Part shown: in pieces, positions 1 through 64,000 of the stretch | Position numbering within the stretch: the first letter of the stretch is position 1 | How the letters are laid out: each line of letters starts with the position of its first letter | Sequence record: OR842557 | Length of the DNA: 64,000 bases | Source: Escherichia phage 04086 | Strand: one strand, 5' to 3' | Notes under the pieces: generated by a model | What the model was told of the DNA's origin: nothing | The model's input: the letters and a program-made list of their open reading frames with translations, nothing else | Database searches by the model: none | Translations under genes and position numbers: made by a program

Positions 1-134
1 ATGGCTTTGTTGCTCATGACTCCATCCATGACTGTGCTAAGGATATCTTGATGCTGAAATATGCCCAACGTTATGCCTTAGGCCTGGAAGATGTCCCTGA
101 GAATCCCGACCCATTAAGTATAAAAAATCGATAA
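1..134 (+). CDS. 3' end of an upstream gene (partial; reading frame 3, stop at 132-134), product unknown; an H-x4-D motif near the end is compatible with a DnaQ-like exonuclease such as dexA
   Basis: Open frame from window edge translating ...GFVAHDSIHDCAKDILMLKYAQRYALGLEDVPENPDPLSIKNR then TAA; position upstream of gene 39 early region. Confidence 0.35.
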   Translation, partial: GFVAHDSIHDCAKDILMLKYAQRYALGLEDVPENPDPLSIKNR

Positions 135-138
135 AAGT

Positions 139-189
139 GTTTACTTCTCCTCATGACATGATATTATCTACCCTATCAACATGAGGAGA
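139..189 (+). promoter_or_regulatory. Early (sigma70-type) promoter inside a stem-loop cassette (PeSL-like)
   Basis: GTTTAC at 139-144, 17 bp spacer, TATTAT at 162-167; inverted repeat TCTCCTCAT (145-153) / ATGAGGAGA (181-189) brackets the -10 and abuts the start codon at 195. Confidence 0.6.
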
Positions 190-194
190 ACAAA

Positions 195-704
195 ATGAAA
201 ATTTATCGAGTGGAGTCATCGTTCAGTATCTTAGACAACAGCGATGTTATCACAATCACTCGTCAACAATGTCGCCAATTAACCCCGTATAGAGGCTCAT
301 TTGACGAATGGAGTGAAGGTTGGTTATTGGAAGTAGGTTTCGACAGACCTAATTTTAGACACCATCATACCAATAATAAAAATATTCCACTACCAAGTCA
401 AGACGAATTGTTGGTTAGAAATTCTAATACGGTAATTAAAACCAAATTCGAACATGAAGATTATAAAGATGTAGATAACTACATTCCAGGTTGGTTTGTT
501 AACCTCTACCATTTTGCTTTTGCCAGCGAGTATGATATGATGCGCTGGTTTACTCGTGAAGAGCGTGCTGAATTATCTTCTAAAGGATTCTATCTTGCTG
601 TTTACGAAATACCAGAAGATGAGGTTGTCATTGGTGGCCGCCAAGTAATGTTCCGCAAATCCCATGCCGAACTCGTAGATTTTATTGAATTGAGAACAAT
701 ATGA
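195..704 (+). CDS. Hypothetical early protein (169 aa)
   Basis: ORF with upstream promoter cassette and GAGGAGA Shine-Dalgarno; position matches T4 motB/dexA early region but identity not established. Confidence 0.6.
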   Translation: MKIYRVESSFSILDNSDVITITRQQCRQLTPYRGSFDEWSEGWLLEVGFDRPNFRHHHTNNKNIPLPSQDELLVRNSNTVIKTKFEHEDYKDVDNYIPGWFVNLYHFAFASEYDMMRWFTREERAELSSKGFYLAVYEIPEDEVVIGGRQVMFRKSHAELVDFIELRTI

Positions 705-1249
705 AATTTAATTACAACCCTAAATACACTCCAAATCCGGCAGCTAAACTGATTGATTTTGATGTTTTAAGCACTTATGTATGCCCTGTTAAACCACTGG
801 AAATTAAGGAACCTACTATGACTACTCAGACTATCGAAATCGGCAAAACCTACAAACTGGTTGAACCTGAAATTAAAACTAAGGCCTTGATTTCCGGCCA
901 TAAAACTCTGACTGATGTTTTTGGCGAAGGCGAATTTATTGTTGAAGAATTTGCCAAAAGTGACTGGTTTGCCAAATCTTACGTCATCCACGGCCGCCGG
1001 TTAGATAATAACAAAATAGAGAAAACCCTGGTTTATGAAGCAGAGTTAATCCTGTTCCAAGAAGTTGAAGAACAAGACCCTACTGACCTTCTGTGTGCTG
1101 CTGTGTCTATCCGTCGTCCTTTTGATAATCCTATCTGTGGTTGGGTAACAGACCAGTGGGTTGAAGATGGTGTTGAGCTGCTGAACGTTGTCCATGCAGG
1201 TGATTTTAGTGTAGTACCTCGCAGTGCAGTGGTTAATGTATTGAATTAG
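701..1249 (+). CDS. Hypothetical protein (182 aa), paralog of 1323..1889
   Basis: C-terminal ...GWVTDQWVEDGVELLNVVHAGDFSVVPRSAVVNV matches ...GYITDRWVEEGVKLYNIVFLGTFKVVPESFIVEY of the next ORF; ATGA start/stop overlap with upstream ORF. Confidence 0.65.
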   Translation: MKFNYNPKYTPNPAAKLIDFDVLSTYVCPVKPLEIKEPTMTTQTIEIGKTYKLVEPEIKTKALISGHKTLTDVFGEGEFIVEEFAKSDWFAKSYVIHGRRLDNNKIEKTLVYEAELILFQEVEEQDPTDLLCAAVSIRRPFDNPICGWVTDQWVEDGVELLNVVHAGDFSVVPRSAVVNVLN

Positions 1250-1252
1250 TAG

Positions 1253-1286
1253 TTTACTTTATCGAGAGCCATGTTATAATGGCTCT
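1253..1286 (+). promoter_or_regulatory. Early promoter with stem-loop
   Basis: GTTTAC 1253-1258, TATAAT 1275-1280; inverted repeat GAGAGCCAT / ATGGCTCT spans the -10. Confidence 0.55.
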
Positions 1287-1322
1287 TATGGATTATAAAC
1301 CTTTAACCAAGAGAGAAAAATT

Positions 1323-1889
1323 ATGATTACTATTTCCGATATCGGTGGTATTGTTCGTGTATCCAAAAAGTCTCGTTCAAAAGCTGCAGGCCATTTAGTT
1401 GAAGTTGATAGCATCCAACTTAAAGAAGGTGTCAGTGTAGAAAATTCTGAAGTAAAAGTGCGTATCATTCCTAAAAACGGCCAGACTGAAACTCAATTCG
1501 CTTATGTGCGTGCTAAATTCTTGGAATCGACTGAATTTACCGGATACATCGCTCCTGTGGTTGAAGAAGTTGAATCCCATGATGGATATGTATGTGAAAG
1601 CAATGATATCCGTGGCATAGTAGCTCAAGACGTTGAAACTATCGACCAATCTCATGTTGGCGTTGATTTCAAATGGAAATTAGGTAAAGGTGTCTTTTTC
1701 GTTTCACCTAAACCGTTTGAATACAATTGCAAGTACGGACCGACTTATGAAACCACCAGCATGTCCGGTTACATCACCGACCGGTGGGTTGAAGAAGGAG
1801 TTAAGCTCTATAACATCGTGTTCCTTGGAACTTTTAAGGTGGTTCCTGAGAGCTTTATCGTTGAGTATGCTGATATTCATTTTGCATAA
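1323..1889 (+). CDS. Hypothetical protein (188 aa), paralog of 701..1249
   Basis: Shared C-terminal domain with preceding ORF; own promoter cassette upstream. Confidence 0.65.
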   Translation: MITISDIGGIVRVSKKSRSKAAGHLVEVDSIQLKEGVSVENSEVKVRIIPKNGQTETQFAYVRAKFLESTEFTGYIAPVVEEVESHDGYVCESNDIRGIVAQDVETIDQSHVGVDFKWKLGKGVFFVSPKPFEYNCKYGPTYETTSMSGYITDRWVEEGVKLYNIVFLGTFKVVPESFIVEYADIHFA

Positions 1890-1903
1890 AGTTTTAAAAA
1901 ACA

Positions 1904-1950
1904 GTATACAATATGGTAGGGTAGTGATAAGATTACCCTATCAACAAATG
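1904..1950 (+). promoter_or_regulatory. Early promoter variant with stem-loop
   Basis: GTATAC 1904-1909, TGATAAGAT extended -10; inverted repeat AGGGTA / TACCCT. Confidence 0.45.
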
Positions 1951-1963
1951 AGAGGAAAATAAA

Positions 1964-2188
1964 ATGGCTAAAGTTACTGTGAATTCGACTCGTGAAGAAT
2001 TTGAAGATGTTCTGTTCAACCCTGATTTAATCGTGGTTCAAAAGGAACATTCTGATACGTTTTCTCATTTATCGTCGGTTTATGTATACGAAAATCAAGG
2101 TGATAAAACCCCTATCTATGCAGTGTTCCGTGAAATCACTGCTGAAGGCACCGACTTCTGGAAGGAAACTTACAATGCCACTTTATGA
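1964..2188 (+). CDS. Hypothetical protein (74 aa)
   Basis: ORF with GAGAGGAAAATAAAATG ribosome binding site. Confidence 0.55.
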   Translation: MAKVTVNSTREEFEDVLFNPDLIVVQKEHSDTFSHLSSVYVYENQGDKTPIYAVFREITAEGTDFWKETYNATL

Positions 2189-2351
2189 TTATAAATGCCA
2201 ATCTGAAGACTGCGCGAAAGAATACGAAAAAATCAAGAAAATCTCTGAAAGAGATAATGACGTTTGCCCTGATTGCCATCGGCTGGCTGTTCGGTTAGTC
2301 TCGGCTCCTAAACATGTTAATGGCGGTTTTTACGACCTGCTGACTAAGTGA
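2175..2351 (+). CDS. Small zinc-ribbon protein (FmdB-like, 58 aa)
   Basis: MPLYDYKC-x4-C ... C-P-D-C pattern typical of the FmdB-type putative regulatory Zn ribbon; start overlaps upstream stop; the longer 2082 start in the ORF track is unlikely. Confidence 0.55.
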   Translation: MPLYDYKCQSEDCAKEYEKIKKISERDNDVCPDCHRLAVRLVSAPKHVNGGFYDLLTK

Positions 2352-2357
2352 GAAATT

Positions 2358-2618
2358 ATGAAATATATTAATCGTTCTATTGCAGCTCTTGTACTAGCCG
2401 TTTCGTTGGTTGGTTGTACTGATGCTGATAATGCTACCCGTGTATTGGATGCAAATGGCTACGAACAAATCCAAATCACAGGATACAACCTATTTGGCTG
2501 CTCTGAAGATGATTTCCAACGTACAGGCTTTATTGCTGTAGGTCCGACAGGTAAAAGGGTTGAAGGAACAGTTTGTTCCGGGTTATTCTTTAAAAAGTCT
2601 ACCATTCGATTTGATTAA
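2358..2618 (+). CDS. Putative lipoprotein (86 aa)
   Basis: N-terminal signal peptide ending in lipobox LVGC; followed by UUCG hairpin terminator. Confidence 0.6.
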   Translation: MKYINRSIAALVLAVSLVGCTDADNATRVLDANGYEQIQITGYNLFGCSEDDFQRTGFIAVGPTGKRVEGTVCSGLFFKKSTIRFD

Positions 2619-2908
2619 GGGCTTCGGCCCTTTTATGCTTTAAGTGAAATGGGATAATATTCTCCTACTACATGAGGAAATAACATGATTAAGAATGAAA
2701 TTAAAGTACTGTCCGACATTGAACATNCGGTCCGACGGGTAAAAGGGTTGAAGGAACAGTTTGTTCTGGGTTATTCTTTAAAAAGTCGACCATTCGATTT
2801 GATTAAGGGCTTCGGCCCTTTTATGCTTTAAGTGAAATGGGATAATATTCTCCTACTACATGAGGAAATAACATGATTAAGAATGAAATTAAAGTACTGT
2901 CCGACATT
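2546..2908. repeat. N-marked junction (N at 2727) between two ~180 bp near-identical direct copies; probable unmerged overlap of adjoining sequence segments
   Basis: Copy 2 repeats lipoprotein 3' end, terminator and first 42 nt of gene 39; 3 synonymous differences between copies. Confidence 0.8.
2619..2636 (+). terminator. Rho-independent terminator (UUCG tetraloop hairpin plus T-run)
   Basis: GGGCTTCGGCCC followed by TTTTAT. Confidence 0.6.
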
Positions 2909-4690
2909 GAACATATCAAAAAACGTAGTGGGATGTATATTGGCTCCAGTGCTAATGAAGCTCACGGTCGATTCCTGTTTGGTAATTTTACACAGGTAAA
3001 CTATGTTCCTGGACTAGTTAAATTAATTGACGAAATCATTGATAACTCTGTCGATGAAGCTATTCGTACCAATTTTAAATTCGCAAATAAAATTGATGTT
3101 CAAATTAAGAATAACCAGGTTTCAGTTTCTGATAATGGTCGTGGTATTCCACAAGCAATGGTCACCGACCAAAATGGTGAACAGATTCCAGGTCCTGTAG
3201 CAGCATGGACTATTCCAAAGGCGGGTGGTAACTTTGGAGATGACGCTGAGCGTAAGACAGGCGGCATGAATGGTGTCGGTAGTAGTTTAACTAATATCTT
3301 CTCCGTTTTGTTCACAGGCATCACCTCTGATGGCGAGAATGAAATTACAGTTAACTGTTCCAATGGAATGGAAAACAAAGGTTGGTCTACTAAGAAATCT
3401 AAAGGTAAGGGTACTTCGGTTATATTCACTCCAGACTTTAATCATTTTGAAGAGAACTCTCTATCACAAATTTATCTGGATATTACTCTAGATCGTCTTA
3501 AAACTCTAGCTGTAATTTATCCTAGTATCCAATTTACTTTTAATGGTAAAAAAGTAGATGGTAACTTTAAAAAGTATGCTAATCAATTTGGTAAAGATGT
3601 AGTAATTCAAGAAACCGATAATGTCTCAATGGCATTTACCACATCTCCGGATGGATTCCGTCACCTAACTTATGTGAACAATATTCATACTAAGAATGGT
3701 GGTCATCATGTTGAATGTGTGTTTGATGATATCTGCGAACATCTCTTGCCAGGCATCAAGAAGAAATATAAAGGCATCGAAGTAAGTAAGGCCCGAGTTA
3801 AAGAATGCTTAACTATGCTGATGTTCATTCGCGATATGAGTAATATGCGTTTTGATTCCCAGACTAAAGAACGTTTGACGTCACCATTCGGTGAAATTCG
3901 TAACCATATTCAAATTGATGCAAAGAAAATCTCACAGTATATTCTTAAAGACGAAGGGTTGATTATGCCTATCGTTGAAGCTGCTTTAGCACGTAAATTA
4001 GCAGCTGAAAAGGCTGCCGAAACTAAAGCCGCTAAGAAAGCTTCTAAAGCCAAGGTCCATAAGCATATTAAAGCTAACTTATACGGCAAAGATGCTGATA
4101 CAACCCTGTTCCTAACCGAAGGTGATTCCGCTATGGGTCCTTTCATTGAAGTCCGTAATAAAGACCTTCAAGGTGGTTATCCGTTACGTGGTAAGGTTAT
4201 GAATACCTGGGGAATGACAGCAACAGATATCATGAAGAACAAGGAACTATTTGATATCTGTGCAATCACTGGACTGGTTATTGGTGAACCTGCAGAGAAA
4301 ACCAACTATCGTAATATCGCTATCATGACCGATGCTGATGTGGATGGTACTGGTTCGATTTATCCATCATTGCTAGCCTTCTTTAGTCAATGGCCTGAAT
4401 TGTTCGAACAAGGTCGAGTGCGGTTCTGTAAAACTCCGGTAATTATTGCTCAGGTGGGTAAAGAACAGGAATGGTTCTATGATGTCCCTAGTTATACCAA
4501 AGCTAAGGACTCTCTACCAAAACATTCTATTCGTTATATCAAAGGACTAGGTTCTCTTGAGAAGGCCGAATACCGTCGAATGATTCAAGACCCTAAATTT
4601 GATGTGGTTCAATTGCCTGAAGATTGGAAAGAACAGTTCGAAATGCTCCTCGGAAACGACCCTCAACTCCGTAAGGCCTGGATGTCGTAA
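2873..4690 (+). CDS. 39: DNA topoisomerase II large subunit, ATPase (GyrB-like), full-length unsplit form (605 aa)
   Basis: Recalled similarity to T4 gp39; length matches the fused 39+60 form; no gene 60 / mobA insertion. The true start is the second copy after the N junction. Confidence 0.9.
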   Translation: MIKNEIKVLSDIEHIKKRSGMYIGSSANEAHGRFLFGNFTQVNYVPGLVKLIDEIIDNSVDEAIRTNFKFANKIDVQIKNNQVSVSDNGRGIPQAMVTDQNGEQIPGPVAAWTIPKAGGNFGDDAERKTGGMNGVGSSLTNIFSVLFTGITSDGENEITVNCSNGMENKGWSTKKSKGKGTSVIFTPDFNHFEENSLSQIYLDITLDRLKTLAVIYPSIQFTFNGKKVDGNFKKYANQFGKDVVIQETDNVSMAFTTSPDGFRHLTYVNNIHTKNGGHHVECVFDDICEHLLPGIKKKYKGIEVSKARVKECLTMLMFIRDMSNMRFDSQTKERLTSPFGEIRNHIQIDAKKISQYILKDEGLIMPIVEAALARKLAAEKAAETKAAKKASKAKVHKHIKANLYGKDADTTLFLTEGDSAMGPFIEVRNKDLQGGYPLRGKVMNTWGMTATDIMKNKELFDICAITGLVIGEPAEKTNYRNIAIMTDADVDGTGSIYPSLLAFFSQWPELFEQGRVRFCKTPVIIAQVGKEQEWFYDVPSYTKAKDSLPKHSIRYIKGLGSLEKAEYRRMIQDPKFDVVQLPEDWKEQFEMLLGNDPQLRKAWMS

Positions 4691-4733
4691 TAAATATGTA
4701 TGGTACATGAGTGCCATACAATTAGGAGACTTT

Positions 4734-4886
4734 ATGAGAAAGTACTGGATAACGCTAGCCACCGGTGAATTTGGATATCTCTGGGCTGAGAAGAGACCTT
4801 TGTTCGCAGAGTACGTGACCATTATGGTAGAAACCTGGGAAGGCGAATTTTATCAAGTTCGAGGACAAGTCTACAAAATTGAATAA
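4734..4886 (+). CDS. Small hypothetical protein (50 aa)
   Basis: AGGAGA Shine-Dalgarno 7 nt upstream of ATG; followed by hairpin terminator. Confidence 0.4.
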   Translation: MRKYWITLATGEFGYLWAEKRPLFAEYVTIMVETWEGEFYQVRGQVYKIE

Positions 4887-4890
4887 TTAA

Positions 4891-4909
4891 GGGCCGCAAG
4901 GCCCTTTTC
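4891..4909 (+). terminator. Rho-independent terminator
   Basis: GGGCCGCAAGGCCC hairpin then TTTTCGGGG; GTTTAC promoter-like hexamer follows at 4913-4918. Confidence 0.55.
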
Positions 4910-4959
4910 GGGGTTTACAACATAACAAAACTGTGATAGGATTATCTAGAGGTGAGAAT

Positions 4960-5283
4960 ATGATTATGCAAGATAACAGTATAGTGAACACTGATAACCT
5001 GGCTTTATCTTTTATGGAAACGGCTATTCGTAACTGTAAAGATGAAGGAGTAGTGACTACAAGCGGTAAGGGACTTGAATACCTTAAGGCTGTAAAATCT
5101 ATTGCCTTAAAGATTAAAGATAACCAGGCGCTCTCTCCTGTTGTCCAGGAAAAGGTTTTAGAGATAATGTATCGCCACAGAGAGCACAAAAGTACAATGG
5201 GTTCTATGAGAAGAATTCTGGCTGAACTTGGTTCTACCAGAGAATATGTTCAACATGAGGTAGTTAAAAATGACAAACTTTAA
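4960..5283 (+). CDS. Hypothetical protein (107 aa)
   Basis: ORF with GAGGTGAG ribosome binding site. Confidence 0.55.
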   Translation: MIMQDNSIVNTDNLALSFMETAIRNCKDEGVVTTSGKGLEYLKAVKSIALKIKDNQALSPVVQEKVLEIMYRHREHKSTMGSMRRILAELGSTREYVQHEVVKNDKL

Positions 5284-5473
5284 AGTGAATATTGATTTGT
5301 TCGATAAAGCCGTCCATAAAGAATTCCGGCTAATCCAGCGATTTTTTGATATCAATGCGGCTGAGGATTTTAAAGAACGCTTTAAAGAAATCAGATATAA
5401 AATACTCAACGACATCGCTACTAAGGACGAGCTCCTTGAAGTGGCAGACCTTTTTAAACGTAACCTGAATTGA
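5270..5473 (+). CDS. Hypothetical protein (67 aa)
   Basis: ORF overlapping upstream stop, immediately upstream of rIIA. Confidence 0.5.
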   Translation: MTNFKVNIDLFDKAVHKEFRLIQRFFDINAAEDFKERFKEIRYKILNDIATKDELLEVADLFKRNLN

Positions 5474-5480
5474 GAAAAAT

Positions 5481-7691
5481 ATGATTATCGAAACCGAAAA
5501 AGAACAAATCATTGGTAATGGTGCTAAGTCCACAGGCTTTACTATCCAGGCATCGCCTAAGGTCTTTAAAATTCTGTCGTCAGACCTTTATAGTAATAAG
5601 GTACGTGCTGTAGTACGTGAACTAATTACCAACATGATTGATGCTCATATTCTGAATGGTAATAAAGAACGTTGGAAAGTACAGGTTCCTGGTAAACTGG
5701 ACCCTCGTTTCGTGTGCCGTGACTTCGGGCCGGGTATGAGCGATTTCCAAATTCGCGGTGATGAAAATGAAACAGGTTTGTACAACTCTTATTTCGCATC
5801 ATCCAAAACGGCTTCTAATGATTTCATCGGCGGCTTTGGCCTTGGTTCAAAATCTCCGTTCAGTTATACCGAAACGTTTAATATCACCTCATGGCATAAC
5901 GGTGAAGTTCGTGGTTATGTAGCTTATATGGACGGCGATGGCCCGCAGATTAAACCCACTTTCGTCGAACCTATGCAGCCAGGCGATAAAACAGGTATCG
6001 AAATCACGGTTCCTGTTGATGAAGAAGATTTCCGTAAGTTTGAAACTGAAGTTCGTTATATCATGCGGCCTTTCATTGGCCTTGGTGATGTCGATGGTGT
6101 TGAAGTTGATTATTTCCCTGAATTTGACGATTACTATCCTGTAACCACTACAAATTATGGCAACTTCGAACGTTCAGGTCTTTATGCTGTTTATGGTGGT
6201 ATTGTCTATCCATTAGATTCAGCTTATAATAAAGGCACATGGATGCGTACTCGCCATGATGTAGTTTATATTAAGTTCCCTATGGGTTCACTGGATATTG
6301 CTCCGTCTCGTGAAGTGCTGTCTCTTGATAAACGTACGATGGAAAATATTGCAACCCGTATCGAAGCACTGGATGCCTTGGTCTTTAAAAACGATACACA
6401 GGAATGGGTTGAATCTGATAATCCACGCCATGTTTATCGTGACCTTTCTAACCTTGGTTACAGTGCTCGTGACTATCTTACCAAAAAAGGTGGAACTAGC
6501 CTGTTTACTACAGAAAAATTGACCTTTGAAAAACTGTATCAAAAATATACACTTCAAAACGACCTTCTTAATTTAGGCGTTGTTTACGAAATCGTTTCAG
6601 ACCCACGTTTGAAACGAATTAAGCCGAGTGGTAATACTTCTTCGGTGGCAGGACTTAGTAGTTTATTAGGCATTAATAAGAAAGAAATCCATGTTGTTTA
6701 TGATGATGAAAAGGGTCGTGTGCCACTAGTTCGAGGACTTTGGGCCTTGGCAATGGACAACAGTGCTTCGGCTAAGAAAATTGTTAAAGAGAACAATATT
6801 CCTAAATACGGAACCGACCTTATTTTTGTCGACCCAAATTCAATGCTGCAAATGCAACAACTTGAAAAGGTTAAAGAACTTTTTAAAGGTGACACCATTC
6901 ATTTTTATAAAGTCTCAGAGCTGAATAAAATTGTTAAGCCATGGATTCCGGTTACTGTGCGTTCATCAGAACCTCGTCCTAAAACACCGAGTGCTTATCG
7001 TTGGTTCATTAAAGACGGGCGTTGGCAAACAGAGACCATGTATTTGACCGCCGCAGAAGCAGAAGAAATTACAGGTTATGTGCTGTTTGGCAGTCGTTCT
7101 GATATCATGGGAATGGACGAAGCTTATGGTATCTTTGACATCAATACCACTACCATGTGTCGTATGGCTAATTTGATTGGTGTAACAGAATTCCATATCA
7201 TTCGCCCTCAGATTGCCAAAAAGATTAAAAAGTTAGGTCAATGTGAATGCTTGATGGAAGCTACATTAGAAGCCTATGCCGAAGCCCTAGACGCGGTAGA
7301 TGTTGATGACTACCTTGGTAGTAATACCCGTGCTCGGTATTACCTTGAAATCATTGCCAAGTTCCCTGAGCTCGGTTTCATGACTAAGTATTTTAGTGAT
7401 AAGCCTGTGACTGAAGCATATACTCGTCTGAGTAATTTCTATGATATATTCCGTTATATGAATTTCCATGGTTATATCACTGATGACAAGCTTTCCGTTA
7501 TCAAGAAAATTTGTAACACCACGTTTAATACGTTAACCAATAATGCTTCAAGCAACAATGATAAAATGACTTTACAGTTTGAATCTGATTACCATTTAGT
7601 TTCGGACTACATGTATCGTCGTGGAACATCCATTACCGAGGCTTCTGTAGCTCAAATCGTTAAATTCATGAAAGCCGTGGAAGCGGCTTAA
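5481..7691 (+). CDS. rIIA: rIIA protein (736 aa), GHKL-type ATPase N-terminal domain
   Basis: Length and position next to rIIB; N-terminal region with ELITNMIDAH and GFGLGSKS motifs characteristic of histidine-kinase-like ATPase fold found in rIIA. Confidence 0.9.
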   Translation: MIIETEKEQIIGNGAKSTGFTIQASPKVFKILSSDLYSNKVRAVVRELITNMIDAHILNGNKERWKVQVPGKLDPRFVCRDFGPGMSDFQIRGDENETGLYNSYFASSKTASNDFIGGFGLGSKSPFSYTETFNITSWHNGEVRGYVAYMDGDGPQIKPTFVEPMQPGDKTGIEITVPVDEEDFRKFETEVRYIMRPFIGLGDVDGVEVDYFPEFDDYYPVTTTNYGNFERSGLYAVYGGIVYPLDSAYNKGTWMRTRHDVVYIKFPMGSLDIAPSREVLSLDKRTMENIATRIEALDALVFKNDTQEWVESDNPRHVYRDLSNLGYSARDYLTKKGGTSLFTTEKLTFEKLYQKYTLQNDLLNLGVVYEIVSDPRLKRIKPSGNTSSVAGLSSLLGINKKEIHVVYDDEKGRVPLVRGLWALAMDNSASAKKIVKENNIPKYGTDLIFVDPNSMLQMQQLEKVKELFKGDTIHFYKVSELNKIVKPWIPVTVRSSEPRPKTPSAYRWFIKDGRWQTETMYLTAAEAEEITGYVLFGSRSDIMGMDEAYGIFDINTTTMCRMANLIGVTEFHIIRPQIAKKIKKLGQCECLMEATLEAYAEALDAVDVDDYLGSNTRARYYLEIIAKFPELGFMTKYFSDKPVTEAYTRLSNFYDIFRYMNFHGYITDDKLSVIKKICNTTFNTLTNNASSNNDKMTLQFESDYHLVSDYMYRRGTSITEASVAQIVKFMKAVEAA

Positions 7692-7705
7692 TCTAAGGAA
7701 ATATT

Positions 7706-8872
7706 ATGTACAATATTAAGTGTCTGGCTAAATCTGAACAAGAGAAAGTAGTTTCCCTCTATAAATCCGGTAATTATACTCAGCAAGAATTAGCTGACTG
7801 GTATAGTGTTTCGGTTGATACCATTCGTAAAGTCCTGAAAAATGCTGAAGAAGCTAAACGTTCTCAAGTGGCTAAAGAATTAGCCGAATCTCTTAAAAAA
7901 GCACCTACTGTACCTCTTAACGCCCCAACAGAAGTGGTTATTACTGGAAATATCAAAGTAACGGTTCCTAACGAGCCTCGTGTAGTTCCGGTTGATATTA
8001 CTATTGGTGGTTCTCGTCCAGAAATTATCTGGAATGCTAGTTCTAAATTCGTGTCCATCACCGAAGGCCGTACAGTATGGAACACCACTAATAAGAACAA
8101 ACATTTTGATGCCATCGTACAGGCTCTTAAAGAATCTCGTTTTGACGACGCGATTAAACTGATTTCCATTAAAGAAGCTGTTAAGGCCTTCGTCAAAGGT
8201 AACGTTCGTATTGAAGGCGGACGTCTGGTTTATCAAGGTATCGAATTGCGTTCCGGTTTGATTGACCGTATTATCACCTCAATGGAAAATGGCGAAGACT
8301 TCGAATTCTACCTGCCGTTCCTTGAGAACCTGTTAGAAAACCCAAGTGAAAAAGCTGTACAGCGTCTGTTCGACTTCTTGGTCGCGAACGATATCAAAAT
8401 CACTGAAGACGGCCACTTTATCACATGGAAGGTGGTTAACTCCGATTACACCGACTGCCGTACTGGTACGTTTGATAANNNTGAAAAAGCTGTACAGCGT
8501 CTGTTCGACTTCTTGGTCGCGAACGATATCAAAATCACTGAAGACGGCCACTTTATCACATGGAAGGTGGTTAACTCCGATTACACCGACTGCCGTACTG
8601 GTACGTTTGATAACTCACCAGGCAAACCGGTTAAAATGCCTCGTTCACGTGTAAACAATGACGACACAGTAACTTGTTCAAGCGGTCTACACGTTTGCTC
8701 TCGTAGCTATATCGGCGCATTTGGTAATTCAAACAACCGTGTAGTTTCATGTAAAGTTAACCCACGTGATGTTGTTAGTATTCCTGTTGATTATGGCGAT
8801 GCTAAAATGCGCGTATGTTATTATGAAGTTCTGGAAGACGTTACCGATCAGTTTAAATCAGATTTACGTTAA
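7706..8872 (+). CDS. rIIB: rIIB protein; annotated length inflated by a 135-nt in-frame duplicated segment with NNN
   Basis: Position downstream of rIIA; real length about 343 aa after removing the duplicated copy. Confidence 0.85.
   Translation: MYNIKCLAKSEQEKVVSLYKSGNYTQQELADWYSVSVDTIRKVLKNAEEAKRSQVAKELAESLKKAPTVPLNAPTEVVITGNIKVTVPNEPRVVPVDITIGGSRPEIIWNASSKFVSITEGRTVWNTTNKNKHFDAIVQALKESRFDDAIKLISIKEAVKAFVKGNVRIEGGRLVYQGIELRSGLIDRIITSMENGEDFEFYLPFLENLLENPSEKAVQRLFDFLVANDIKITEDGHFITWKVVNSDYTDCRTGTFDXXEKAVQRLFDFLVANDIKITEDGHFITWKVVNSDYTDCRTGTFDNSPGKPVKMPRSRVNNDDTVTCSSGLHVCSRSYIGAFGNSNNRVVSCKVNPRDVVSIPVDYGDAKMRVCYYEVLEDVTDQFKSDLR
8348..8612. repeat. N-marked junction (NNN at 8479-8481) between identical direct copies inside rIIB
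   Basis: 131-nt segment GAAAAAGCTGTACAGCG...GTTTGATAA present twice, separated by NNN. Confidence 0.85.
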
Positions 8873-8880
8873 AACTAAAC

Positions 8881-8896
8881 GGAGGCTTCGGCCTCC
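8881..8896 (+). other. UUCG-tetraloop RNA hairpin (weak terminator or stability element)
   Basis: GGAGGCTTCGGCCTCC directly after rIIB stop, no strong T-run. Confidence 0.45.
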
Positions 8897-8908
8897 TAAG
8901 AGGAAATT

Positions 8909-9106
8909 ATGTTAGGTTACCAAGCACGTGTAGTTGAAGAATACGACCAGTTAGTTCTTAAAATTAATGCACTAGAAACCTTTATTAAAGGCGGTGTTTT
9001 TGAAACTCTTGATATCCGTCAACAAGGGTTACTGATTGCCCAACTGGATGCGATGGGTGCATATGCTCATTGTTTAGAGGTTCGTATTTCTTATTTCGGT
9101 GAGTAA
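8909..9106 (+). CDS. Hypothetical protein (65 aa)
   Basis: ORF with AGAGGAAATTATG ribosome binding site. Confidence 0.5.
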   Translation: MLGYQARVVEEYDQLVLKINALETFIKGGVFETLDIRQQGLLIAQLDAMGAYAHCLEVRISYFGE

Positions 9107-9107
9107 A

Positions 9108-9407
9108 ATGATTAATTACCTGAATGTCAGTGAACGTGATATCAAGATTTCTAATTTGCGTGGGTTCCATAAAGCAGGTACTGTTTATTGTGCTAAGCTT
9201 GTTAAACACCCTGGTGATGTTCATTACGCTTTTTTAGAATGCGATGAGGTGGTCGAAGGTGAATTTCCTTTAATTGATTCTGATACTTTAGAACCCGACG
9301 ACCGAATTTATTACGGCGAACTTCATATTCGAGGCATTTATGGTGAAGACGAACCCGGGACTACTCCGATTGGCAGCGATGCCGACATTTACCCTGAAGA
9401 CATCTGA
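9108..9407 (+). CDS. Hypothetical protein (99 aa)
   Basis: ORF; ATG at 9108 preferred over GTG at 9099. Confidence 0.5.
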   Translation: MINYLNVSERDIKISNLRGFHKAGTVYCAKLVKHPGDVHYAFLECDEVVEGEFPLIDSDTLEPDDRIYYGELHIRGIYGEDEPGTTPIGSDADIYPEDI

Positions 9408-9420
9408 TTTAACAGGTGAA

Positions 9421-9897
9421 ATGAAGGTTAAGATTAAGGATACCGTATTGTATTCCTTAAGCCAAGACCCATCCCAAGATAAGAAAGAAGTATTGACTCG
9501 GTGTGTTATTGCAACATACGCTGAGTACATGGTGGCTGATTGGTTGAAAGGATACGTTAACAGTGGTCTAGAAGACCATGACGACCCTTATACCTATGCA
9601 TGGGATGTTTTAGCTCATCCTATGTACTGTGGACTACGTGTAGAGGTCAAGACCCATCAATCAGATTCTAAGTGGATTTCCTGCACTACAGGATACTCTG
9701 GTGACTTCCCTTATGGAACAGGGATTAACCTAGGACCGCTCTTGAATCATAAAGTTGCAGACTGTATAATCATATTCGACACTTCAGTAAATGAGGCAGG
9801 CGACGTCCTGTTCACTCCTAAGTTCTCTGGTGACAGAGAATCCATCACAAAGCTAGTCCGTAAGAGCAATTACAACGGCTGGTATCTCGCATTATAA
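9421..9897 (+). CDS. Hypothetical protein (158 aa); position corresponds to the T4 denB/ndd.x region
   Basis: AGGTGAA ribosome binding site before ATG at 9421; identity to denB not established. Confidence 0.5.
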   Translation: MKVKIKDTVLYSLSQDPSQDKKEVLTRCVIATYAEYMVADWLKGYVNSGLEDHDDPYTYAWDVLAHPMYCGLRVEVKTHQSDSKWISCTTGYSGDFPYGTGINLGPLLNHKVADCIIIFDTSVNEAGDVLFTPKFSGDRESITKLVRKSNYNGWYLAL

Positions 9898-9910
9898 TTT
9901 TAATAAAGTA

Positions 9911-9965
9911 GTTTACATACGCCATGGATGGTGTTACTATCTTCCTATCAACTAATGAGGAGAAC
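9911..9965 (+). promoter_or_regulatory. Early promoter cassette
   Basis: GTTTAC 9911-9916, TGTTACTAT -10 region, AATGAGGAGAACAAAATG leader. Confidence 0.5.
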
Positions 9966-9968
9966 AAA

Positions 9969-10235
9969 ATGGATATCAAATTATATTACGCTAAACACAA
10001 AGTTACAGGTACGGTTGTTGCTGCTATGTATGACGCGTCAGGTGATGGTGACGATATTACTACAGAGTTATCTCTTTCTGAATGTAAATTTCTCCGTCCT
10101 TTAATCGCATCAAAGGAAGATTTACAAAAACTTATCGACGGTAAACTGGATAATGTCGACGGCATAGTTATTCTTTATGACCTCCGCACTGCATTGTACA
10201 GGGGATTGATTGAGATAAAAGAGGTAGTGTTTTGA
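9969..10235 (+). CDS. Hypothetical protein (88 aa)
   Basis: ORF downstream of promoter cassette. Confidence 0.5.
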   Translation: MDIKLYYAKHKVTGTVVAAMYDASGDGDDITTELSLSECKFLRPLIASKEDLQKLIDGKLDNVDGIVILYDLRTALYRGLIEIKEVVF

Positions 10236-10243
10236 GTAGCAAA

Positions 10244-10321
10244 ATGTGGTGTCTTATTTGGATGGCCTGTATCCCAGTGATTTGTGTATGTTTTAGTTTA
10301 TTGTTGTGGAAATTGGCATAA
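10244..10321 (+). CDS. Possible small hydrophobic peptide (25 aa)
   Basis: MWCLIWMACIPVICVCFSLLLWKLA; below ORF-track threshold; speculative. Confidence 0.25.
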   Translation: MWCLIWMACIPVICVCFSLLLWKLA

Positions 10322-10324
10322 AAC

Positions 10325-10375
10325 AGTATACATCTCCATTAATCATGATATTATAGACATATCAACTAATGGAGA
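10325..10375 (+). promoter_or_regulatory. Early promoter inside stem-loop cassette
   Basis: GTATAC 10325-10330, TATTAT 10349-10354; inverted repeat TCTCCATTA / TAATGGAGA. Confidence 0.5.
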
Positions 10376-10380
10376 TGATT

Positions 10381-10491
10381 ATGAAAAACTTACTTAAAGC
10401 AATTTGGAACATGTTTGTGTTATTTTTGGTATTGAGCATTTTCCCAATCGTTTTTATGATTGACCATGTACGTGTATTCTTTAACTTCTGA
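10381..10491 (+). CDS. Possible small membrane peptide (36 aa)
   Basis: MKNLLKAIWNMFVLFLVLSIFPIVFMIDHVRVFFNF; GGAG ribosome binding site. Confidence 0.35.
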   Translation: MKNLLKAIWNMFVLFLVLSIFPIVFMIDHVRVFFNF

Positions 10492-10501
10492 GGAAAATAT
10501 T

Positions 10502-10714
10502 ATGAAACTTTTTAAAGATGTTGCAGTTGGTGAGAGCTTTGTATTACATAATGGTCAACAACTGATTCGCATTTCTCCTTTGCAAGTTGGGACCGAATTA
10601 CAACCTGTTAACGCTACAGACCTTTATGATTCAACTAAGCGGTTTTGTGTAGGCCCTAGTGTACAGTGCCTTACCGTTGATGAACTGATGGCTATTTCTG
10701 TTGACGCTGAATAA
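10502..10714 (+). CDS. Hypothetical protein (70 aa)
   Basis: GAGGAAAATATTATG ribosome binding site. Confidence 0.5.
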   Translation: MKLFKDVAVGESFVLHNGQQLIRISPLQVGTELQPVNATDLYDSTKRFCVGPSVQCLTVDELMAISVDAE

Positions 10715-10724
10715 GGAAATTATC

Positions 10725-11069
10725 ATGTCTAAAATCTTTTTTGGTAATGCTAAGGTAATGTTCTTTAAACAACTCAGCCTTCAGGATGCATCGGTAGCAT
10801 TCAATCAAAGTATGATTCCCGGCGTAGATTCAAAAATTATGACGAGTGCCGATTTCGTTTTCGTTCAAGACCCAGAAACAGGCTTTTATCGGTTCATTAA
10901 ATTTCGTATAAGTATGGACCCGTATTATCATAGTGGTTATTATGTAAGCTATGAAAATGTTATCAAAGAACTATGTGATACTTACGGACAGGCTTTGAAC
11001 CCGCTGAACAAGATTTATAATGCAACCTTTTATACGAGCGGATTTATTTTAGAACAGCTACAAAAATAG
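10725..11069 (+). CDS. Hypothetical protein (114 aa)
   Basis: AAGGAAATTATCATG ribosome binding site. Confidence 0.5.
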   Translation: MSKIFFGNAKVMFFKQLSLQDASVAFNQSMIPGVDSKIMTSADFVFVQDPETGFYRFIKFRISMDPYYHSGYYVSYENVIKELCDTYGQALNPLNKIYNATFYTSGFILEQLQK

Positions 11070-11106
11070 TTTACAACCTCGAGAATCATGTTATAATGGT
11101 TCTCGT
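11069..11106 (+). promoter_or_regulatory. Early promoter with stem-loop
   Basis: GTTTAC 11069-11074, 17 bp, TATAAT 11092-11097; inverted repeat CGAGAATCAT / ATGGTTCTCG. Confidence 0.6.
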
Positions 11107-11146
11107 TGACTGGATAACAAAACATTAATCTACTGAGGAAATTGAT

Positions 11147-11596
11147 ATGAATACTTATATGACTCGCCGTAACGTTCTGTCTGCTGGTGCTACTACTGTT
11201 GCTTATGTTAAGAATGGTGAATACCAAAATGGTAAACCTTCTAAAGAAATCTCTGCTCAGCCAGGCTTTTACTTCTTTGTTAAAGGTGGAGCTGATTCTC
11301 GTGTCGTAGCGGCTCGTTTTTATGTCGGTAATCAACGTTCGGCTCAAGGTCTTGATGGTATCGTGGCTAATATTCGTAAGAAACGTTCTCAATCAGCTCG
11401 CACTATGGCAGTGAATGGTGTTGTGTATGAAGTTCTTTATGTGCCGGCTTCTAAGATGAAACCTCTGACTACTGGTTTTGGTAAGGGTCAAATTGCAATG
11501 GCTTTCACTCGCAATCATAGTTCCGACCTCCAGACACTGGAAGAAATGAACCGCATGTTGGCTGATAACTTTAAATTCATTCTGCAGGCGTACTAA
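11147..11596 (+). CDS. ndd: Nucleoid disruption protein Ndd (149 aa)
   Basis: Strong recalled similarity to T4 Ndd including C-terminal [13 protein letters not shown]...[17 protein letters not shown] motif. Confidence 0.9.
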
Positions 11597-11673
11597 TGAG
11601 CAATTTCCATAACGAACATGTGATGCAATTCTATCGTAACAATCTTAAAACTAAAGGCGTCTTCGGACGCTAA
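11596..11673 (+). CDS. stp: Stp peptide (25 aa), activator of host PrrC anticodon nuclease
   Basis: Translation [25 protein letters not shown] matches the T4 Stp peptide essentially residue for residue; ATG overlaps ndd stop. Confidence 0.9.
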
Positions 11674-11683
11674 TGAGGAAAAT

Positions 11684-11845
11684 ATGGTTATTCTAGTTTT
11701 TATTGAGCTTATTATGGCTATTGTCTGTTCGGTTTGCTTCTTTTTAGGTGTGTGGACCCCTGGTCCGATATTCTTAAGTTTTCTGCTTATTGGCTGGGTT
11801 CTTTCTGCTTTTGTCGGTTTACTTAAGATGATTAAAAATGATTAA
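11684..11845 (+). CDS. ac: Small inner-membrane protein (53 aa), likely Ac (acridine sensitivity) homolog
   Basis: Hydrophobic 53-aa ORF between stp and gene 52, matching T4 gene order. Confidence 0.55.
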   Translation: MVILVFIELIMAIVCSVCFFLGVWTPGPIFLSFLLIGWVLSAFVGLLKMIKND

Positions 11846-11978
11846 TAAAATCCTGGGCTACTCTGTAGCCCTTGCTGCTTTATTAGTAGCACTGTATTAC
11901 GGAGTAATGTTCGGACTTATCCAAGTTGTGCTTTTTATTTCCGATGTTATTATGGCTATTCATTCACTAGTATGGTAA
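11838..11978 (+). CDS. Small hydrophobic protein (46 aa)
   Basis: MINKILGYSVALAALLVALYYGVMFGLIQVVLFISDVIMAIHSLVW; overlaps ac stop. Confidence 0.4.
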   Translation: MINKILGYSVALAALLVALYYGVMFGLIQVVLFISDVIMAIHSLVW

Positions 11979-11982
11979 AATT

Positions 11983-13678
11983 ATGGAATTAACATCTCGT
12001 GGTTTAAAAAGTATTATCGACAACGAAGCATTGGCTTATGCAATGTATACTGTCGAAAACCGAGCCATTCCGAATATGATTGATGGCTTTAAACCTGTAC
12101 AACGTTTTGTAGTGGCTCGTTGTCTTGATATGGCTCGTGGTAATAAAGAAAAATTCCACAAACTCGCTTCTATTGCTGGCGGCGTAGCCGACCTTGGATA
12201 TCACCACGGTGAAGGTTCTGCTCAGGAAGCAGGGGCTTTGATGGCTAACACATGGAATAACAACTATCCATTGTTAGATGGTCAGGGTAACTTTGGTTCC
12301 CGATTGGTTCAAAAAGCTGCGGCCTCTCGTTATATCTTTGCACGTATTGGAAGTAACTTTNGGCTTCTATCGCTGGTGGTGTAGCCGACCTCGGATATCA
12401 CCACGGTGAAGGTTCTGCTCAGGAAGCAGGGGCTTTGATGGCTAACACATGGAATAACAACTATCCATTGTTAGATGGTCAGGGTAACTTTGGTTCCCGA
12501 TTGGTTCAAAAAGCTGCGGCCTCTCGTTATATCTTTGCACGTATTGGAAGTAACTTTGCAAAAGTTTATAAGGACACAGAATATGCTCCGGTTCATGCGG
12601 ATGTCGAACATAAGCCACCGGCTTTTTATCTGCCTATTATTCCTACTGTTCTTCTTAATGGCGTTTCCGGTATTGCAACTGGTTATGCAACTAATATTCT
12701 TCCTCATAGTTTTGATTCTGTTAAGAAAGCTGTATTGCAAGTTCTTCAGGAAAAACGAGTAACAAAACCTAAAGTGGCTTATCCTGAATTCCGTGGTGAA
12801 GTTGTTGAAATTGAACCAGGTAGTTATGAGATTCGTGGAACGTATAAGTTCACATCCCGAACCCAAATGCATATCACGGAAATCCCGTACAAATATGACC
12901 GTGAAACATATGTGGCCAAGATATTAGACCCTCTGGAAGACAAAGGGTATATCACATACGATGACGATTGTGATGAGAATGGTTTCGGCTTCAAGGTTAA
13001 GATTCGTAAAGAATACGAATTGCCTACTGATGAAGATAAGAAACACGAAAAAATCATGAAGGACTTCGGGTTAATCGAACGTCGTTCACAAAACCTGACC
13101 GTCATTAATGAAAAAGGTAAACTTAAGGTTTACGAAGATGCAGTTGAACTGATTCGTGATTTCGTTGAGGTCCGTAAGACCTTTGTACAAAAACGTATTG
13201 ATGGTAAAATCATCGAAACCGAANCATGAAGGACTTCGGGTTAATAGAACGTCGTTCACAAAACCTGACTGTCATTAATGAGAAAGGTAAACTTAAGGTT
13301 TACGAAGATGCAGTTGAACTGATTCGTGATTTCGTTGAGGTCCGTAAGACCTTTGTACAAAAACGTATTGATGGTAAAATCATCGAAACCGAAGAAGCTT
13401 TCAAACTAGCATTGGCTAAAGCCACATTTATCAAAGATGTTATTGATGGTGTAGTGGTTATCCAAGGTAAGACTCGTAAGGTTTTAACCGAAGAATTGGC
13501 CGGTAATAAAGTCTATGGCGAATATGCCGATAAACTAGTGGCCATGAACATTTTCCATATCACTTCTGATGAAGCTAAGAAACTGGCTTTGGAAGCCAAG
13601 GCTAAGAAAGAAGAGCATCAATATTGGAAAACCACTGATGTGGTAACTGAGTATGTTAAAGATTTGGAGGCTCTATGA
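11983..13678 (+). CDS. 52: DNA topoisomerase II medium subunit (GyrA-like); split into three ORFs in the track by two N-junction duplications
   Basis: N-terminal region recalled as similar to T4 gp52; real length about 443 aa after removing duplicated copies. Confidence 0.9.
12165..12557. repeat. N-marked junction (N at 12361) between ~196 bp near-identical copies inside gene 52
   Basis: Second copy starts with 4 synonymous third-position differences then becomes identical. Confidence 0.8.
13055..13393. repeat. N-marked junction (N at 13224) between ~169 bp near-identical copies inside gene 52
   Basis: CATGAAGGACTTCGGGTTAAT...GAAACCGAA repeated; 3 synonymous differences. Confidence 0.8.
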
Positions 13679-13779
13679 GCCTTGGAGTCGAGTTCTTGTT
13701 ACTCTGTATCTTTGCTGTTATCCTAGGCCTGGCGACAGGCTTAGCTATAGGTTTAATAGCAGCTCACTTTAAAAAGTAA
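13675..13779 (+). CDS. Possible small membrane peptide (34 aa)
   Basis: MSLGVEFLLLCIFAVILGLATGLAIGLIAAHFKK; start overlaps gene 52 stop; followed by terminator. Confidence 0.35.
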   Translation: MSLGVEFLLLCIFAVILGLATGLAIGLIAAHFKK

Positions 13780-13802
13780 GGAACCTTCGGGTTCCTTTTT
13801 TG
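13780..13802 (+). terminator. Rho-independent terminator
   Basis: GGAACCTTCGGGTTCC hairpin then TTTTTT. Confidence 0.7.
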
Positions 13803-13820
13803 GGTTTAGTGCAAAAAAGT

Positions 13821-13860
13821 GTTTACTTCTGCTTTAAACATGATACTATAGACCTATCAA
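13821..13860 (+). promoter_or_regulatory. Early promoter cassette
   Basis: GTTTAC 13821-13826, CATGATACTATAGACCTATCAA core shared with several other cassettes. Confidence 0.55.
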
Positions 13861-13887
13861 AACAACAGAGTGAAATGGAGATACAAA

Positions 13888-14109
13888 ATGAAAACCTTAA
13901 ATATTAATTCTTTTTTCTACAACGCTAATACCGATCATGCAATGTTCTTTGATTGTGATTTAGATACTTATATCCATGTATGGGGTGTTAAGTCAGATAA
14001 AGTGGTTGTTAAGAAAAATTTAAAAACCGGTAATGGTCGTGGTCAAGCTAAAATTTCTTCTAAGAAAGTTGTTGAAGCTTATGTTGATTATGTTAAAAGC
14101 GCAATTTAA
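13888..14109 (+). CDS. Hypothetical protein (73 aa)
   Basis: GGAG ribosome binding site; position equals T4 motA.1. Confidence 0.5.
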   Translation: MKTLNINSFFYNANTDHAMFFDCDLDTYIHVWGVKSDKVVVKKNLKTGNGRGQAKISSKKVVEAYVDYVKSAI

Positions 14110-14182
14110 TTAAAAATTATATACAAAGGTCTATGATAATGTTATTATAGACCTATCAAATAAATGGTTATCGGAGATTAAA

Positions 14183-14818
14183 ATGTCTAAAATTACTTAT
14201 ATCATCAAAGCTTCTGAAGACGTCCTGAATGAAAAAACTGCTTCGATCTTAGTACATATCATCAAGCATAACTTCATCACTTCAGGCGAAGTCCGTGAAG
14301 CCCTGAGTGAGCAATTTAGTGCTGCGGTAGTTAACTCTAACATTGGTGTGTTGATTAAGAAAGGATTCATCGAAAAATCTGGTGATGGTTTAGTGGCTAC
14401 GGGTGAAGCAATGGACCTAGTTCAAAAAGCTGCCGACTTGTTCGCTTCTGAAAATGCTCCAGAGATGTTGGAAAAACGTAAAACACGTAGTTCACGTGGT
14501 GTTACTCCTGAAATGGTAACTCTGGCTGATGAAGTTAAAGCTTTATTAGAAGACCGTATCGAGATTCGTGAAATTGCTGAAAACCGTAGCAACCTTGAAG
14601 TTCGATTCGCCAAACGTACCAATGGTATTCGTCAAATTGAAGTCCGTCGTGACGGAATGATGCGTATCTTCGGTTATAATATGACTGATAAAGAAAAACA
14701 AGTGTTTACTTCCTTGAATCTTGATGTTAAGATTAAGACTGGTGGTAAGAATACTTATATCGACTTCCAAAACGTATCATCTGAAGTTATCAAAACCGTA
14801 ACCAACGCAATTATCTGA
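14183..14818 (+). CDS. motA: Middle-mode transcription activator MotA (211 aa)
   Basis: Recalled similarity to T4 MotA (same length); N-terminal MSKITYIIKASEDVLNEKTA. Confidence 0.9.
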   Translation: MSKITYIIKASEDVLNEKTASILVHIIKHNFITSGEVREALSEQFSAAVVNSNIGVLIKKGFIEKSGDGLVATGEAMDLVQKAADLFASENAPEMLEKRKTRSSRGVTPEMVTLADEVKALLEDRIEIREIAENRSNLEVRFAKRTNGIRQIEVRRDGMMRIFGYNMTDKEKQVFTSLNLDVKIKTGGKNTYIDFQNVSSEVIKTVTNAII

Positions 14819-14832
14819 CTGAGGAAATTATT

Positions 14833-15162
14833 ATGAACAAGCTGAATATTGTTAATGAACTTCGTCGTTGTGCAGAACCTACTCAAGAAGGTTGGGACAT
14901 TTGGTACCACGGTGCTTATCTCGGCACTATTGTTAAGATTAAAGCAGGTAAATACTTAATCATCCGTGGTGGTTCTGAAGCTTCTATGGGAATTCGCAAG
15001 AACTTCATGGCCGCAATCAGCACCTTTGTTCCAGCCGCTTATGAAGTCTATAAAGCAGACTACAAAGAATACCAGGAATCACAACCGGTTATTCGTTCAA
15101 TTGGTGTTAATAAAGCTCAACAGAAAAGTCTGTGGAAACGTGTTAAAGGATGGTTCAAATGA
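14833..15162 (+). CDS. Hypothetical protein (109 aa)
   Basis: ORF in motA-asiA interval (T4 arn region). Confidence 0.5.
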
Positions 15163-15647
15163 ATCCATTAAAAGGTAAAGAATTATCCTTTAAAGACCGT
15201 ATGGCCTTGTTGGATAAAGCTCTTTCTCGTGAGACGCCTGAAAGCTTAGCAGCTAAATTACAGGCCTATGGCGATTACACCGAATATACCGAAGAGGATG
15301 TTTTAGAAGAGGTTCCTGAAATCTGTTGGCAAGTGGCCCATTGGTGTGAAGACCAAAAATTCCAGCGTCGAATTGTGTGTGCTGCAAACCGTTTTAAGTT
15401 AAAAGATGGTGGAACTCTGGTTATTCCTGCGACACGTCATTACTCTAAAGATATGGGTGCGGTTGTCAAGGCAGTTGAAGATAAATTGGTAACACGATTT
15501 GTCTGTGATGATGACCAAGGCTTTGTCGACCAATATGGTAATTATTGGACTCGTGAAGAAGCAATGATAATTGCAACATATGCTAATCAGGTTCGTATTG
15601 AACGTGGTGGTAGTGAAAAAGAACTTTACTCTGAGGACCTTTACTAA
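15150..15647 (+). CDS. Hypothetical protein (165 aa)
   Basis: ORF overlapping neighbours at both ends. Confidence 0.55.
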
Positions 15648-15928
15648 TGAATCTTAAACAACTTCAAATCGATGCAATCGAAACCCATATTAATCATGTT
15701 AAACGACTGAATGTCATGCTGGAAGACAACTGGGGAACTTATGTCAACCAACCGGCTTGGGATGCCTTAGACCACGAATATATAAAGAATATTAGTTCTA
15801 AGACAATCCATGGGAATATGGAAGGTTTGAAGCCATTCCTACGTGATATGTATATTGCAACTAATAAAGAAATTATCAGCTCTCTTGAATATCAATTAAG
15901 GAAATTACGTGAACAATCTGGTAGCTAA
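15647..15928 (+). CDS. Hypothetical protein (93 aa)
   Basis: ORF; ATGA overlap with upstream gene. Confidence 0.5.
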   Translation: MNLKQLQIDAIETHINHVKRLNVMLEDNWGTYVNQPAWDALDHEYIKNISSKTIHGNMEGLKPFLRDMYIATNKEIISSLEYQLRKLREQSGS

Positions 15929-16161
15929 GCACGATTTCAATAAGGCGTCTGTCCATAAGGATAAGAAGAAAAATCTTAAAGAGTCTAAACGTAAACAGAA
16001 ACATAAGGGTAAAGGCTATGAGTCATAACTTAGAGAATACCGTAACAGGCATGCGTACGCGTGAGCAGGAGTGCTTTGAGGAATTCCTGGGAGCTGATTT
16101 TAAGTTCCAGGAACCAATAGAAGAGATGTATCAGGAATATGTTAAAAAGAACGAAGGACAT

Positions 16162-16190
16162 GTTTACAATCCCTAAGGATATGTTAGTAT
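16162..16190 (+). promoter_or_regulatory. Early promoter
   Basis: GTTTAC 16162-16167, 17 bp, TGTTAGTAT extended -10 upstream of asiA. Confidence 0.5.
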
Positions 16191-16231
16191 AGCCTTATCA
16201 GATAATGACGTACTGAATTGAAGAGAATATT

Positions 16232-16507
16232 ATGACTAAAATTGAAATCGTTTCCGAAATTGCCACTATTGTTTCCATTTTGATTAAAACGGATTGTGAA
16301 GACATCATGCAACGTCGTGATGAGTTTATTGCCTTTTTGAATGAGTTAGGTATTCGTAATGAACATGGAAAGGAACTTAATGGGCTGTCTTATAACAAAT
16401 TATTTAAGTCATTAACTGAAGATGAACGTGAAACTCTTATTGAGCAATTTAATGAAGGGTATGAAGATATACACCGTTATTTAATGATGTATACCTCCAA
16501 TTTCTAA
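16232..16507 (+). CDS. asiA: Anti-sigma-70 factor AsiA (91 aa)
   Basis: Strong recalled similarity to T4 AsiA (ATIVSILIK, FIAFLNELGI, LIEQFNEGYE, RYLMMYT). Confidence 0.95.
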   Translation: MTKIEIVSEIATIVSILIKTDCEDIMQRRDEFIAFLNELGIRNEHGKELNGLSYNKLFKSLTEDERETLIEQFNEGYEDIHRYLMMYTSNF

Positions 16508-17157
16508 CGTGTTCGACCTAATGTCCTTCCGGCTTGACCACACATAGACGAAAGTCTAGGAAATCCCAAATCCGGTTTGATATCATACCAGTACAACGAT
16601 ATCGAGCCGGCGTAGACGTTATCCAAATTAAAAAACGGGCATGAAAACATATACGTGAATTGTGTTTTCTTCTTTGTAGGAAGGAATACAGTTTCGGTAC
16701 TTGATTCAAAATAGTTCCCGTTAACTCCCGCCATATATTCTACTGACGTTTTGTCAATTGGAAACCCTCCCGTATTTTTTGCGTCTACCGTTTCCGGTAA
16801 TTTACCCTCATAAGCCACCATATCCACAAAATAATTCATGTTGGTTGGTCTAAAAGAATATATTGCTGTAAAGTCTGCACCTGAAGAAGAATGCACTATT
16901 CGGAGCTGCTCGATAGCCGCAATTTTAAATCTATTGTCCTGGTCTTGTCTAATCATTTCAGTATAAGAGGCATAAGTAGTCTCTTTATAAAAGTTTAGAA
17001 TATACTCGCCTTTATACCAAACCAGTGCCATAAAGAACAATAATATCACGACTAGGACCCGGGAAAAAACTACTTTCCCGGAAGAAGTATCTTTAAAAAT
17101 TCTATCAAGAAGTCCAAAAAGTAGGTCTGATAATGATATTCCTACTTTTGGTTCCAT
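16504..17157 (-). CDS. t: Holin T (217 aa)
   Basis: Recalled similarity to T4 holin (LFGLLDRIFKD, VVILLFFMALVWY, YSFRPTNMNYFVDMVAYEGKLP, YMFSCPFFNLDNVYAG). Confidence 0.95.
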   Translation of the reverse strand: MEPKVGISLSDLLFGLLDRIFKDTSSGKVVFSRVLVVILLFFMALVWYKGEYILNFYKETTYASYTEMIRQDQDNRFKIAAIEQLRIVHSSSGADFTAIYSFRPTNMNYFVDMVAYEGKLPETVDAKNTGGFPIDKTSVEYMAGVNGNYFESSTETVFLPTKKKTQFTYMFSCPFFNLDNVYAGSISLYWYDIKPDLGFPRLSSMCGQAGRTLGRTR

Positions 17158-17175
17158 ACTTTTCTCCTTTAAAGA

Positions 17176-17183
17176 TATTTATA
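17176..17183 (-). promoter_or_regulatory. Late promoter (TATAAATA) for holin t
   Basis: Reverse complement of 17176-17183 is TATAAATA, about 20 nt upstream of the t start on the - strand. Confidence 0.6.
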
Positions 17184-17194
17184 ATACAGAAGTA

Positions 17195-17737
17195 TTATTT
17201 GAAAAATCTCTTATACCAAGGCTTCCGTTCTTTTTCAGGCCACGCAGGGAATTCACCACCTAAATGCTCATGCTTTTCTAAAAGAGCAAAGAACCGTTTA
17301 AGGTTTTGATGATAGAATTTTTCCTTTTTATCAGCGACTGAAGCTTCAACCATATTACTTAATACCTGGAATTCTTTGTACAATTCTTCAATTTTTCTAT
17401 TACGAATTAAAACACGTTTATAGGTTTCGTCTTCTTTCCAACCATCGTCAGTCCATATGTCAAATTCGCCAGGCTCATCAAAAGCTATACCAACCGGGCT
17501 TCCTATGTCATTTATTAAGATTTCTTCTTTATTAAAAGTCCAGGCACGTTTGCCTCGATGGTCTTCTTCATAAATCCAATCTTGAATGCGTTCGTCAAAT
17601 ACAATCGCATATCCTTCTTTAGGTTCTAAAGGTTTTTTAGCTGTTGAATGGGCAGGAAGGCCAAGACCTTTAACAGGTTTGTAATTTTCTTCTTTGTAAA
17701 ATTCTTTTGTGTCAAAATAAAAATGATAAATTTTCAT
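17195..17737 (-). CDS. 38: Tail-fibre assembly chaperone gp38, T4 type (180 aa)
   Basis: Near-identical to recalled T4 gp38 (MKIYHFYFDTKEFYKEENYKPVKGLGLPAHST...). Confidence 0.95.
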   Translation of the reverse strand: MKIYHFYFDTKEFYKEENYKPVKGLGLPAHSTAKKPLEPKEGYAIVFDERIQDWIYEEDHRGKRAWTFNKEEILINDIGSPVGIAFDEPGEFDIWTDDGWKEDETYKRVLIRNRKIEELYKEFQVLSNMVEASVADKKEKFYHQNLKRFFALLEKHEHLGGEFPAWPEKERKPWYKRFFK

Positions 17738-17740
17738 ATT

Positions 17741-17758
17741 CAGAAGGGGCCGAAGCCC
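17741..17758 (-). other. UUCG-tetraloop hairpin in the 37-38 intergenic spacer
   Basis: - strand reads GGGGCTTCGGCCCC; no T-run follows, so probably an RNA stability or processing element rather than a terminator. Confidence 0.4.
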
Positions 17759-17764
17759 CTCTCC

Positions 17765-20700
17765 TTATGCTAAACGAACAATATAGTTAAAAGCAATGTT
17801 TTTAACCGTGTTTTCTGTATTACCTGTACTATTTATGGTAATGGTATGCCCATGTGAACCAATTGCTACTGAATGGGTGTGAGCACCAATACCTACTGAA
17901 TGGGTGTGAGCACCAATACCTACAGTATGCGCGTGGTTACCCGTAGCGCTAGTAGTTCCTGACCAACTATGAGTATGGGCACCGTCTGAAGAAGTTTTGG
18001 CCATATTCGATGCTGCAGTAGCACCGCTCACGGTTCCAGTGATTTTAGCGTTGGCGTTTGCACCTACACTATTATATCCGTCATAGAATATGTTATTGGG
18101 TACGCCGGCTTGCATCTGAGGGCCTGAACGCGCGTGTTGGTGTGCTCCGGCTGAACTGGTAGTACCACTCACTGTATGGTTATGGTTACCGGTGGTATTA
18201 CTGGTCTTAGTACCATAATCAAAGCTTGAAGATGTTTTAGTGCCATAATCAAAGCTTGATGTGGTTTTAGTACCCAAGTCAGTACTCGAAGCAGATGCGC
18301 CATGGTTATGAGACTTAATACCATCAGCTTCTGCACTCAACACTGCGCGGCCACTTGGTTTACCCTTGATAGTTTGTCCACGCATATCAGGAATAGTACC
18401 AGAAGGATATGCAACAGCAAGCTTAGGATAAGCACCTGTATCAAAGGTCTGACCTTCCATCAAAGCATAACCATTAGGAGGAGTATCCGTTGGCCATGGA
18501 ATTGGGGCTCCAATAGGATAACTTGAAACAATATCAGTTTTAAGTGATTCAATTGTACTGTTTAAGTTAGCAAAGTTACCAGAGCCACCGGTGATATTAC
18601 CATCAGTTCCTAAAGTTGCGGCACCTGCAATAATTTTACCAGGTACGCGGAAGTCACCGGTACGACGGAATTCCCAACTTATATCAGTTCCGGTAGTACT
18701 ATTGCCCTGGTGATAATGGACGCGGAAGTCTCCTTGAGAAATTAAGGTACCAATAGAATAAGTACTATCACCTTGTACGTAACGTTGTTTGACAATAGGA
18801 ATATATTCAGAAGGAGCAGTACGCTCTATATTCATATAAATCGGAGCTCTTACGTTTGCGTCATTCTGGGATGCAAATGAACCAGCTCCTGCTGGGCGTA
18901 CCGTATCAGTACATTCGGCCTCAATATATGTCGACTGCCCCAATTTCATTCTAAAATTGGCATTAATGCGAGAGTTACTGTTTATCGTAGTTAAAGCATT
19001 ATTTTGATCTACTATAAAAGAATCTCTTCCTAATCCAACCATACCATCGTTTAATCCTATTCTCACAGGTCTCAAAGAGCTGTGAATGTCTCCACTTTCG
19101 CCTTCATTTTGATTGGTTGGAAGAATATAAAAGTTACTTTCTGAACGACGGAAAATAGCGCCATATTCAGCATTCCAAATTCTTAATGCATCTGCTGTTC
19201 CACCAATTTTTACTTGTCCGGTAATAGAAGAACCACCTTGGACAAACAAACCGTTAGACATAGTAACATTGCCACCAAAAGAACCTGTACCGGAGGCACT
19301 TATATTTCCAAGGCCTATGATATGGTCTGTTTCAACAGCTCCGTTAAATTTAAAGTTAACTGGACCTACTGTTTGACCTGACGCAGGATTAGTACGTTGA
19401 GCGTAGAAATAATAACCTTGTGAATCTGAAACTTCGAATACAGTTTCTCTATTACCGCCACCTGTATTAAATGAATTACCCCACGCTTTAATAGATATAT
19501 AGTTTTTATTCTGTCCTGCGCGAGTACCAGCGCCCCACAGTATAGTTTTAGTGCCATCTAATGATGTAGGTGCATCAAGTTGAATACCGTCAGCTCTAGC
19601 CCCGGTAAGAAGTACCCCGTTATCAAATTTAATTCTTTGAATAGAAGAAATAGTGCCGTCAGCATAAAGCTGTACATTATTAGCGGCGGTTACCAGTTTA
19701 AGAATACCTGGGTTAAGTTCCATGCCTTCTTGGGTGTTAATATTGGTTTGACCTCTACCGCGGAAATAGTGCGACATTTTTCCGCCAGAGTTATAACCAA
19801 TATGCGTCTGACCATCGCCAGCTGTATTCCCGTCAGCCTGAGTTTGAGCTGATAAAAATGCAGCATTGGTTCCAGGCATAATCCATGTGGTGCCTTGGTC
19901 TTCTGAACGACCAAATAAACCTTTACGAGTACTACGGAAACTATCTGGAGTAATAGAAGCAACTGAATTCCCTGAACCAACTAAATCATAAACACCGGTT
20001 TTTTTGTATGACAGCCCCGTCCCGTTATCGCCTAGAGCTAAATAAACACCGAATCCTAAAGCGGCACCATTACCATAGTCGCTTGACGGGTATCCTTCAG
20101 TCACAGTACCAATGGCCAAGCTATTGCGAACAATCATTCTGCCGTCATTACGAATACCATATAGTTTATATGTTGGTGTATTACCAGACCACCAAGAAAC
20201 CTCATCAGCTTGGCCTAATTGGGCCGTACAAATTTCATGATACATTGTACCACCAGACTTGGCGCGAACTTTACGAAGATAGTTTACACCATTCGTTTCG
20301 CCTGTGCCTGGGTATGTATATTTAACTAATGAATCAGTGTCATATACACCAAATGCTTTGGCATCGTGAATAACTGTATCAGCTGCAATGCGTTTTGTTA
20401 ATAACGCATCCGAAGCTAAAATACGGTTAGCCTGAAATTCACCGCCGTTTATAGAACGGAAATAGAATTCACTATTAGCAGTGCCTTCTGTCCCCTGTTT
20501 AAGCCTAATGCGTAATTCACCAGCATTTGTAGTTTGAGGGCGAGTATATATAACACCACGTTCAGTGCCATCGGCATTTTCAAACCAAAGGTGGGCATTT
20601 GACGTATCGTTTGTTGCTCTTGAATAAAACGAACCCTGTAATGCTCTAAAAGTTTGAGCCGAAATACTCGTGCCTGCTGTAATCGACCCGCTTGTGGAAA

Positions 20701-20938
20701 AGTTTCCAAAATTGTTTAATGGGCCATTAATGCGTAAAGTTCCAGTAATAGTTACATCGCCATCAACTTGTCCACCTTTTGCAAAGCCCAAATCAATAAT
20801 CTGTCCCTGGTCGGACTTGGTAAAAATAGTGCGGTCACGCAAGTTAATAGCCAGTTCGCCTTCATCTAACTGAGCTGCAGTAGGCTTGGCTCCTGGTGTT
20901 TTACTTCTTTTAAATTGTATCGATTTTAAAGTAGCCAT
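17765..20938 (-). CDS. 37: Long tail fibre distal subunit gp37 (1057 aa)
   Basis: Size, position, and C-terminal His-rich HxH repeats ([24 protein letters not shown]) typical of T4-type gp37 tip. Confidence 0.95.
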
Positions 20939-20946
20939 AATGCCTC

Positions 20947-21606
20947 TTAATAATATCCAAAATCTTCAGATGTACCTCTAAGAACAACCTGGTCAATACG
21001 AGGAACGTGTTCGTTCAATGTTCCTGGGTTCCTAGATATGAAATTCGGGGCTGAAAGAACACCAGCCATAGATTGTATGTTACTATTATTTATTTGGACC
21101 TGTTTTGCGTTATCCACATCACTTAACCCAACTTGGGCTTTTGTCGGAGCATTCCCTGGAGAAAATACGCGACCTGATTCGTCTTTAATTTGACGACCAA
21201 GGATATCACCCATTACTGTAAGACGGTTAGCTCCTACTGTAGTGGTAGGGTCAAAGATTATAAATGGTGTCCCATCTGCCGTTTCAAGTCCCATACCTTT
21301 ACTCATTCTAAATGAGAAAGAATACGTAGATGACATTGGGGTTGTATTGGTTTTTCTACCTAATTTAACCCAGTATCCATCAGAATCTTTAAATTGTAGG
21401 TCTTTATCAAAGTTTACTGTACCTAAATAATTCCCACCATTAGCTTTAGAAACAAAGTCATTATCTGTAGCTTGAGGCTTATTAAATTCGGTATAGATTT
21501 TGTAGGTCTTATATAAAATATCATTTGATACCGGCGTCAGCGGAAAGTTACCTTGGTGCCATATAACGGAACCTCCGGTTGTTGAGCCTAATTTTAAATC
21601 AGCCAT
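20947..21606 (-). CDS. 36: Long tail fibre distal connector gp36 (219 aa)
   Basis: Size and position between 35 and 37; N-terminal [23 protein letters not shown]. Confidence 0.9.
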
Positions 21607-21631
21607 AGTTATTCCTCTTTATTAGATAACG

Positions 21632-21639
21632 TATTTATA
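21632..21639 (-). promoter_or_regulatory. Late promoter (TATAAATA) upstream of gene 36
   Basis: Reverse complement of 21632-21639 is TATAAATA; lies between terminator hairpin and gene 36 start. Confidence 0.6.
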
Positions 21640-21641
21640 GC

Positions 21642-21663
21642 AAAAAGGGACCTTAAGGTCCCT
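21642..21663 (-). terminator. Rho-independent terminator after gene 35
   Basis: GGGACCTTAAGGTCCC hairpin followed on - strand by T-run. Confidence 0.55.
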
Positions 21664-22787
21664 TAATATTTTTCTTTAAATTCTTGAACAAATACCTTAC
21701 CTGCGTTACCAGATGATTTGTCATTCAATTGTGCAATAACATTACCCATTGAACGGGTTTCGGTACCATAGCTCATACGAATACCATTAACACCAATTTC
21801 AGCGGATTTAGGAGTATCTTCAGGTCTAGCTATTTCACCAAACATAACATTCCTAACACCTCCTACTCCGCCTGAGACAGTTTTTCTACAATATAATGTA
21901 AAACCATTGGCATTCGGCGGAACTTCTATTACTCGCTCAAAAGACATCCATGCACCCGCCGGTGGAGAGCCAGCTCCTACAGGAATATTGATATCAGTGG
22001 ATTGAAGCATTTCCTGGCCATTAAAAAATCGTATGGACATCTGGGTTGTCCCTAAATCTTTTAAAGCCTGGTCGTAGGTCATTTGGAATTTAAGATAAAA
22101 GAAATCTCCAGGGACCATATTGTAATCAGCACAAGGAGTTATGGTGGATTCGGTAGGAAACCTTTTAATTTCTTGAGTAGCTCCGCTATAATAAGTGTTT
22201 TCATCTTCAACAATACGAACAGGGAATCCGGTTCCTCCTACATCATTAAAGTTATCATAAACGACTTCTAATGGGGTGGAAACGTCTTCTACCAAAACGC
22301 CGTCATTATAAAGAACGTGTTCCATTACAATGGCATTTCTTCCTGAAACATAAAAAGCTGAATAAGAAGTATCCACTTTATCAATGAGCCACTTATCCGG
22401 GAACGCTGTAGAACCTGAAGCTCTAAACCAATCAATTAATATCTGTGAGGCGTTTAATTTACCAGAAGAAATAAAACAAACAATTCTCCCAGCAGGTATA
22501 GAAGAAATATAAGTTATAAACGCTTGGGAAATAACATCATGGTCTTTGGTAAAGGCATATGATTTTGTAGACACTATTGTGTTATTGGTTGGGTCTATTT
22601 CAACCAAATTTAGGCCAGATTGGAAATTCTGAGGACCGAAGTCCTCATCTTGAAATTTGATATAAGCCTTTTTAGTGGACTTAGTACAGCTCCCTGCTAT
22701 ACTAAGTTTATAACTAACGGCATTATTTTCAGATAGTACAGGAATTTGAACGTAATCTTGTCCAAATTCAGCCATAAATCTTTCCAT
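21663..22787 (-). CDS. 35: Long tail fibre hinge protein gp35 (374 aa)
   Basis: Size (T4 gp35 372 aa) and position between 34 and 36. Confidence 0.85.
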   Translation of the reverse strand: MERFMAEFGQDYVQIPVLSENNAVSYKLSIAGSCTKSTKKAYIKFQDEDFGPQNFQSGLNLVEIDPTNNTIVSTKSYAFTKDHDVISQAFITYISSIPAGRIVCFISSGKLNASQILIDWFRASGSTAFPDKWLIDKVDTSYSAFYVSGRNAIVMEHVLYNDGVLVEDVSTPLEVVYDNFNDVGGTGFPVRIVEDENTYYSGATQEIKRFPTESTITPCADYNMVPGDFFYLKFQMTYDQALKDLGTTQMSIRFFNGQEMLQSTDINIPVGAGSPPAGAWMSFERVIEVPPNANGFTLYCRKTVSGGVGGVRNVMFGEIARPEDTPKSAEIGVNGIRMSYGTETRSMGNVIAQLNDKSSGNAGKVFVQEFKEKY

Positions 22788-22795
22788 ATTACCTC

Positions 22796-25700
22796 TTATG
22801 GTGTATCAATCCATTCGAATTTAACAGAACGAGTTACCGGGTCCGGAACTATACGAACGTTACCAATACGTAACCAATCACGAATGGTCAAGTTACTCAT
22901 TGAAGCGTTGTCTGAAGGCAAAGCACCGATATCAGACGGCTGCGGTGGGTTACCACCATCAAATACCTGAACAAATCCAGACCAAGCATTTTTATTTTGC
23001 TGCCAAGTACGAGTCCAACGAGTGGTGCTTCCGTCTGCAGTATTTGGATAGGTAATCCAATCTTGGTAAAGTGAATTCAGGGTGTTACCAAACTGAGTTA
23101 ACGTACCGGGCGATTTAACTTCTTCACCGCGGACCAGATACGGCAGTCCAGTTACTTCGTTGGTCTTTTCAACCATTTTAAAATAACCTGGGAACTGGTT
23201 ATATGTGGCTGAATCATTAACGTCAACAGACCAAAACCCGGTGTTATCGGCATTTGGTTTTCTCGAATAAAGGTCAGCGGGTTTAGTACCTTGCGAACGA
23301 ATTCTCGAGTTAACTGTTAAACCACCCAAATTTATAGTAGCACCTTTGGCAATGATTAAGCTTTCACCAATCGTTACTTGGCCAGATGTATTACTAATAG
23401 CTAATGGTCTTAATCCGTTAAAGCCACCAGTCTGGTCATTTGCATTTGTAAGCATGAAATAGATGTTCGAGTTATCATTACGAATAAAGAACCCGTACTG
23501 TCCACTAATAGCTCTAAATGCGTTTGCACTATAGGTTATAAATTCACCCTGTGCAGTCACTGAACGTCCAAATGTTGCCACCCCATTAGCATTCAATGTT
23601 CCGGATGCATTAACGTTAATCGGTTGAACTGTGCCGTTGATACTAAAAGTAATATTACCAAGATTATTCCGTTGAGAATAAAAATGGTTGGATGTTTCAT
23701 CGCCAACTTCAAATATCGTAGAACGACTTGTATCAGAACCACCAGCGAATTGGTTACCCCATACTCGGATATTCATGGTTTGAAACGGGTTATTTCCAGT
23801 TTGTGGTCCTTTTTCAAATATCAAACGAGTTGAAGCACCTGTATTACGAATAGTAAATGTAGAATTAGCAGCTAAAGAACCACCAAACTCACCTGTACCA
23901 CCTGTAGCCAATTGGCCATCCACTCTGATGTTTTTACGAAGGGTTAATGTTCCTTCAACTATTTGGTCGATATCTCTCCTGACAAACTGAGAGCTATCCA
24001 GATTGTCCAATTTATCGGAGTCAAAAGCCTTACCTTTAATCGGAAGATAGTGAGTTAATGCGGTGTTCATCTGAAATGGTGAAATAGCAAAACCATCGTC
24101 TTCAAATTTAGCCAGGTTGGCAACCGAACCATTAGTATCGTCACCTTCCCAAGTGGCCGTACCTGTGGTTAATTTAACATATCCTCTACGAGCAGAAGTA
24201 GCTTCCCAGGATTTTTCCTGTTGGACGATATATTTGTAATGCTTGGGACTAAACGCTTTATTACTTACCGTACCAACAATAACTTCGGCCTGAGTAGCGA
24301 GTTGGATAATACCTTCAGCGTTTTCGGTAGCCTTTTTAGCTTGAAGCTTAAGTGGAGTGATGATTGTTTTGTCATCAATACCGGTATTAACTTCAGTTTG
24401 GGTAGCCAAACGAGCCGTACCACGTTGAGTATTACTTGCTTCACGGATATCTAGTGTATAATGGTTCCATAAGGTTCCTGTTTCAATCAAACCACTGGCT
24501 GCTGAGACAGAAGTTCTAGCAGTATCATTAAATCTTGTTTTAACTTTCAACGGAGTTGAAATAACATTATCTAATACACCTGCATCAAATTCTACTTGAG
24601 TACCAATACGAGCAATACCAGTAAGTGTTTGAGTAGCATTCCTGTCATTTAACGTCTTAGGCGTTACCGCACGAGTATAATCAGTTCCAGCATCAGTCTC
24701 TGTTTGCGTAGCAATTTCAATTAAACCGTGATTAGTATCAGTAGCACGACGAGCACCTAATGTTTCAGGTGTAACAACTGAGTTACTAAAACCTAGGTTA
24801 GTAGCACCGGCGTTAACTTCGGCTTGCGTAGCAAGATATACAGCACCTTGGTTCTCATAGTTAGCTTTATATTGGTCCAAAGCTTTAGGAGAAATAACTA
24901 AAGTAGTTGTGTTCTTATTATAAACGTTAGTACCTACAGTTGCTCTAGAAGTCGCAGGAGTGGTTCCAGTGGTGGATACGTATTTTACTATACCTGACAG
25001 GCTTTCAGTTCCCTGGCGCGTCTGTAGCTTCTTAGGAGTGATAATGGTTGTATCATCAACACCTGCATCAGTTTCCTGTTGCGTAGCAATTTCAGCGACA
25101 CCACGACGGGTTTCGGTAGCAGTACGTTCGTTTAATTTCTTAGGAGAAATAATCAAATCGTCCTGGAATGCAAATCCAGTATTCTGGTTTACCTGAGCAG
25201 TTGTAGCAATACGGGCAATACCACGACGTGATTCAGTCGCTACACGATTGGCTAAAGTCTGCGGAGTAATTGCAAGTTCTTTTTCAGGATTATTTTCGTG
25301 GTCGACGTTTGCTTGGGTCTGTGACGCCAGAGCAATAACACCTAGACGAGCACGGGTTAAATCATCCTTAGAATCCACACGTTCTACAGTAGGAACGTTC
25401 TGAGCAACAACCCAATATTTGCCACCTGTAGTGATGTCTTCGATATAACTCAGTTCAATAACCGGAGTATAACTTAAGTTACCATTGAAGGTCAATACAT
25501 CATTCAACACCCATTCGGTATCCGGCGGATATTCAGAACGTTTAGGGAACTGGAGCAATTGAACCGAAGAAGCTATTTTATCTCCTACAGAAGCCTTAAT
25601 ATTTACCGTCTGAGCTTTACGGAGATAGTTCAGAGCAATCTTAACGACATCACCCTGGGCTACGCTTGTGGGTAACGTGATATTAATGGTTTGTGGAGTT

Positions 25701-26695
25701 GTATTATTAGGGCCAAAAACAATAACACTTTCGTTAGCCAAGAGCTCAACATCGTCACGAATTACACGTAAACGAGTTTGACGGTCGCCGTCCCAAACAT
25801 ACCATAATTTTTCGGTAGAGTTATAAACAAAGAATCCATCACCGGAGGTACGGAATTCCATGCTATGCTGACCAAGCTTACCTAATGAAGATGAAGCATC
25901 AAACGTTTCAACGATTAAGTGGAATTTACTTCCTAAACCATCGATATCAACGGTTTTAATCATATCACCTTGGTTTGCATACTTAGGAAGAGTAAACTTA
26001 ATTACTGCACCTGAAGTATAACGACGAAGAACGTTATCACCTGCTTGAGACTGGAATTGTGCGGTGTTAGGTTCTACACGGATACCACGTTCTTCGTTAC
26101 CCGATTCCCAGAAATGCCAAAGACGGTTAGCAAAGATAAGCATGTTATAAGAAAAAGGCTTAGTTATCAGGGTTTCAGAGAACTGATTACCAAAACGAAC
26201 AATTTTCTGATTGCCACCACCAGGAGCAGAACTAGATTGGACCTTGATTTCGTTATAACCTACGCGACCACCAATATCCTTGATTACGATGGTATCACCA
26301 TCAGTAGGGTTAGGAGGCAGGGTAAATGTAGTAAAGCTAGCAGCAGAATCCACCGCAATATATTCACCGGAAGCCAGCTGGCGTGTAGGAGACGCTACAG
26401 TAATCCATTTAGGGTCAGTACGGGTAGCGGTCCAATAACCCGGTACAAAGGTTCCTGCAGGAGCATCGATATCACGTTGAGCAACCCAGATACGTTGGTC
26501 ATGGATTACTGCAAACCCATTCTTATATCCTCGCGTCTCGTCGTACGCCTGGATGGTGTTCTCATCTATAAAGAATTCAACGTTGACGCCATCATCTAAT
26601 ACATTGTAATCGGCTTTGGCAACATTGATAACTTTCTCGCCCGCAGCATCGAGTCCGGATGTAGCACGGAATGCAGGTTTTAAAATATCAGCCAT
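22796..26695 (-). CDS. 34: Long tail fibre proximal subunit gp34 (1299 aa)
   Basis: Size (T4 gp34 1289 aa), position, repetitive beta-rich sequence. Confidence 0.9.
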   Translation of the reverse strand: MADILKPAFRATSGLDAAGEKVINVAKADYNVLDDGVNVEFFIDENTIQAYDETRGYKNGFAVIHDQRIWVAQRDIDAPAGTFVPGYWTATRTDPKWITVASPTRQLASGEYIAVDSAASFTTFTLPPNPTDGDTIVIKDIGGRVGYNEIKVQSSSAPGGGNQKIVRFGNQFSETLITKPFSYNMLIFANRLWHFWESGNEERGIRVEPNTAQFQSQAGDNVLRRYTSGAVIKFTLPKYANQGDMIKTVDIDGLGSKFHLIVETFDASSSLGKLGQHSMEFRTSGDGFFVYNSTEKLWYVWDGDRQTRLRVIRDDVELLANESVIVFGPNNTTPQTINITLPTSVAQGDVVKIALNYLRKAQTVNIKASVGDKIASSVQLLQFPKRSEYPPDTEWVLNDVLTFNGNLSYTPVIELSYIEDITTGGKYWVVAQNVPTVERVDSKDDLTRARLGVIALASQTQANVDHENNPEKELAITPQTLANRVATESRRGIARIATTAQVNQNTGFAFQDDLIISPKKLNERTATETRRGVAEIATQQETDAGVDDTTIITPKKLQTRQGTESLSGIVKYVSTTGTTPATSRATVGTNVYNKNTTTLVISPKALDQYKANYENQGAVYLATQAEVNAGATNLGFSNSVVTPETLGARRATDTNHGLIEIATQTETDAGTDYTRAVTPKTLNDRNATQTLTGIARIGTQVEFDAGVLDNVISTPLKVKTRFNDTARTSVSAASGLIETGTLWNHYTLDIREASNTQRGTARLATQTEVNTGIDDKTIITPLKLQAKKATENAEGIIQLATQAEVIVGTVSNKAFSPKHYKYIVQQEKSWEATSARRGYVKLTTGTATWEGDDTNGSVANLAKFEDDGFAISPFQMNTALTHYLPIKGKAFDSDKLDNLDSSQFVRRDIDQIVEGTLTLRKNIRVDGQLATGGTGEFGGSLAANSTFTIRNTGASTRLIFEKGPQTGNNPFQTMNIRVWGNQFAGGSDTSRSTIFEVGDETSNHFYSQRNNLGNITFSINGTVQPINVNASGTLNANGVATFGRSVTAQGEFITYSANAFRAISGQYGFFIRNDNSNIYFMLTNANDQTGGFNGLRPLAISNTSGQVTIGESLIIAKGATINLGGLTVNSRIRSQGTKPADLYSRKPNADNTGFWSVDVNDSATYNQFPGYFKMVEKTNEVTGLPYLVRGEEVKSPGTLTQFGNTLNSLYQDWITYPNTADGSTTRWTRTWQQNKNAWSGFVQVFDGGNPPQPSDIGALPSDNASMSNLTIRDWLRIGNVRIVPDPVTRSVKFEWIDTP

Positions 26696-26727
26696 TTTAT
26701 TTCCTTTTCGTTTTCAGGGTATAGAAC

Positions 26728-26735
26728 TATTTATA
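26728..26735 (-). promoter_or_regulatory. Late promoter (TATAAATA) for gene 34
   Basis: Reverse complement of 26728-26735 is TATAAATA about 30 nt upstream of gene 34 start codon. Confidence 0.65.
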
Positions 26736-26742
26736 GCAAAGT

Positions 26743-26800
26743 GTTTACTTCTTCTAGGGTCATGATATAATGAACCTCTACACTAATTGGACAGAGGTTC
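26743..26800 (+). promoter_or_regulatory. Early promoter with stem-loop, divergent from the gene 34 late promoter
   Basis: GTTTAC 26743-26748, 17 bp, TATAAT 26766-26771; inverted repeat GAACCTCT / AGAGGTTC ends at the rnh start. Confidence 0.6.
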
Positions 26801-26802
26801 AT

Positions 26803-27750
26803 ATGAACGATTTAGATTTTTTACTTCCTGAAGAAGACCAACAAAAAGATGGATTCTTGTTGTTAGACTTTAGCCAAATCATTATGGCTGCAGCTTTCCA
26901 AGAGTTTGGTGAGAATGCTGGATTTCCTAAAGTAACTACAGCAATGCTTCGACATCTCGTGTTGAATTCAATTAAGAAAAACATTAAAGACTTTAAAAAA
27001 CAAGGTTACAACCAATTAATCATTTGTGTTGATAACTCCAAATCAGGTTATTGGCGTCGTCGTTATTCTTCTTATTATAAGAAAAACCGTGCTAAGGCTC
27101 GTGATGAATCACCATTTGACTGGGAAGGCTTATTCACAGCAATGCACATTATTGTTGATGAACTGGAACAAAACATGCCTTATATTGTTATGAATATCGA
27201 TACAATCGAGGCTGATGACCATATTGCTGTATTGACTCGCATCCTCACGGCTTTAGGCCATCCTGTTATGATCGGTTCTTCGGATGGTGACTTTACCCAA
27301 CTTCATAAATTCCCTGGGGTAAAACAATGGTCTCCAATGCAGAAAAAATTCGTCAAAACGAAATCTGGCGATGCCTTGCTTGATTGTGTAACTAAAGTAG
27401 TTAAAGGCGACCGCAAGGATAACGTTGCAAGTATTAAAGTTCGTGGTGATTATTGGTTGACAATGGTTGAAGGCGAACGTACTCCTAGCACTCGTGCCAA
27501 GGAACTTGAAGCAATTGCTCTTAATTATTATGACCATGATATAATTAAAACACTTCTTACTGAAGAACAATATGAACGTTTCTGTGAAAACCAAATCTTA
27601 ATTGATATGGACTTTATTCCAGATGATATTGTTGCTTTAATTACTGAAAGATATAATACGTATAACAAACCTTCGAAATCTAAAGTTTATCCTTATTTCG
27701 TTAAATCTGGTTTGTCTAAACTAACCGCTACAGTAGCTGATTTTTATTAA
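26803..27750 (+). CDS. rnh: RNase H / 5'-3' exonuclease (FEN family, about 315 aa)
   Basis: Recalled similarity to T4 RNase H (CIDNSKSGYWRR, YYKKNR, SSDGDFTQLHK, QWSPM). ATG at 26803 chosen because the upstream ATG at 26770 lies inside the -10. Confidence 0.9.
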   Translation: MNDLDFLLPEEDQQKDGFLLLDFSQIIMAAAFQEFGENAGFPKVTTAMLRHLVLNSIKKNIKDFKKQGYNQLIICVDNSKSGYWRRRYSSYYKKNRAKARDESPFDWEGLFTAMHIIVDELEQNMPYIVMNIDTIEADDHIAVLTRILTALGHPVMIGSSDGDFTQLHKFPGVKQWSPMQKKFVKTKSGDALLDCVTKVVKGDRKDNVASIKVRGDYWLTMVEGERTPSTRAKELEAIALNYYDHDIIKTLLTEEQYERFCENQILIDMDFIPDDIVALITERYNTYNKPSKSKVYPYFVKSGLSKLTATVADFY

Positions 27751-27751
27751 G

Positions 27752-28030
27752 GTGAATATAATGGCTAAAGAAAAAGTGAAAGTTGAATTCAATCAAGAAG
27801 AACATGGTAACACATTGGCACAACTGATTAAGTCTGCTTCCGATACTAAATTAAAAATGGAAGCCTACGGTGACGAAATTAAAGATATCAAAGACCGCGC
27901 TAAGACTGAACTTGGTGTAGACGGTAAAATGTTTAACCAACTGTTCTCACTGTATCATAAAGGCACTCGTGAACGTTTCGAAGATGAAAAAACTGAAGTG
28001 GTAGAACTGTATGACACAATCTTTGAATGA
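27752..28030 (+). CDS. dsbA: dsDNA-binding late transcription enhancer DsbA (92 aa)
   Basis: Size and position between rnh and 33 as in T4. Confidence 0.7.
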   Translation: MNIMAKEKVKVEFNQEEHGNTLAQLIKSASDTKLKMEAYGDEIKDIKDRAKTELGVDGKMFNQLFSLYHKGTRERFEDEKTEVVELYDTIFE

Positions 28031-28313
28031 TTTTGATGGAGCGGTTAATACCGCTTCCGAACCTGTCCATGTATTGGTAAATAAACAACAGAATGGCCTT
28101 GATATTGAGGCCTTTGTTGAGGCTGAAGGTTGTAGTTACCTCGAAGCGGCTACCGCATGGTTGGAAGAGAACAGCATCCCTGAAGGTAACTTTGCTCGTT
28201 ATTTGCCTGCAGGAATTATTGATAAAATTATGAACGAAGCCATTGATGATAACTTGCTTCGACCTTCAATGGCCCGAACGCAAAAGACTAATACCCTGGA
28301 TTTCTTGTTATGA
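28011..28313 (+). CDS. 33: Late transcription co-activator gp33 (100 aa)
   Basis: Size and position between dsbA and 59. Confidence 0.7.
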   Translation: MTQSLNDFDGAVNTASEPVHVLVNKQQNGLDIEAFVEAEGCSYLEAATAWLEENSIPEGNFARYLPAGIIDKIMNEAIDDNLLRPSMARTQKTNTLDFLL

Positions 28314-28963
28314 TTAAGATTCGCATGCCACCAAACAATAACCGTATGGTGAACGGCAAAAGTGTATATTCCCTATACTTAATGCTCAAACATCACTTCA
28401 ATGCCAAATACGACGTTATCAAATATAACTGGGTCATGCGAATCTCTGATACGGCTTATCAAAAACGTCGTGACAAATATTTCTTTGAGAAATTGAGTGA
28501 TAAATACACTTTGAAAGAGCTTGCTCTTATCTTCATGAGTAACTTGGTGGCTAACCAGGATGCATGGATTGGCGACATCAGTGATGCTGACGCCTTAGTC
28601 TTTTACCGAGAATATATCGGTAGACTTAAAAGAATAAAACAAGTTTTTGAGGATGATATCAAAAACATTTATTATTTTAGTAAGAAAGTGGAAGTTAAAG
28701 CGCTTTCTGAAATTTTTGATTATAATAAAAAAGTTAACTCGAGCTATATTTTTAAGCTCCTTCAATCGAATGTTATTTCATTCGAAACGTTTATTTTGCT
28801 TGACAGTTTTCTCAATATAATTGATAAGCATGATGAACAGACCAACGATTTAGTGTGGTCTAAATACTCCACCAAGTTAAATGCTTATAAGAAAATTCTT
28901 ATAATAGATGCTGTAGAGGCAAGAAAATTATTCATTGAGACTATTAAGAGTTGTCAATTTTGA
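28310..28963 (+). CDS. 59: Helicase loader gp59 (217 aa)
   Basis: Strong recalled similarity to T4 gp59 (KYDVIKYNW, QKRRDKYFF, LVANQDAWIGDISDADALVFYREYIGRLK). Confidence 0.95.
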   Translation: MIKIRMPPNNNRMVNGKSVYSLYLMLKHHFNAKYDVIKYNWVMRISDTAYQKRRDKYFFEKLSDKYTLKELALIFMSNLVANQDAWIGDISDADALVFYREYIGRLKRIKQVFEDDIKNIYYFSKKVEVKALSEIFDYNKKVNSSYIFKLLQSNVISFETFILLDSFLNIIDKHDEQTNDLVWSKYSTKLNAYKKILIIDAVEARKLFIETIKSCQF

Positions 28964-29580
28964 ATATAGTCTATTGGCTAGAATTTAGTCAACGTATCAA
29001 AGCCAAAACACCTCCCTATTATTACATTGGGTCTAAGCATGATTGCTTAATTAAAAATGGTGTTATAATTGATTCACGTAACAAAGAATATTGGTCTTCG
29101 TGTAAACAACCACGATTTATCTCTGCTTTGTCTGAGCGTCCTAAAGTTAAAGTTCTTCATGTATGCGAAGATGTTTTAACTGAAGAAGAATTTTACCATA
29201 ATCATTATGATGTGGTTAAATCACCCTTATTCTTTAATAAGGCAATGGCTAAAGGGACTTTCAAATCCTGTTTGAAAGGTAAATCCAAATCTGAAAGCCA
29301 TAAACAAAAGATGAAAGAAAGTTCTCATCTTAAAGGTAAAGAGCCATGGGAACATCCTAATGCTATAGCAAAAGGTACCCATTTAGTGTGGAAAAATGCT
29401 AAAGTCTTTTATGACTGGTATATAGGCCCACATGAAACTACTAGATTAGGTCCGAAGATAATGTCTCGTGAAACCGGTTTAGCCTGTTCTACAATGACAG
29501 GGCATTCAATGATAAATAAATTTAAATCAGGATGGAATCCTCATCTCGATATTAAATTTAATGAATTTGCTTCAAACTGA
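28951..29580 (+). CDS. Putative homing endonuclease, seg-like (degenerate GIY-YIG with NUMOD-like motif); positional equivalent of T4 segG
   Basis: N-terminal IVYWLEF...YYYIGSKH resembles GIY-x10-YIG; KGKSKSESHKQKMKESSHLKGK resembles NUMOD3-type motif; sits between 59 and 32. Start codon uncertain. Confidence 0.55.
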   Translation: MSILNIVYWLEFSQRIKAKTPPYYYIGSKHDCLIKNGVIIDSRNKEYWSSCKQPRFISALSERPKVKVLHVCEDVLTEEEFYHNHYDVVKSPLFFNKAMAKGTFKSCLKGKSKSESHKQKMKESSHLKGKEPWEHPNAIAKGTHLVWKNAKVFYDWYIGPHETTRLGPKIMSRETGLACSTMTGHSMINKFKSGWNPHLDIKFNEFASN

Positions 29581-29682
29581 GGGTGATATAATTACCCTCT
29601 GGAACAAACCTAGTTATCAAGGTAAACGTGATAACAACAACTGTTAATAAATTTATTAAATATATCAAATAAGGTAAATAAT

Positions 29683-30594
29683 ATGTCTATGTTTAAACGC
29701 CGTAATCCTGCTGAACTTGCTGCTCAACTGTCTGCAATGAAAGGTGGTTCTTCTTTCTCTTCCGATGATAAAGCTGAATGGAAATTGAAAGATGACAACG
29801 GTGTTGGTACTGCGGTAATTCGTTTCCTACCTTCGAAAAACGAAGAAAATCCATCTCCATTCATTAAGCTCGTTAACCACGGCTTTAAGAAAAATGGTCA
29901 ATGGTATATTGAAAACTGTACGTCTACTCACGGTGATTTCGATTCTTGTCCTGTATGTAAATACATGAACCAGAACGATACCTTTAATACTAATAATGCC
30001 GAATACAAACTGATGAAACGTAAAACTTCCTTCTGGGCTAACATCCTTGTTATTAAGGATAGTGCAGTGCCTGCTAACGAAGGTAAAGTGTTTAAATTCC
30101 GTTTCGGTCAGAAAATTATGGATAAAATCAACCAGATGGTTGAAGTTGATACTGATATTGGTGAAGTGCCGGTTGACGTAACATGTCCGTTTGATGGTGC
30201 GAACTTCGTACTGAAATCTAAGAAAGTTGGCGACTTCAAAAACTACGACGATTCCAAATTCATGGGTCAGTCTGAAATTCCTAACATCAATGATGAAGCT
30301 TACCAAGCTAAATTGATGGAAGAAATGCACGACCTTTCTAAACTGCTCGATTTCAAATCATTCGAAACTAACGAAGCCAAGTTTAAGAAAGTTGTTGGTA
30401 CAGCTGCTCTTGGTGGTGCTGCCGCTAAAGCTTCTGCTGCCGCTGATAAGATTGGTGATGACCTGGACGCATTCAGTGCAGACCTTGATGCATATGATTC
30501 CAAACCGTCTACACCCGCTCGTTCCACCACTCCTGAGCCGTCAGTAAGTCCTTCTGATGACGATGGTCTGGACGACCTGTTAGCTGGTCTATAA
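29683..30594 (+). CDS. 32: ssDNA-binding protein gp32 (303 aa)
   Basis: Strong recalled similarity to T4 gp32 ([32 protein letters not shown], acidic [10 protein letters not shown] tail). Confidence 0.95.
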
Positions 30595-30610
30595 GTTATT
30601 GATTTATAAA

Positions 30611-30635
30611 GGGAAGACTTCGGTCTTCCCTTTTT
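30611..30635 (+). terminator. Rho-independent terminator
   Basis: GGGAAGACTTCGGTCTTCCC then TTTTT. Confidence 0.7.
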
Positions 30636-30646
30636 GGCATTTAACG

Positions 30647-30700
30647 GTTTACAATGCCTTTAAACATGATACTATAGACTTATCAACTACATGAGGAAAT
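30647..30700 (+). promoter_or_regulatory. Early promoter cassette
   Basis: GTTTAC 30647-30652, 17 bp, TACTAT 30670-30675; shared core CATGATACTATAGAC..ATCAAC; ATGAGGAAATAAAATG leader. Confidence 0.6.
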
Positions 30701-30703
30701 AAA

Positions 30704-31090
30704 ATGGAAATCGGTAAAACTTATGAACTTCGTCCTGAGCGTATCAAAGCTTTTATTAATATCAGCCCTATCAATAATAACGATATGGTAGATATTATCC
30801 AAGACAATGGTGGTTGGTTTGAAGTAAAGGATACGATGACCTCGGATGAGGATAAATTTGTAACTAAAATCAAATGTGCGAATGGTAAGATTTTTAGTGC
30901 AGACGGGACACTAGAGGAATATTTTGAATTGCATGAAGATGAGTTCTATTGCTTCCGTGAATATGGTGAACAAGCTGATGGACTTGACACCCCTGTTACT
31001 AAGGCAGGTGTGACTCAAATCCATTGCATTGTTACCGAACAAAACGTTGACCAAATCATTGAACTTTTGCAAAAAACTTTTAAGGCCTAA
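30704..31090 (+). CDS. Hypothetical protein (128 aa), paralog of 31703..32062
   Basis: MEIGKTYELRPE...EEYFELHEDEF aligns with METGKTYALDPA...DEYFELGEWEF. Confidence 0.65.
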   Translation: MEIGKTYELRPERIKAFINISPINNNDMVDIIQDNGGWFEVKDTMTSDEDKFVTKIKCANGKIFSADGTLEEYFELHEDEFYCFREYGEQADGLDTPVTKAGVTQIHCIVTEQNVDQIIELLQKTFKA

Positions 31091-31091
31091 T

Positions 31092-31352
31092 ATGACTAAA
31101 GATGATTTCCTGGATGCAGTAGAAAAAGCCAGTGAGAAATTTGAAGTGATGGGTGTGCGAGTTCATAAAGACCGAAATTACGGGCTCGATATCCAAACGT
31201 ATTCGTTATGGCTTGTAGGTGAACATAGTCTTGTAACCACTTTAGTTATGGGTGTTGATGCCCAACCTTTACTGGTTAAATTCAGAAGTATGGAAAAAGC
31301 TACCAAAGAAATGATTAAACTTGGTAAATGGCTCGATAAAATTCAAAAATAA
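31092..31352 (+). CDS. Hypothetical protein (86 aa)
   Basis: ORF with AAGG ribosome binding site; ATG at 31092 preferred. Confidence 0.5.
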   Translation: MTKDDFLDAVEKASEKFEVMGVRVHKDRNYGLDIQTYSLWLVGEHSLVTTLVMGVDAQPLLVKFRSMEKATKEMIKLGKWLDKIQK

Positions 31353-31354
31353 AT

Positions 31355-31415
31355 GTTTACACCTGCTTTAAACATGATACTATAGACCCATCAACTAATG
31401 AGTGAGGAAAATAAA
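31355..31415 (+). promoter_or_regulatory. Early promoter cassette
   Basis: GTTTAC 31355-31360, 17 bp, TACTAT 31378-31383; same conserved core as the 30647 and 13821 cassettes. Confidence 0.6.
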
Positions 31416-31643
31416 ATGGCTAAGGTTAATATTGATATCGTTGATTTTGAATACACTTACGAAGTTATCCGTAATCGTTATCCTTCTTTAGTTATGACCC
31501 ATATTAAAGATACCCAATTCTGTAGTATGCAAATTGAAGTCCAAGGTCCTCTTGAAGACCTTACCCGCTTTATGGCTGACGAGTATTGTGACGGTATGCA
31601 CCCGGAAGACGCTAAATTTTATATGAATTTGATTAAAGCCTAG
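31416..31643 (+). CDS. Hypothetical protein (75 aa)
   Basis: GAGGAAAATAAAATG ribosome binding site. Confidence 0.55.
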
Positions 31644-31677
31644 TATACAAACCGACGGGAACATGATAATATGTTCC
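31642..31677 (+). promoter_or_regulatory. Early promoter variant with stem-loop
   Basis: GTATAC 31642-31647, 17 bp, GATAAT 31665-31670; inverted repeat GGGAACAT / ATGTTCC. Confidence 0.5.
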
Positions 31678-31702
31678 TTAAATTGAATATGAGGAAATAA
31701 AA

Positions 31703-32062
31703 ATGGAAACTGGTAAAACTTACGCATTAGACCCCGCTGCTAAAAAACAATTCATCGCTGGTGGTGATGCGGGCATGGTCAAGTTGATGGAACAACACGG
31801 CAATTCCTTCAAAGTCCTGGATATGTGTTATATCGATGGCGATTATTTTGTTGAAAAAGTTGAAATGAAAGACGGTACTATCCTGAATAGTATGGGTGGG
31901 CCTGATGAGTACTTTGAACTCGGTGAATGGGAATTCAAACACTTCCTGGAAGTTGATGGCGATGCCCCTGATATTGATACCCAAACCATTCATGTACAAG
32001 TCAATCACAAAAATGCCGCTGAAGTCATTGCCTTGATTAAAACAACTTTTGATATCCAGTAA
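31703..32062 (+). CDS. Hypothetical protein (119 aa), paralog of 30704..31090
   Basis: See 30704..31090. Confidence 0.65.
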   Translation: METGKTYALDPAAKKQFIAGGDAGMVKLMEQHGNSFKVLDMCYIDGDYFVEKVEMKDGTILNSMGGPDEYFELGEWEFKHFLEVDGDAPDIDTQTIHVQVNHKNAAEVIALIKTTFDIQ

Positions 32063-32069
32063 AAAAGTA

Positions 32070-32110
32070 GTATACAAGCCAATGGGGCTATGATACAATG
32101 GTCCCATACT
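32070..32110 (+). promoter_or_regulatory. Early promoter variant
   Basis: GTATAC 32070-32075, TGATACAAT extended -10. Confidence 0.45.
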
Positions 32111-32139
32111 GAGTTAACAGCTAAAAACTGGAGAATAAA

Positions 32140-32379
32140 ATGAAATTACAACGTGAATCAATCAAAGATTCTGAAGTTAAAGGCAAATGGTACTTCACAA
32201 TCCAAGGTAATAACCCGGAAGCTCTGGAAAAAGCTGAACAAGCTTTGTGTGCGATGGGTTGGAAAGATGAGTGCGATGGGTGTCCTCTTTATGAAGACGG
32301 TAGCTCATCTGGCTTCTGGATTCACCACTCTGACGTTGGCCAATTTAAAACTGACTGGAAAATCGCTAAGAAAGCGTGA
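32140..32379 (+). CDS. Hypothetical protein (79 aa)
   Basis: ORF with GGAGAATAAAATG ribosome binding site. Confidence 0.55.
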   Translation: MKLQRESIKDSEVKGKWYFTIQGNNPEALEKAEQALCAMGWKDECDGCPLYEDGSSSGFWIHHSDVGQFKTDWKIAKKA

Positions 32380-32390
32380 GGAAAAATATA

Positions 32391-32724
32391 ATGCTTGCTG
32401 AATACACCTGTTTTGCTAAAGATGATGCACATCCTGAACTGGTTCTTGAAGTTAAGGTCGATCACCTCGACCATGAATTTGAGTGGAGCCTTTACATTTA
32501 TCCTAAAAATATGTTTGATAGCGTACAAGAATTTAAACTTAACGATAAATGTATCAGTGGTATCATTGGATACGGGTCTAGTGAAAGCATATACTCATTA
32601 GAAGAAATCCGTGAATCACGTTGTGCCGTAGCTTATTTTGATACCGATACCATTAAGCATCTTTATAAATTGGTTATTGAACTTCGTAAAGATTTTACTG
32701 CTATTAAAAAGCTACGGGCTAATT

Positions 32725-32747
<23 letters not shown>
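32391..32747 (+). CDS. Hypothetical protein (118 aa)
   Basis: GAGGAAAAATATAATG ribosome binding site. Confidence 0.55.
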
Positions 32748-34859
<2,112 letters not shown>

Positions 34860-34920
34860 AAATTCAAATAATCTGTACTCTGTTTTTGGTTATTATGGTC
34901 GGGCTGAATTTGGTGCTATA

Positions 34921-35214
34921 ATGAGAGTCTGTAGAGTTGTTAACAAGTATAAAGAAGATTTTGATGTCAACATCCAACGTGGAACTATGTGGGGTAATCC
35001 ATTTAAAGATGGAACCCGCGAGGAAAACATCAAGAACTTTAAAGAATACTTTATTGCTAAAATAAAATCGGGCGAAATTAAAAGAGAACATCTTGAAACC
35101 CTTAGAGGTATGCGTATAGCGTGTACCTGTAAACCTAAGGACTGTCATGGGGATGTGATAGCCTTGATTGTTAACAAACTTTTCAAAGACACGTTCTCAT
35201 TAGAAGACCTATAA
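34921..35214 (+). CDS. Hypothetical protein (97 aa), DUF4326-like
   Basis: GNPF ... C-x-C-x5-C-H-G-D motif pattern; between td and nrdA. Confidence 0.5.
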   Translation: MRVCRVVNKYKEDFDVNIQRGTMWGNPFKDGTREENIKNFKEYFIAKIKSGEIKREHLETLRGMRIACTCKPKDCHGDVIALIVNKLFKDTFSLEDL

Positions 35215-35280
35215 ATATCAGTCCATGCTTAACAGGTTCTATGATAGAATAATTGTAGAACCTAACATATTGAGGAAATT

Positions 35281-37705
35281 ATGCAAGTACAAAAAAGTAG
35301 TGGTGTATCCCAAGATTTTGACGCACAAAAAATTATTAAAGTTCTGACTTGGGGCTGTGAAGGAACCCAAATCGACCCCTATGAATTATACGAAGAAATC
35401 AAATCTCATCTTCGTGATGGTATGACTACCAAAGATATCCAAAATCTGACTGTTAAGGTAGCAGCCAACCTTATTTCAGTTGAAGAGCCTGATTACCAAT
35501 ATGTTGCTGCAAAGCAATTGATGTTTGCACTGCGTAAAGAAGTTTATGGCCAGTTCGAACCACGTAGCTTTATCGACCATATTTCCTATTGTGTTAACGA
35601 AGGTAAATATGACCCTGAATTGCTGTCTCGATATTCTGCAGAAGAAATTACTTTCTTAGAATCTCATATCAAGCATGAACGTGACTTTGAATTGACCTAT
35701 GCAGGTGCGATGCAGCTGAAAGAGAAATATCTGGTTAAAGATAAGACTACGGGTAAAATCTACGAAACCCCTCAGTTCGCTATCATGTGTATTGGCATGG
35801 CCTTACACCAAGAAGAGCCAGGTAATCGTTTGGCACATATTATTCGTTTTTATGATGCTGTAAGTACCCGTCAGGTTTCATTACCAACTCCTATTATGGC
35901 TGGAGCACGTACACCTACCCGTCAATTTAGTTCTTGTGTGGTTATTGAAGCAGGCGACTCACTGAAATCTATTAACAAAACTGCTAACTCAATAATTGAA
36001 TACATTTCTAAACGTGCAGGTATTGGTATCAACGTTGGTATGATTCGTGCTGAAGGTTCTCGTATTGGCATGGGTGAAGTCAAACATACTGGCGTTATTC
36101 CATTCTGGAAACATTTCCAGACTGCTGTTAAATCATGTTCACAAGGTGGAATCCGTGGCGGCGCTGCTACTGCTTATTATCCTATTTGGCATTTGGAAGT
36201 TGAAAATCTGCTCGTTCTGAAAAACAACAAAGGCGTAGATGAGAACCGTATTCGTCATATGGACTACGGAATCCAGATGAACGACCTTATGATGGAACGT
36301 TTCGGTAAAAATGATTACATCACGCTGTTTAGTCCTCATGAAATGGGTGGTGAGCTTTATTATTCTTATTTCGAAGACCAAGACCGTTTCCGTGAATTGT
36401 ATGAAGCAGCTGAAAAAGACCCTAGTATTCGTAAGAAACGTATTAAAGCACGTGACCTCTTCGAATTGTTCATGACCGAACGTTCAGGCACTGCACGAAT
36501 TTATCCTCAGTTCGTTGATAACACTAACAACTTCACACCATTTATTCGTGAAAAAGCTCCTATTCGACAGAGCAACTTGTGTTGTGAAATTGCTATCCCG
36601 ACTACTGACGTGAATAGTCCGGACGCCGAAATTGGTTTGTGTACGTTGTCTGCATTTGTGCTGGATAACTTCGATTGGCAGGACCAAGACAAAATCAACG
36701 AGCTCGCTGAAGTCCAGGTACGTGCACTTGATAACCTATTGGACTACCAAGATTATCCTGTTCCTGAAGCTCTGAANTGTGAATAGTCCGGACGCTGAAA
36801 TCGGATTGTGTACGTTGTCTGCATTTGTGCTGGATAACTTCGATTGGCAGGACCAAGACAAAATCAACGAGCTCGCTGAAGTCCAGGTACGTGCACTTGA
36901 TAACCTATTGGACTACCAAGATTATCCTGTTCCTGAAGCTCTGAAGGCCAAGAAACGTCGTAATCTGGGTGTTGGTGTTACGAACTATGCAGCTTGGTTA
37001 GCAAGCAACTTTGCTTCTTATGAAGACGCAAACGATTTAACTCATGAACTGTTTGAGAGATTACAATATGGGCTTATCCGAGCATCAATCAAGTTGGCCG
37101 AAGAAAAAGGACCTTGCGAGTATTATTCAGACACTAAATGGTCTCGAGGCGAATTACCTATCGACTGGTACAATAAAAAGATTGACCAAATCGCAGCCCC
37201 TAACTATGTTTGTGACTGGACGTCGTTGCGGGAAGACTTGGCTAAACATGGCATCCGTAATAGCACATTATCAGCACTTATGCCGTGTGAATCAAGCAGC
37301 CAGGTTTCCAACTCTACAAACGGCATCGAACCTCCACGTGGTCCGGTAAGTATTAAAGAATCTAAAGAAGGTAACTTCCGTCAGGTAGTTCCTAATGTAG
37401 AACATAACCAAGGGCTCTACGATTACGCTTGGACCCTCGCTAAGAAAGGTAATAAACCTTATCTTACCCAAGTGGCAATAGCGTTGAAATGGGTGTGTCA
37501 ATCGGCATCAGCTAATACATATTATGACCCGCAGATTTTCCCAAAAGGAAAAGTTCCGATGTCAGTAATGCTTGATGACCTGCTGTATTTCTGGTACTAC
37601 GGTGGTAAGAACCTTTACTATCATAACACCCGTGATGGCTCTGGTACTGATGACTACGAAATCGAAACTCCTAAAGCCGACGATTGTGCAGCTTGTAAGC
37701 TTTAA
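35281..37705 (+). CDS. nrdA: Ribonucleotide reductase large subunit (class Ia), split in the ORF track by an N-junction duplication
   Basis: Recalled RNR alpha motifs (ATP-cone N-terminus, SSCVV, NLCCEI, C-terminal CAACKL-type tail). Confidence 0.9.
36609..36945. repeat. N-marked junction (N at 36777) between ~167 bp near-identical copies inside nrdA
   Basis: Second copy begins with synonymous differences (GACGCCGAAATTGGT versus GACGCTGAAATCGGA) then is identical. Confidence 0.8.
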
Positions 37706-37758
37706 TAAAATCTGATTATAATTGACTCATGGATGAGTCACTAACAAATGAGAATAAC

Positions 37759-38898
37759 ATGTCTACAGTTTTTAATACCACCCCAGTTGATGTTTTAGTC
37801 GAACCGATGTTCTTTGGTTCAGGATTGGGTATTGCTCGTTATGATATCCAACGTCATAAAGTGTTCGAAGAGCTTTGTGAGAAGCAGTTGAGTTTTTTCT
37901 GGCGTCCAGAAGAAGTCAACTTGATGATGGATGCTGCTCAATTTAATAAGCTTCCACAATTCCAACAAAATATTTTTACCAATAACCTGAAGTATCAATC
38001 ACTTCTGGATAGTATCCAAGGTCGTGCTCCTTCTGCAGCACTCCAAGCCTTGATTTCCGACCCTAGCCTTGATACTTGGGTGGCTACATGGACCTTTAGT
38101 GAGACCATTCACTCTCGTTCATATACCCATATTATGCGTAACCTCTATACAGACCCATCTAAGGTATTTGATGAAATTCTGTTAGATGATGCTATCATGA
38201 AACGTGCTGAATCCATTGGTCGTTATTATGATGACGTTATCGAGAAAACTCGCCTTTATCAGAATGCTTTAGAAGAATATCATGAGTTTAGCGAAGGCGT
38301 AAAACAGGCTAAATACGAACTAATGCGTTCTCTTTACCTCTGTCTGCACGTAATCAACGCCCTGGAAGCTATTCGTTTTTACGTATCTTTCGCATGCACC
38401 TTTAACTTCCATAAAAACATGGAAATCATGGAAGGTAATGCTAAGATTATGAAGTTCATTGCACGTGATGAACAGCTTCACCTTAAAGGTACCCAGTACA
38501 TTATTCGTCAACTCCAACTTGGTACTGATGGTGCTGAATGGGTTAAAATTGCTCAAGAGTGCGAACAAGAAGCAGTTGATATTTTCATGGAAGTTAACCG
38601 TCAAGAAAAAGAATGGGCCGCTCACCTGTTCAAAGATGGTACTTGCCCTGGATTAAATACTCAGAACATGGGTGCTTTTGTCGATTACCTGACAGTTTCT
38701 CGTATGAAGCAATGTGGCTTACCATGTCCTATTACTGATGCTCCTGCCCGCCATCCATATCCTTGGATTCGTGAATACCTGAACTCTGATGCTGTACAGG
38801 CTGCTCCTCAGGAAGTGGAAATCAGTTCTTACCTTGTAGCACAAATTGATAACGATGTTGATGAAAAAGTAATGGCATCGTACAAGAAATATTTTTAA
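37759..38898 (+). CDS. nrdB: Ribonucleotide reductase small subunit, intron-less (about 379 aa)
   Basis: Recalled similarity to T4 NrdB from MSTVFNT; di-iron ligand context; continuous ORF with no intron; directly follows nrdA with no mobE-like gene between. Confidence 0.9.
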   Translation: MSTVFNTTPVDVLVEPMFFGSGLGIARYDIQRHKVFEELCEKQLSFFWRPEEVNLMMDAAQFNKLPQFQQNIFTNNLKYQSLLDSIQGRAPSAALQALISDPSLDTWVATWTFSETIHSRSYTHIMRNLYTDPSKVFDEILLDDAIMKRAESIGRYYDDVIEKTRLYQNALEEYHEFSEGVKQAKYELMRSLYLCLHVINALEAIRFYVSFACTFNFHKNMEIMEGNAKIMKFIARDEQLHLKGTQYIIRQLQLGTDGAEWVKIAQECEQEAVDIFMEVNRQEKEWAAHLFKDGTCPGLNTQNMGAFVDYLTVSRMKQCGLPCPITDAPARHPYPWIREYLNSDAVQAAPQEVEISSYLVAQIDNDVDEKVMASYKKYF

Positions 38899-38925
38899 GG
38901 AATGGGGCTTCGGCCCCTTATTGCT

Positions 38926-39336
38926 ATGAAAGAAATCGCAGACGAATTTAGCTTTATCAAGTACGTCACCCTAGAACTCCAAGATGACGCCACCATAGCT
39001 CCACTTACGGTACCAAATAAACAAAATGTAATATATGCTATAGCGGTTGATGATATACTAGTCTACGTCGGGAAGACTAAAAATCTTCGTAAGCGCATCA
39101 ACTACTACCGGACCGCTATTAATCGTAAGGACCAAACGTCAGATTCGACTAAGTCCATTCTGATTCATGAAGCATTAATGGCAGGTAAAAAGGTGGAGTT
39201 CTATGCACGGCAGTGCTTTAATCTGTCGATGACTAACGAACTTGGAACTATGTCAGTTGAGACCATGTCTCTTGAAGAGCCAATGTTCATAAAGAAATTT
39301 AATCCACCTTGGAATACCCAACACCGTGCCAAATGA
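38926..39336 (+). CDS. denA: Endonuclease II (GIY-YIG family nicking endonuclease, 136 aa)
   Basis: Strong recalled similarity to T4 EndoII (MKEIA.E.SFIKY, VIYAIA..D.LVY.GKTKNLRKRINYYRTAINRKD). Confidence 0.9.
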   Translation: MKEIADEFSFIKYVTLELQDDATIAPLTVPNKQNVIYAIAVDDILVYVGKTKNLRKRINYYRTAINRKDQTSDSTKSILIHEALMAGKKVEFYARQCFNLSMTNELGTMSVETMSLEEPMFIKKFNPPWNTQHRAK

Positions 39337-39983
39337 AGAAACATTACATATACAAAATTACAGTTATGGAAGGCCCATTTAAAGACCACTATTATATAGG
39401 TAAAAGGTCTAACGAGGACCCTGAAAATGACATTTATAGCGGTAGTGGTGTAAAACTACCGTATATAAAAAGAAATTTTAGATTTATTAAGGAAATTTTA
39501 TCATTTCATTCGGATGAACAAGAAGCTTATGATAAAGAAAAGGAATTGGTATGTTATGAGGCCTTAATGGACCCATATTGTTTAAATGTTGTTCTTGGAG
39601 GCAGGGGTCATAAAACGGGTGATAAATTATCGCAATGGTATTTTTATGATGAGCTTTTTGAATTATGGGTAAATAACGGTCTATTAGGATACGGAAGATT
39701 TGGGCGATTGGCTGTCTCATTAGGATATCCTAATGAGCATTACGGAGGCCTTATAGCGGCCTTTGAAAAAAATTCAGGATTAAAAGCAAATTCTAATACC
39801 AAAACCCTAGGAGTTCCTTCTTCCAAGCGTAAGGAACATTGGCTTTACGAAAAGGAGCTTTTCGAACATTGGGTTAAAATGGGCCGATGCGGTCATAGAA
39901 CCTTTAAACGCAAGATGGTAGCTTTAAATTATCCTGATGTATCCTATTATCAAATGGTTGAAAATTTTAAGGTAAAGCAATGA
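39333..39983 (+). CDS. GIY-YIG homing endonuclease, seg-like (216 aa) with internally repeated C-terminal module
   Basis: N-terminal HYIYKITV...YYIGKRS is a clear GIY-x10-YIG; C-terminus carries two copies of a ~45 aa unit; inserted between denA and rnlA. Confidence 0.7.
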   Translation: MKKHYIYKITVMEGPFKDHYYIGKRSNEDPENDIYSGSGVKLPYIKRNFRFIKEILSFHSDEQEAYDKEKELVCYEALMDPYCLNVVLGGRGHKTGDKLSQWYFYDELFELWVNNGLLGYGRFGRLAVSLGYPNEHYGGLIAAFEKNSGLKANSNTKTLGVPSSKRKEHWLYEKELFEHWVKMGRCGHRTFKRKMVALNYPDVSYYQMVENFKVKQ

Positions 39984-41128
39984 TTGAATTATATGATAAC
40001 TTGATGGCCCTGGTTAAAAACTCGACTAAATCTAAGTTCTTCTTTAAAGACTTTCAGAGTGCTCTAGGAGTCAACTATCGCATCTTTAGTTATAACTACG
40101 CATCATACAGTGATTGGTTGGAAGACGGCGCACTAGAGTGCCGAGGCATTATGTTTGAAATGGACGAGAAAGGTCCTGTACGTATTGCCGCTCGTCCTAT
40201 GCAAAAGTTCTTTAACCTCGACGAAAACCCTATGACTATCGGTCTAGATTTGTCGCCAGAAAATATCGACCTCGTAATGGCTAAGGAAGATGGTTCTCTG
40301 ATTTCTACATTCATGGACCGACAGTATCTTTCTGTTAAATCTAAAGGCTCTATCCATTCATCAATGGTGCATGATTCTTTACGGTTCCTTCGTCTCCCTG
40401 AGAACGAGGCTTTTGCCGCACGTCTAGAAGAAATCACCAAAGCTGGGTATACCTGCAACCTTGAATATGTAGCACCTACCAACCGTATCGTGCTGGCTTA
40501 CCAAGAAACAAACCTCATCCTGTTAAACGTTCGTAATAATGAAACAGGTGAATATATTCCGTATGCTGAATTGTTTAAAGATGGCGCGCTGCGTAAGCAT
40601 TTGGTTGAAAGCTATGACCTCACCGAAGGTGATTTCGTAGAAAACATCCGTAAACAAGAGGGTATTGAAGGTTTCATCTTTGTACTTAAAGATGGTACGT
40701 TCTTTAAACTCAAAACTGCATGGTACAGTGCACTACATCATACCAAAGATTCCATTAACAATAACGAACGTTTGTTTGAAGTTGTAGTGGCTGGTGGTAC
40801 TGACGACCTTCGTGGCCTGTTCAGTACGGATTCGTTTGCTATCGAGAAAATCGATGCCTTTGAACGTATCCATTTAGATTACTTAGAACAATCACTGGCT
40901 TTGTTAGAAGCAGCGTACTCCCAACTCAAAGGCCGCGACCGTAAGGACTACGCTGTTACAGGTCAATTAATCCTTAAGGACTTCCCAGGGTTGTTCTCTA
41001 TTCTTATGCAGGCGTACGTAGGCGGTATTAATTACGATACGGTTGTAGACCAGATTAACTCTGTGTTCTTGAAAAACCACAAAGCCCAAATCCCTGAAAA
41101 ATATTTGAAAGAAATTGTGGTAGAGTAG
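39980..41128 (+). CDS. rnlA: RNA ligase 1 / tail fibre attachment catalyst gp63 (382 aa)
   Basis: Recalled similarity to T4 Rnl1 (YRIFSYNYASYSDW, ALECRGIMFEMD, KEDGSL, FVAPTNRIVLAYQE, LLNVRNNETGEYI). Confidence 0.9.
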   Translation: MIELYDNLMALVKNSTKSKFFFKDFQSALGVNYRIFSYNYASYSDWLEDGALECRGIMFEMDEKGPVRIAARPMQKFFNLDENPMTIGLDLSPENIDLVMAKEDGSLISTFMDRQYLSVKSKGSIHSSMVHDSLRFLRLPENEAFAARLEEITKAGYTCNLEYVAPTNRIVLAYQETNLILLNVRNNETGEYIPYAELFKDGALRKHLVESYDLTEGDFVENIRKQEGIEGFIFVLKDGTFFKLKTAWYSALHHTKDSINNNERLFEVVVAGGTDDLRGLFSTDSFAIEKIDAFERIHLDYLEQSLALLEAAYSQLKGRDRKDYAVTGQLILKDFPGLFSILMQAYVGGINYDTVVDQINSVFLKNHKAQIPEKYLKEIVVE

Positions 41129-41179
41129 TTTACATCTCCTCATGTTGTGTTAGTATAGACTTACCAACTAATGAGGAGA
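41128..41179 (+). promoter_or_regulatory. Early promoter inside stem-loop cassette
   Basis: GTTTAC 41128-41133, TAGTAT 41151-41156; inverted repeat TCTCCTCAT / ATGAGGAGA, same arms as the 139..189 cassette. Confidence 0.6.
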
Positions 41180-41186
41180 AAACAAA

Positions 41187-41894
41187 ATGAATATGCAAAT
41201 GATTACTAACGAAATGGTTGTTAAGGCTTTTGGTGACTCTACTGACGGTATCCAAGTTTTTAAAGGTTCTCGTGCAGTAGGTTACCTGACCGATCTTCGT
41301 GTTACTTTAGCTAAAAATGCTAAAAAGAAAATCAAGCAAAAAGAATACTCTACCCGTTATGCAGAAGAAAAGCGTGAAGCCATGCCCGAAGCTGTTAACT
41401 CTATGGTTGAGTTTCTCCGAAACAACCTTTCCAAGTACGATGCCGAGGTGTTCATTAATATTAGCCAACCCAATGTTAAAATCTCAGGTATCACTTTCTA
41501 TTTGATTTGTGACCCATTAAGCGACAAGTTTAATCGCCTTGGCATTTCAAGTCCTTACCATACCGCTGAAGAATTGTGTTTTATGTTCGAAACGTACAAA
41601 ATTCAGTGTGAAAATCCTAAAACAGTTCTTATTAATTCCCTGTCACGTGATGACATCATCGAGATTATTACCAAATGTCTAANTAAAATCTCAGGCATCA
41701 CGTTCTATTTGATTTGCGACCCATTAAGCGACAAGTTTAATCGCCTTGGCATTTCAAGTCCTTACCATACCGCTGAAGAATTGTGTTTTATGTTCGAAAC
41801 GTACAAAATTCAGTGTGAAAATCCTAAAACAGTTCTTATTAATTCCCTGTCACGTGATGACATCATCGAGATTATTACCAAATGTCTAAATTAA
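41187..41894 (+). CDS. alc: Probable Alc (host transcription termination/inhibition) protein; length inflated by N-junction duplication
   Basis: Position between rnlA and pseT region; real length about 167 aa as in T4 Alc. Identity rests on position and size. Confidence 0.55.
   Translation: MNMQMITNEMVVKAFGDSTDGIQVFKGSRAVGYLTDLRVTLAKNAKKKIKQKEYSTRYAEEKREAMPEAVNSMVEFLRNNLSKYDAEVFINISQPNVKISGITFYLICDPLSDKFNRLGISSPYHTAEELCFMFETYKIQCENPKTVLINSLSRDDIIEIITKCLXKISGITFYLICDPLSDKFNRLGISSPYHTAEELCFMFETYKIQCENPKTVLINSLSRDDIIEIITKCLN
41477..41889. repeat. N-marked junction (N at 41683) between ~206 bp near-identical copies inside alc
   Basis: Second copy starts with three synonymous third-position differences. 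Confidence 0.8.
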
Positions 41895-42235
41895 GTATTT
41901 ACCTTTTAGCTGGAGCCATTGCAGTAGGTGCTTACGGTTTTATTTCGTATCAATCAAGTCGTATTGATACCCTTACTGAAGAACTGAAAACCACCCAGCA
42001 AACGGCAAAACAGAACGCTGAAGCTGTAGAGGACCTTCGTGGTCAATACTCTGATATTGAATTCCGTACTACTGAAATGAATGCCCGAATGGATAAAATT
42101 AAGGTAGAAAATGAAAAGCTCCGTAAAGATTCGAAGAAGGCGCACGTGGTGGCAAGTAAGCCAGGACTGGTCGAAAAACAAATCAACAAGTCCTTCGATT
42201 CCTTTACAGAAGACTTCAGGAGCATTACAGAATGA
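41882..42235 (+). CDS. pseT.3: i-spanin (Rz-like inner-membrane spanin subunit, 117 aa)
   Basis: Single N-terminal transmembrane helix followed by charged coiled-coil-like periplasmic domain; immediately upstream of a lipoprotein gene. Confidence 0.7.
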   Translation: MSKLSIYLLAGAIAVGAYGFISYQSSRIDTLTEELKTTQQTAKQNAEAVEDLRGQYSDIEFRTTEMNARMDKIKVENEKLRKDSKKAHVVASKPGLVEKQINKSFDSFTEDFRSITE

Positions 42236-42695
42236 TTAAATTATCTGTAGTAGTATTATCTATTGGCTTGTTAGTTGGATGTGCCCAGGATGTCCCTGTA
42301 GTGCCTAAGCAACAACTGCATCCTTCATGGCCACAACCTATCGCCGAACATAATGTTAAATGGCAGGTTAAGGTAATCGATGGTAAGGCCTGGGTTGGAA
42401 TGCCATTTGAAGATTCCCAAGAACATCGTATTTGGTTGAATGACGTAAAAAGATATGTACAANCATCCCTGTAGTGCCTAAGCAACAACTACATCCTTCG
42501 TGGCCACAACCTATCGCCGAACATAATGTTAAATGGCAGGTTAAGGTAATCGATGGTAAGGCCTGGGTTGGAATGCCATTTGAAGATTCCCAAGAACATC
42601 GTATTTGGTTGAATGACGTAAAAAGATATGTACAAGACCAGAAATCTATGTTATGTTATTATCGTTCCGGCCTAAAAGAGGAGAAGTGCAAATGA
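42232..42695 (+). CDS. pseT.2: o-spanin (Rz1-like outer-membrane lipoprotein); duplicated by N-junction
   Basis: Signal peptide with lipobox LVGC, proline-rich mature region; real length about 97 aa. Confidence 0.7.
42290..42636. repeat. N-marked junction (N at 42463) between ~173 bp near-identical copies inside the o-spanin gene
   Basis: Two synonymous differences at the start of copy 2. Confidence 0.8.
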
Positions 42696-42798
42696 TTGAG
42701 ACATGTGTTTGCGGTTGGGATGCCGTTAGATTTGGCGCTGCATTCTTTTGCTTTGGTATCGTGTTCAGCATGTGTATGCATGGTCTTTTTGGAAAGTA

Positions 42799-42840
42799 GT
42801 TTACAAACTCTTGGGAGCAGAGTATAATGCTCCTACGGAT
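42799..42840 (+). promoter_or_regulatory. Early promoter with stem-loop
   Basis: GTTTAC 42799-42804, TATAAT 42823-42828; inverted repeat GGGAGCAG / GCTCCT. Confidence 0.55.
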
Positions 42841-42862
42841 TATAAAAATTGAGGAAATTATT

Positions 42863-44066
<1,204 letters not shown>

Positions 44067-44067
<1 letters not shown>

Positions 44068-44264
44068 TGAATAATATCGAAAAGATTTTTCGTACAATCG
44101 AAGAAATTGAAAAACGTAAATGCTTTTTCTTCGGCGTGTGGCCTTTAACTGATGGACGCATTGGCCTGGATGTTATGGACTATAAAGATGAAGACAAGGT
44201 CGATGGTGGTATTTTTAAATCCGCTCCTGAACTCCTTGCCTTCTTGGAAGAACATTATGTATAA
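44067..44264 (+). CDS. Hypothetical protein (65 aa)
   Basis: ATG overlaps pseT stop. Confidence 0.45.
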
Positions 44265-44472
44265 CAAACACCATGAAGTTGAAGAAGAAGCTTATAAAGA
44301 GCTTCAGAAACTGGTAGGTCTGAATATGTCTCCTGCCCTCATTAACTCACTAGCAGCCCTTCGTAATGACCTCAATGAACGTTACAAAGGCGAGTACTAT
44401 GTTGAGTTCGTTCCTCTGACTGAAGTCGTTGACAGGTTTATTGTTAACGTGAAGGTCCATACAGTACACTGA
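44257..44472 (+). CDS. Hypothetical protein (71 aa)
   Basis: ORF; start overlapping upstream gene. Confidence 0.45.
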   Translation: MYNKHHEVEEEAYKELQKLVGLNMSPALINSLAALRNDLNERYKGEYYVEFVPLTEVVDRFIVNVKVHTVH

Positions 44473-44479
44473 GGTTATT

Positions 44480-44758
44480 ATGTTCCCTACTTATTCTGAA
44501 ATTGTTAAAACCGTTTTTAGTCAGATTGTATCTGATTACCTATACGAACCCGTCGACACGTCGACTGAACTAAAAGTGCACGGTCGTTTGTCTGCTATTC
44601 TGGAAATCATGTTCCCGGATGCGGTTGATGCAATCACTGTTCAACTCACGCCTGGGGCAGCATTTGCAATTGTTCCATTTAAAATTGATAATCACATTTT
44701 GGCTATTTCATGCAAAATGGACTTCCAGAAACAAACGGTAGTTGTCGAAGCAATTTAA
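44480..44758 (+). CDS. Hypothetical protein (92 aa)
   Basis: ORF with GAGG ribosome binding site. Confidence 0.5.
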   Translation: MFPTYSEIVKTVFSQIVSDYLYEPVDTSTELKVHGRLSAILEIMFPDAVDAITVQLTPGAAFAIVPFKIDNHILAISCKMDFQKQTVVVEAI

Positions 44759-44760
44759 GT

Positions 44761-44800
44761 GTTTACTTTCACCAAGGACGGTGATATGATGACCTTACCG
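44761..44800 (+). promoter_or_regulatory. Early promoter
   Basis: GTTTAC 44761-44766, TGATATGAT -10 region. Confidence 0.5.
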
Positions 44801-44820
44801 AAACAAATGAGGAAATCGAA

Positions 44821-45375
44821 ATGAGCCAGTTCTTTGAAGAGCGTAAGTTTTATAAGTTCGTCGGTGAATACACTAAAAACAAATTCACTAATAACGGTGC
44901 TTACGGCCTCAATACAGCTTTTGCCAAGTATGTAGGTATGAACCCGTTTGAAGTTGAAATTGATTACCATAACGGGAAGCCACGTGTAAGCCGAATTCGT
45001 GTATACGATGAGTTGATGTTTGTTGACCTGAGCAAAATCACAGGTAATCCCGACGATGCAACTAGTGTTCTTTTTAATTCAGTAGGCGCCTTTGCCCATG
45101 AATTCGAATACTTTATTGAAGTAGTACGTCCACTGGCTACTACGAGTATTGCTGTAAAGCCAGAACCTAAGCCAGTAAAAGCTACAGCCGATTGGAAAGT
45201 GCTTATTGTTAAAAATGGTAAGATTGAAGTTCATTCTCGCCATAACACAAAGGAACAAGCCGATCGTCAGGCCGAAGAGCTTTTGACCAGCTCGTTCCAA
45301 CAAGTGTGTTATATTGTTAAAGGCGATGTTACCCAAGCTACCACTACCAAACAACTTAAGTTGGAGACCATCTAA
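44821..45375 (+). CDS. Hypothetical protein (184 aa)
   Basis: ORF with GAGGAAATCGAAATG ribosome binding site. Confidence 0.55.
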   Translation: MSQFFEERKFYKFVGEYTKNKFTNNGAYGLNTAFAKYVGMNPFEVEIDYHNGKPRVSRIRVYDELMFVDLSKITGNPDDATSVLFNSVGAFAHEFEYFIEVVRPLATTSIAVKPEPKPVKATADWKVLIVKNGKIEVHSRHNTKEQADRQAEELLTSSFQQVCYIVKGDVTQATTTKQLKLETI

Positions 45376-45611
45376 TGCTGAGCGAACAACCTATTACTGT
45401 AGAGCAGTTCCACGTTAAAGTTAAAGAATTTGCTCAAGCCCTGATTAATAAGGTTTCTGTACGTTTTCCTGACGCAACTCTGCGAGTAATCCAGGAATCA
45501 CCGCGCGCGGTATTGGTTATCGTTAATCCTAAAAATGGCGACCAAATTACCCAGTTGAAACTCGGTTCAGATGGTTTGGTCGAAGCGCAGAGGGTGTATA
45601 TTGATGCTTAA
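45375..45611 (+). CDS. Hypothetical protein (78 aa)
   Basis: ATG overlaps upstream stop. Confidence 0.5.
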   Translation: MLSEQPITVEQFHVKVKEFAQALINKVSVRFPDATLRVIQESPRAVLVIVNPKNGDQITQLKLGSDGLVEAQRVYIDA

Positions 45612-45942
45612 TTTAAAACTAGCAGTTAATGCCACCTTACAATCTGACGAAGACGGAGACCATCGAGGTCTCTCTGAAAAGGCTACTCAGTACATCAAAG
45701 ACCTTTTTAAACTGAGTGAAGATTTCCAAAGCATCCATACTTCAACATATGATGCTGTGCTGGCTACTGTTCTTCCGGTTGAAATTGGTGATCGAATTCC
45801 GGCAGCGGTATTTTTCGATAAACAAAAACGCTTCCCAGACGGTTATGGTATATTAACCTCACGTGTGAAATCTATCACTAAACTTCGTACCGATTTATAT
45901 CGTGTCGAAACCAATAATACAGCTTATCTAGTGGTGATGTAA
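45604..45942 (+). CDS. Hypothetical protein (112 aa)
   Basis: ORF ending in ATGA overlap with cd start. Confidence 0.5.
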   Translation: MLNLKLAVNATLQSDEDGDHRGLSEKATQYIKDLFKLSEDFQSIHTSTYDAVLATVLPVEIGDRIPAAVFFDKQKRFPDGYGILTSRVKSITKLRTDLYRVETNNTAYLVVM

Positions 45943-46714
45943 TGAAAGCAAGCACATACCTTCAGATTGCATATCTGATTTCTCAAGAATCAAAATGTTG
46001 TTCATGGAAAGTGGGTGCGGTTATCGAAAAGAATGGTCGCATTATCTCTACAGGCTATAATGGTTCACCATCCGGTGGTGTTAACTGTTGTGACCACGCT
46101 GTGGAACAAGACTGGACCCGTGTTGTGTATGACCCAGCGCGGATGTCGCATAAATCTGTTCTTCTTAAAGAACACCGCATGGCTCACGCTGCATGGTCAT
46201 CTAAAAATGAAATCCATGCCGAACTGAATGCTATTTTGTTTGCAGCTCGTACCGGAAGTTCTATTGATGGCGCTACGATGTANATAACGGTTCGCCTTCT
46301 GGTGGTGTTAACTGTTGTGACCATGCTGTGGAACAAGACTGGACCCGTGTTGTGTATGACCCAGCGCGGATGTCGCATAAATCTGTTCTTCTTAAAGAAC
46401 ACCGCATGGCTCACGCTGCATGGTCATCTAAAAATGAAATCCATGCCGAACTGAATGCTATTTTGTTTGCAGCTCGTACCGGAAGTTCTATTGATGGCGC
46501 TACGATGTACGTGACGTTATCTCCGTGCGCTGATTGTGCTAAGTCTATTGCGCAGTCCGGAATTAAAACATTGGTTTATGCTGAGCTCTATGACCGAAAT
46601 CCTGAAGGTTGGGACGATATCCTCCGTGAATCAGGCATCGAAGTTATCCAGTATAATCGTACAGGTCTCCGTTCTTTGAACTGGGAATCAATTCAAAACT
46701 ATTGCGGTGAATAA
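45942..46714 (+). CDS. cd: dCMP deaminase; split by N-junction duplication
   Basis: Recalled similarity to T4 Cd (SKCCSWKVGAVIEKNGRIISTGYNGSP, HAELNAILFAAR, YVTLSPC.DCAK zinc-binding motif). Confidence 0.9.
46057..46509. repeat. N-marked junction (N at 46283) between ~226 bp near-identical copies inside cd
   Basis: Copy 2 begins with several third-position differences, then identical. Confidence 0.8.
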
Positions 46715-47019
46715 TGAATATTTTATTTGAAAAACCTAAACAAGTGGTTACTGTTGATTACACAGATACATTTATTGATGCTCTTCTCCAAAAAGGTATC
46801 AAATCTATTAAAGTAGGTCCACTTTATGTTATTGAACAGCTTAAAGGCAATTCTACTGGCGAAATTTCGACTCATTCTACTAGTGATATCGAATATGTTA
46901 TTGACCAATTGGTAAATGTAAACCCAGAATTGGTATTAGTCCGTGAAGTTCGTAAAGAAACTCGTGGCGGCGAAACCAAGTATATTGTCCGCATTGATTA
47001 TATAAAAATCGAAGGCTAA
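46714..47019 (+). CDS. Hypothetical protein (101 aa)
   Basis: ATGA overlap with cd stop. Confidence 0.55.
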   Translation: MNILFEKPKQVVTVDYTDTFIDALLQKGIKSIKVGPLYVIEQLKGNSTGEISTHSTSDIEYVIDQLVNVNPELVLVREVRKETRGGETKYIVRIDYIKIEG

Positions 47020-47042
47020 GCATCCTAATTGAAGGAAACAAA

Positions 47043-47276
47043 ATGAAATTTCGTTTAGTTAAGTTTTCAGGTCTGAACTCAAAAGGTGAAAACCTGATAG
47101 CTTATTCAGTAGAATATAAAAAGTACTTTTTCTCTCGTTGGAAATCGTACTATAAATCCGAGTGGGTTCGCGCTGAAATGAAATATAAAACGGTGCCTAT
47201 TCTTGATAATTGCCATAGCCTATTAAGAGCTCTAAAAGAGCGTAATGCAACCACTATCAAAACTATTCTGGAATAA
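47043..47276 (+). CDS. Hypothetical protein (77 aa)
   Basis: AAGGAAACAAAATG ribosome binding site. Confidence 0.5.
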   Translation: MKFRLVKFSGLNSKGENLIAYSVEYKKYFFSRWKSYYKSEWVRAEMKYKTVPILDNCHSLLRALKERNATTIKTILE

Positions 47277-47278
47277 TT

Positions 47279-47578
47279 ATGATTTTAACCGAACAAGAAA
47301 CTATTCGTCTCCGTGAAAAAGTCAAGACTATTTTGTCTGTTGGTTTTCACGAAGTCCTGTTTGAAAAAGCTGATGGTAGTGCCCGTCGTATGACTTGTAC
47401 TCGCGACTTAGACCTGCTGCCGTATAAAGAAGTCCAGGCCCCTGGGCCAGAAGCCAATAAAGAACCTGTTAATTATATCAGAGTATTTGATACCAAGGTT
47501 AATGATTGGCGCTCATTCCGTTTCGATAAGCTGATTTCTATTAACGGCCTTCAGACTGAAACTCTGCTTGTCCTGTAA
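47279..47578 (+). CDS. Hypothetical protein (99 aa)
   Basis: ORF tightly packed after previous gene. Confidence 0.5.
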   Translation: MILTEQETIRLREKVKTILSVGFHEVLFEKADGSARRMTCTRDLDLLPYKEVQAPGPEANKEPVNYIRVFDTKVNDWRSFRFDKLISINGLQTETLLVL

Positions 47579-47636
47579 TATGCTTTAAGAATAGCGTGTT
47601 ATTATTAATCTATCAACAAAACAATATGGATTAAAT

Positions 47637-47960
47637 ATGGAACTTCCTATTAAAGCGGTCGGAGAATATGTTATTCTCGTTTCCGAACCAAAACAAGCTG
47701 GTGATGAAGAAACTACTGCATCTGGTATCGTTATTGGCAAACTTCATCAAGGTGAAATCCCTGAACTTTGTGAAATTTATTCTGTAGGACCTGATGTCCC
47801 TGAAGATTTTTGTGAAGTAGGCGATTTGACTCCACTTCCTGTTGGTAAGATTGCTAACGTGCCTCATCCGTTGGTTGCATTGGGTATTAAACAACCTAAA
47901 GAAATTAAACAAAAATTCGTTACCTGTCACTATAAAGCTATTCCTTGCCTTTATAAGTGA
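47637..47960 (+). CDS. 31: Co-chaperonin gp31 (GroES analogue, 107 aa)
   Basis: Strong recalled similarity to T4 gp31 ([23 protein letters not shown]...[20 protein letters not shown]...[32 protein letters not shown]). Confidence 0.95.
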
Positions 47961-47968
47961 TATAAATA
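47961..47968 (+). promoter_or_regulatory. Candidate late promoter (TATAAATA) upstream of rIII
   Basis: Exact TATAAATA immediately after gp31 stop; 138 nt leader before rIII. Confidence 0.4.
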
Positions 47969-48106
47969 ATAATATGGATTGGCTGCCGGACTAGTTAGTT
48001 AACCGGAGAATCCTAAGCGGTGGACTACAACTGAGAGACTTGCCGAAAGGAAGTGAAATTCAGAAGAACGTGTCCACCAATCTTTATCTCGAATTGAGAA
48101 ACTAAA

Positions 48107-48355
48107 ATGAACAAACAATTGAATCACGCTCTTGAACTGCAACGCAACGCTTGGAACAACGGTCACGAAAACTACGGCGCATCTATTGATGTTGAAGCCG
48201 AAGCACTGGAAATCCTGCGTTATTTCAAACATCTGAATCCTGCTCAGGCTACTCTGGCTGCTGAACTGGAAGCTAAAGATGAACTGAAATTTGCTAAGCC
48301 TTTGGCTTCAGCAGCTCGTAAAGCAGTACGTCATTTTATTATTACCCTGAAGTAA
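48107..48355 (+). CDS. rIII: rIII lysis-inhibition accessory protein (82 aa)
   Basis: Size and recalled similarity to T4 rIII (MNKQLNH.LELQRNAWNNGHENYGA, KPLASAARKAVRHF). Confidence 0.8.
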   Translation: MNKQLNHALELQRNAWNNGHENYGASIDVEAEALEILRYFKHLNPAQATLAAELEAKDELKFAKPLASAARKAVRHFIITLK

Positions 48356-48617
48356 GTTAAATCGAGGAGCCGTCGAACTGTTTGATTAATGATTTGCGAA
48401 TCATTATAGTTTTAAGACCCCAACAGTTTTACGGTGTACCTCTTGAATGTATTTTGTACTATCACGCGTCAGAAAAAGGTTATCTGTCTAAGTCGTGGTT
48501 GGTATGATGACGAGGTTTATGGTTATCCTGTCGTTAAATATCCGAAACCTATGTTCCCCTTGAGGGCTTGCGCAGGCAACGCTAATAAGTCCTGCATCCT
48601 AATTTAAGAGATTTAAA

Positions 48618-48779
48618 ATGGCTAAGAAAGAAGTTAAAGTAGTTGACGGTACCTCTAAACGCGCTGGTTACAAGCGTGCGTCCAACAAGCGTATCAATCA
48701 GGTAGTTGATAAGCTTCAAGCTCGTGCTCGTGCAGTATTGCGTGCAGATGCTGCTTGCTTTGGTAAGCCTCAGGCATAA
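48618..48779 (+). CDS. Small basic protein (53 aa)
   Basis: MAKKEVKVVDGTSKRAGYKRASNKRINQVVDKLQARARAVLRADAACFGKPQA; below ORF-track threshold; followed by strong terminator. Confidence 0.45.
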   Translation: MAKKEVKVVDGTSKRAGYKRASNKRINQVVDKLQARARAVLRADAACFGKPQA

Positions 48780-48784
48780 GTTAT

Positions 48785-48808
48785 GGGACTCTTCGGAGTC
48801 CCATTTTT
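48785..48808 (+). terminator. Rho-independent terminator
   Basis: GGGACTCTTCGGAGTCCC then ATTTTTG. Confidence 0.7.
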
Positions 48809-48830
48809 GTTTCTAAATCTTTAAAAAAGG

Positions 48831-48875
48831 GTGTACATCTCCGGTAGGCATGATACTATAGACATGTACCAAATA
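48831..48875 (+). promoter_or_regulatory. Early promoter variant with stem-loop
   Basis: GTGTAC 48831-48836, 17 bp, TACTAT 48854-48859; inverted repeat GGTA / TACC arms flank the -10. Confidence 0.5.
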
Positions 48876-48900
48876 ATACTAAAACAAACTGGAGAATAAA

Positions 48901-49233
48901 ATGAAAACTGTAAATCTGAATGCATCTGTTAAAGCTAAATGTTTCAACGGTGAATATCAAGAAACCATGTGGGTCCTGACTGCAGTTGAAGGTGATATCA
49001 TCGAAGTTGAAACAACTGAAGGTATGGGTACTGATTTTACATTCACCATCGAGCTTCACAACTTCTTTACAGGTTGGATTTATGAACTGAAAACTGTAAT
49101 TACTGGTCGTATTGAAGAAAACAAAAATGGTGAATTCTATTATGTTAATGCCCGTACACGTGCTGAACGTCTGATTGCTCAGATGAAAAAAGTTGGTAAA
49201 CTTGATATGAAAAATTGGAATGTTGTGAAATAA
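48901..49233 (+). CDS. Hypothetical protein (110 aa)
   Basis: ACTGGAGAATAAAATG leader shared with next gene. Confidence 0.55.
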   Translation: MKTVNLNASVKAKCFNGEYQETMWVLTAVEGDIIEVETTEGMGTDFTFTIELHNFFTGWIYELKTVITGRIEENKNGEFYYVNARTRAERLIAQMKKVGKLDMKNWNVVK

Positions 49234-49236
49234 ATG

Positions 49237-49285
49237 TTTTACTTTGGTACAGGTTGTGTTATTATAGACCTGTACCAAATAATAC
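49237..49285 (+). promoter_or_regulatory. Early promoter with stem-loop
   Basis: TTTTAC 49237-49242, 17 bp, TATTAT 49260-49265; inverted repeat GGTACAGGT / ACCTGTACC spans the -10. Confidence 0.55.
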
Positions 49286-49306
49286 GAAAACAAACTGGAG
49301 AATAAA

Positions 49307-49672
49307 ATGAACTACATCAACTTCGAACGTAAATATGTTTCTAACGGTATCGCTGGTTCTTCTGAAGTTATTTGCCTGTGGAAACACAACAACGGCGCGG
49401 TGTGCGAAATCGAACAGTGCATGACTCCTAACTACGTTTATATGCGCTTTGAAAATGGTATTACGGTTTCAATCACATTGGAAGGTTCTACTTTTAAAAT
49501 CGCTTTAGATGATGATTTCCGTCAACGTGATTTAGGTACCCATCCTTGCTGGAACGGTGTTAATCGTAAGCTTCTGGTTAAAACTTGGATTCGTCACATC
49601 CTGAGCAACCGAGCTAAACCTGAACACCTGGAAGCAATCTTTGATGTAGTTCTGAACGAATTCGACATCTAA
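49307..49672 (+). CDS. Hypothetical protein (121 aa)
   Basis: Same leader sequence as the 48901 gene. Confidence 0.55.
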   Translation: MNYINFERKYVSNGIAGSSEVICLWKHNNGAVCEIEQCMTPNYVYMRFENGITVSITLEGSTFKIALDDDFRQRDLGTHPCWNGVNRKLLVKTWIRHILSNRAKPEHLEAIFDVVLNEFDI

Positions 49673-49682
49673 TCTTAAAAAT

Positions 49683-49698
49683 GGAGGCTTCGGCCTCC
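49683..49698 (+). other. UUCG-tetraloop hairpin (weak terminator)
   Basis: GGAGGCTTCGGCCTCC, same sequence as the hairpin at 8881. Confidence 0.45.
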
Positions 49699-49713
49699 TT
49701 TGAGGAAAATATT

Positions 49714-50001
49714 ATGTTTATGACCACTTATTTTGATACTCGTAAAAATTTCTGTGAAGTTGTTTTCTCTAAAGCAGGTAAAGATGTTCCTGCCGACAAA
49801 CAACCTACTCGTGAATCTATTAAGGCTTATGCCGATGTTGTATGCCCGGTAGAATTCCGTACTGTTAATGGTCGTGATACCCTAGCAATCACTAAGCTAA
49901 ACCATGATATCAATATCGACCCAAGTGTCGCCCGTGAAGTCAATACCTCTGACATCTATGGTGGTAATGTTAAATCACATGGCTTTCAGATGAGGTTCTA
50001 A
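49714..50001 (+). CDS. Hypothetical protein (95 aa)
   Basis: GAGGAAAATATTATG ribosome binding site after hairpin. Confidence 0.5.
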   Translation: MFMTTYFDTRKNFCEVVFSKAGKDVPADKQPTRESIKAYADVVCPVEFRTVNGRDTLAITKLNHDINIDPSVAREVNTSDIYGGNVKSHGFQMRF

Positions 50002-50195
50002 TGCAACTATTCTTATCACAAACTGTTCAGCTAAAAGGTGTAGGTATTCCTGGAATGATTTCAAAGGTTCTACCTGCTTTTAAATTAGGTAATGTTACTA
50101 TTAAAGAAGCCTACACCGTCCTATGGGTCGATGGAACTGAAGATGTTCGCATGGGTGGTGAACTGTCTGTAATCAAATGTTTAAAGCGAGGATAA
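50001..50195 (+). CDS. Hypothetical protein (64 aa)
   Basis: ATG overlaps upstream stop. Confidence 0.45.
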   Translation: MQLFLSQTVQLKGVGIPGMISKVLPAFKLGNVTIKEAYTVLWVDGTEDVRMGGELSVIKCLKRG

Positions 50196-50196
50196 T

Positions 50197-50409
50197 ATGG
50201 TTAAGAAATTGATTCAGAAATTATTAGGTACGGAAATGGTCGAAGTGACTTATCGTGTAACTGATTTATCTCCTGTGCATCCGCAAGATGAACCATATAC
50301 TAAAACAATTAAAATGCTGAAATCTGATGGCGGATTATCTATTGAAGACCGTCTACCTGGTTATGGTCATTGGGCTGATGTCGAAATTATAAGTGTCAAA
50401 GATATTTAA
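50197..50409 (+). CDS. Hypothetical protein (70 aa), tandem paralog of 50419..50631
   Basis: MVKKLIQKLLGTEMVEVTYRVTDLSP aligns with MIKKLFKKLFGLELVEVTYRVIDLSP; same length. Confidence 0.6.
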   Translation: MVKKLIQKLLGTEMVEVTYRVTDLSPVHPQDEPYTKTIKMLKSDGGLSIEDRLPGYGHWADVEIISVKDI

Positions 50410-50418
50410 GGAATCTTC

Positions 50419-50631
50419 ATGATTAAGAAATTATTTAAAAAGCTGTTTGGCTTGGAACTGGTTGAAGTGACTTATCGTGTTATTGATTTATCACCGCCAT
50501 ATGCTTGCGATGAAGATGCTATTAAAACTGTTGTTATGCGAAAAACATATCGCGGGCAGTCAATTAAAGAAAGATTGCCAGACCATGGCATGTGGTATGC
50601 AACCAAGATTATCGGTGTCAAAGATGTCTGA
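50419..50631 (+). CDS. Hypothetical protein (70 aa), tandem paralog of 50197..50409
   Basis: See previous. Confidence 0.6.
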   Translation: MIKKLFKKLFGLELVEVTYRVIDLSPPYACDEDAIKTVVMRKTYRGQSIKERLPDHGMWYATKIIGVKDV

Positions 50632-51082
50632 GTTAGAAATAAGAAGCAATTTTCCATGGCCATCATGTGCATTAAGTAACTTTGCTAAATGGCCTTTCGT
50701 TATGGATGGTATCCAATTTGGTGGGCTCGAAGGATTCCTCCAAGGATGTAAGGTGAGAAATCATGAACAACAAAAACGTATATTTGGGATGTCCGGTCTG
50801 GCAGCACAAAAAGCTGGACGAACTTATGCTAGGGCTCAGGACCGTGGCACGTTGTTCTGGCTTGGAACTCCCATTTCAAGATACTCTACAGCATGGAAAG
50901 AGTTGTACGAAAATGCTTATTTTGAAGCAGCGATCCAAAACCCAGGATTCCGCGACGCATTACAAGCTACAAAGGGCAAAGTTTTAAAGCATTCGATGGC
51001 GAGCCACCTTACAGAATGTGATACAATACTAACTGAAAAAGAGTTTATCGACATCCTAAACAAATTGAGAGATTTATTATGA
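50624..51082 (+). CDS. Hypothetical protein (152 aa)
   Basis: ATGTCTGA start/stop overlap; the long 50477 start in the ORF track overlaps the previous gene and is unlikely. Confidence 0.5.
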   Translation: MSELEIRSNFPWPSCALSNFAKWPFVMDGIQFGGLEGFLQGCKVRNHEQQKRIFGMSGLAAQKAGRTYARAQDRGTLFWLGTPISRYSTAWKELYENAYFEAAIQNPGFRDALQATKGKVLKHSMASHLTECDTILTEKEFIDILNKLRDLL

Positions 51083-51717
51083 AACCAGTTATCTTAACAG
51101 ATATCGATGGAGTATGTTTAAGTTGGCAGTCCGGCTTGCCTTATTTCGCACAGAAATATAATTTGCCTTTAGAACATATTTTGAATATGATTCAGGACGA
51201 ACGTTTCTTATCTCCGGGCGAGCTGTTTAATTGTGATAATGAATTAGGCGCTCGTTTAATCGAGAAATATAATCAGTCAGATTTTATTCGTTATCTGTCT
51301 CCTTACATGGACGCATTAAAACATATCAACAGGCTCAAAAAAGACTTCGATTTTGTAGCCGTGACTGCGCTAGGCGACTCAATTGATGCCCTGCTGAATA
51401 GACAATTCAATTTGAATGCTTTGTTCCCTGGCGCATTCAAGGAGATTCTGATGTGTGGTCATTCAGAATCAAAAGAAGACCTCTTCATAAGAGCTAAAAA
51501 TACGTACGGTAAACGTATTAAGTTTTATGTTGATGATTTGGCTCACCACTGTGATGCTGCATCTAATGTTCTCATGGATATCCAAGTTTATTGGTTAGCT
51601 CGTGGTGAACGTGACTTTAAACCTAATTTAGCCGTAAAGGTTAATTCATGGGACGATATCGCAGCAATCGAATCCCTTCGTAATAATGCCGCAGTTGAAT
51701 GGATTGCTCGAGGTTAA
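51079..51717 (+). CDS. HAD-superfamily hydrolase-like protein (212 aa)
   Basis: N-terminal ILTDIDGV matches HAD motif I (DxDG); later YVDD region fits a motif IV acidic dyad. Confidence 0.5.
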   Translation: MKPVILTDIDGVCLSWQSGLPYFAQKYNLPLEHILNMIQDERFLSPGELFNCDNELGARLIEKYNQSDFIRYLSPYMDALKHINRLKKDFDFVAVTALGDSIDALLNRQFNLNALFPGAFKEILMCGHSESKEDLFIRAKNTYGKRIKFYVDDLAHHCDAASNVLMDIQVYWLARGERDFKPNLAVKVNSWDDIAAIESLRNNAAVEWIARG

Positions 51718-51718
51718 T

Positions 51719-51997
51719 ATGTTTGTAGTTCATACAATTTCAGACTATGGTCCTACCACTACAATGGATTATGGTCATGTAAACCAGTTTATTCGTCATG
51801 TGAATCATGATTACTCATTTGATGTAAATCCGGCTAAAGACCATCCTGTTTGGCGCGAATGCGTCGAACAGGGATTCATTTATGTCCACTTTATGTCCAA
51901 GTTCAAATCTGATGGGCGAATGAGATTTGTGTTCTCTTATCATAAGCGATTAGACTTGCTTTTGGCTGATGTGGCTTATAATAGAATCCATGACTAA
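51719..51997 (+). CDS. Hypothetical protein (92 aa)
   Basis: ATG overlapping upstream stop. Confidence 0.45.
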   Translation: MFVVHTISDYGPTTTMDYGHVNQFIRHVNHDYSFDVNPAKDHPVWRECVEQGFIYVHFMSKFKSDGRMRFVFSYHKRLDLLLADVAYNRIHD

Positions 51998-52007
51998 TGA
52001 GGTGATT

Positions 52008-53531
52008 ATGATTTTAGATATTTTAAACGAAATTGCTGCTATTGATTCTACTAAAGCTAAAGAAGCCATTATTGCTCGTGAAAAGGACAATGAGCTTCTG
52101 AAACGTGTTTATCGTATGGCTTATACCCGTCGTCTGAACTACGGTATTAAAAAGTGGCCAGAACCTGGATTTACATCTCAATCCTTTGGTATGATTACTC
52201 TTGAAGACCTTCTTGATTTCGCTGAATTCACATTAGCCACACGTAAGATTACGGGTAATGCGGCTATTGAAGAATTGGCTCAAATCATTGCTGATGCTAA
52301 GGCCCCGGATGCCGAGGTATTACGTCGTGTAATGATGCGCGACCTTGAATGTGGTGCATCGATTTCTATTGCTAACAAGGTTTGGAAAGGTTTAATCCCT
52401 GAACAACCGCAGATGTTGGCGAGTTCTTATGATGAAGCTTTGATTAAGAAAAATATTAAATGGCCAGCGTTTGCTCAATTAAAAGCTGATGGTGCTCGTT
52501 GTTTTGCCGAAGTTCGTAACGATGGTGTGACATTCCTTACTCGTGGTGGTAATGAATATCAAGGGCTTAATCTTTTGGCTGCTGAATTAATGGCCATGAC
52601 CGAAGAAGCTCGACAACGCCATCCTAATGGCGTTATGATTGATGGCGAATTAGTTTACCATACTCCTAAGGTAGAACCTAAAGCATCTAATGATTTGTTT
52701 AGTATGTTTGACGAGGAACTTCCTGAATTAAGTAAGGCTAAGGAATTCCAAACTGTCGCCGATCGTTCTACGTCAAATGGCTTGGCTAACAAAGCTCTTC
52801 AAGGAACTATCACTCCATCCGAAGCAGCCGGTATGGTATTACAGGCATGGGATTATGTCCCGCTGGATGTCGTGTATTCTGAAGGCAAAATTAAAGGCGA
52901 TAAGTACGATGTACGCTTTACGGCCTTAGAACTTATGGTTGCTCATAATGTCGTATTGCATGGCAAAACGCGTGTTGAAGCTATCGAAAACCAGTGGGTT
53001 AATAATCTTGAAGAAGCTAAAGTCGTTTATAAAAAATATGTCGACCAAGGTCTGGAAGGTATTATCCTTAAGAACATGGACTCCTACTGGGAAAACCGCC
53101 GTTCTAAGAATCTTATCAAGTTCAAAGAAGTAATCGATATCGCTTTAGAAGTGGTAGGTTATTATGAACACTCGAAGGACCCTAACAAACTTGGTGGCGT
53201 CGAGTTAGTATCACATTGTCGTCGAATTACAAGTGACTGTGGCTCAGGCTTTAAAGATACTACCCATAAGAAAGATAAATCAGGTAAAAAGGTATTGATT
53301 CCACTGGAAGACCGTCCTGATTTAGACCGTGAACTTCTTATGAAACAAGCTCGTGAAGGTAAGTTGATTGGACGTATTGCTGACTGTGAATGTAATGGTT
53401 GGGTTCATTCTAAAGGACGTACCGATACTGTAGGTATTTTCCTTCCAATCATTAAAGGTTGGCGTTTCGATAAAACAGAAGCTGATACATTTGAAGATGT
53501 ATTTGGTGATTGGTCTCAAACTGGACTATAA
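52008..53531 (+). CDS. 30: ATP-dependent DNA ligase (about 507 aa)
   Basis: Strong recalled similarity to T4 DNA ligase from MILDILNEIA; KADGAR adenylation motif; GASISIANKVW, EGIILKN, ECECNGW. Confidence 0.95.
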   Translation: MILDILNEIAAIDSTKAKEAIIAREKDNELLKRVYRMAYTRRLNYGIKKWPEPGFTSQSFGMITLEDLLDFAEFTLATRKITGNAAIEELAQIIADAKAPDAEVLRRVMMRDLECGASISIANKVWKGLIPEQPQMLASSYDEALIKKNIKWPAFAQLKADGARCFAEVRNDGVTFLTRGGNEYQGLNLLAAELMAMTEEARQRHPNGVMIDGELVYHTPKVEPKASNDLFSMFDEELPELSKAKEFQTVADRSTSNGLANKALQGTITPSEAAGMVLQAWDYVPLDVVYSEGKIKGDKYDVRFTALELMVAHNVVLHGKTRVEAIENQWVNNLEEAKVVYKKYVDQGLEGIILKNMDSYWENRRSKNLIKFKEVIDIALEVVGYYEHSKDPNKLGGVELVSHCRRITSDCGSGFKDTTHKKDKSGKKVLIPLEDRPDLDRELLMKQAREGKLIGRIADCECNGWVHSKGRTDTVGIFLPIIKGWRFDKTEADTFEDVFGDWSQTGL

Positions 53532-53532
53532 T

Positions 53533-53715
53533 ATGAAAGCTTATTTAGAAACCGTGGTTATTGGATATAAAGAAGGTGGGGATGTCTCCACTGCAGTGTC
53601 CCAAATTGTCCTTGAATTTGAAAATGAAATCGCATTCGCTGATTTTAAAGATAATTTCGACCGCTATGAAAAGGGTCCTAAATTTGAAGTATACCGTACG
53701 TTGCTACCACTTTAA
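53533..53715 (+). CDS. Hypothetical protein (60 aa)
   Basis: ATG overlaps ligase stop; followed by hairpin terminator. Confidence 0.45.
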   Translation: MKAYLETVVIGYKEGGDVSTAVSQIVLEFENEIAFADFKDNFDRYEKGPKFEVYRTLLPL

Positions 53716-53733
53716 GGCCTTCGGGCCTTTTCT
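53715..53733 (+). terminator. Rho-independent terminator
   Basis: AGGCCTTCGGGCCT then TTTCT. Confidence 0.55.
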
Positions 53734-53765
53734 GGCATAAATAAGGTTATTAAAGAGGAATTATT

Positions 53766-55661
53766 ATGTCCGAACAATTGAATGAGGTATTTGACGGCGC
53801 TATAGATTTATCAGCTGTCAATTTAAACCCTAAACTTAAAGTACCACAGATTTGGAATATAAAGGCTGAAGGTAATGAGAACCTTGTTGCACGCATGGTT
53901 TCATATACTTCTGAAGGTGATACAATCCGCCAAGTTAAACCGGGTGACAAATACGTTCATATTATTTTAATGAGCCTATCATCTAAAGGGGCCCCGGCAG
54001 AACTCAAAGGTGGTTTAGGTAGTAACCCCATTTCCGCTATTCGTTCTATATTTGATACGGTTTATGAACAAGTTAAAAAGCTCCGTATGGATGCCGTTAT
54101 GTTCCGTTTTCCTACTAAGAAAATGAAAGGTCAGGAAAAAGCTGTACAACGAGTTCTAGCCAAATTAATAGCTACTAGAGCAGGTGGGCAATTCAAGGTC
54201 CTTGATGCCTTGTATCAATATACAGGCAAACATTCATATGTTTTTATCTATCGTAAAAATAAAAATATAGAATCAATAAACGGTATTCCTAATATTAATC
54301 CGGAATTGTATACTAAAGTCGAATCTGAAGTCGGTGATGTGTATGTTTCAAAGAAAACAGGCGAAGATGTTACCAAATTAGAAGCTATAGCTAAGTCTAT
54401 AGACGAAATAGAAAAATCACGTTCTGATAAAATGGTTATAACCAAGACTAAGGTTTCTAAACGGGCCGCTATAAATGCGTTATATTCTACCGCCGAGCCT
54501 ACAGGATTGAGTAAATTTTCGGCAGAGCACAAAAAAGCTTATGCAGATTATTCTGCTACTAGTTCCGTTCATTCTTCTGAAGATTCTAAAGAAAGCCAAA
54601 TAGCTTTAGCCAGTAATAAAATATTAAAAGACGCCTCTAAAGAAATGGCAGAATATTTGGATTATATTTTTAACGGTGTTAATCCATCATTTGAAGTAGA
54701 CGAGCGCAAACTTAAACTAATTGCTGATATAAAGTTTGCTTTAGAGGCATCAGATTCTTTAGATAAATCTAATAGTGTCATAGAGGCTTTAAAATCAGGT
54801 AAATCTCATGTAGACATTCTTAGACTAGTCGCTGCGGCCCTTTTAGATGATTCAGTTAAAGGTACTTGGGCTAGAGAATCTAAAATCAAGGAAGTAATAA
54901 AATCCTTAGTAGCAGTTTATACAAAATCTATCCAACCGTTGTTTAAGATATCTGATAATCCTAATTTATCCAAACCTCAAGAAGAGGCAGTCAAAAAGTA
55001 TACTCGTGGCGGCTACAACCATATAAACAACTTTTTGCTAGGTAAAACAGATACCACCGATGAAATGATAAAAATGATTGGTGAGTTGGATTCTACATTT
55101 GAAAATGGTACAAAACTTCCTAAAGGAACCATAGTGTATCGTTCTCAGATAATGCCTACCGAAATGGCTTTGAATTCTATAAAACATAAGGTGATGTATC
55201 TTCCTATTTTTGCATCAACTTCATTGGCTCCTAATATTTTCGGTGAAATGGGTCATGCTCAATCCAACTTAGACCCTGAAGCTCTTTCTAGCGATATAGA
55301 TAGTAATCTTGAAGACACCATTAAAAGTGCGACCGGAAGTGCTAGAGATACCATTAAGCTAGGGCTAATTATTAAAGGTGCTGATAAAATTAAGGTTATT
55401 GTGCCCGGTGACTTGGCTAATTGGTCTACAGAAACCGAAGTAATTCTTCCTCGTGGGGTTATGCTTAAGATTAATAAAGTATACGGTGCTTCCAAGGGAC
55501 CTATGGGTTCAATTGGTAAATATGTTTTAGTGGAATGTGAAGTTGTAGCTACAGAGCAAATCACAGAGGAAAATTCATATAGCACCGGATTCTCGTTTGG
55601 AAATTATGATAGAATTATGTATGAAGATTCTATGGAAAAATTAGCAAATTTATTTAAATAG
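53766..55661 (+). CDS. alt: Alt-family ADP-ribosyltransferase, paralog 1 (631 aa)
   Basis: N-terminal module shared with the next two genes; C-terminal ADP-ribosyltransferase motifs YRSQ (Arg), FASTSL (STS) and ETEVILPRG (E-x-E); location between 30 and 54 as for T4 alt. Confidence 0.8.
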   Translation: MSEQLNEVFDGAIDLSAVNLNPKLKVPQIWNIKAEGNENLVARMVSYTSEGDTIRQVKPGDKYVHIILMSLSSKGAPAELKGGLGSNPISAIRSIFDTVYEQVKKLRMDAVMFRFPTKKMKGQEKAVQRVLAKLIATRAGGQFKVLDALYQYTGKHSYVFIYRKNKNIESINGIPNINPELYTKVESEVGDVYVSKKTGEDVTKLEAIAKSIDEIEKSRSDKMVITKTKVSKRAAINALYSTAEPTGLSKFSAEHKKAYADYSATSSVHSSEDSKESQIALASNKILKDASKEMAEYLDYIFNGVNPSFEVDERKLKLIADIKFALEASDSLDKSNSVIEALKSGKSHVDILRLVAAALLDDSVKGTWARESKIKEVIKSLVAVYTKSIQPLFKISDNPNLSKPQEEAVKKYTRGGYNHINNFLLGKTDTTDEMIKMIGELDSTFENGTKLPKGTIVYRSQIMPTEMALNSIKHKVMYLPIFASTSLAPNIFGEMGHAQSNLDPEALSSDIDSNLEDTIKSATGSARDTIKLGLIIKGADKIKVIVPGDLANWSTETEVILPRGVMLKINKVYGASKGPMGSIGKYVLVECEVVATEQITEENSYSTGFSFGNYDRIMYEDSMEKLANLFK

Positions 55662-55669
55662 GATAGATT

Positions 55670-57751
55670 ATGACCCAATTAAATGAAGTGTTCGAGTCCG
55701 AAGGTACACTGCCTGTTGTGAACTTGAACCCAAAACTTAAAGTACCTCAGATTTGGAAGATTGGAGACGCGGAGTCTCAGTTAGTAGCACGTATGGTATC
55801 CTACGCTTCTGAAGGTGATGCTATTAAACAAGTTAAAATGGGTGATAAATATGCCCACGTTATCCTTATGAGCCTTTCAGCTAAAGGTTCGCCTGCCGAA
55901 CTTAAAGGCGGCTTAGGCCCTACTCCTGTAGATGCGATTAATACTATTTTTGATGTAGTTTATGACCAAGTTAAAAAGCTTCGTATGGATGCCGTGATGT
56001 TCCGTTTTCCTACCAAGAAAATGAAAGGTCAAGGCCCTATCGTTCAACGTATTATCCAACGTTTGGTAGCACAGAAAACCGGTGGACGTTTTAAAGTGGT
56101 TCCGGCTATGTACCAATTTACCGGTAAACATACTTACATCCTGGTAGTCCGTAAACAAGCTGATATCGAAGATATCAAAGGTATGCCTGGAATTAATGCT
56201 GAATTGTATACTAAGGTAGATTCTGATGTCGGTGAAGTTTATATTTCCAAAAAAGAAGGTGTGCAGGTTACTAAAGAAACTGCTATTGCTGGCAGTATTG
56301 CTAAGGTTGAAGAACGTCGCACTGATAAAATGGTTATAACCAAGACTAAGATTTCTAGGCGCGCCATTGCAGCAAGCCAATCATTGGAATCTTATCGTAA
56401 TGAAAGTGAATTGTTTAAGAAATATGAAGCTACTGCAGCGGATTTTAATAAACCGGCAACAGTTCCATTAATCCCTGAGGCTCAGGAAATGGTTACTAAT
56501 AACAATTCTCCTGCGGCTAAAAATAAGGTTGCTAATATAGTGGCTGAAGGCACTGCTGAAGAATTGCATTACGATTATAAAATGTTTCCTCTTCACGGTA
56601 TAGGTGAAATCCAAGAGAAAATTAAAGAGAAAATTCTTACAGCAATAAAAAACGAACCTTTGACATCTGTTAAAGCTCTAGAAAAATATGCCTCTGCTAT
56701 TAATACCGTTTTCGAAGAATACAAAGGTGAATGGCTGGCTATCCATAACAGAACTCGTAAAGGCCAACCTGATGACCTTTGGAACGAATTGACAGAGGCC
56801 AAGTGGAAAGCAGCCAAGACTAAGTTCATTAAAAAACGTGTATATAGTTTTGCTGGTGTGGGTGGCGGTATTATGGTTGATATTACTATTGCTCGTGAGG
56901 GCTCTAAATATACCCCATCACAAAAGCGCGGAATCAGAGAATATTGTGGTTCAGGATATACAGACATAAATAATCTTCTTTTAGGACGTTATAATCCTCA
57001 GAACTATGAGGTTATGAGCGAAAAAGATATCGAATCTGCAGTTAATAATTTGGATTCTGCTTTTGAAAACGGCGACCGTATACCAGAAGGCATCACAGTT
57101 TATCGCGCACAGAGTATGACTGCTCCTATATACGAAGCACTAGTTAAAAATAAAGTGTTCTATTTCAGAAATTTTGTATCTACTTCTTTAACTCCTATCA
57201 TTTTCGGACGTTTTGGTGTTACCCACGCAGGTATTGGTCTTTTAGAACCTGAAGTTCGCAATGAATTGACAGTCGATAAAAATGAAGAAGGAATAACTAT
57301 TAACCCTAATGAAATAAGAGCGTATAAAGAAAACCCTGATTACGTTAAAGTTCAAATAGGATGGGCAATTGATGGAGCCCATAAAGTTAATGTCGTATAT
57401 CCAGGAAATCTCGGAATAGCAACTGAAGCCGAAGTTATTCTGCCGCGTGGATTAATGGTCAAAGTTAATAAAATAACAGATGCTTCTAATAATGATGGAA
57501 CAACATCTAGTAATACAAAACTCATCCAAGCTGAAGTTATGACAACAGATGAGCTTCAAGAATCTGTGGTATATGATGGTGACGTACTAATGGAAACCGG
57601 CGAGCTGGTCGTGTATCAAGATGATTTCGATACTTCCGAAAGCCCTGTATCTTTTGATTCATTTGTTAAATCTACACGGTTTGATGTACTGCCTCTTTTG
57701 GCTTCATGCATAGACCTCTATGACATCCCAGAAAAATTCATCCAAGGGTAA
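55670..57751 (+). CDS. alt: Alt-family ADP-ribosyltransferase, paralog 2 (693 aa)
   Basis: Same N-terminal module; motifs YRAQ, FVSTSL, EAEVILPRG; size closest to T4 Alt. Confidence 0.85.
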   Translation: MTQLNEVFESEGTLPVVNLNPKLKVPQIWKIGDAESQLVARMVSYASEGDAIKQVKMGDKYAHVILMSLSAKGSPAELKGGLGPTPVDAINTIFDVVYDQVKKLRMDAVMFRFPTKKMKGQGPIVQRIIQRLVAQKTGGRFKVVPAMYQFTGKHTYILVVRKQADIEDIKGMPGINAELYTKVDSDVGEVYISKKEGVQVTKETAIAGSIAKVEERRTDKMVITKTKISRRAIAASQSLESYRNESELFKKYEATAADFNKPATVPLIPEAQEMVTNNNSPAAKNKVANIVAEGTAEELHYDYKMFPLHGIGEIQEKIKEKILTAIKNEPLTSVKALEKYASAINTVFEEYKGEWLAIHNRTRKGQPDDLWNELTEAKWKAAKTKFIKKRVYSFAGVGGGIMVDITIAREGSKYTPSQKRGIREYCGSGYTDINNLLLGRYNPQNYEVMSEKDIESAVNNLDSAFENGDRIPEGITVYRAQSMTAPIYEALVKNKVFYFRNFVSTSLTPIIFGRFGVTHAGIGLLEPEVRNELTVDKNEEGITINPNEIRAYKENPDYVKVQIGWAIDGAHKVNVVYPGNLGIATEAEVILPRGLMVKVNKITDASNNDGTTSSNTKLIQAEVMTTDELQESVVYDGDVLMETGELVVYQDDFDTSESPVSFDSFVKSTRFDVLPLLASCIDLYDIPEKFIQG

Positions 57752-57754
57752 ATA

Positions 57755-60317
57755 ATGGAAAATTTAAACGAGGTTTTTGATAGTGATTCCGCTAAAAACT
57801 ATCCAGTAACAAATCTTAAACCGGGTTCCGGTATTCCACAGATTTTCTCTATCCAAGCACCAGGTAACGATAACCTGGTTGCTCGCATGGTATCTTATGC
57901 GTCTGAAGGCGACGCTATTAAGATGGTTAAGGCGGGCGATAAGTACGTCCATGTTATCTTAATGAGTTTATCTGCTAAAGGCGCTCCGGCAGAACTCAAG
58001 GGCGGTTTGGGTACCGATCCACTCGGTACACTGAACACCATTTTCGATACCATATATGAACAAATAAACAAACTTAAAATGGACGCGGTTTTATTCCGTT
58101 TCCCTACTAAGAAAATGAAAGGTAAGGGCCCTACCGTTCAGCGCGTATTAGCTCGTTTGGCTATGGCCCGTACCGGTGGTAAGTTTAAAGTTGTTGACGA
58201 CATGTTCCAATTCAGCGGAAAACATACCTACGTTCTTTTAGTACGTCGTGGTGCTAATATTGAAGATATCAAGGGTATGCCTGAAATTAATGCCGATCTT
58301 TATACTAAAGTTGAGTCTAAAGTTGNAGGTCCTACCGTTCAGCGCGTATTAGCTCGCTTGGCTATGGCTCGTACCGGTGGTAAGTTTAAAGTTGTTGACG
58401 ACATGTTCCAATTCAGCGGAAAACATACCTACGTTCTTTTAGTACGTCGTGGTGCTAATATTGAAGATATCAAGGGTATGCCTGAAATTAATGCCGATCT
58501 TTATACTAAAGTTGAGTCTAAAGTTGGCGAAGTGTATGTTTCTAAGAAAACCGGCCAGGCNTAAGGGCCCTACCGTTCAGCGCGTATTAGCTCGTTTGGC
58601 TATGGCCCGTACCGGTGGTAAGTTTAAAGTTGTTGACGACATGTTCCAATTCAGCGGAAAACATACCTACGTTCTTTTAGTACGTCGTGGTGCTAATATT
58701 GAAGATATCAAGGGTATGCCTGAAATTAATGCCGATCTTTATACTAAAGTTGAGTCTAAAGTTGGCGAAGTGTATGTTTCTAAGAAAACCGGCCAGGCCG
58801 TAAGTAAGGTCGAAGCAGTAGCGGCATCTATTGCACAAGTTGAAGAGAAACGTACCGATAAGGCTGTCATTACCCGTACTAAGATTTCCCGTCGTATGGC
58901 AGCAGCCGCGCAGTATTCTACTGCTGAGCCTGAAACTTTGTCCCCTAAAGAATTGCAGGTTTATAACGAGTTTGAAGCTTCTGTACCGGTTCACACGGCT
59001 GAAGGCCCTGAGAATGAAGGTATTGAACAGATTAGTCAGAACTTTAAAAAAGGTGCTATTACTAAAATGCGCCAGGCTTCTCAGTTTAAATCTAAGAGCG
59101 AGGACCTTGCCAACTTTAGATACACTATTGCCCTCACGCACGCTTTAATGACTGATAGTAAATTTAAACTAAATTATGCTAATAGAGATAAACAAGGGTT
59201 TGAAATTTACTCTAATAATATGGCATTTTTTAATACAGAAGTCGATAGACTTTTAAGTGGTCTTTCGCAAATCAATACAACCAATAGTCTGGATATTATT
59301 AAGAAAATTGTTAATAACTTGAGTGCTCGTTTTAAGGGTTCCCCTTCAGAAAAGGCCTCTCGAATTGCTTTCGCTATGGAAGCCGTTTATAAACTGGTTA
59401 ACGATTCTATTAGTGATGCATATGCTTATTCAGGCGAGCTCATTAAACCTAAGGACCTAACCAAAGACGAAAGCAATGCTATTATTGAATATTGCGCAGC
59501 TGAATATGCTCCTATGAACTTATTCCTTTTAGGTAAACCTGAATCCGAAAACAATACAACGGCTATTAAATTGATTAAGGATTTAGACTCAGCATTTACT
59601 AAGGGTATTAAACTTCCTAAGGGTACTATTTTGTATCGTGGTCAGGATTTGCCATACAAAATTCTGCGCCATAATATCGATAACAAAACATTTTACTTTA
59701 AGAACTTTGTGTCAGCCTCATTAAAGCCTAACATCTTTGGTGAATTTGGTAAAAATTATATGGCCCTCGACAACCAAGCCGTTTTTGTTGGCGGCGAAGG
59801 TTCTTTATCCTCCGCTGATGAGTTGTTTAAATTGGCTAGCGGTAGTTCATCTGATGTGGGTGAAGTCGATGACGAAGAGGTAGAATGGGAAGAAGACGAG
59901 TTCGGTAATCCAATTGCGCCCGAAGGTCCTGCGGATAGAATTGCTGAAATTGGTATGGTTATTCGAGGTGCTGAAGCAGTTAAAGTTATCGCTCCTGGTG
60001 ACCTTACAGAATATGCCGAAGAAGCAGAAATTATCCTTCCGCGTGGGTTATTGTTGAAGGTTGATAAAGTAGCGGCTTTTGCTATGAATGATAGAGTATC
60101 TCACAAATACCTTATGGAAGCTACCGTAACACCTCCTTCAGAGCTCAGTGAATCTGTTTACGATGGTGACCATTTGATGGAAACTGGTGAAGTTCGCCTG
60201 ATGGACGGCTTTAAACAGTTCTTGGTTAGTGAATCCATTTCTGAAAGTAACGAGGCTATGGAAATCCTTGCTGCATCTTTGGATATCTCTTCTTTATCAA
60301 ATAAATTCAAAATGTAG
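57755..60317 (+). CDS. alt: Alt-family ADP-ribosyltransferase, paralog 3; annotated length inflated by two N-junction duplications
   Basis: Same N-terminal module; motifs YRGQ, FVSASL (STS variant), EAEIILPRG; real length about 705 aa. Confidence 0.8.
58123..58800. repeat. Three overlapping copies of ~200-235 bp inside alt paralog 3 separated by N at 58326 and 58561
   Basis: Copy 2 extends further 3' than copy 1 and carries 3 synonymous differences; copy 3 matches copy 1. Confidence 0.8.
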
Positions 60318-60370
60318 TTTACATTACCACAAGGATGTGGTACTATTACCTTACACAAACATGAGGAGAA
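60317..60370 (+). promoter_or_regulatory. Early promoter cassette
   Basis: GTTTAC 60317-60322, TACTAT 60341-60346, CATGAGGAGAACATTATG leader. Confidence 0.55.
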
Positions 60371-60374
60371 CATT

Positions 60375-60665
60375 ATGAAATCTACATTCCGTTTTAATGG
60401 TCAAGAACTGGTAGTTGAAAACGTTATCCCTGCTTCTGAAGAGTTTGACAGTGCAGTGGGTAATGAATTACGTCGAGTTTTCGGTGAAGACAAACAGTTT
60501 GATATCCGACCTGTTGAGAATTTTTCTTATCCAGAACAAACCGAAAACATTTTTAACGGTGTAGTGACAGGACAACTCGAATCCGAAGCTCCTATTTCGG
60601 TTACGGTGTTTGTTAAAAAGCAACCACTAATGACCACAGCAGGTTTCATTTCGTTCCGTAAATAA
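60375..60665 (+). CDS. Hypothetical protein (96 aa)
   Basis: ORF after promoter cassette; followed by bidirectional terminator. Confidence 0.55.
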   Translation: MKSTFRFNGQELVVENVIPASEEFDSAVGNELRRVFGEDKQFDIRPVENFSYPEQTENIFNGVVTGQLESEAPISVTVFVKKQPLMTTAGFISFRK

Positions 60666-60671
60666 ACCCCT

Positions 60672-60700
60672 AAAGGAGAGCATATGCTCTCCTTTTTTGT
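60672..60700. terminator. Bidirectional terminator between convergent genes
   Basis: AAAGGAGAGCATATGCTCTCCTTT palindrome flanked by T-run on + strand. Confidence 0.65.
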
Positions 60701-61629
60701 TATAACAACCTCGATATTCCACTATTAACCAATCCTGTTAATCCACTAGAAGCTCCTGAAAGTCGGCTTAATTTAGCTACTGAAGAACTCAGGGAATTGC
60801 TCTCACTTATACCCGCCACGCCTTTAAGGACTTTATCTTCCAACCATTCATAAGCAGCTTGTTTGCCAACTGCACCAGTCTGTACACTTCTATAAGCAAA
60901 TGTAACATCAAATGAAGCAATTTGGTTATCACCGTCGTAAGATAATTCCGGGGAAGATACGCTCATTGGAACGCAACCATTAAGCATTACTACCGTATGT
61001 GGTAATCCATTACGGGAATGAAGGTTGACTTGAATGTCAGCTTCAACATCCTCCGGTAATGCTCTTAATTGTGTAATAGGGTCTTGAACACTATTGACCC
61101 AATCATTAAAAGCACGGTAGTTAGCAGCTTCAGAATCCATACGGAAGCTTAATACTAATGGAGAATATTCTCTTCCGGTAATTTTGATGTTAGGTGAGTT
61201 GTGGTTCAAATCCATTTCATAGTTCAAAGTATTATCTGGGATTTTAACGGCGTGGACTAAAAGACCTGCCGTAGGATAGGCCATATTGAAAAAATCCATC
61301 AGATATGTACCTACTTCAAACTCTCCTAGTAAGCTCTGCACAACCCTGGATGACATAGCTCCAATCAAATATTTACTTATGCCTGACTTACGAATCAACT
61401 TCTGAGTGCCCGCTGTCACTAATGTCGTAACACCTTGGGTCAACTCTCCTTGTGTAATACCAAACAAATCGCTATTCAATGGGATATTGTTAAATAAAGC
61501 TCCACCGAACTGGTCGAGGAGCGCTTGAGATTTAGAAGAAGGAACCGTTGCAAATACCACACTAAACAGGTTATTCCTCTGTAGGTCAATATTAATTGCC
61601 TGGTTCTGAAATTCTTGTAAAGTATACAT
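60700..61629 (-). CDS. 54: Baseplate tail-tube initiator gp54 (309 aa)
   Basis: Size and position (alt, 54, 48, 29 order as in T4). Confidence 0.75.
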   Translation of the reverse strand: MYTLQEFQNQAINIDLQRNNLFSVVFATVPSSKSQALLDQFGGALFNNIPLNSDLFGITQGELTQGVTTLVTAGTQKLIRKSGISKYLIGAMSSRVVQSLLGEFEVGTYLMDFFNMAYPTAGLLVHAVKIPDNTLNYEMDLNHNSPNIKITGREYSPLVLSFRMDSEAANYRAFNDWVNSVQDPITQLRALPEDVEADIQVNLHSRNGLPHTVVMLNGCVPMSVSSPELSYDGDNQIASFDVTFAYRSVQTGAVGKQAAYEWLEDKVLKGVAGISESNSLSSSVAKLSRLSGASSGLTGLVNSGISRLL

Positions 61630-62717
61630 TAGAATCCTTCCGTATAAAGTGAGCCACGGTTCAAAGTAATGATTTCACGGAAAGTAACTTCTAAACTAAA
61701 CGTAGATGGTAAGTTAGGAGCAATAGCCAATCCGTTAAAATGGCCGTCCGGAGTTTTATCAAAACGGATACTCTGGATTTGGCATGGACCAAAAATATCT
61801 TCACGACCATCATATGAACTGCTATCACCAAAGTTTCGGATATACCAAATGGTCGGGTTACTTACCACAATAACATTAGAAAGGAAGCTTGTAATACTTT
61901 CCCCTAATAGCTTACCGTCAAACTTGTCAATAGCTTCTTTTTTAAACGTAGAACGATACCAGGTATCAATCTTCTCTTTTAATTCACCAGCGAAGGCTGA
62001 GTTGCCGGTTTCACCATAAGAATAGTAATTAAAGATTTCGTATATTTTAATAATCTGGATAAGGTCTTGGGCGTTTCGTGGAGTCATTTCCCAAGTGAAT
62101 ACCTTAGTACGGTTATCAGGCCCTGCATACATACTACGGGCGGTAGTGTATATCTGCTCGCCTGAATCGGCCATTACGCCATTAGTCACAGATTCCAACG
62201 CACCAAATACTGCAGTACTTGCAACGTTACTTAAAATACCTGTAGCAGTACCTCCACCTTTAGTAATTAATGATTCACCGACATCATTAAATTTATGCGA
62301 CACCGAATCTACGTCAGATTTAGAACGTGGGAGTAAAATATTCGCCAAAGCTTGGTTGTCAAATTTAACTCCTTTAGAGTTATTACTGAACAAGTTTTTA
62401 ACCGCGCTGAATCCTCCGGTATTACCAGTAAGTTTACTAGCGGCTTTTGAAAACTTTTTAGACATTTGACTTGATCGGTCATTACGCAAATCCGGCGATA
62501 CACGAGAGCTAAAATTATATGCCGTAAAAAGTAATCCATTTTTATATAAATCGCTTAACACCATATCTGTGGAGGTATCATTACCGGAGGCCCTTTCTGC
62601 CGGGTATTGGGCCATTACTGTAGTTTGGGCCGGTTTAGCTTTAGATTGGCCTGCGGAGGTCTTTGAACCTCCTTTAAACAAGGAGGCTACATTAATGTCA
62701 ATTTCTTTTGCTTTCAT
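61629..62717 (-). CDS. 48: Baseplate tail-tube cap gp48 (362 aa)
   Basis: Size (T4 gp48 364 aa) and position; ATGA overlap with gene 54. Confidence 0.75.
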   Translation of the reverse strand: MKAKEIDINVASLFKGGSKTSAGQSKAKPAQTTVMAQYPAERASGNDTSTDMVLSDLYKNGLLFTAYNFSSRVSPDLRNDRSSQMSKKFSKAASKLTGNTGGFSAVKNLFSNNSKGVKFDNQALANILLPRSKSDVDSVSHKFNDVGESLITKGGGTATGILSNVASTAVFGALESVTNGVMADSGEQIYTTARSMYAGPDNRTKVFTWEMTPRNAQDLIQIIKIYEIFNYYSYGETGNSAFAGELKEKIDTWYRSTFKKEAIDKFDGKLLGESITSFLSNVIVVSNPTIWYIRNFGDSSSYDGREDIFGPCQIQSIRFDKTPDGHFNGLAIAPNLPSTFSLEVTFREIITLNRGSLYTEGF

Positions 62718-62725
62718 TATTAATC

Positions 62726-64000
62726 CTAATTAACTTTAGTAGCTTGACGCATACCAGGAGCAGGAGTAGAGGACTGTGGAGGTAAATTATAACTAGTCTT
62801 ACTCGTTTTCTTGATATTCGTTTGCTGATTTATTTGAGTTGGAGCCTGCTGACTATATTTAGCATTTTCCTTTGCTCTCATTTGCTCATCAACCTTTTTA
62901 ACCTGGGTATTTTCAGGAGATTCCGCTACAGAAGCAGGTTTAGGCTTTTCAGCTTCATTAAATTTCTCTAAAGATTTATTCATCTTATCAAGTAATTGCT
63001 GGATATTAAGGTCCTTCGGTGCTCCGCCTTTAGCCATAATAGGGTCGGCCAATTGTTTCTCGATATCAGCTTTAAATGCTTTAGCATTTTCGATATCTTT
63101 AGAATCAGGCTTCATTATATTATCAGCAGTTTGAGTCAAACGAATAATATCGGCTTGGGCTTTATCACGCTTCTTGAAATACTCTAATCGTTCTTCTTCA
63201 GGGAGGTCACGGAAGCTTGTGCCAATTCCACCTGCGCGTAATTGGTCAGCCTGTTCTTTAGTAAGATTACCGTATTTCTCTGCTTGGTTTATAAGCTCGG
63301 GTTTATCCTTATACTTCTTATTCATTTTCTCGGCTGTTTCTAAAGCCTCGGCAGAACGTCTATCGTGGTACTTGGCTACTTTAGTTTGGTCTTCATCATC
63401 TAAAGTGGCTCCAGTATTTTGTTGATACGACATTAAAGCGGAAGCCTCCACGTTTTCAGCTAACTCACCCATACCAGGTATTTTGCTTAAAATGGCAGAA
63501 ATCAACTTAGAAATACCGAGCATTAAAAGCTGGGCCATATTTTTAGTAAGATTAACCATACCACGAATAATGGCTTCAGCCAGACCTAACCAGTTCCCTT
63601 CACTAAACATGGCTTCAGCATTCTTGGCCCATGTCATTAGCCCTTCAAGTAATGGTCCCCACTCTTTAAACTTATCGTTAAATTCTTTCCATCCTGCCTC
63701 AAATTGGTCCATGAAATATTGGAAGTACACACGAATGGCATCTATACCAAATATTAAAAGGACTAAACCTGCGGCGAGTTTAGCAGCTTCAGCGGCAGCG
63801 GTAATGGTATACTTAAAAAGCATGCCTGAAATTCTATCAGCGACGCCTATAGAAGCTTTAAATCCCTTTTCAGTTATTTTAGTAAGGGCTTCTATTTTCT
63901 CGGAAAGAGAAGTCTTATCACCTTCTTTACCTTCATCTGAATTTTTAGGAGGCTCAGGCATAAATTCAGCGTCAGGTTTATTATCTTCAGGTGGAAGAAT
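62726..64000 (-). CDS. 29: Baseplate hub / tail length determinator gp29, C-terminal part (N-terminus lies beyond the window)
   Basis: Reading frame is open to the window edge; helical Ala/Lys/Glu-rich sequence typical of tape-measure-like proteins; position after 48. Confidence 0.65.
   Translation of the reverse strand: MLPPEDNKPDAEFMPEPPKNSDEGKEGDKTSLSEKIEALTKITEKGFKASIGVADRISGMLFKYTITAAAEAAKLAAGLVLLIFGIDAIRVYFQYFMDQFEAGWKEFNDKFKEWGPLLEGLMTWAKNAEAMFSEGNWLGLAEAIIRGMVNLTKNMAQLLMLGISKLISAILSKIPGMGELAENVEASALMSYQQNTGATLDDEDQTKVAKYHDRRSAEALETAEKMNKKYKDKPELINQAEKYGNLTKEQADQLRAGGIGTSFRDLPEEERLEYFKKRDKAQADIIRLTQTADNIMKPDSKDIENAKAFKADIEKQLADPIMAKGGAPKDLNIQQLLDKMNKSLEKFNEAEKPKPASVAESPENTQVKKVDEQMRAKENAKYSQQAPTQINQQTNIKKTSKTSYNLPPQSSTPAPGMRQATKVN

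Follow-up and report, generated by a model that had tools for sequence, protein, structure and literature searches.

In this phage most early promoters are composites that contain a stem-loop or directly follow one, and the internal stems are selected, beyond chance complementarity. We consider it probable that these are PeSL-type (early-promoter stem-loop) composite cassettes of a T4-like phage, in which spacer-borne hairpins deal with read-through RNA and the core serves as portable homology. The cassettes match published PeSLs, as an earlier note on this DNA had proposed, and the observation is real and mostly known already. The stretch analysed, here called the window, comprises 64,000 nucleotides of Escherichia phage 04086 (record OR842557), a Dhakavirus-like T4-type phage with 95% identity to phage AnYang; JS98 we take to be the type phage of Dhakavirus.

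The promoters are assembled from an A-rich upstream stretch, a -35 GTTTAC, a 17-18 bp spacer and a TGn-extended -10 TAnnAT, with ATAGACCTATCAAC as the conserved start region, and the sites fit the 'UP/-35/TGn/-10' description of T4 early promoters (PMC2988021). About twenty sites with a GTTTAC-like -35, a 17-18 bp spacer and a TATAAT-like -10 had been claimed, and the motif search bears this out. In the window, the strict pattern GTTTAC-N17/18-TANNAT has 15 matches on the + strand and one on the - strand, 16 where ~0.7 would be expected. Checked against shuffles, the N17 form has 10 matches (nine +, one -) for 0.33 expected and the N18 form six, all on the + strand (6/6), for 0.33 expected, well above what an AT-rich genome would give. 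A two-block weight matrix at a threshold of at least 15 bits finds 22 sites on the + strand and none on the - strand, with 0.35 in random sequence; the total by weight matrix is 23, all 23 on the + strand, with 14119, 14704 and 29565 gained through it. Because the matrix was trained on 20 of the window's own sites, the strict-consensus counts are the independent test. The same matrix run over T4 found T4 promoters on the early strand and none on the opposite strand. The near-identical core described earlier also held up: CATGATACTATAGACNTATCAAC has four matches at no more than one mismatch (0 expected), and ATGAGGAAATAAAATG has six at no more than two (0.12 expected), one of the six on the - strand and two (2672 and 2860) being assembly-artefact copies ahead of gene 39. 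Start sites were inferred from the position of the -10; the T4 GenBank records consulted carry no annotated promoter features, the papers searched included no genome-wide start-site or 3'-end map for T4, and Rfam and tRNA scans of the whole window returned no matches.

The promoters fit into the 55-75 bp gap between two early genes, with a stop codon upstream and an SD and start codon downstream. All 23 lie in + strand early blocks at 1-16.5 kb and 26.7-60.4 kb (late blocks hold 0 of the 23) and cluster at 0.1-16 kb, 30.6-32.1 kb and 41-49 kb; the late and core replication blocks are without sites. Every one is followed by an SD and ATG 21-130 nt downstream, the ATG with its strong SD coming ~30 nt past the -10 (median). 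The genes that follow, assigned by synteny with annotated relatives, encode 36-315 aa, and the description of them as small ORFs is therefore right only in part: about half of the sites precede conserved regulators (motB, cef, ndd, motA, asiA, rnh and alc), and motB.2 is also among the downstream genes. Two classes of stem are distinguished in the list below. The spacer of a class B cassette is complementary to the -10/start-site segment, in a helix that runs to about +1, and that of a class A cassette to the SD of the downstream gene.

139..197, + strand: class A cassette; -35 139-144, -10 162-167; arms 145-155 / 180-190, the 3' arm spanning the SD GAGGAG, a match to the RegB consensus GGAGAACAAAA; dG -18.8, spacer-permutation z -5.1; ATG 195 (motB.2-like, 169 aa)
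1252..1325, + strand: class B cassette; -10 1275-1280; arms 1264-1272 / 1279-1287, the 3' arm ending at the predicted start site; z -3.5; sense -16.2 vs antisense -12.5 kcal/mol; ATG 1323 (motB)
1904..1966, + strand: class B cassette; -35 GTATAC; arms 1914-1925 / 1932-1943; z -4.3; sense -16.9 vs antisense -8.7; ATG 1964 (cef)
4891..4962, + strand: ordinary terminator (GGGCCGCAAGGCCC plus TTTT, 4891-4908) and promoter without internal stem; -35 4913, -10 4937-4942; ATG 4960 (rIIA.1-like)
9911..9971, + strand: promoter with only a weak stem, inside the spacer, z -1.5; SD GGAGAACAAAA; ATG 9969
10326..10383, + strand: class A cassette; arms 10331-10341 / 10367-10377 (TCTCCATTA / TAATGGAGA); z -4.6; ATG 10381 (36 aa)
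11069..11149, + strand: class B cassette; arms 11081-11089 / 11096-11104, one U·G pair; z -4.7; ATG 11147 (ndd)
13778..13890, + strand: UUCG terminator 13778-13797 plus T run, then promoter without internal stem; -35 13821; ATG 13888 (73-aa ORF)
14119..14185, + strand: class B cassette; -35 ATATAC; arms 14127-14138 / 14143-14154; z -7.0; ATG 14183 (motA)
14704..14835, + strand: promoter-like site within the motA 3' end, 93 nt before ATG 14833; no significant stem, z -1.4
16162..16234, + strand: asiA promoter; 5-bp TAAGG/CCTTA repeat about the -10, not significant, z -0.1; ATG 16232
26743..26805, + strand: rnh promoter; weak stem about the -10, GGGTCAT 26757-26763 / ATGAACC 26770-26776; stronger hairpin GAACCTCT 26772-26779 / AGAGGTTC 26793-26800, spanning the SD and abutting ATG 26803
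29565..29685, + strand: weaker promoter, -35 ATTTGC, 11.6 bits; class-B stem 29579-29587 / 29591-29599; z -3.3; ATG 29683 (gene 32)
30611..30706, + strand: UUCG terminator 30611-30630 plus T run, then promoter without internal stem; -35 30647; ATG 30704 (Frd.2-like)
31355..31418, + strand: promoter with conserved core; no significant stem, z 0.1; ATG 31416
31643..31705, + strand: class B cassette; arms 31657-31665 / 31670-31678; z -3.0; ATG 31703
32070..32142, + strand: class B cassette; arms 32077-32091 / 32098-32115, three G·U pairs; SD GGAGAATAAAA; sense -16.4 vs antisense -9.3; ATG 32140 (Frd.1, DUF5417)
41128..41189, + strand: class A cassette, its -35 overlapped by the rnlA stop codon; arms 41135-41154 / 41159-41179 (TCTCCTCAT…ATGAGGAGA plus inner helix); dG -19.3, z -4.7; ATG 41187 (alc)
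42799..42865, + strand: class B cassette; arms 42809-42819 / 42828-42839; z -3.2; ATG 42863
44761..44823, + strand: promoter with modest stem signal, z -2.3; ATG 44821 (184 aa)
48783..48903, + strand: UUCG terminator 48783-48804, then class A cassette; -35 GTGTAC 48831; outer arms 48838-48845 / 48888-48895 span the SD GGAGAATAAAA; ATG 48901 (30.8-like)
49237..49309, + strand: class B cassette; -35 TTTTAC; arms 49243-49258 / 49263-49279 (GGTACAGGT / ACCTGTACC); z -4.8; ATG 49307
60317..60377, + strand: promoter with stem between -35 and -10, 60325-60331 / 60336-60342; z -2.9; ATG 60375 (DUF5498, alt.-3-like)

An internal stem is found in 14-15 of the 23 window promoters (z ≤ -2.3), and four have a terminator hairpin just upstream. 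Permuting the spacer alone gives z ≤ -2.9 at 14 of 23 sites; the inverted repeat that had been placed at the -10 is thus present in about two-thirds of the promoters and missing from the rest. The 3' arm has two registers: counted from the first -10 base it ends at +10 to +16, near the start site, or else it stops 5-10 nt short of the ATG. Folding of the window sites from -35 to ATG has a mean z of -2.4 against dinucleotide shuffles. In a comparison set of 94 non-redundant promoters from the window and T4-like IMG/VR contigs, 60 (64%) have a spacer-borne 5' arm with a helix of at least 6 bp, and spacer permutation gives z < -3 in 39%. Arm sequences vary from site to site while complementarity is kept: in a class-A alignment pre-selected for predicted helices, 96% of positions are paired, four of ten pairs show double changes, and the covariation score is 0.388 vs 0.11 shuffled and at most 0.07 slid. 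The core of cassette 42799 is nearly identical to the T4 motB promoter, with a compensatory change (GGGAGC/GCTCC vs GGGACC/GGTCCC). Under symmetric scoring, the ratio of G·T to A·C in the stems is 24:5, compared with 149:282 in chance stems from shuffled sequence (binomial p 1e-7), and this excess therefore points to sense-strand RNA. The difference between sense and antisense in whole-region free energy is weak in the large set (p=0.079) and clearer in the window alone (p=0.02).

Some arms do recur at unlinked sites, as had been noticed: TCTCCTCAT/ATGAGGAGA stand at 146/181 and again at 41135/41171. The GGAGGCTTCGGCCTCC pair at 8881 and 49683 is a genuine repeat and not a promoter cassette; its copies are UUCG hairpins that must be counted as a different element because they are intercistronic, immediately before an SD, and have no promoter alongside. 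TGCTTTA, which occurs in the 13821 and 31355 spacers, was considered as a possible MotA box and rejected because it ends 7 nt before the -10, against 12 nt in the evident middle promoter before gene 39 (TGCTTTA-N12-TAATAT). ATGAGGAAATAA / ATGAGGAGAACAAAATGA was also tried as an upstream mini-ORF and dropped, its frame and stop being inconsistent between sites.

All strong stems have their 5' arm either in the -35/-10 spacer or in the segment from -10 to +1. A transcript initiated at the promoter therefore begins downstream of this arm and lacks the hairpin, which can form in read-through RNA only. A stem that folds in the leader RNA of the same promoter and adjusts how the downstream ORF is translated, as had been suggested earlier, is therefore very improbable; the leaders are just ~20-25 nt long. 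It is true that the class A 3' arm is the SD and that the rnh hairpin over the SD and ATG begins directly after the -10, but this places the 5' arm of the rnh hairpin largely upstream of the start site as well. Judged by its position, the stem could modulate translation only on read-through RNA from upstream. Better placed, although still unlikely, is the literal 'promoter-terminator' reading of PeSLs, by which the stems are ordinary Rho-independent terminators within the promoter. In Arbiol 2010 (PMC2839356), the RB49 stem-loop PeSL211/210 lowered lacZ expression as strongly as rrnB T1, and functional equivalence would predict exclusivity with canonical terminators. Canonical intrinsic terminators (hairpin plus U tract) occur in the window as separate hairpins at 4891, 13778, 30611 and 48783. 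Such a terminator stands upstream of 26 of 52 stem-less promoters and three of 40 stem-bearing ones (p=1e-5), or 17/38 vs 4/30 over 68 downstream-gene clusters (p=0.008), and in four orthologous groups stem and terminator are switched. About one-third of promoters have neither, and the exclusivity is not reproduced in T4 (2/12 vs 2/7, a small sample of 19 usable promoters in 100 kb). This near mutual exclusivity suggests that the stem may act on incoming transcripts. The internal stems are not canonical intrinsic terminators, however, because no T tract follows any of 40 strong stems (threshold at least five T in the next 8 nt; mean 1.95), whereas the bona fide terminators of the window have GC stems, UUCG loops and T runs. 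The class-A loops, at ~25 nt, are also atypical of terminators.

The inverted repeat might instead act as DNA: a cruciform or hairpin modulating promoter opening, a protein operator, or a recombinogenic target of a junction-resolving nuclease. The repeats bracket the -10, crossovers map within cassettes (see below), and Arbiol 2010 (PMC2839356) describes such structures blocking sequencing reactions on single-stranded DNA. We nevertheless find a DNA-level role quite improbable. A common operator is excluded because arm sequences are not conserved between sites; the stems tolerate G·T on the sense strand but not the A·C counterparts (24:5), although a cruciform would be weakened on both strands by such pairs; and exclusivity with RNA terminators is not expected of such a role. 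Scarcely credible is a pattern arising from chance similarity in an AT-rich genome or as a neutral by-product of promoter copying. Several cores are indeed near-identical copies, but the motif counts are 20-60 times expectation and strand-specific, and the spacer-permutation z values, the different-yet-complementary arms and the G·T bias speak against it too.

Hairpins acting on read-through RNA are the reading we prefer. The hairpin would form only in sense RNA reading through from the upstream gene, where incoming transcription would be handled. Class B would mark the end of the upstream unit, as an attenuator or 3'-end-protecting structure, and could stand in for the UUCG/T-tailed terminator found ahead of stem-less promoters, while class A would mask the downstream ribosome-binding site and RegB-type GGAG site; with either class, expression of the gene would depend essentially on its own immediate-early promoter. 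At 139, 10326, 41128, 48831 and the rnh hairpin (26772-26800), the SD is paired with a 5' helix strand upstream of the start site. The RegB strong-site consensus in early-gene SDs is GG*AGRAYARAA, and such sites can be protected by RNA structure (PMC3014915); the window has five exact matches to GGAGRAYARAA, all of them cassette SDs, which are candidate RegB sites by sequence. The T4 genes e, soc, 49 and I-TevI have a promoter within a hairpin that sequesters the ribosome-binding site (PMC3014915), and there too the SD pairs with a 5' arm upstream of the promoter's start site. Because of this arrangement, long upstream transcripts are predicted to be translationally silent and promoter-proximal ones open. 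The internal promoter of those T4 genes is late or middle and delays expression (PMC3014915), whereas here it is early, and therefore expression would be restricted to the gene's own immediate-early transcript. More tentatively, promoter-embedded hairpins may possibly be a general insulation system for densely packed early genes, with read-through RNA ended or stabilised (class B) or its ribosome-binding and RegB sites masked (class A), so that translation of each small early gene, and its later inactivation by RegB, would be confined to transcripts from that gene's own promoter; the stem would then be an interchangeable, space-saving terminator substitute.

The cassettes had also been proposed as mobile elements that shuffle ORFs. 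Relatives were compared by MAFFT after removal of the window's artefactual duplications; BLAST chaining was set aside as confounded by those duplications and by cassette cross-hits. Six ORF-scale differences of the window from sister phages are flanked on one side or both by a cassette, chimeric ones included, which supports the proposal at those loci, but ~13 other ORF indels have none, and cassettes at 6/19 indel junctions against a ~21/88 share of gene junctions is no significant enrichment (p=0.29). In UGJNEcP3, a 287-nt ORF is inserted at the 9911 locus between two core copies, and in dhaeg an extra promoter and ORF (308 nt) is inserted exactly at the -35 of cassette 10326. Bp7 has a replacement for the 73-aa ORF that lies between cassettes 13821 and 14119, and UGJNEcP3 and IME540 lack this ORF; in these last two phages the pair has collapsed into a single chimeric cassette, with a crossover point that differs between them. 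Promoter 31643 and its 119-aa ORF are in the window only, five relatives being without them. These junctions indicate that the ~50-bp shared core probably also provides portable homology, with crossovers falling within the cassette, and cassette-mediated exchange is, on these alignments, apparently only one of several routes of ORF turnover in the genus.

PeSLs are described as an early promoter of sigma70 type combined with a stem-loop that overlaps or adjoins it, a stop codon upstream in an A-rich stretch and an SD and ATG downstream, favouring hyperplastic regions beside ORFans (Arbiol 2010, PMC2839356; Comeau 2014, PMC4122927), and Arbiol 2010 distinguishes five positional stem-loop subclasses and already mentions PeSL-like sequences in JS98. 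The cassettes share with them the sigma70-type early promoter with its A-rich (AT-rich) upstream region, the stop codon of the upstream gene, the intergenic placement, the SD and ATG, a stem-loop between -35 and -10 or over the -10, G·T pairs in stems, many repeats per genome, and, at some loci, sister-phage ORF indels with crossovers within the element. They differ in a -35 of GTTTAC (the T4/PST type) rather than the TTGACA of RB49, in stems that are not polyG/polyC, and in that only ~1/3 of ORF indels here involve cassettes. The consensus elements and downstream genes are common to T4 early promoters (e.g. those of motB.2, motB and cef), and T4 promoters at ~8218, 7215 and 6630 likewise have class A/B stems, but the start block is much more uniform in this phage group.

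Neither the SD-pairing class nor the alternation of stems with upstream terminators was found in the consulted parts of the PeSL accounts (PMC2839356, PMC4122927). Relative to those parts, what is added is that the stem cannot act in its own leader, that it alternates with ordinary terminators and that one class pairs with the downstream ribosome-binding site. The cassettes are predicted to govern how immediate-early takeover genes (motA, asiA, motB, ndd and alc), as well as many ORFans, are expressed. As candidate sites at which T4-like phages exchange gene cassettes, they also bear on the annotation and engineering of therapeutic coliphages.

The early promoters of the window recur far more often than expected. 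GTTTAC-N17-TANNAT as a strict pattern is matched 10 times, 9 of them on the + strand, and GTTTAC-N18-TANNAT 6 times, all on +, where 0.33 are expected for each. These counts bear out the recurring promoter motif of an earlier note, whose near-identical core is present in four copies at no more than one mismatch (none expected) and whose arm pair TCTCCTCAT/ATGAGGAGA is found at both 139 and 41128. A two-block weight matrix gives 22 sites of at least 15 bits on + and none on −, against 0.35 in Markov-random sequence, and adds sites at 14119 (motA), 14704 and 29565 (gene 32); it was trained on 20 of the found sites, and the strict-pattern counts are the unbiased test. All 23 sites, each named here by the start of its −35, lie within + strand early blocks and are followed by a Shine-Dalgarno sequence (SD) and ATG 21-130 nt downstream.

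Gene names come from synteny with relatives that carry annotation. Over its first 12 kb the window matches Escherichia phage AnYang at 95.4% identity and other Dhakavirus (e.g. Bp7, IME540, dhaeg, UGJNEcP3) at 91-93%, and 29.6-50.6 kb compares in the same way. The + strand early genes run motB.2, motB, cef, 39, rIIA, rIIB, denB, ndd, 52, motA, asiA; tail-fibre/holin genes then occupy the − strand at 16.5-26.7 kb, after which the + strand carries rnh, 32, frd, td, nrdAB, rnlA, alc, pseT, cd, 31, rIII, 30.x genes and three alt-like genes, with a late block on − from 60.7 kb on. T4 has one alt plus remnants, whereas the window has three Alt-like genes in tandem, none with an early-promoter cassette upstream:

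Tandem alt-like paralogues (~570-690 aa each) with the ADP-ribosyltransferase exoenzyme domain PF03496
53766-55661, +, first alt-like gene, E-value 8e-14
55670-57751, +, second alt-like gene, E-value 4e-36
58449-60317, +, third alt-like gene, E-value 6e-18

Every N in the window (2727, 8479-8481, 12361, 13224, 34180, 34404, 36777, 41683, 42463, 46283, 58326, 58561) marks where the copies of a near-perfect tandem duplication (130-230 nt) meet, for example 2541-2726/2729-2914, while 33954-34630 holds three copies. These duplications look like assembly artefacts from unmerged contig or read overlaps, because deletion of one copy lets the four junctions of the first 15 kb align gap-free to AnYang (a 12.3-kb block, 95.7% identity). 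Their effect is to break up or extend ORFs (a gp39 N-terminal copy, gp52, rIIB, alc). Separately, the longest-ORF starts of rnh (26770) and two small ORFs (42827, 9924) are ATGs within a promoter, in the −10 or spacer, and the AnYang record agrees with promoter-internal starts (rnh, 326 aa; the 9924 ORF, 103 aa); the SD-preceded starts 26803, 42863 and 9969 are more plausible.

The earlier note also placed an inverted repeat at these promoters. When the −35-to-ATG segments of the window sites are folded and compared with dinucleotide shuffles, the mean z is −2.4. Permuting the first 13-14 nt of the spacer alone, a part largely free of promoter constraint, is the sharper test; it yields z ≤ −2.9 in 14 of the 23 sites, and the repeat accordingly stands for some two thirds of them. 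For a larger set, IMG/VR was scanned with the core TGATAYTATAGACNTATCAA, giving 76 loci of T4-like contigs (about a dozen of 120-172 kb, the others shorter metagenome contigs), from which the matrix collected 187 unique promoters and 94 non-redundant representatives. A helix of at least 6 bp with its 5′ arm in the spacer is present in 60/94, and spacer-permutation z is below −3 in 39%. The end of the 3′ arm falls in two registers among the representatives. In class B (n=31), where the spacer pairs with the −10/start-site segment, it lies 10-16 nt past the −10's first base, at the predicted start site; in class A (~10 strong representatives) it lies 5-10 nt before the ATG and covers the SD.

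Class A sites in the window (spacer pairs with the downstream SD)
139, +, class A cassette
10326, +, class A cassette
41128, +, class A cassette
48831, +, class A cassette

The rnh cassette instead carries a hairpin over SD and start codon, with a 5′ arm that begins directly 3′ of the −10.

The arms vary between sites while complementarity is kept (TCTCCTCAT/ATGAGGAGA, TCTCCATTA/TAATGGAGA, TCTCCTGTAG/CTACAGGAGA, CTCCTTTAG/CTAAAGGAG, AGGTCTATAG/CTATAGACCT, GGGCTCATGAT/ATTATGAGCCC). In an alignment of 13 class A helices, 96% of cells are paired and 4/10 pairs are altered in both arms; covariation scores 0.388, compared with 0.11 when shuffled (0/500 reach 0.388) and ≤0.07 in slid registers, a count that describes the helix and is no proof, the 13 sequences having been picked for folding. 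With stems located by a scoring that penalises both mismatch types alike, 24 pairs are G·T and 5 are A·C; the ratio expected from base composition is 0.72, and chance stems in shuffled sequence give 149 G·T to 282 A·C (binomial p=1e-7). Class B stems are usually several kcal/mol stabler on the sense strand (at 1904, −16.9 versus −8.7), and the sense/antisense difference across all 94 regions is weak (p=0.079). Because of the G·T excess and the sense-strand stability of class B, the pairing looks to be selected in the single sense strand, most simply as RNA.

That RNA is not the promoter's own. The 5′ arm lies between −35 and −10, or in the rnh type between −10 and +1, and thus upstream of the predicted start and absent from the transcript made there. 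Folding of the stem in 5′ leader RNA, as the earlier note suggested, fails on this point; by its predicted geometry, the stem can only form in RNA reading through from an upstream gene. In T4, genes e, soc, 49 and I-TevI have a promoter inside a hairpin that sequesters the ribosome-binding site (PMC3014915), and class A has this architecture, but around an early promoter. RegB cleaves GGAG within early SDs, and its sites can be shielded by RNA structure (PMC3014915). The strong RegB site GGAGRAYARAA has five exact matches in the window (185, 9959, 32130, 48891, 49297), all of them cassette SDs. Read-through RNA over a class A site would be silent for the downstream gene and RegB-resistant, and RNA begun at the promoter itself would be translated and open to RegB.

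As canonical intrinsic terminators the internal stems do not qualify, since a T tract follows 0/40 strong stems (mean 1.95 T in 8 nt). True terminators in the window combine a GC stem with a T run and mostly a UUCG loop, and the −35 of four cassettes has one 8-27 nt upstream (4891, 13778, 30611, 48783). A terminator stands within ~50 nt upstream of 26/52 stem-less promoters versus 3/40 with a stem (Fisher p=1e-5), or 17/38 versus 4/30 after collapse to 68 downstream-gene clusters (p=0.008); internal stem and upstream terminator almost exclude each other. Both states occur within four orthologous groups, as at the motA promoter (stem in the window, terminator elsewhere). The exclusivity was not reproduced in T4, with 19 usable promoters only. 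The stem may stand in for a terminator, or may be required just at places that read-through RNA reaches; on either reading it would act on incoming transcripts.

The window has further hairpins. Upstream of gene 39 (2617-2690), a UUCG terminator precedes a textbook MotA-type middle promoter, TGCTTTA-N12-TAATAT, resembling the PmSLs ('promoter-middle stem-loop') reported for phage nt-1; a duplication artefact doubles this unit (2617/2805, copy 2805-2878). The earlier note counted GGAGGCTTCGGCCTCC at 8881 and 49683 among the cassette arms; there is a hairpin at both positions and a promoter at neither. These hairpins each follow a stop codon and precede the next SD, have neither promoter nor T run, and form a repeated intercistronic element of their own (repeat family D20), possibly protecting mRNA ends:

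UUCG-tetraloop intercistronic hairpins
8881-8896, GGAGGCTTCGGCCTCC hairpin
49683-49698, GGAGGCTTCGGCCTCC hairpin
11657-11670, GCGTCTTCGGACGC hairpin (the relative at 11652)

In T4 the matrix finds promoters on no strand but the early one, and those upstream of motB.2 (~8218), motB (~7215) and cef (~6630) have the same class A/B stems as the window. The T4 motB core is almost identical to that of window 42799, a different locus, with a compensatory stem change (GGGACC/GGTCCC in T4, GGGAGC/GCTCC in the window), and the window's own motB promoter (1252) has T4-like flanks and a different stem/core, which suggests exchange of promoter cores between loci.

ORF turnover was followed, with duplications removed, by aligning 1-16.6 kb with AnYang, Bp7, UGJNEcP3, IME540 and dhaeg, and 29-51.2 kb with IME281, Bp7, dhaeg, UGJNEcP3 and WG01.

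Events at cassette junctions
9920, UGJNEcP3 has a 287-nt ORF flanked by two copies of the spacer/−10/start block
10325, dhaeg has an additional promoter and ORF (308 nt) placed exactly at the −35
13862-14161, Bp7 has an unrelated ORF in place of that between cassettes 13821 and 14119; UGJNEcP3 and IME540 collapse to one chimeric cassette, with different crossover points
30700, IME281 and dhaeg have an additional paralogous ORF joined at the SD/ATG
31702-32069, promoter and ORF unit in the window only, between cassettes 31643 and 32070
42861, an inserted ORF separates cassette leader and gene in three relatives

Events without a cassette
approximate positions 746, 2174, 2824, 11595, 15153, 32388-32964, 33543, 34915-35208, 38395 (Bp7 intron), 39324-39968, 45598-45935, 46713-47042, 50382-50604

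Judging from these alignments, recombination within cassettes clearly happens, and six junction events favour the proposal that mobile cassettes shuffle small ORFs. Against it, ~13 of ~19 loci have no cassette, and the ~6/~19 that do compare with ~21/~88 gene junctions holding cassettes (p=0.29); cassette recombination is not the dominant route of ORF turnover here. Several non-cassette events are flanked by start/stop-junction microhomology. At 15141-15166, AnYang and Bp7 have an arn.3-like ORF (322-335 nt) that the window, UGJNEcP3 and IME540 lack; flanked by the 13-nt direct repeat TTCAAATGA(A/T)TCC at translationally coupled stop/start junctions, it shows turnover without any promoter cassette. 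Small paralogous ORFs also adjoin cassettes, namely Frd.2-like 30704-31090 and 31703-32062 (starting MEIGKTYEL/METGKTYAL) and a 70-aa pair at 50197-50409 and 50419-50631 (starting M(V/I)KKL), and both families differ in copy number among sister phages.

The features of the cassettes agree with the promoter-early stem-loops (PeSLs) of T4-type phages, as described in the portions consulted of Arbiol 2010 (PMC2839356) and Comeau 2014 (PMC4122927), the former of which already noted PeSL-like sequences in JS98; by their sequence, the cassettes are therefore further members of this known kind. Relative to those portions, the increment would be, on sequence statistics, an explicit class of stems that pair with the SD, the exclusion of the stem from the promoter's own RNA, and the alternation of the stem with ordinary terminators.

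Follow-up and report, generated by a model that had tools for sequence, protein, structure and literature searches.

T4 MotB coats DNA non-specifically, changes the footprints of H-NS and relieves the repression of host genes under H-NS control (PMC6070864, PMC7827196). A conserved C-terminal domain common to MotB and MotB.1, suggestive of duplication, was published in 2021 (PMC7827196), and an N-terminal LSm/SH3-like module linking MotB.1, Frd.2 and GoF followed in 2025 (PMC12152347). In that study the wild-type GoF and MotB.1 proteins showed no RNA effect, MotB.1 being without effect in an RNA reporter assay, and gave no confident multimer models. Gene 30.3/adfN, the neighbour of gene 30.4, encodes an anti-DarTG1 enzyme, and it is for this neighbour only that an anti-defence role has been demonstrated (PMC11257639). 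Modular shuffling via promoter/stem-loop cassettes (PeSLs) has been described as a concept for T4-type phages (PMC2839356, PMC4122927).

We analysed a 64,000-nucleotide stretch of Escherichia phage 04086 (OR842557; the window), whose DNA is 92–97% identical to Dhakaviruses and which is, by this comparison, a Dhakavirus, a T4-type coliphage like JS98, IME08 and AnYang. Annotations were drawn from IME08, JS98 and WG01, with T4 orthologs assigned via BLASTP. An earlier note had proposed three duplicated pairs of small early genes, and all the open reading frames are present where it placed them, on the + strand. The families are motB with motB.1, frd.2 in two subtypes, and gene 30.4 present twice. 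Taking the explanation as a whole, it is very likely that the pairs are true paralogs belonging to three known families of accessory T-even early genes, each pair with a different origin. They are not equivalent as duplications, and only the third, 30.4, looks like an in-place tandem duplication. This is mostly an ordinary finding, and two of the three pairs and the shared module were previously described. New, but minor, are the charge switch in the extra 30.4 copy, the shuffling of frd.2 at promoter cassettes, the phage-to-phage variation in the number of MotB.1 modules, and the frameshift truncation of the reference T4 motB.1.

By pairwise BLASTP, the products of 701–1249 and 1323–1889 are identical at 18 of 34 positions, at the C-terminus only (E 1e-10), those of 30704–31090 and 31703–32062 are collinear and 37% identical over 126 aa (E 2e-20), and those of 50197–50409 and 50419–50631 are 54% identical over 70 aa (E 2e-25). 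The first two pairs lie inside the range of 701–32062 given earlier for the families, and the third (50197..50631) falls outside it. That short AT-rich reading frames resemble one another here by accident or through their composition has practically no chance of being right, short as the proteins are and although the MotB/MotB.1 match spans only 34–37 residues: the shuffling controls refute it, with Smith-Waterman z = 14.5, 26.7 and 37.6 for pairs 1, 2 and 3, none of 2000 shuffles reaching the observed score and z ~0 for control pairs of unrelated window reading frames, and each protein independently matches the same Pfam/PHROG families. Assembly artefacts can be set aside just as firmly; N-bounded exact repeats do exist elsewhere (a 188-nt tandem repeat with an N at 2727), as does an X-bounded internal repeat in ORF 57755–58564, however this reading is refuted by the divergence of the paralogs (only 37–54% identical in protein and 64% in DNA) and by the same pairs in the independent published genomes IME08, JS98, IME341 and WG01. 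Together with hhalign, these BLASTP and shuffling results show that the paralogy and module sharing had been read correctly from the letters.

The first pair comprises motB.1 (701..1249; 182 aa, long form; phrog_2333 E 2e-87; 92.9% identical to IME08 MotB.1), whose start overlaps the motB.2 stop (ATGA), and motB (1323..1889; 188 aa; PF17613 E 1.8e-59). The window MotB shares 93.6% identity with IME08 MotB and, along its entire length, 53% with T4 MotB. It matches the Pfam motB family (PF17613) across its full length with 200.7 bits, above the gathering score of 25 bits. In contrast, MotB.1 scores 35.9 bits over profile positions 118–153 only, which makes it a partial member via its C-terminal motif only (1127..1237, residues 143–179, GWVTDQWVEDGVELLNVVHAGDFSVVPRS). 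BLASTP and hhalign locate the common motif in MotB at 1755..1865 (residues 145–181), and hhalign aligns the two C-termini with a probability of 97%. The pair is thus a case of domain shuffling, not whole-gene duplication, with a common C-terminal motif (~37–45 aa) and unrelated N-terminal domains. The motif would have been fused to a KOW-like N-domain in MotB and, in MotB.1, to a beta-barrel of LSm/SH3-like type from the Frd.2/GoF/MotB.1 superfamily; MotB.1 also has a conserved N-terminal extension with predicted disorder. One, two or three N-modules, of two types, are found in MotB.1 across phages, and the number of LSm-like modules in MotB.1 would on this view range from one to three according to the phage. 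Through the common C-terminal motif, MotB.1 may be directed to the partner or site used by MotB.

The LSm/SH3-like module of MotB.1 lies at 833..1078 (residues 45–126; phrog_622 E 1.8e-4) and is homologous to the Frd.2 N-terminal domain. The earlier note had pointed to EIGKTY.L.PE, the start of the 30704 family, within the 701 reading frame; the sharing holds, and the literal pattern does not, because it fits Frd.2A and MotB.1 instead reads EIGKTYKLVEPE, longer by one residue. Translating the 64 kb window in all six frames gives exactly three occurrences of the looser pattern [EK][ITV][GDN]K.Y.L, at 836, 30707 and 31706. MotB.1 and Frd.2A match by BLASTP with E 0.001 over 127 aa (shuffle z = 6.2), and the Frd.2 and MotB.1 N-terminal domains align by hhalign with P 1.3e-4 over 79 columns, the Frd.2/MotB.1 P-values being modest overall (1e-3 to 1e-4). 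The window and T4 types of the MotB.1 N-terminal domain are related at P 3.7e-9, and the T4 type and the GoF N-terminal domain at P 3.4e-5. Judged by these profiles, GoF and MotB.1 as well as Frd.2 appear to have a homologous N-terminal domain, and the EIGKTY sharing is this published LSm/SH3-like module. True Sm/LSm (Hfq-like) proteins are recognised by Sm1/Sm2 motifs, a ring oligomer and RNA binding; no Pfam LSM or Hfq match was found at E ≤ 1 in the proteins searched. Our MotB.1 model, which places five strands at 50–53, 79–86, 93–100, 105–112 and 119–122, is poor (pLDDT only 54), so the support for the beta-barrel comes here from sequence profiles and published models. The window lacks canonical goF and has a distant GoF-like reading frame at 44821–45375.

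It is quite unlikely that the homology of Frd.2 and MotB.1 runs their full length, with MotB, MotB.1, Frd.2 and GoF forming one family. Their BLASTP and hhalign alignments do extend through the C-terminal segment (IHCIVTEQNVDQIIELL and ICGWVTDQWVEDGVELL), MAFFT puts both segments in the same columns, and a low-confidence model has a helix at 154–164 at the position of the Frd.2 C-terminal helix. However, the C-terminal parts alone are not significantly similar (P 0.15 for Frd.2 against MotB.1, 0.73 for Frd.2 against MotB and 0.9 for GoF against MotB.1), and published models give the C-terminal domains "of various structures" (PMC12152347).

All these paralogs are accessory genes of the early regions, located where the genome is plastic. 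An early-type promoter pattern gave 14 matches on the + strand and none on the − strand; 0.25 are expected from shuffles. Each paralog had been thought to follow a promoter cassette, and this is borne out for motB (1253..1280, TTTACT-16-TGTTATAAT) and for the two frd.2 genes. The other three paralogs lie within operons: motB.1 is translationally coupled to motB.2 behind an early-type promoter at 140..167 (TTTACT-16-TGATATTAT), and both 30.4 copies belong to the operon 30.7-30.6-30.5-30.4A-30.4B-adfN-30.2, for which the pattern predicts a promoter at 49238..49265.

The second pair consists of frd.2 type A (30704..31090; 128 aa; PF03197 E 5.5e-38, 130 bits), a T4-like subtype whose product is 88% identical to JS98 frd.2b and 61% to T4 Frd.2, and frd.2 type B (31703..32062; 119 aa; PF03197 E 3.7e-32, 111.4 bits), whose product is 78% identical to JS98 frd.2a and 34% to T4 Frd.2; both types exceed the Pfam FRD2 gathering score of 29 bits. 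They are two old subtypes (37% identity) of one LSm-like family that occur singly or together in different phages. The gene order is A, orf232, frd.3, B in the window and IME341, and B then A, adjacent, in JS98 and IME281; VR5-like loci have B only and T4 has A only. The cassette before type A (30648..30675) follows a GC stem-loop, the only one seen directly before a cassette, and shares 83% identity over 48 nt with another at 31350–31397; that before type B (31644..31672) shares 76% identity over 37 nt with the one preceding frd.1 (32068–32104). The frd.2 breakpoints coincide with repeated cassettes (D2, D3 and D4), and their positions suggest that A and B moved relative to each other by PeSL-like recombination at these early-promoter repeats, with the near-identical ribosome-binding sites and first codons as possible further sites. 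Both types may be nucleic-acid-binding or protein-binding beta-barrel proteins.

The third pair, gene 30.4, has a different character. Copy A (50197..50409; 70 aa, net charge −2; phrog_2042 E 1.2e-33) is the ortholog of single-copy 30.4, being 97–99% identical to the single-copy Dhakavirus orthologs and 44% to T4 gp30.4. Copy B (50419..50631; 70 aa, net charge +4; phrog_2042 E 5.6e-25) is a divergent extra copy, closest to the Dhakavirus A type (54–56%) and 27% identical to T4, and its last 8 nt overlap the start of adfN (50624..51082; NADAR domain, PF08010 E 4e-65; PMC11257639). Both copies match phrog_2042 across residues 1–70, and PF26911 is present in every protein from two 30.4 homolog searches. 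Two copies occur in about 13 of 721 phage records (734 places). The junction carries an 11-nt direct repeat, GTGTCAAAGAT, which would bound a lineage-restricted tandem duplication within the 30.7–30.2 operon, after which A would have stayed conserved and B diverged, its net charge switching from −2 to +4. The two copies agree at only 55% of third codon positions, so the event is old, though its distribution is narrow.

The second copies might instead be divergent alleles brought in from other phages by recombination, a reading that we hold to be a real possibility, albeit not the favoured one. It fits the Frd.2 data well, as A and B each occur alone elsewhere, in differing orders and flanked by repeated promoter cassettes, as expected of cassette transfer; the variable N-modules of MotB.1 point the same way. 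However, the 30.4 junction repeat and the closeness of copy B to the Dhakavirus A type speak against it, and no locus with the B type only was found among 15 IMG/VR loci and T4. Copy B could in principle derive from an unsampled phage. By either route, within-lineage duplication or acquisition, the copies trace to ancient duplication in the T-even gene pool.

Host-takeover or anti-defence functions had been suggested for these families. The evidence on T4 MotB supports this for one member only, and for gp30.4 the support is its position; T4 mutated in motB.1 or frd.2 shows no phenotype in the laboratory (PMC12152347). From its 53% identity to T4 MotB, the window MotB would be expected to be a functional nucleoid-associated protein, a role whose marks (DNA binding without specificity, co-purification with H-NS or a change in its footprint, and toxicity to E. 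coli) are known for T4 MotB only. The gp30.4 model is a confident small alpha+beta fold (pLDDT 90.5) with no informative structural match, and we speculate that gp30.4 is a small binder co-expressed with AdfN, copy B having changed its target specificity. There is a small chance, taking both parts together, that gp30.4 is a counter-defence or accessory factor acting with or alongside the translationally coupled AdfN and that copy B is a neofunctionalised duplicate fixed in an arms race against a variant of the host target. The charge-switched duplicate beside a proven anti-defence gene is offered as a small lead, as are the frd.2 loci, a clean case of accessory-gene reordering at promoter cassettes. 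The main value of the work is that a reader without tools can find real paralog families and a shared module in raw sequence.

Compared with T4 (Patterson-West et al. 2018, 2021), the window has the identical gene order motB.2, motB.1, motB, cef, and its shared C-terminal motif is the published conserved C-terminal domain. The window MotB.1 is long (182 aa), with a 43-aa N-extension and an intact C-terminal motif, and is probably the "Category 4" form of the 2021 paper. In contrast, a 1-nt insertion truncates the reference T4 MotB.1, which has 119 aa and an N-domain of different appearance. The T4 protein in published assays is this frameshift-truncated form, which lacks the conserved C-terminal motif, so its missing phenotype may not reflect the intact protein encoded here, and intact multi-module forms may suit experiments better than the T4 allele. 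The EIGKTY-type module of Frd.2A, Frd.2B and MotB.1 would correspond to the N-terminal five-stranded beta domain, a bent antiparallel sheet, of the LSm-like family (Kim et al. 2025, PMC12152347); according to that paper BLASTP finds no similarity between the T4 proteins, whereas plain BLASTP shows the MotB.1–Frd.2 link in the window. JS98 (NC_010105) annotates the two subtypes as frd.2a and frd.2b, adjacent as B-A with no promoter between them, whereas the window has A ahead of B, which is two genes further downstream and has a promoter to itself. The repeated early-promoter cassettes, some after a GC stem-loop, flank frd-region genes and match rearrangement breakpoints, and may be PeSL-like; the phages used to define PeSLs were the RB49/phi1, PST and nt-1 pairs (Arbiol 2010; Comeau 2014), JS98 is unmentioned in the 2014 paper, and the likeness drawn here is one of arrangement. 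Unlike the PeSL case, the 30.4 duplication junction has no cassette. The 30.4 genes resemble T4 gp30.4 (PF26911, phrog_2042) in position, size, 44% identity and the 8-nt overlap with 30.3, and differ from it in their tandem duplication and in the basic charge of the extra copy, the other sampled members being acidic (copy A −2, T4 −6).

The three regions that hold the gene pairs are 92-97% identical in DNA sequence to Dhakavirus genomes (AnYang, IME08, C6, WG01, LHE83 and the JS98 group), which are T4-type coliphages of the Tevenvirinae. Gene names were assigned from annotated records and by BLASTP against T4 proteins. The first region carries motB.2 (195-704), motB.1 (701-1249), motB (1323-1889) and cef (1964-2188); the second carries gene 32 (29683-30594), two frd.2 homologs, frd.2A (30704-31090) and frd.2B (31703-32062), with frd.3 (31398-31643) between them, and frd.1 (32140-32379); the third carries 30.7, 30.6 and 30.5 (within 49307-50195), two 30.4 homologs, copy A (50197-50409) and copy B (50419-50631), and 30.3 (50624-51082). 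The six paralog genes show 93-99% identity to their counterparts in published Dhakavirus genomes.

The three pairs, which had been picked out by eye in an earlier note, are genuine paralogs. BLASTP aligned MotB.1 and MotB over the C-terminal 34 residues (E 1e-10, 53% identity), the Frd.2 proteins over 126 residues (E 2e-20, 37% identity) and the 30.4 proteins over 70 residues (E 2e-25, 54% identity). The earlier note had proposed shuffling controls as its own refutation test. The local alignment scores of the MotB.1/MotB, Frd.2 and 30.4 pairs exceeded the mean of 2000 residue shuffles by 14.5, 26.7 and 37.6 standard deviations, respectively, and control pairs of unrelated window ORFs gave z values of about 0; the pairs therefore survive this test.

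The MotB pair is related over only part of its length. MotB is a full-length member of the Pfam motB family (E 1.8e-59), whereas MotB.1 matches that profile at positions 118-153 only, and profile-profile comparison of the two gave 97% probability over 37 columns. MotB and MotB.1 have a common C-terminal motif and different N-terminal domains, and are not the products of a whole-gene duplication. Patterson-West et al. 2021 described MotB-like proteins in which the C-terminal domain is kept and the N-terminal domains differ, grouped T4 MotB.1 with them, and suggested a duplication in which one gene derived from the other (PMC7827196). Within Alt, a weak match to the MotB.1 C-terminus (57314-57439, E 0.08) was regarded as spurious.

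The reference T4 motB.1 gene (119 aa; T4 genome NC_000866, 5142-5400), compared here with window positions 1138-1212, has an extra G, reading ATTGGAAG where all 16 other phages compared have ATTGAAG. The conserved C-terminal motif is truncated in T4 because of this one-nucleotide insertion, and the next reading frame still holds the final 29 codons (EDGVELLNVVHAGEYSVVPRSAVVAILN) intact. UFV10 and slur11, which are close relatives, have intact MotB.1 proteins of 144-145 aa, and published MotB.1 assays used the truncated 13.8 kDa form. A pattern scan for the T4 frameshift in IMG/VR, a collection that lacks T4 itself, turned up two contigs only, both in-frame.

The suggestion that a module beginning with an EIGKTY-type motif is shared between the frd.2 and motB.1 genes was correct, and such sharing has already been published by Kim et al. 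(PMC12152347). A six-frame translation of the whole window has just three instances of the motif, one at the start of each frd.2 gene and one within motB.1. Residues 44-126 of MotB.1 match the Frd.2 PHROG (E 1.8e-4), and MotB.1 aligns with Frd.2A by BLASTP (E 0.001; shuffle z = 6.2). By hhalign, the Frd.2 and MotB.1 N-domains match over 79 columns (P 1.3e-4), the MotB.1 N-domains of the window type and of the T4 type show clear homology (P 3.7e-9), and the T4-type domain matches GoF (P 3.4e-5). Homology between Frd.2 and MotB.1 over their whole length was rejected because the C-terminal parts alone gave no significant match (P 0.15 to 0.9, with 0.15 for Frd.2 against MotB.1).

The LSm-like module is also combined in different ways in related phages. 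Three loci (L025, L027 and L028, about 2871-3626) encode MotB.1 proteins of 249-251 aa in which a window-type LSm-like module precedes one of the T4 type in tandem. Two others (L021 and L023, about 2862-3617) encode proteins of the same size range whose N-terminus carries 82 additional residues, possibly a further module, and in L032 the MotB.1 gene is divided into two ORFs. Residues 17-32 of the window MotB.1 (749-796), in an N-terminal extension predicted to be disordered, contain the short motif (I/L)D(F/M)D(V/I/L)xS(T/M)YVxP(V/I), which recurs in variants (L021, L025 and L033) either in the inter-module linker or ahead of the C-terminal motif. It may represent either a linear motif that has been conserved or what is left of an upstream module that was lost.

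In IME08, T4 and most related loci, goF sits between cef and 39.2. The canonical goF is missing from the window, where cef directly overlaps 39.2 (2175-2188), and tblastn with GoF found no copy at this position. The ORF at 44821-45375 (+ strand, 184 aa, phrog_5804) has a weakly GoF-like N-terminus (phrog_2980, E 4e-5; hhalign against GoF, P 1.6e-3), and both it and Frd.2A match phrog_3710. Its product may be a fourth member of the LSm-like family in this phage.

Both 30.4 copies match phrog_2042 over their full length and end with GTGTCAAAGAT. The family is small. Every protein from both homolog searches carries PF26911, a word-indexed profile search returned 45 clusters, and when 1.84 billion representatives were searched exhaustively with HMMER, nothing beyond the family appeared except two long repetitive proteins, which matched only in many short stretches and were judged spurious. 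By tblastn, 30.4 is found at 734 places in 721 phage records, so that about 13 records would have two copies. Among WG01, T4 and 15 IMG/VR loci, both copies are present only in WG01; all the rest have a single A-type gene, and none of these loci carries copy B alone. Copy A shares 97-99% identity with the single-copy orthologs of Dhakaviruses; for copy B, identity to A-type sequences does not exceed 56%, and identity to T4 gp30.4 is 27%. The two copies share 64% DNA identity (55% at third codon positions). Their net charges are -2 for A and +4 for B, compared with -6 for T4 gp30.4. The 8-nucleotide overlap of copy B with the start of 30.3 is the same as that of the single copy in other phages. 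AlphaFold2 gave a confident model of copy A (pLDDT 90.5) that shows a helix at the N-terminus and three long strands, and no informative structural relative was found for it. We found no mention of gp30.4 in the literature. gp30.4 may be a small binder co-expressed with AdfN, the 30.3 product, and copy B may have a new or altered target.

The earlier note's proposal that these genes serve in host takeover or anti-defence is supported for MotB only, by T4 data. T4 MotB binds DNA tightly and non-specifically and is toxic to E. coli; H-NS and StpA co-purify with it, and it alters the H-NS footprint (PMC6070864, PMC7827196). H-NS-repressed host genes are up-regulated by T4 MotB (PMC6070864, PMC7827196). 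The window MotB, at 53% identity, probably has the same role. In MotB.1, the common C-terminal motif might bring LSm-like modules to the partner or site of MotB; its structure model is poor (pLDDT 54), and a published RNA reporter assay detected no effect of MotB.1 (PMC12152347). Frd.2A and Frd.2B may be small beta-barrel proteins that bind nucleic acid or other proteins, and published T4 mutants had no laboratory phenotype (PMC12152347).

Assembly problems in the window are suggested by two N-bounded exact repeats. The window contains 14 Ns. Positions 2550-2727 and 2738-2915 form a near-exact tandem repeat with a 188-nt offset and an N at 2727. The duplicated stretch comprises the end of 39.1 with its terminator hairpin and the opening codons of gene 39; the repeat creates a spurious ORF (2685-2831) and looks like an assembly artefact. 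The second is an X-bounded exact repeat inside the ORF at 57755-58564, which is probably also an artefact. This ORF follows the gene for the ADP-ribosyltransferase Alt (55670-57751, 693 aa), and its N-terminal ~190 residues clearly resemble those of Alt, as judged by eye without alignment, making these two a further paralog pair absent from the earlier list.

A generic sigma-70 scan gave no more sites than shuffled sequence. The T4-early-type pattern with an extended -10 (TTTAC/TATAC, spacer, TGnTAnnAT) is the only informative promoter pattern, with 14 occurrences in the window on the + strand and none on the - strand, against a mean of 0.25 in 100 dinucleotide shuffles. Half of these 14 sites belong to the three regions; they precede motB.2, motB, frd.2A, frd.3, frd.2B, frd.1 and 30.7. 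Therefore, only motB, frd.2A and frd.2B among the six paralogs have their own cassette, and the claim that each is preceded by one does not extend to motB.1 and the two 30.4 copies, which lie inside operons and have their own Shine-Dalgarno sequences.

The MotB/MotB.1 pair, the two frd.2 subtypes and the module common to Frd.2 and MotB.1 have all been described before. The rare charge-switched 30.4 duplicate, the multi-module forms of MotB.1 and the reordering of frd.2 at promoter cassettes are new but minor.

Both frd.2 ORFs score above the Pfam FRD2 threshold, and a duplicate pair is already named in the JS98 annotation. Frd.2A shares 61% identity with T4 Frd.2 and 88% with JS98 frd.2b; for Frd.2B the values are 34% with T4 Frd.2 and 78% with JS98 frd.2a. 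Searching with Frd.2B by tblastn gave 648 places in 572 phage records, with the B type (at least 60% identity) in 66 records. T4 has only the A type and VR5-like loci only the B type; other phages have both, in varying order. In JS98 and IME281, B adjoins A and precedes it, and in the window and IME341 the order is A, orf232, frd.3 and then B. frd.2A and frd.3 are each preceded by a 48-nt promoter cassette, the two being 83% identical, and frd.2B and frd.1 each by a 37-nt cassette, at 76% identity; the ribosome-binding site and first codons of frd.2A and frd.2B are near-identical. The rearrangement breakpoints coincide with repeated sequences. Judged here from breakpoint positions alone, this reordering agrees with the proposal that PeSLs, composite promoter/stem-loop cassettes, mediate modular shuffling in T4-type phages (PMC2839356, PMC4122927).

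Follow-up and report, generated by a model that had tools for sequence, protein, structure and literature searches.

Duplications at the N sites of the Escherichia phage 04086 record very probably represent overlapping contigs joined without merging

We analysed a stretch of 64,000 nucleotides from Escherichia phage 04086 (record OR842557; hereafter the window) and observed that all of its N characters lie between direct copies of the same sequence. These duplications are very probably overlapping assembly contigs of a T4-like phage of the Dhakavirus type, which were joined unmerged and marked with N. The genes that are split or lengthened at the N sites are an error of the record and not biology.

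The window contains 14 N characters at 12 sites (2727, 8479-8481, 12361, 13224, 34180, 34404, 36777, 41683, 42463, 46283, 58326 and 58561), exactly those listed in a preliminary description of this DNA, and no other ambiguity codes. At every site (12/12), the suffix of the left segment, 132-237 nt long, recurs ungapped as the prefix of the right segment with 91-100% identity. In site order, the overlaps measure 187, 132, 196, 169, 223, 226, 168, 206, 172, 226, 200 and 237 nt, and each holds 0-6 mismatches, except in td, where there are 18. The copy length of 130-235 bp given in the preliminary description was thus essentially right. Its twelve pairs hold as a count of N sites, but 34180/34404 and 58326/58561 form two triples, which it had missed. 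A repeat scan of the whole window found no direct repeat of ≥97% identity and >100 bp outside the N sites, and the association between N and duplication is therefore both complete (12/12) and exclusive. The segments delimited by the N sites range in size from 223, 234, 779 and 862 nt up to 20,955 nt. The junctions, to which no strand is assigned, are as follows.

J1, 2540..2914: left end 2540-2726, N at 2727, right start 2728-2914; 187-nt overlap with 4 differences, at offsets 1, 10, 40 and 61; correction, delete 2727-2914.
J2, 8347..8613, in rIIB: copies 8347-8478 and 8482-8613, 132 nt, identical; NNN at 8479-8481; 45 extra in-frame codons, giving an rIIB of 388 aa instead of 343; correction, delete 8479-8613.
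J3, 12165..12557, in gene 52: copies 12165-12360 and 12362-12557, 196 nt; N at 12361; 5 differences within the first 31 nt; frameshift; correction, delete 12361-12557.
J4, 13055..13393, in gene 52: copies 13055-13223 and 13225-13393, 169 nt; N at 13224; 3 differences within the first 58 nt; correction, delete 13224-13393.
J5/J6, 33954..34630, triple in td: main end 33954-34179; N at 34180 and 34404; in the middle a 223-nt variant contig, 34181-34403, with 18 differences at offsets 23-113; on the right the main start, 34405-34630, 100% identical to 33954-34179; correction, delete 34180-34630, giving a td of 287 aa.
J7, 36609..36945, in nrdA: copies 36609-36776 and 36778-36945, 168 nt; N at 36777; 4 differences within the first 28 nt; nrdA broken into 501 and 308 aa; correction, delete 36777-36945, giving an nrdA of 751 aa.
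J8, 41477..41889, 3' end of alc and start of the i-spanin gene: copies 41477-41682 and 41684-41889, 206 nt; N at 41683; 3 differences within the first 34 nt; in-frame insertion that gives an alc of 235 aa; correction, delete 41683-41889, giving an alc of 166 aa.
J9, 42291..42635, in the o-spanin gene: copies 42291-42462 and 42464-42635, 172 nt; N at 42463; 4 differences within the first 37 nt; correction, delete 42463-42635, giving an o-spanin of 96 aa.
J10, 46057..46509, in cd (dCMP deaminase): copies 46057-46282 and 46284-46509, 226 nt; N at 46283; 5 differences within the first 41 nt; correction, delete 46283-46509, giving a cd of 181 aa.
J11/J12, 58123..58798, triple in the third alt paralog (alt-3): main end 58123-58325; N at 58326 and 58561; in the middle a 234-nt variant contig, 58327-58560, with 4 differences, all within the first 43 nt; on the right the main start, 58562-58764, 100% identical to 58123-58325; correction, delete 58326-58764, giving an alt-3 of 707 aa.

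J1 takes in the 3' end of 39.1 and extends across the intergenic region into gene 39, of which it covers the initial 42 nt. The identity of the o-spanin gene follows the PSD9 annotation SPAN2_BPT4. In both triples, the main contigs overlap each other perfectly around the short variant contig (226 nt in td, 203 nt in alt).

We then collapsed each junction by deleting every N together with one copy, which removed 2,356 nt in all and shortened the window to 61,644 nt. In the deposited form, gp52, td, nrdA, o-spanin, cd and alt-3 carry frameshifts. After collapse, every affected gene becomes one open reading frame, with lengths of 605 aa for gp39, 343 for rIIB, 442 for gp52 (once J3 and J4 are both collapsed), 287 for td, 751 for nrdA, 166 for alc, 117 for i-spanin, 96 for o-spanin, 181 for cd and 707 for alt-3. 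Each of the ten can be aligned over its full length, without a gap and at 97-100% identity, to its counterpart in at least one of the phages AnYang, E33 and PSD9, with which they are collinear; rIIB, at 343 aa, is gap-free against AnYang. The preliminary description had named the start of 39, rIIB, 52, td, nrdA, alc, o-spanin, cd and alt paralog 3 as affected, which is correct, and its proposal that segments had been joined without merging is borne out by the restored reading frames and by the single copy that relatives carry at each site.

The Dhakaviruses AnYang (MK234886), vB_EcoM-E33 (OL780484) and PSD9 (MZ561532) share the gene order of the whole window at ~92-96% nucleotide identity, with AnYang as the best GenBank phage match (95.6%). 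Each of them has one copy at each site, to which both window copies map, and carries every affected gene once, at the length found in the collapsed window. The complete relative IMGVR_UViG_641509422 (170,523 nt) is likewise single-copy. The genotype of the window is identical to none of the three named phages, and its distal tail-fibre module is unlike that of AnYang.

T4-type phages can form tandem duplications, as is known from classical rII duplication genetics, which counts in favour of genuine short tandem duplications in the phage DNA, with N as an unresolved base at each novel joint. J2 and J8 also happen to be in frame. Most of the insertions, however, shift the frame and would together break gp52 (twice), td, nrdA, o-spanin, cd and alt-3. 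Moreover, N occurs at 12/12 novel joints and nowhere else, with no joint read as contiguous sequence, and all relatives are single-copy. Fresh copies would also be identical to each other, whereas we observed co-segregating alleles of other phages at one end, and the triples are arranged as main, variant and main contig. Genuine duplication is already close to refuted and is considered extremely improbable.

Comparison of the copies identified 50 sites of difference, with 45 at third, 5 at first and 0 at second codon positions (binomial p ~1e-16; positions at J1 and at the edges were derived from the 39.1 and gene frames). At J1, 4/4 differences fall at third positions of the 39.1 frame (ORF 2358-2618). 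Among the 42 differences scorable in complete codons, 37 are synonymous, and the substitutions comprise 34 transitions and 16 transversions. No difference lies beyond the first 28-113 nt of an overlap, and the last 110-191 nt are identical in every case. J2, in rIIB, is the exception, a homotype with zero differences between the copies. Thus, the third-position excess of the preliminary description holds when tabulated, as does its placement of the differences in the first 30-110 nt of the right-hand copy. The variation is strictly one-sided, being restricted to right-hand contigs and there to the 5' end, a point that the earlier description did not make.

The variant base is present in AnYang, E33 or PSD9 at 41/44 testable sites, and the variants are therefore not sequencing errors but genuine alleles that belong to a second Dhakavirus genotype. 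This agrees with the preliminary description, which had judged that the pattern was not random read error and that segment ends came from a slightly different template; the variants are mostly synonymous natural alleles of other Dhakaviruses. Alleles co-segregate within a junction. At J3, for example, the left copy carries the AnYang alleles and the right copy those of PSD9 and E33. In td, the main allele is 100% identical to PSD9 and ABTNLS3, and the variant contig is 98.7% identical to E33, LQ5 and LHE83. The J10 variant reaches 96.6% identity at best, and the phage closest to the variant ends differs from junction to junction.

Heterologous primers, which the preliminary description had offered as another source of the segment ends, do not fit these data. 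In favour of stitched amplicons from PCR or primer walking, with primers designed on a related phage, the differences lie at segment ends and match related-phage alleles, and at J3, J7 and J8 they fall within the first 28-34 nt. The offsets of 41-113 at J1, J4, J5, J10 and J11, however, exceed any primer. Primers would be expected at both ends, but the 3' ends of the left segments match their neighbour for ≥110 nt; J2 has no differences, and segment sizes of 223-20,955 nt fit no amplicon design. We consider this origin very improbable.

A less remote alternative, which is still unlikely, accepts unmerged overlaps but derives the variant ends from a reference genome that guided or padded the assembly, or from contamination by another sample, and not from a genotype that truly co-occurred. 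The variant stretches are very short and their alleles resemble WG01-like or IME08-like Dhakaviruses, which are common in databases. Against this, no single record fits all variant ends (the best match is 98.7% for td and 96.6% for J10), the best-matching phage varies by junction, and padding would not normally yield duplications. We likewise rejected the idea that one known reference had supplied every variant end, as no one known genome matches them all.

Joins of this type, N between overlapping flanks, also termed heterotype false duplication, are already documented. Chen et al. described an artefact in which Ns are put in at scaffolding although the flanks overlap; it was seen with assemblers that scaffold short reads (IDBA-UD, CLC), and was connected with the fragmentation of assemblies by mixed strains. 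As in the window, a short N run stands between identical suffix and prefix copies, and the cure is to delete the Ns plus one copy. In contrast to the published cases, most overlaps here are non-identical, with second-genotype alleles in the first 28-113 nt of the right contig, and two sites have an extra mini-contig. Ko et al. 2022 (Genome Biol; PMC9516828) described heterotype false duplications in which a gap separates the two copies; their diagnostics include such gaps and variant-specific k-mers. Here too, a single scaffold contains two adjacent allelic versions separated by a gap, and gene models are inflated or broken; except at J2, the copies differ by genuine allelic variants. Their cases concern haplotypes of diploid animals over kilobases to megabases, whereas ours concern genotypes of a phage population or mixed lysate over ~0.2 kb. 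According to the scaffold_builder paper, overlapping sequential contigs are common and many reference-based scaffolders leave overlaps unmerged. Our literature search turned up no software that marks unmerged overlaps with a single N, and a published evaluation of scaffolders was uninformative.

We conclude that the window is very probably scaffolded from 13 or more assembly contigs of a Dhakavirus-type T4-like coliphage, in which neighbouring contigs truly overlap by 132-237 nt. A scaffolding or joining step in software would have missed or failed to merge these overlaps and abutted the contigs, with N as a placeholder at each join (NNN in one case). The breaks and the failed merging most likely came from reads of two closely related Dhakavirus genotypes, the second of which, judging from the alleles, was probably in the same sample or library. 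Nine right-hand contigs, at their extreme 5' end, and two mini-contigs (223 and 234 nt), over their whole length, would then carry alleles of the minor genotype; those of the major genotype would be found in the left contig and in the main contigs that flank the mini-contigs. Since the variation is one-sided, we suggest a directional step after contig orientation, for example gap closing or the extension of reads in one direction, over a distance of roughly one read length.

No symmetric assembly model accounts for the strict polarity. A simple de Bruijn model, with k-1 overlaps or a symmetric-flank bubble, was rejected on three counts: the identical tails vary in length (110-191 nt), the variant contigs begin 0-25 nt ahead of the first variant, and the base that follows each left-contig end is invariant among relatives. 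A chimeric scaffold that alternates between strains was also rejected, as in the 400-nt flanks the closest relative does not change systematically from one side of a junction to the other. Ordinary T4-type mosaicism is all that these flanks display. It is conceivable, but improbable, that the contig breaks mark short-patch exchange (~30-110 nt, in conserved early genes) between two co-replicating Dhakavirus genotypes. On this view, the variant ends and mini-contigs would capture tracts of recombination or gene conversion in a mixed phage population, and their one-sidedness would come from a directional biological process and not from software.

For unmerged contigs, the importance of the finding is limited to data hygiene. 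Spurious sequence in the deposited record amounts to 2,356 nt; it breaks or lengthens rIIB, gene 52, td, nrdA, alc, o-spanin, cd and alt-3 and adds a false 5' fragment of gene 39, nine genes in all; automatic annotation would therefore give pseudogenes, split genes and nonexistent 'duplications'. The sequenced material or library very probably also held a second, closely related Dhakavirus genotype, which is relevant if the phage is meant as a pure isolate for therapy or typing. Scans of the window for tRNAs and against Rfam, which have no bearing on the junctions, gave no tRNA and no match; the Pfam families, equally without bearing on them, were the expected phage families alone (Collar, Gp34_trimer and Phage_30_3).

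We found 14 N characters at 12 sites in the window (J1 to J12), exactly at the coordinates listed in the preliminary description, and no ambiguity code other than N. At each site, the L bases ending at the N were compared with the L bases after it. All 12 gave an ungapped suffix/prefix match of 132-237 nt (0-6 mismatches in eleven comparisons, 18 at the td site), so every N does lie between direct copies, as described there. An independent whole-window repeat scan recovered the same N-flanking blocks and no other direct repeat in the window of at least 97% identity and more than 100 bp. Since all N sites are duplicated and no other such repeat occurs, the association between N and duplication is complete and exclusive, beyond chance. 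The Ns delimit 13 segments of 2726+, 5751, 3879, 862, 20955, 223, 2372, 4905, 779, 3819, 12042, 234 and 5439+ nt.

Two N-marked loci, in td (J5/J6) and in the third alt gene, alt-3 (J11/J12), are triples rather than pairs. The outer copies are 100% identical in both (33954-34179 and 34405-34630 across 226 nt in td; 58123-58325 and 58562-58764 across 203 nt in alt-3). The td middle copy, or mini-contig (34181-34403, 223 nt, between two Ns), departs from the outer copies at 18 positions, and that of alt-3 (58327-58560, 234 nt) has 4, all in its first 43 nt. Each mini-contig starts exactly 3 nt past the start of the downstream main contig. With identical outer copies and a variant middle, the main contigs thus overlap perfectly at both triples, and a mini-contig with another allele is placed between them.

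The 64-kb window (G+C about 39-40%) shows collinearity with T4-like coliphages of the Dhakavirus type. Escherichia phage AnYang comes nearest (95.6% identity across the first 17 kb); E33, PSD9 and further phages reach 92-94%. The gene order, by the annotations of AnYang, E33 and PSD9, is motB-39-rIIA-rIIB-ndd-52-tail fibres-rnh-32, then frd-td-nrdA-nrdB-alc-spanins-pseT-cd-31-30, then three alt genes and the baseplate. No tRNA genes and no Rfam matches were found in the window. In AnYang, and also in E33 and PSD9, the two copies of a pair fall on a single place; these relatives are therefore single-copy. We collapsed the window by deleting each N with its right-hand copy; at triples the deletion ran on to where the third copy ends. 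In total 2,356 nt were removed, no N remained, and every affected gene became a single ORF.

Deletions that collapse the window, with collapsed protein lengths
2727-2914: J1, gene 39.1/39; gp39, 605 aa
8479-8613: J2, rIIB (window 7706-8872); 343 aa
12361-12557: J3, gene 52; gp52, 442 aa
13224-13393: J4, gene 52; as for J3
34180-34630: J5/J6, td (window 33545-34859); 287 aa
36777-36945: J7, nrdA; 751 aa
41683-41889: J8, alc/i-spanin; alc 166 aa, i-spanin 117 aa
42463-42635: J9, o-spanin; 96 aa
46283-46509: J10, cd; 181 aa
58326-58764: J11/J12, alt-3; 707 aa

Collapsed lengths equal those of AnYang except for alc, annotated there at 171 aa. Against at least one relative, all ten proteins align over their full length without a gap, and the best-matching relative of each shows 97-100% identity. 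Collapsed rIIB is gap-free against AnYang and has a 22-residue indel against PSD9 and E33. T4 td has a group I intron; collapsed td, in contrast, is uninterrupted and has none. As the preliminary description anticipated, genes in the deposited form are artificially lengthened or split: rIIB and alc carry 45 and 69 extra in-frame codons, gene 52 is three ORFs, td, nrdA, cd and alt-3 are two ORFs each, o-spanin is cut short, and gene 39 proper is preceded by a spurious 5' fragment of itself. A phage bearing all these lesions, with an undetermined base at each novel joint, is not credible. The window is best read in collapsed form, after these ten deletions.

Entering each junction once, we counted 50 differences between copies (34 transitions, 16 transversions). 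Third codon positions account for 45 of them (binomial p about 1e-16 versus one third) and first positions for the other 5, with no difference at a second position. Among the 42 scorable in complete codons, 37 are synonymous; the four at J1 are all third positions of gene 39.1. This bias points to selection-filtered variation rather than sequencing error. The right-copy base is present in at least one of AnYang, E33 and PSD9 at 41 of 44 sites with a readable homologous base, and alleles co-segregate inside each junction. These data indicate that the variant ends derive from a real second Dhakavirus genotype, matching no single database genome, which agrees with the earlier view of a slightly different template rather than random read error. 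PSD9 and/or E33 match right-copy alleles at J1, J3, J5, J7, J8, J9 and J11, and AnYang matches left-copy alleles at J1, J3, J4, J9 and J11. In td, PSD9 and ABTNLS3 match the main allele at 100% identity, and E33, LQ5 and LHE83 match the variant mini-contig at 98.7%. The J4 variant end reaches 99.1% identity to IME08-type phages, that of J10 at most 96.6% to anything known. Padding from a reference, or cross-sample contamination, may instead have supplied the variant ends but is not favoured, since no single known genome accounts for them all. In practice, the evidence excludes true tandem duplications: every joint carries N, frameshifts result, relatives are single-copy, and the copies are allelic, not identical.

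No difference lies beyond the first 28-113 nt of an overlap, and the last 110-191 nt are always identical (combined probability of such clustering about 1e-21, conservative and assuming uniform placement). Only the right-hand contig deviates, at its extreme 5' end, and never the left-hand one at its 3' end; this applies to each of the nine paired junctions and the two triples showing any difference. At five junctions, the right contig's very first base is already a variant site. Heterologous PCR primers, previously offered as a source of the variant ends, are rejected: the differences extend to 113 nt and lie at one end only of each segment, J2 has none, and segment sizes are unlike those of amplicons.

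The best-supported explanation is that the duplications are an artefact of assembly and scaffolding; such record errors are known, and the duplications are not a biological element. The suffix/prefix matches, single-copy relatives and genes restored on collapse uphold the proposal of overlapping segments joined without merging. Mixed reads from two close genotypes most likely fragmented the assembly within conserved early genes. Neighbouring contigs would have kept overlapping ends, and the joining step would have left these unmerged, partly because the overlap starts with mismatches, and written a placeholder N instead. Chen et al. describe exactly this error, prescribe removal of the Ns and the duplicate, and note that de Bruijn assemblies break up when close strains coexist, a point that the COBRA paper (PMC10914622) also makes for phage contigs. 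The counterpart in larger genomes is 'heterotype false duplication', where a gap separates the two copies (Ko et al. 2022, PMC9516828). A plain k-1 overlap model does not fit: the identical tails vary in length, and left contigs do not end at positions varying among relatives. One-way read extension or gap closing after contig orientation could give this geometry; such extension would be limited to roughly one read length, and no overlap exceeds 237 nt. In the 400-nt flanks, the closest relative did not change systematically from one side of a junction to the other. J2, J3, J5/J6, J9 and J10 lie near borders between conserved and divergent (about 85%) segments relative to WG01-like phages, which fits breaks between contigs at mosaic boundaries. 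The only curiosities left are the signs of a second genotype in the material sequenced and the one-sidedness of the variant ends.

Beyond the N-flanking blocks, the repeat scan picked up three alt paralogs, a family of promoter-like sites and two short local repeats.

Remaining repeats in the window
131-178, +: early-promoter-like site, 48 nt
10318-10365, +: the same
13813-13860, +: the same
26735-26782, +: the same
30639-30686, +: the same
31347-31394, +: the same
48823-48870, +: the same
53766-55661, 55670-57751, 57755-60317: tandem alt (ADP-ribosyltransferase) paralogs, 63-72% nucleotide identity
48851-48905 / 49257-49311: direct repeat, 55-nt promoter/RBS/start-codon block, 93% identity
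50197-50273 / 50419-50495: direct repeat, 77-nt N-terminal coding block, 78% identity

Because AnYang, E33 and PSD9 annotate the same three-gene array, the alt array is a real, conserved gene triplication, unlike the N-marked repeats. The seven 48-nt sites resemble T4 early promoters (GTTTAC ... GATACTATAGAC), with 69-100% identity to the reference copy, and all lie upstream of early genes. The 55-nt block precedes two adjacent small ORFs, and the second copy of the 77-nt block heads a Phage_30_3 family protein.

The distal tail-fibre module (17195-20938, - strand) differs from that of AnYang. It holds a gp37-like ORF of 1057 aa with a Collar domain and a downstream 180-aa ORF with no match in a Pfam search, whereas AnYang has a 1323-aa fibre protein and a 262-aa adhesin. 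Megablast similarity to AnYang ends at 17197, which suggests that the receptor-binding module has been swapped.

Follow-up and report, generated by a model that had tools for sequence, protein, structure and literature searches.

The tandem repeats in the C-terminal end of gp37, the distal subunit of the long tail fibre of Escherichia phage 04086 (sequence record OR842557), raise the question of what they build in the fibre tip and whether their number bears on host range. The window, i.e., the whole stretch of DNA that was analysed, is 64,000 nt in length. Its gp37 shows 71% identity to T4 gp37 over the full length (756/1064, E = 0) and matches PHROG 1699 (phrog_1699, 'long tail fiber protein distal subunit') with an E-value of 2.3e-264. 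All the testable defining features of T4-type gp37 were found, and the gene is a member of this family. The locus is thus of an already known kind: it carries an ordinary allele of an adhesin that has been studied in depth, and GenBank already contains its closest relative, a gene with 97% identity to it. As stated in the original prediction, the protein is longer than T4 gp37 (1057 aa vs 1026 aa) and gp38 is nearly the same as the T4 chaperone (92% identity).

The genes gp34, gp35, gp36, gp37 and gp38 are arranged in this order on the same strand (Table 1), and a t-type holin follows. Over 20 kb the surrounding genome is nearest to the Dhakaviruses C6 and IME08 (about 94%), while gp37/38 of DCP80 have 97.3% nucleotide identity to gp37/38 here. 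The idea that a T4-type gp37/gp38 cassette is foreign to Dhakaviruses is unsupported, as C6 carries one too. A T2/T6-type system, in which gp38 is an adhesin of about 260 aa (for the family see PMC3157838) and the gp37 C-terminus has no HxH needle, is ruled out by the 180-aa chaperone-type gp38 and the needle-bearing gp37.

Table 1. Features of the long tail fibre locus, with positions counted from the first letter of the window.
Feature	Positions	Strand	Evidence or remark
gp38, T4-type tail-fibre assembly chaperone, 180 aa	17195-17737	minus	92% identity to T4 gp38; phrog_105 'tail fiber assembly', E 1e-41
RNA hairpin GGGGC-UUCG-GCCCC in the gp37-gp38 spacer	17746-17759	minus	fold -15.8 kcal/mol, z = -2.3
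gp37, long tail fibre distal subunit with C-terminal adhesin	17765-20938	minus	ORF, 1057 aa + stop
C-terminal return into collar, aa 1036-1057	17768-17833	minus	near-invariant among homologues; equivalent to T4 1010-1026
Four tandem 27-nt units, GxHxHxVxI, aa 1000-1035	17834-17941	minus	T4 has three
Ascending (return) needle stem strand, aa 988-1031, HxH 4-8	17846-17977	minus	HxH spacings 14, 9, 9, 9
Head (receptor-contacting) cassette, 52 aa between HxH-3 and HxH-4	17978-18133	minus	unrelated to the 34-aa head of T4
Descending (outbound) needle stem strand, aa 877-935, HxH 1-3 (H877, H919, H933)	18134-18310	minus	aligned to 2XGF, 10-aa insertion
Two tandem 30-nt units, 10-aa SSFDYGTKT type, aa 894-913	18200-18259	minus	T4 has one (SSFDYGTK)
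Collar domain, N-terminal part, aa 810-857, equivalent to T4 D10	18368-18511	minus	Pfam PF07484, 41-43 bits, cut-off 24
gp36, 219 aa	20947-21606	minus	ORF; so annotated in matching Dhakavirus records
gp35, 374 aa	21663-22787	minus	ORF; so annotated in matching Dhakavirus records
gp34, 1299 aa	22796-26695	minus	ORF; so annotated in matching Dhakavirus records

Two repeats at the nucleotide level were detected by Tandem Repeats Finder, a 27-nt unit with 2.4 copies at 17858-17923 (94% matches, score 118) and a 30-nt unit with 2.4 copies at 18203-18274 (83% matches, score 109). Within the first, 58 nt (17866-17923) form a perfect tandem of period 27, with an exact 31-nt self-match at offset 27 that is far above chance for 64 kb; in the second, the perfect part of period 30 covers 18213-18259. 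The 27-nt units encode GNHAHTVGI, GAHTHSVGI, GAHTHSVAI and GSHGHTITI, and the second array also takes in a degenerate DLGTKTT unit that precedes the two 30-nt units. Reiterated His boxes and SSFDYGTKT units had been read from the letters before, and both the repeat search and the translations agree with that reading, except that the first unit of the peptide quoted then was given as GAHTHSV and is in fact GNHAHTV. The possibility raised at the same time that T4 has an equal repeat count does not hold (Table 1), and the number of HxH motifs is eight here vs seven in T4. The repeats are not the source of the whole 31-aa surplus over T4, since they account for only 19 aa, the head adds 18 aa (52 vs 34), and small upstream deletions offset part of the sum.

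To locate the repeats within the tip, we relied on the solved structure of the T4 tip (2XGF; Bartual et al. 2010), the only close one, which matches gp37 here with an E-value of 2.7e-93 and a 10-aa insertion exactly at the FDYG unit. In T4 the collar comprises residues 811-881 and 1010-1026, the needle, in which HxH motifs bind seven iron atoms, comprises residues 882-1009, and the receptor-contacting tip lies at about 932-959 (PMC6957217). The chain doubles back at the head, which gives a six-stranded needle, and the number of HxH motifs may scale with needle length (PMC12609058). On these limits, the stretch from HxH-1 to HxH-2 on the outbound strand contains the SSFDYGTKT units, and the GxHxHxVxI units follow HxH-5 on the return strand. 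Both repeats are therefore stem elements outside the receptor-contacting head. The original placement of the repeats in the receptor-binding tip is right in that they belong to the C-terminal tip of a T4-type gp37 followed by gp38, and has to be corrected in that they form the stem and not the head. The correspondence of the His boxes to the metal-coordinating HxH motifs of the T4 needle, also suggested before, is borne out by 2XGF and by the published description (PMC6957217), and with every HxH conserved, gp37 here presumably binds iron as well. The Pfam family PF03335 (Phage_fiber) reached 19.5 bits over five stretches (E = 9e-4, cut-off 20), compared with 39.9 bits for the T4 tail, and many close homologues carry a precomputed match to it.

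The larger repeat counts had been described as expansions. Although the counts do exceed those of T4, the layout is common to all nine other phages compared (TuIa, DCP80, VR25, C6, phage 212, teqhad, FelixPlatter, AndreasVesalius and AdolfPortmann), each of which has HxH spacings of 42-14-head-14-9-9-9, and it is T4 that is short, with spacings of 32-14-37-14-9-9. Matches to the outbound stem were found in 567 phage records, from which an evenly spaced sample was inspected. All 18 T-even-type rows in the sample (H81-H98, at least 81% identity) span 258 nt, which corresponds to two units, while the T4 records span 228 nt, which corresponds to one unit. The GenBank record of teqhad already annotates the 27-nt repeat as a repeat_region. 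Judging by these records, the long stem is the common state and T4 is a short variant.

Among the individual relatives, T4 has the same gene position, collar domain, HxH needle, C-terminal return and gp38 chaperone, with near-identical collar and C-terminus, but it has one stem layer fewer (here +10 aa on the outbound and +9 aa on the return strand) and an unrelated head that is 18 aa shorter. The gp37 of TuIa (X55190; Montag, Hashemolhosseini and Henning 1990) has an identical layout, with eight HxH motifs, spacings of 42-14-55-14-9-9-9, two FDYG units and a head of equal length, but only 28 of the 52 head residues are identical. DCP80, phage 212, teqhad and the BASEL phages FelixPlatter, AndreasVesalius and AdolfPortmann share both the layout and the head family (46-50/52), and differ in that the backbone here is that of a Dhakavirus and not of a Tequatrovirus. 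The Dhakavirus C6 (MW679410) shares the backbone at genus level (94% over 20 kb) and likewise carries a T4-type gp37/gp38 cassette with this stem layout. Its head cassette, however, is unrelated (12/52), and it is only in the stretch enclosed by the inner His boxes that identity falls to about 34%. The same module of collar, HxH needle and head is also found in Stf-like side tail fibres of lambdoid and other enterobacterial prophages and in the long and short tail fibres of Bas63. The 10-, 9- and 14-aa units recur in these fibres, which also obey the coupling rule described below, but they differ in N-terminal shaft and virion context and have from n = 0 to n = 3 layers and from zero to two 14-aa units.

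The relation between the two repeats was analysed with an explicit grammar applied to 351 related proteins (120 word-index matches, 150 representatives at 50% identity, 80 viral-contig loci and reference phages), of which 312 could be parsed; these comprised 184 unique tips. An alternative rule, which equated the head with the widest HxH gap, divided 24 tips wrongly and produced a negative correlation that was spurious, and it was abandoned. The spacing between the first and second HxH motifs (22+10n) predicts n+1 return spacings of 9 aa in 183 of the 184 tips, a figure that overstates the number of independent events because the homologues share ancestry and are not phylogenetically independent. 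One return spacing goes with a spacing of 22 (n = 0, 1 tip), two with 32 (n = 1, 103 tips), three with 41 or 42 (n = 2, 75 tips) and four with 52 (n = 3, 4 tips). The 14-aa unit (HxHxxSGxxxxxGx) is present in 0, 1 or 2 copies and is equal on both strands in 184/184 tips. Seven stem layouts occur among the 184 tips. The layout here (n = 2, one 14-aa unit per strand) is shared by 36/184 tips, 34 of them with the exact spacing of 42. Six head families each hold both n = 1 and n = 2 stems, and the return count shifts in step, which supports at least six coupled changes and means that the coupling arose repeatedly.

The sole breach of the rule is one tip (L005, on the metagenome contig IMGVR_UViG_3300030021_000020) with a spacing of 42 (n = 2) and two return spacings of 9 aa, i.e., two outbound vs three return units. 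It combines a head that is 100% identical to that of TuIa with a unit identical to that of T4, and the junction falls within the His-box array. This tip is either a natural recombinant or a chimeric metagenome assembly, and if it is real, a mismatched stem may be tolerated. The copy numbers being matched in all the other tips, the 27-nt and 30-nt repeats are, on the covariation evidence, one coupled stem module, and the earlier treatment of them as separate expansions is not sustained. An AlphaFold2 monomer model of the last 258 aa, built from a 42-sequence alignment, had a mean pLDDT of 49, a pTM of 0.22 and almost no secondary structure. Because this model is uninformative, it is covariation and the published topology that support the residue-level pairing of the FDYG units with the 9-aa units.

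Taken together, the region is very probably the needle (T4 domain D11) of a T4-type gp37, in which the two repeats are the two halves of one extra stem layer and the head sets the receptor. Each of the three chains would run out from the collar to the small head and then back, which would give a stem in the form of a six-stranded antiparallel barrel, with iron ions in its core that are each bound, in octahedral coordination, by the HxH motifs of the three chains. One layer would consist of a 10-aa SSFDYGTKT unit on the outbound strand and a 9-aa GxHxHxVxI unit on the return strand, the latter supplying the metal site. With two outbound and four return units here vs one and three in T4, the stem would be one layer longer, by an estimated 2.5-3 nm, and eight metal ions per trimer are predicted here vs seven in T4. 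The coupling rule is a consequence of the six-stranded topology and adds modestly to existing knowledge; the relation of HxH number to needle length has already been remarked (PMC12609058).

As for the receptor, identity over the 52 head residues is 50 for DCP80, 49 for phage 212, 46 for FelixPlatter, 28 for TuIa, 12 for C6 and 8 for T4. TuIa uses OmpF (protein Ia), so its receptor may differ from that of the phage here. FelixPlatter (Bas40) has been found OmpC-dependent by experiment, and T-even phages with a gp37-borne adhesin are described as targeting OmpC (PMC8594841). The head identity of 46/52 to FelixPlatter suggests that the primary receptor of the phage here is probably OmpC.

Repeat-number change had been put forward as a plausible route to altered host range. 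In its strongest form, this means that a change in stem repeat number is itself the host-range switch, altering how the tip engages OmpC or LPS, and the near-perfect units are indeed prone to copy-number change. Duplications in the C-terminal region of gp37 reportedly widen the host range of T4; in the work of Tetart and colleagues from 1996, what was duplicated is said to be a small receptor-recognition domain of the adhesin, bounded by His boxes. A duplication of that type does not describe the present gene, which has only one head segment and whose repeated units are stem units of 9-10 aa. Also in favour of such a switch, needle and head both contact OmpC in one of the two docking models that have been published (quoted in PMC5221442). 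However, all mapped OmpC and LPS binding residues of T4 (V941, G943 and A955 for OmpC, T939 and Y953 for LPS) map to the head (PMC5221442). Furthermore, T4 with seven HxH motifs and FelixPlatter with eight both depend on OmpC, and the choice of receptor is therefore not dictated by the number of layers. Each of six head families is found with either stem length, which makes the length of the stem separable from the identity of the head. Tips altered on only one of the two strands are almost absent (1/184), which argues that one-step slippage would usually produce a defective fibre and not a new specificity. The proposed link to host range is thus weak: the number of stem repeats probably does not determine which receptor is used, and the head cassette between HxH-3 and HxH-4 is the more likely determinant of specificity.

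A related idea is that stem length, in whole layers, is a second axis of host adaptation selected apart from the head, which we consider unlikely. If it were true, stem length could set the reach of the head through O-antigen or capsule, and near-perfect repeats might let populations explore it. Stem length would then be changed mostly by recombination at His boxes and rarely by slippage, with matched indels about 300 nt apart, one for each stem strand, being needed for a viable change.

Returning to the extra stem layer, the copy number would most likely have changed by slippage or unequal recombination of near-identical units, together with exchange at the conserved His-box motifs, and only versions in which both strands changed together seem to persist. 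This mutational route is suggested by differences among close relatives. Here the two central 27-nt units agree at 25/27 nt and both encode HTHSV, while the orthologous units of DCP80 differ at five positions and both encode HTHTV; apart from these homogenised units, DCP80 is distinguished by two head substitutions here. Against DCP80, identity stays at about 100% as far as about aa 955 and drops to 86-94% in the return array; against C6, the collar shows about 100%, the head about 34% and the part after the head 84-97%. These patterns fit local homogenisation or re-duplication, together with exchange at conserved His-box motifs. Such exchange is the mechanism that a 1998 paper by Tetart and colleagues names in its title.

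A perfect tandem tract of 58 nt, with copies homogenised in this genome relative to DCP80, might also be read as a contingency locus, at which high-frequency changes in copy number would yield fibres of differing length within a population. This is very improbable: no more than about two copies are perfect, divergence is greater in the partner 30-nt repeat (83% matches), viable change seems to need a simultaneous change about 300 nt away, and the close relatives all have one and the same count. Even less probable is an assembly artefact, by unmerged overlap or mis-expansion of a repeat, although the assembly of the window is imperfect, with 12 genuine unmerged-overlap junctions, because these are N-marked duplications of 110-226 nt with none in 13225-34179 and no N letter across 17195-20938, while the gp37 repeats are only 27 and 30 nt, stay in frame, are imperfect at synonymous sites, obey the coupling rule and, as the original prediction anticipated in arguing from the missing N, are genuine, with equal counts in nine independently sequenced phages, one of them a Sanger-era record.

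For host prediction and fibre engineering, attention should focus on the 52-aa head cassette, which points to OmpC, and not on repeat counts. The matched outbound and return counts (183/184, and 184/184 for the 14-aa units) provide a rule for design and quality control, and in an engineered or assembled gp37-type tip, mismatched counts are a likely sign of misfolding or misassembly.

In addition to the repeats, the spacer between gp37 and gp38 contains an RNA hairpin (Table 1), which is also kept in T4, DCP80, C6 and FelixPlatter.

The number of outbound 10-aa FDYG units matched that of return 9-aa HxH units in 183 unique gp37-type tips, and this coupling rule was broken by only one of the 184, that of L005 (IMGVR_UViG_3300030021_000020). 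At the gp37 3' end of this genome there are 2 outbound units and only 3 return units. The head cassette is 100% identical to the TuIa head, while the return unit adjoining it is identical to a T4 unit. Either recombination took place at the His-box array of L005, or its assembly is chimeric.

By sequence comparison, gp38 of the window is a mosaic, like its gp37. Compared with the loci of DCP80 (L001), Dhakavirus C6 and T4, the gp38 3' end shares 90-96% identity with T4 and 79-87% with DCP80 or C6. In contrast, the window gp37 is nearly identical to that of DCP80. The spacer that separates the gp37 stop codon from the start of gp38 holds a tetraloop hairpin, which is kept in T4, DCP80, C6 and FelixPlatter (see the table), and a terminator is annotated at this site in one related record.

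Features of the gp37-gp38 region and of the assembly junctions, with positions in the window
Feature	Position	Strand	Remark
gp38	17195-17737	-	chaperone gene
GGGGC-UUCG-GCCCC tetraloop hairpin	17746-17759	-	gp37-gp38 spacer, -15.8 kcal/mol
N-marked junctions	2727, 8479-8481, 12361, 13224, 34180, 34404, 36777, 41683, 42463, 46283, 58326, 58561
gp52-like ORF	12435-13229		terminates in X
following ORF	13226-13678		begins with the repeated tail of the gp52-like ORF

A scan of the whole window identified 12 N-marked junctions. At all of them, the 110-226 nt preceding the N reappear shortly downstream, as exemplified by the gp52-like ORF, whose tail is repeated where the following ORF begins. These junctions are unmerged contig overlaps, by which coding sequence has been duplicated.

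The record of DCP80, the closest relative (PQ671644.1), has only 140,978 bp, is labelled Gaprivervirus, and carries gp37/gp38 flanked by DNA ligase and major capsid protein. Because this context is unusual, the record is suggested to be rearranged or misassembled. In phage 212 (L089, PQ765507.1), the annotation appears to be off by one gene: the label 'tail fiber assembly protein' stands on gp37, and 'holin' on the homologue of gp38. Two further records came from a sample taken at even intervals from the 567 phage records matching the outbound stem. The unannotated Escherichia virus TH54 (H81, MT446420.1) encodes an outbound stem whose protein sequence is 100% identical to that of the window, and this phage may be even closer to the window than DCP80. 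The side tail fibre stem of Campylobacter phage CJLB-4 (H99, MW057783.1) is 77% identical to the enterobacterial-type tip of the window, which is unexpected given the Campylobacter host label. Among the tip homologues are bacterial proteins with the tip module (e.g. P0027, P0055 and P0057) that bear the NCBI names 'phage terminase large subunit', 'tape measure protein' or 'short-chain fatty acid transporter'; they probably represent ORFs at contig ends that were fused or mis-called.
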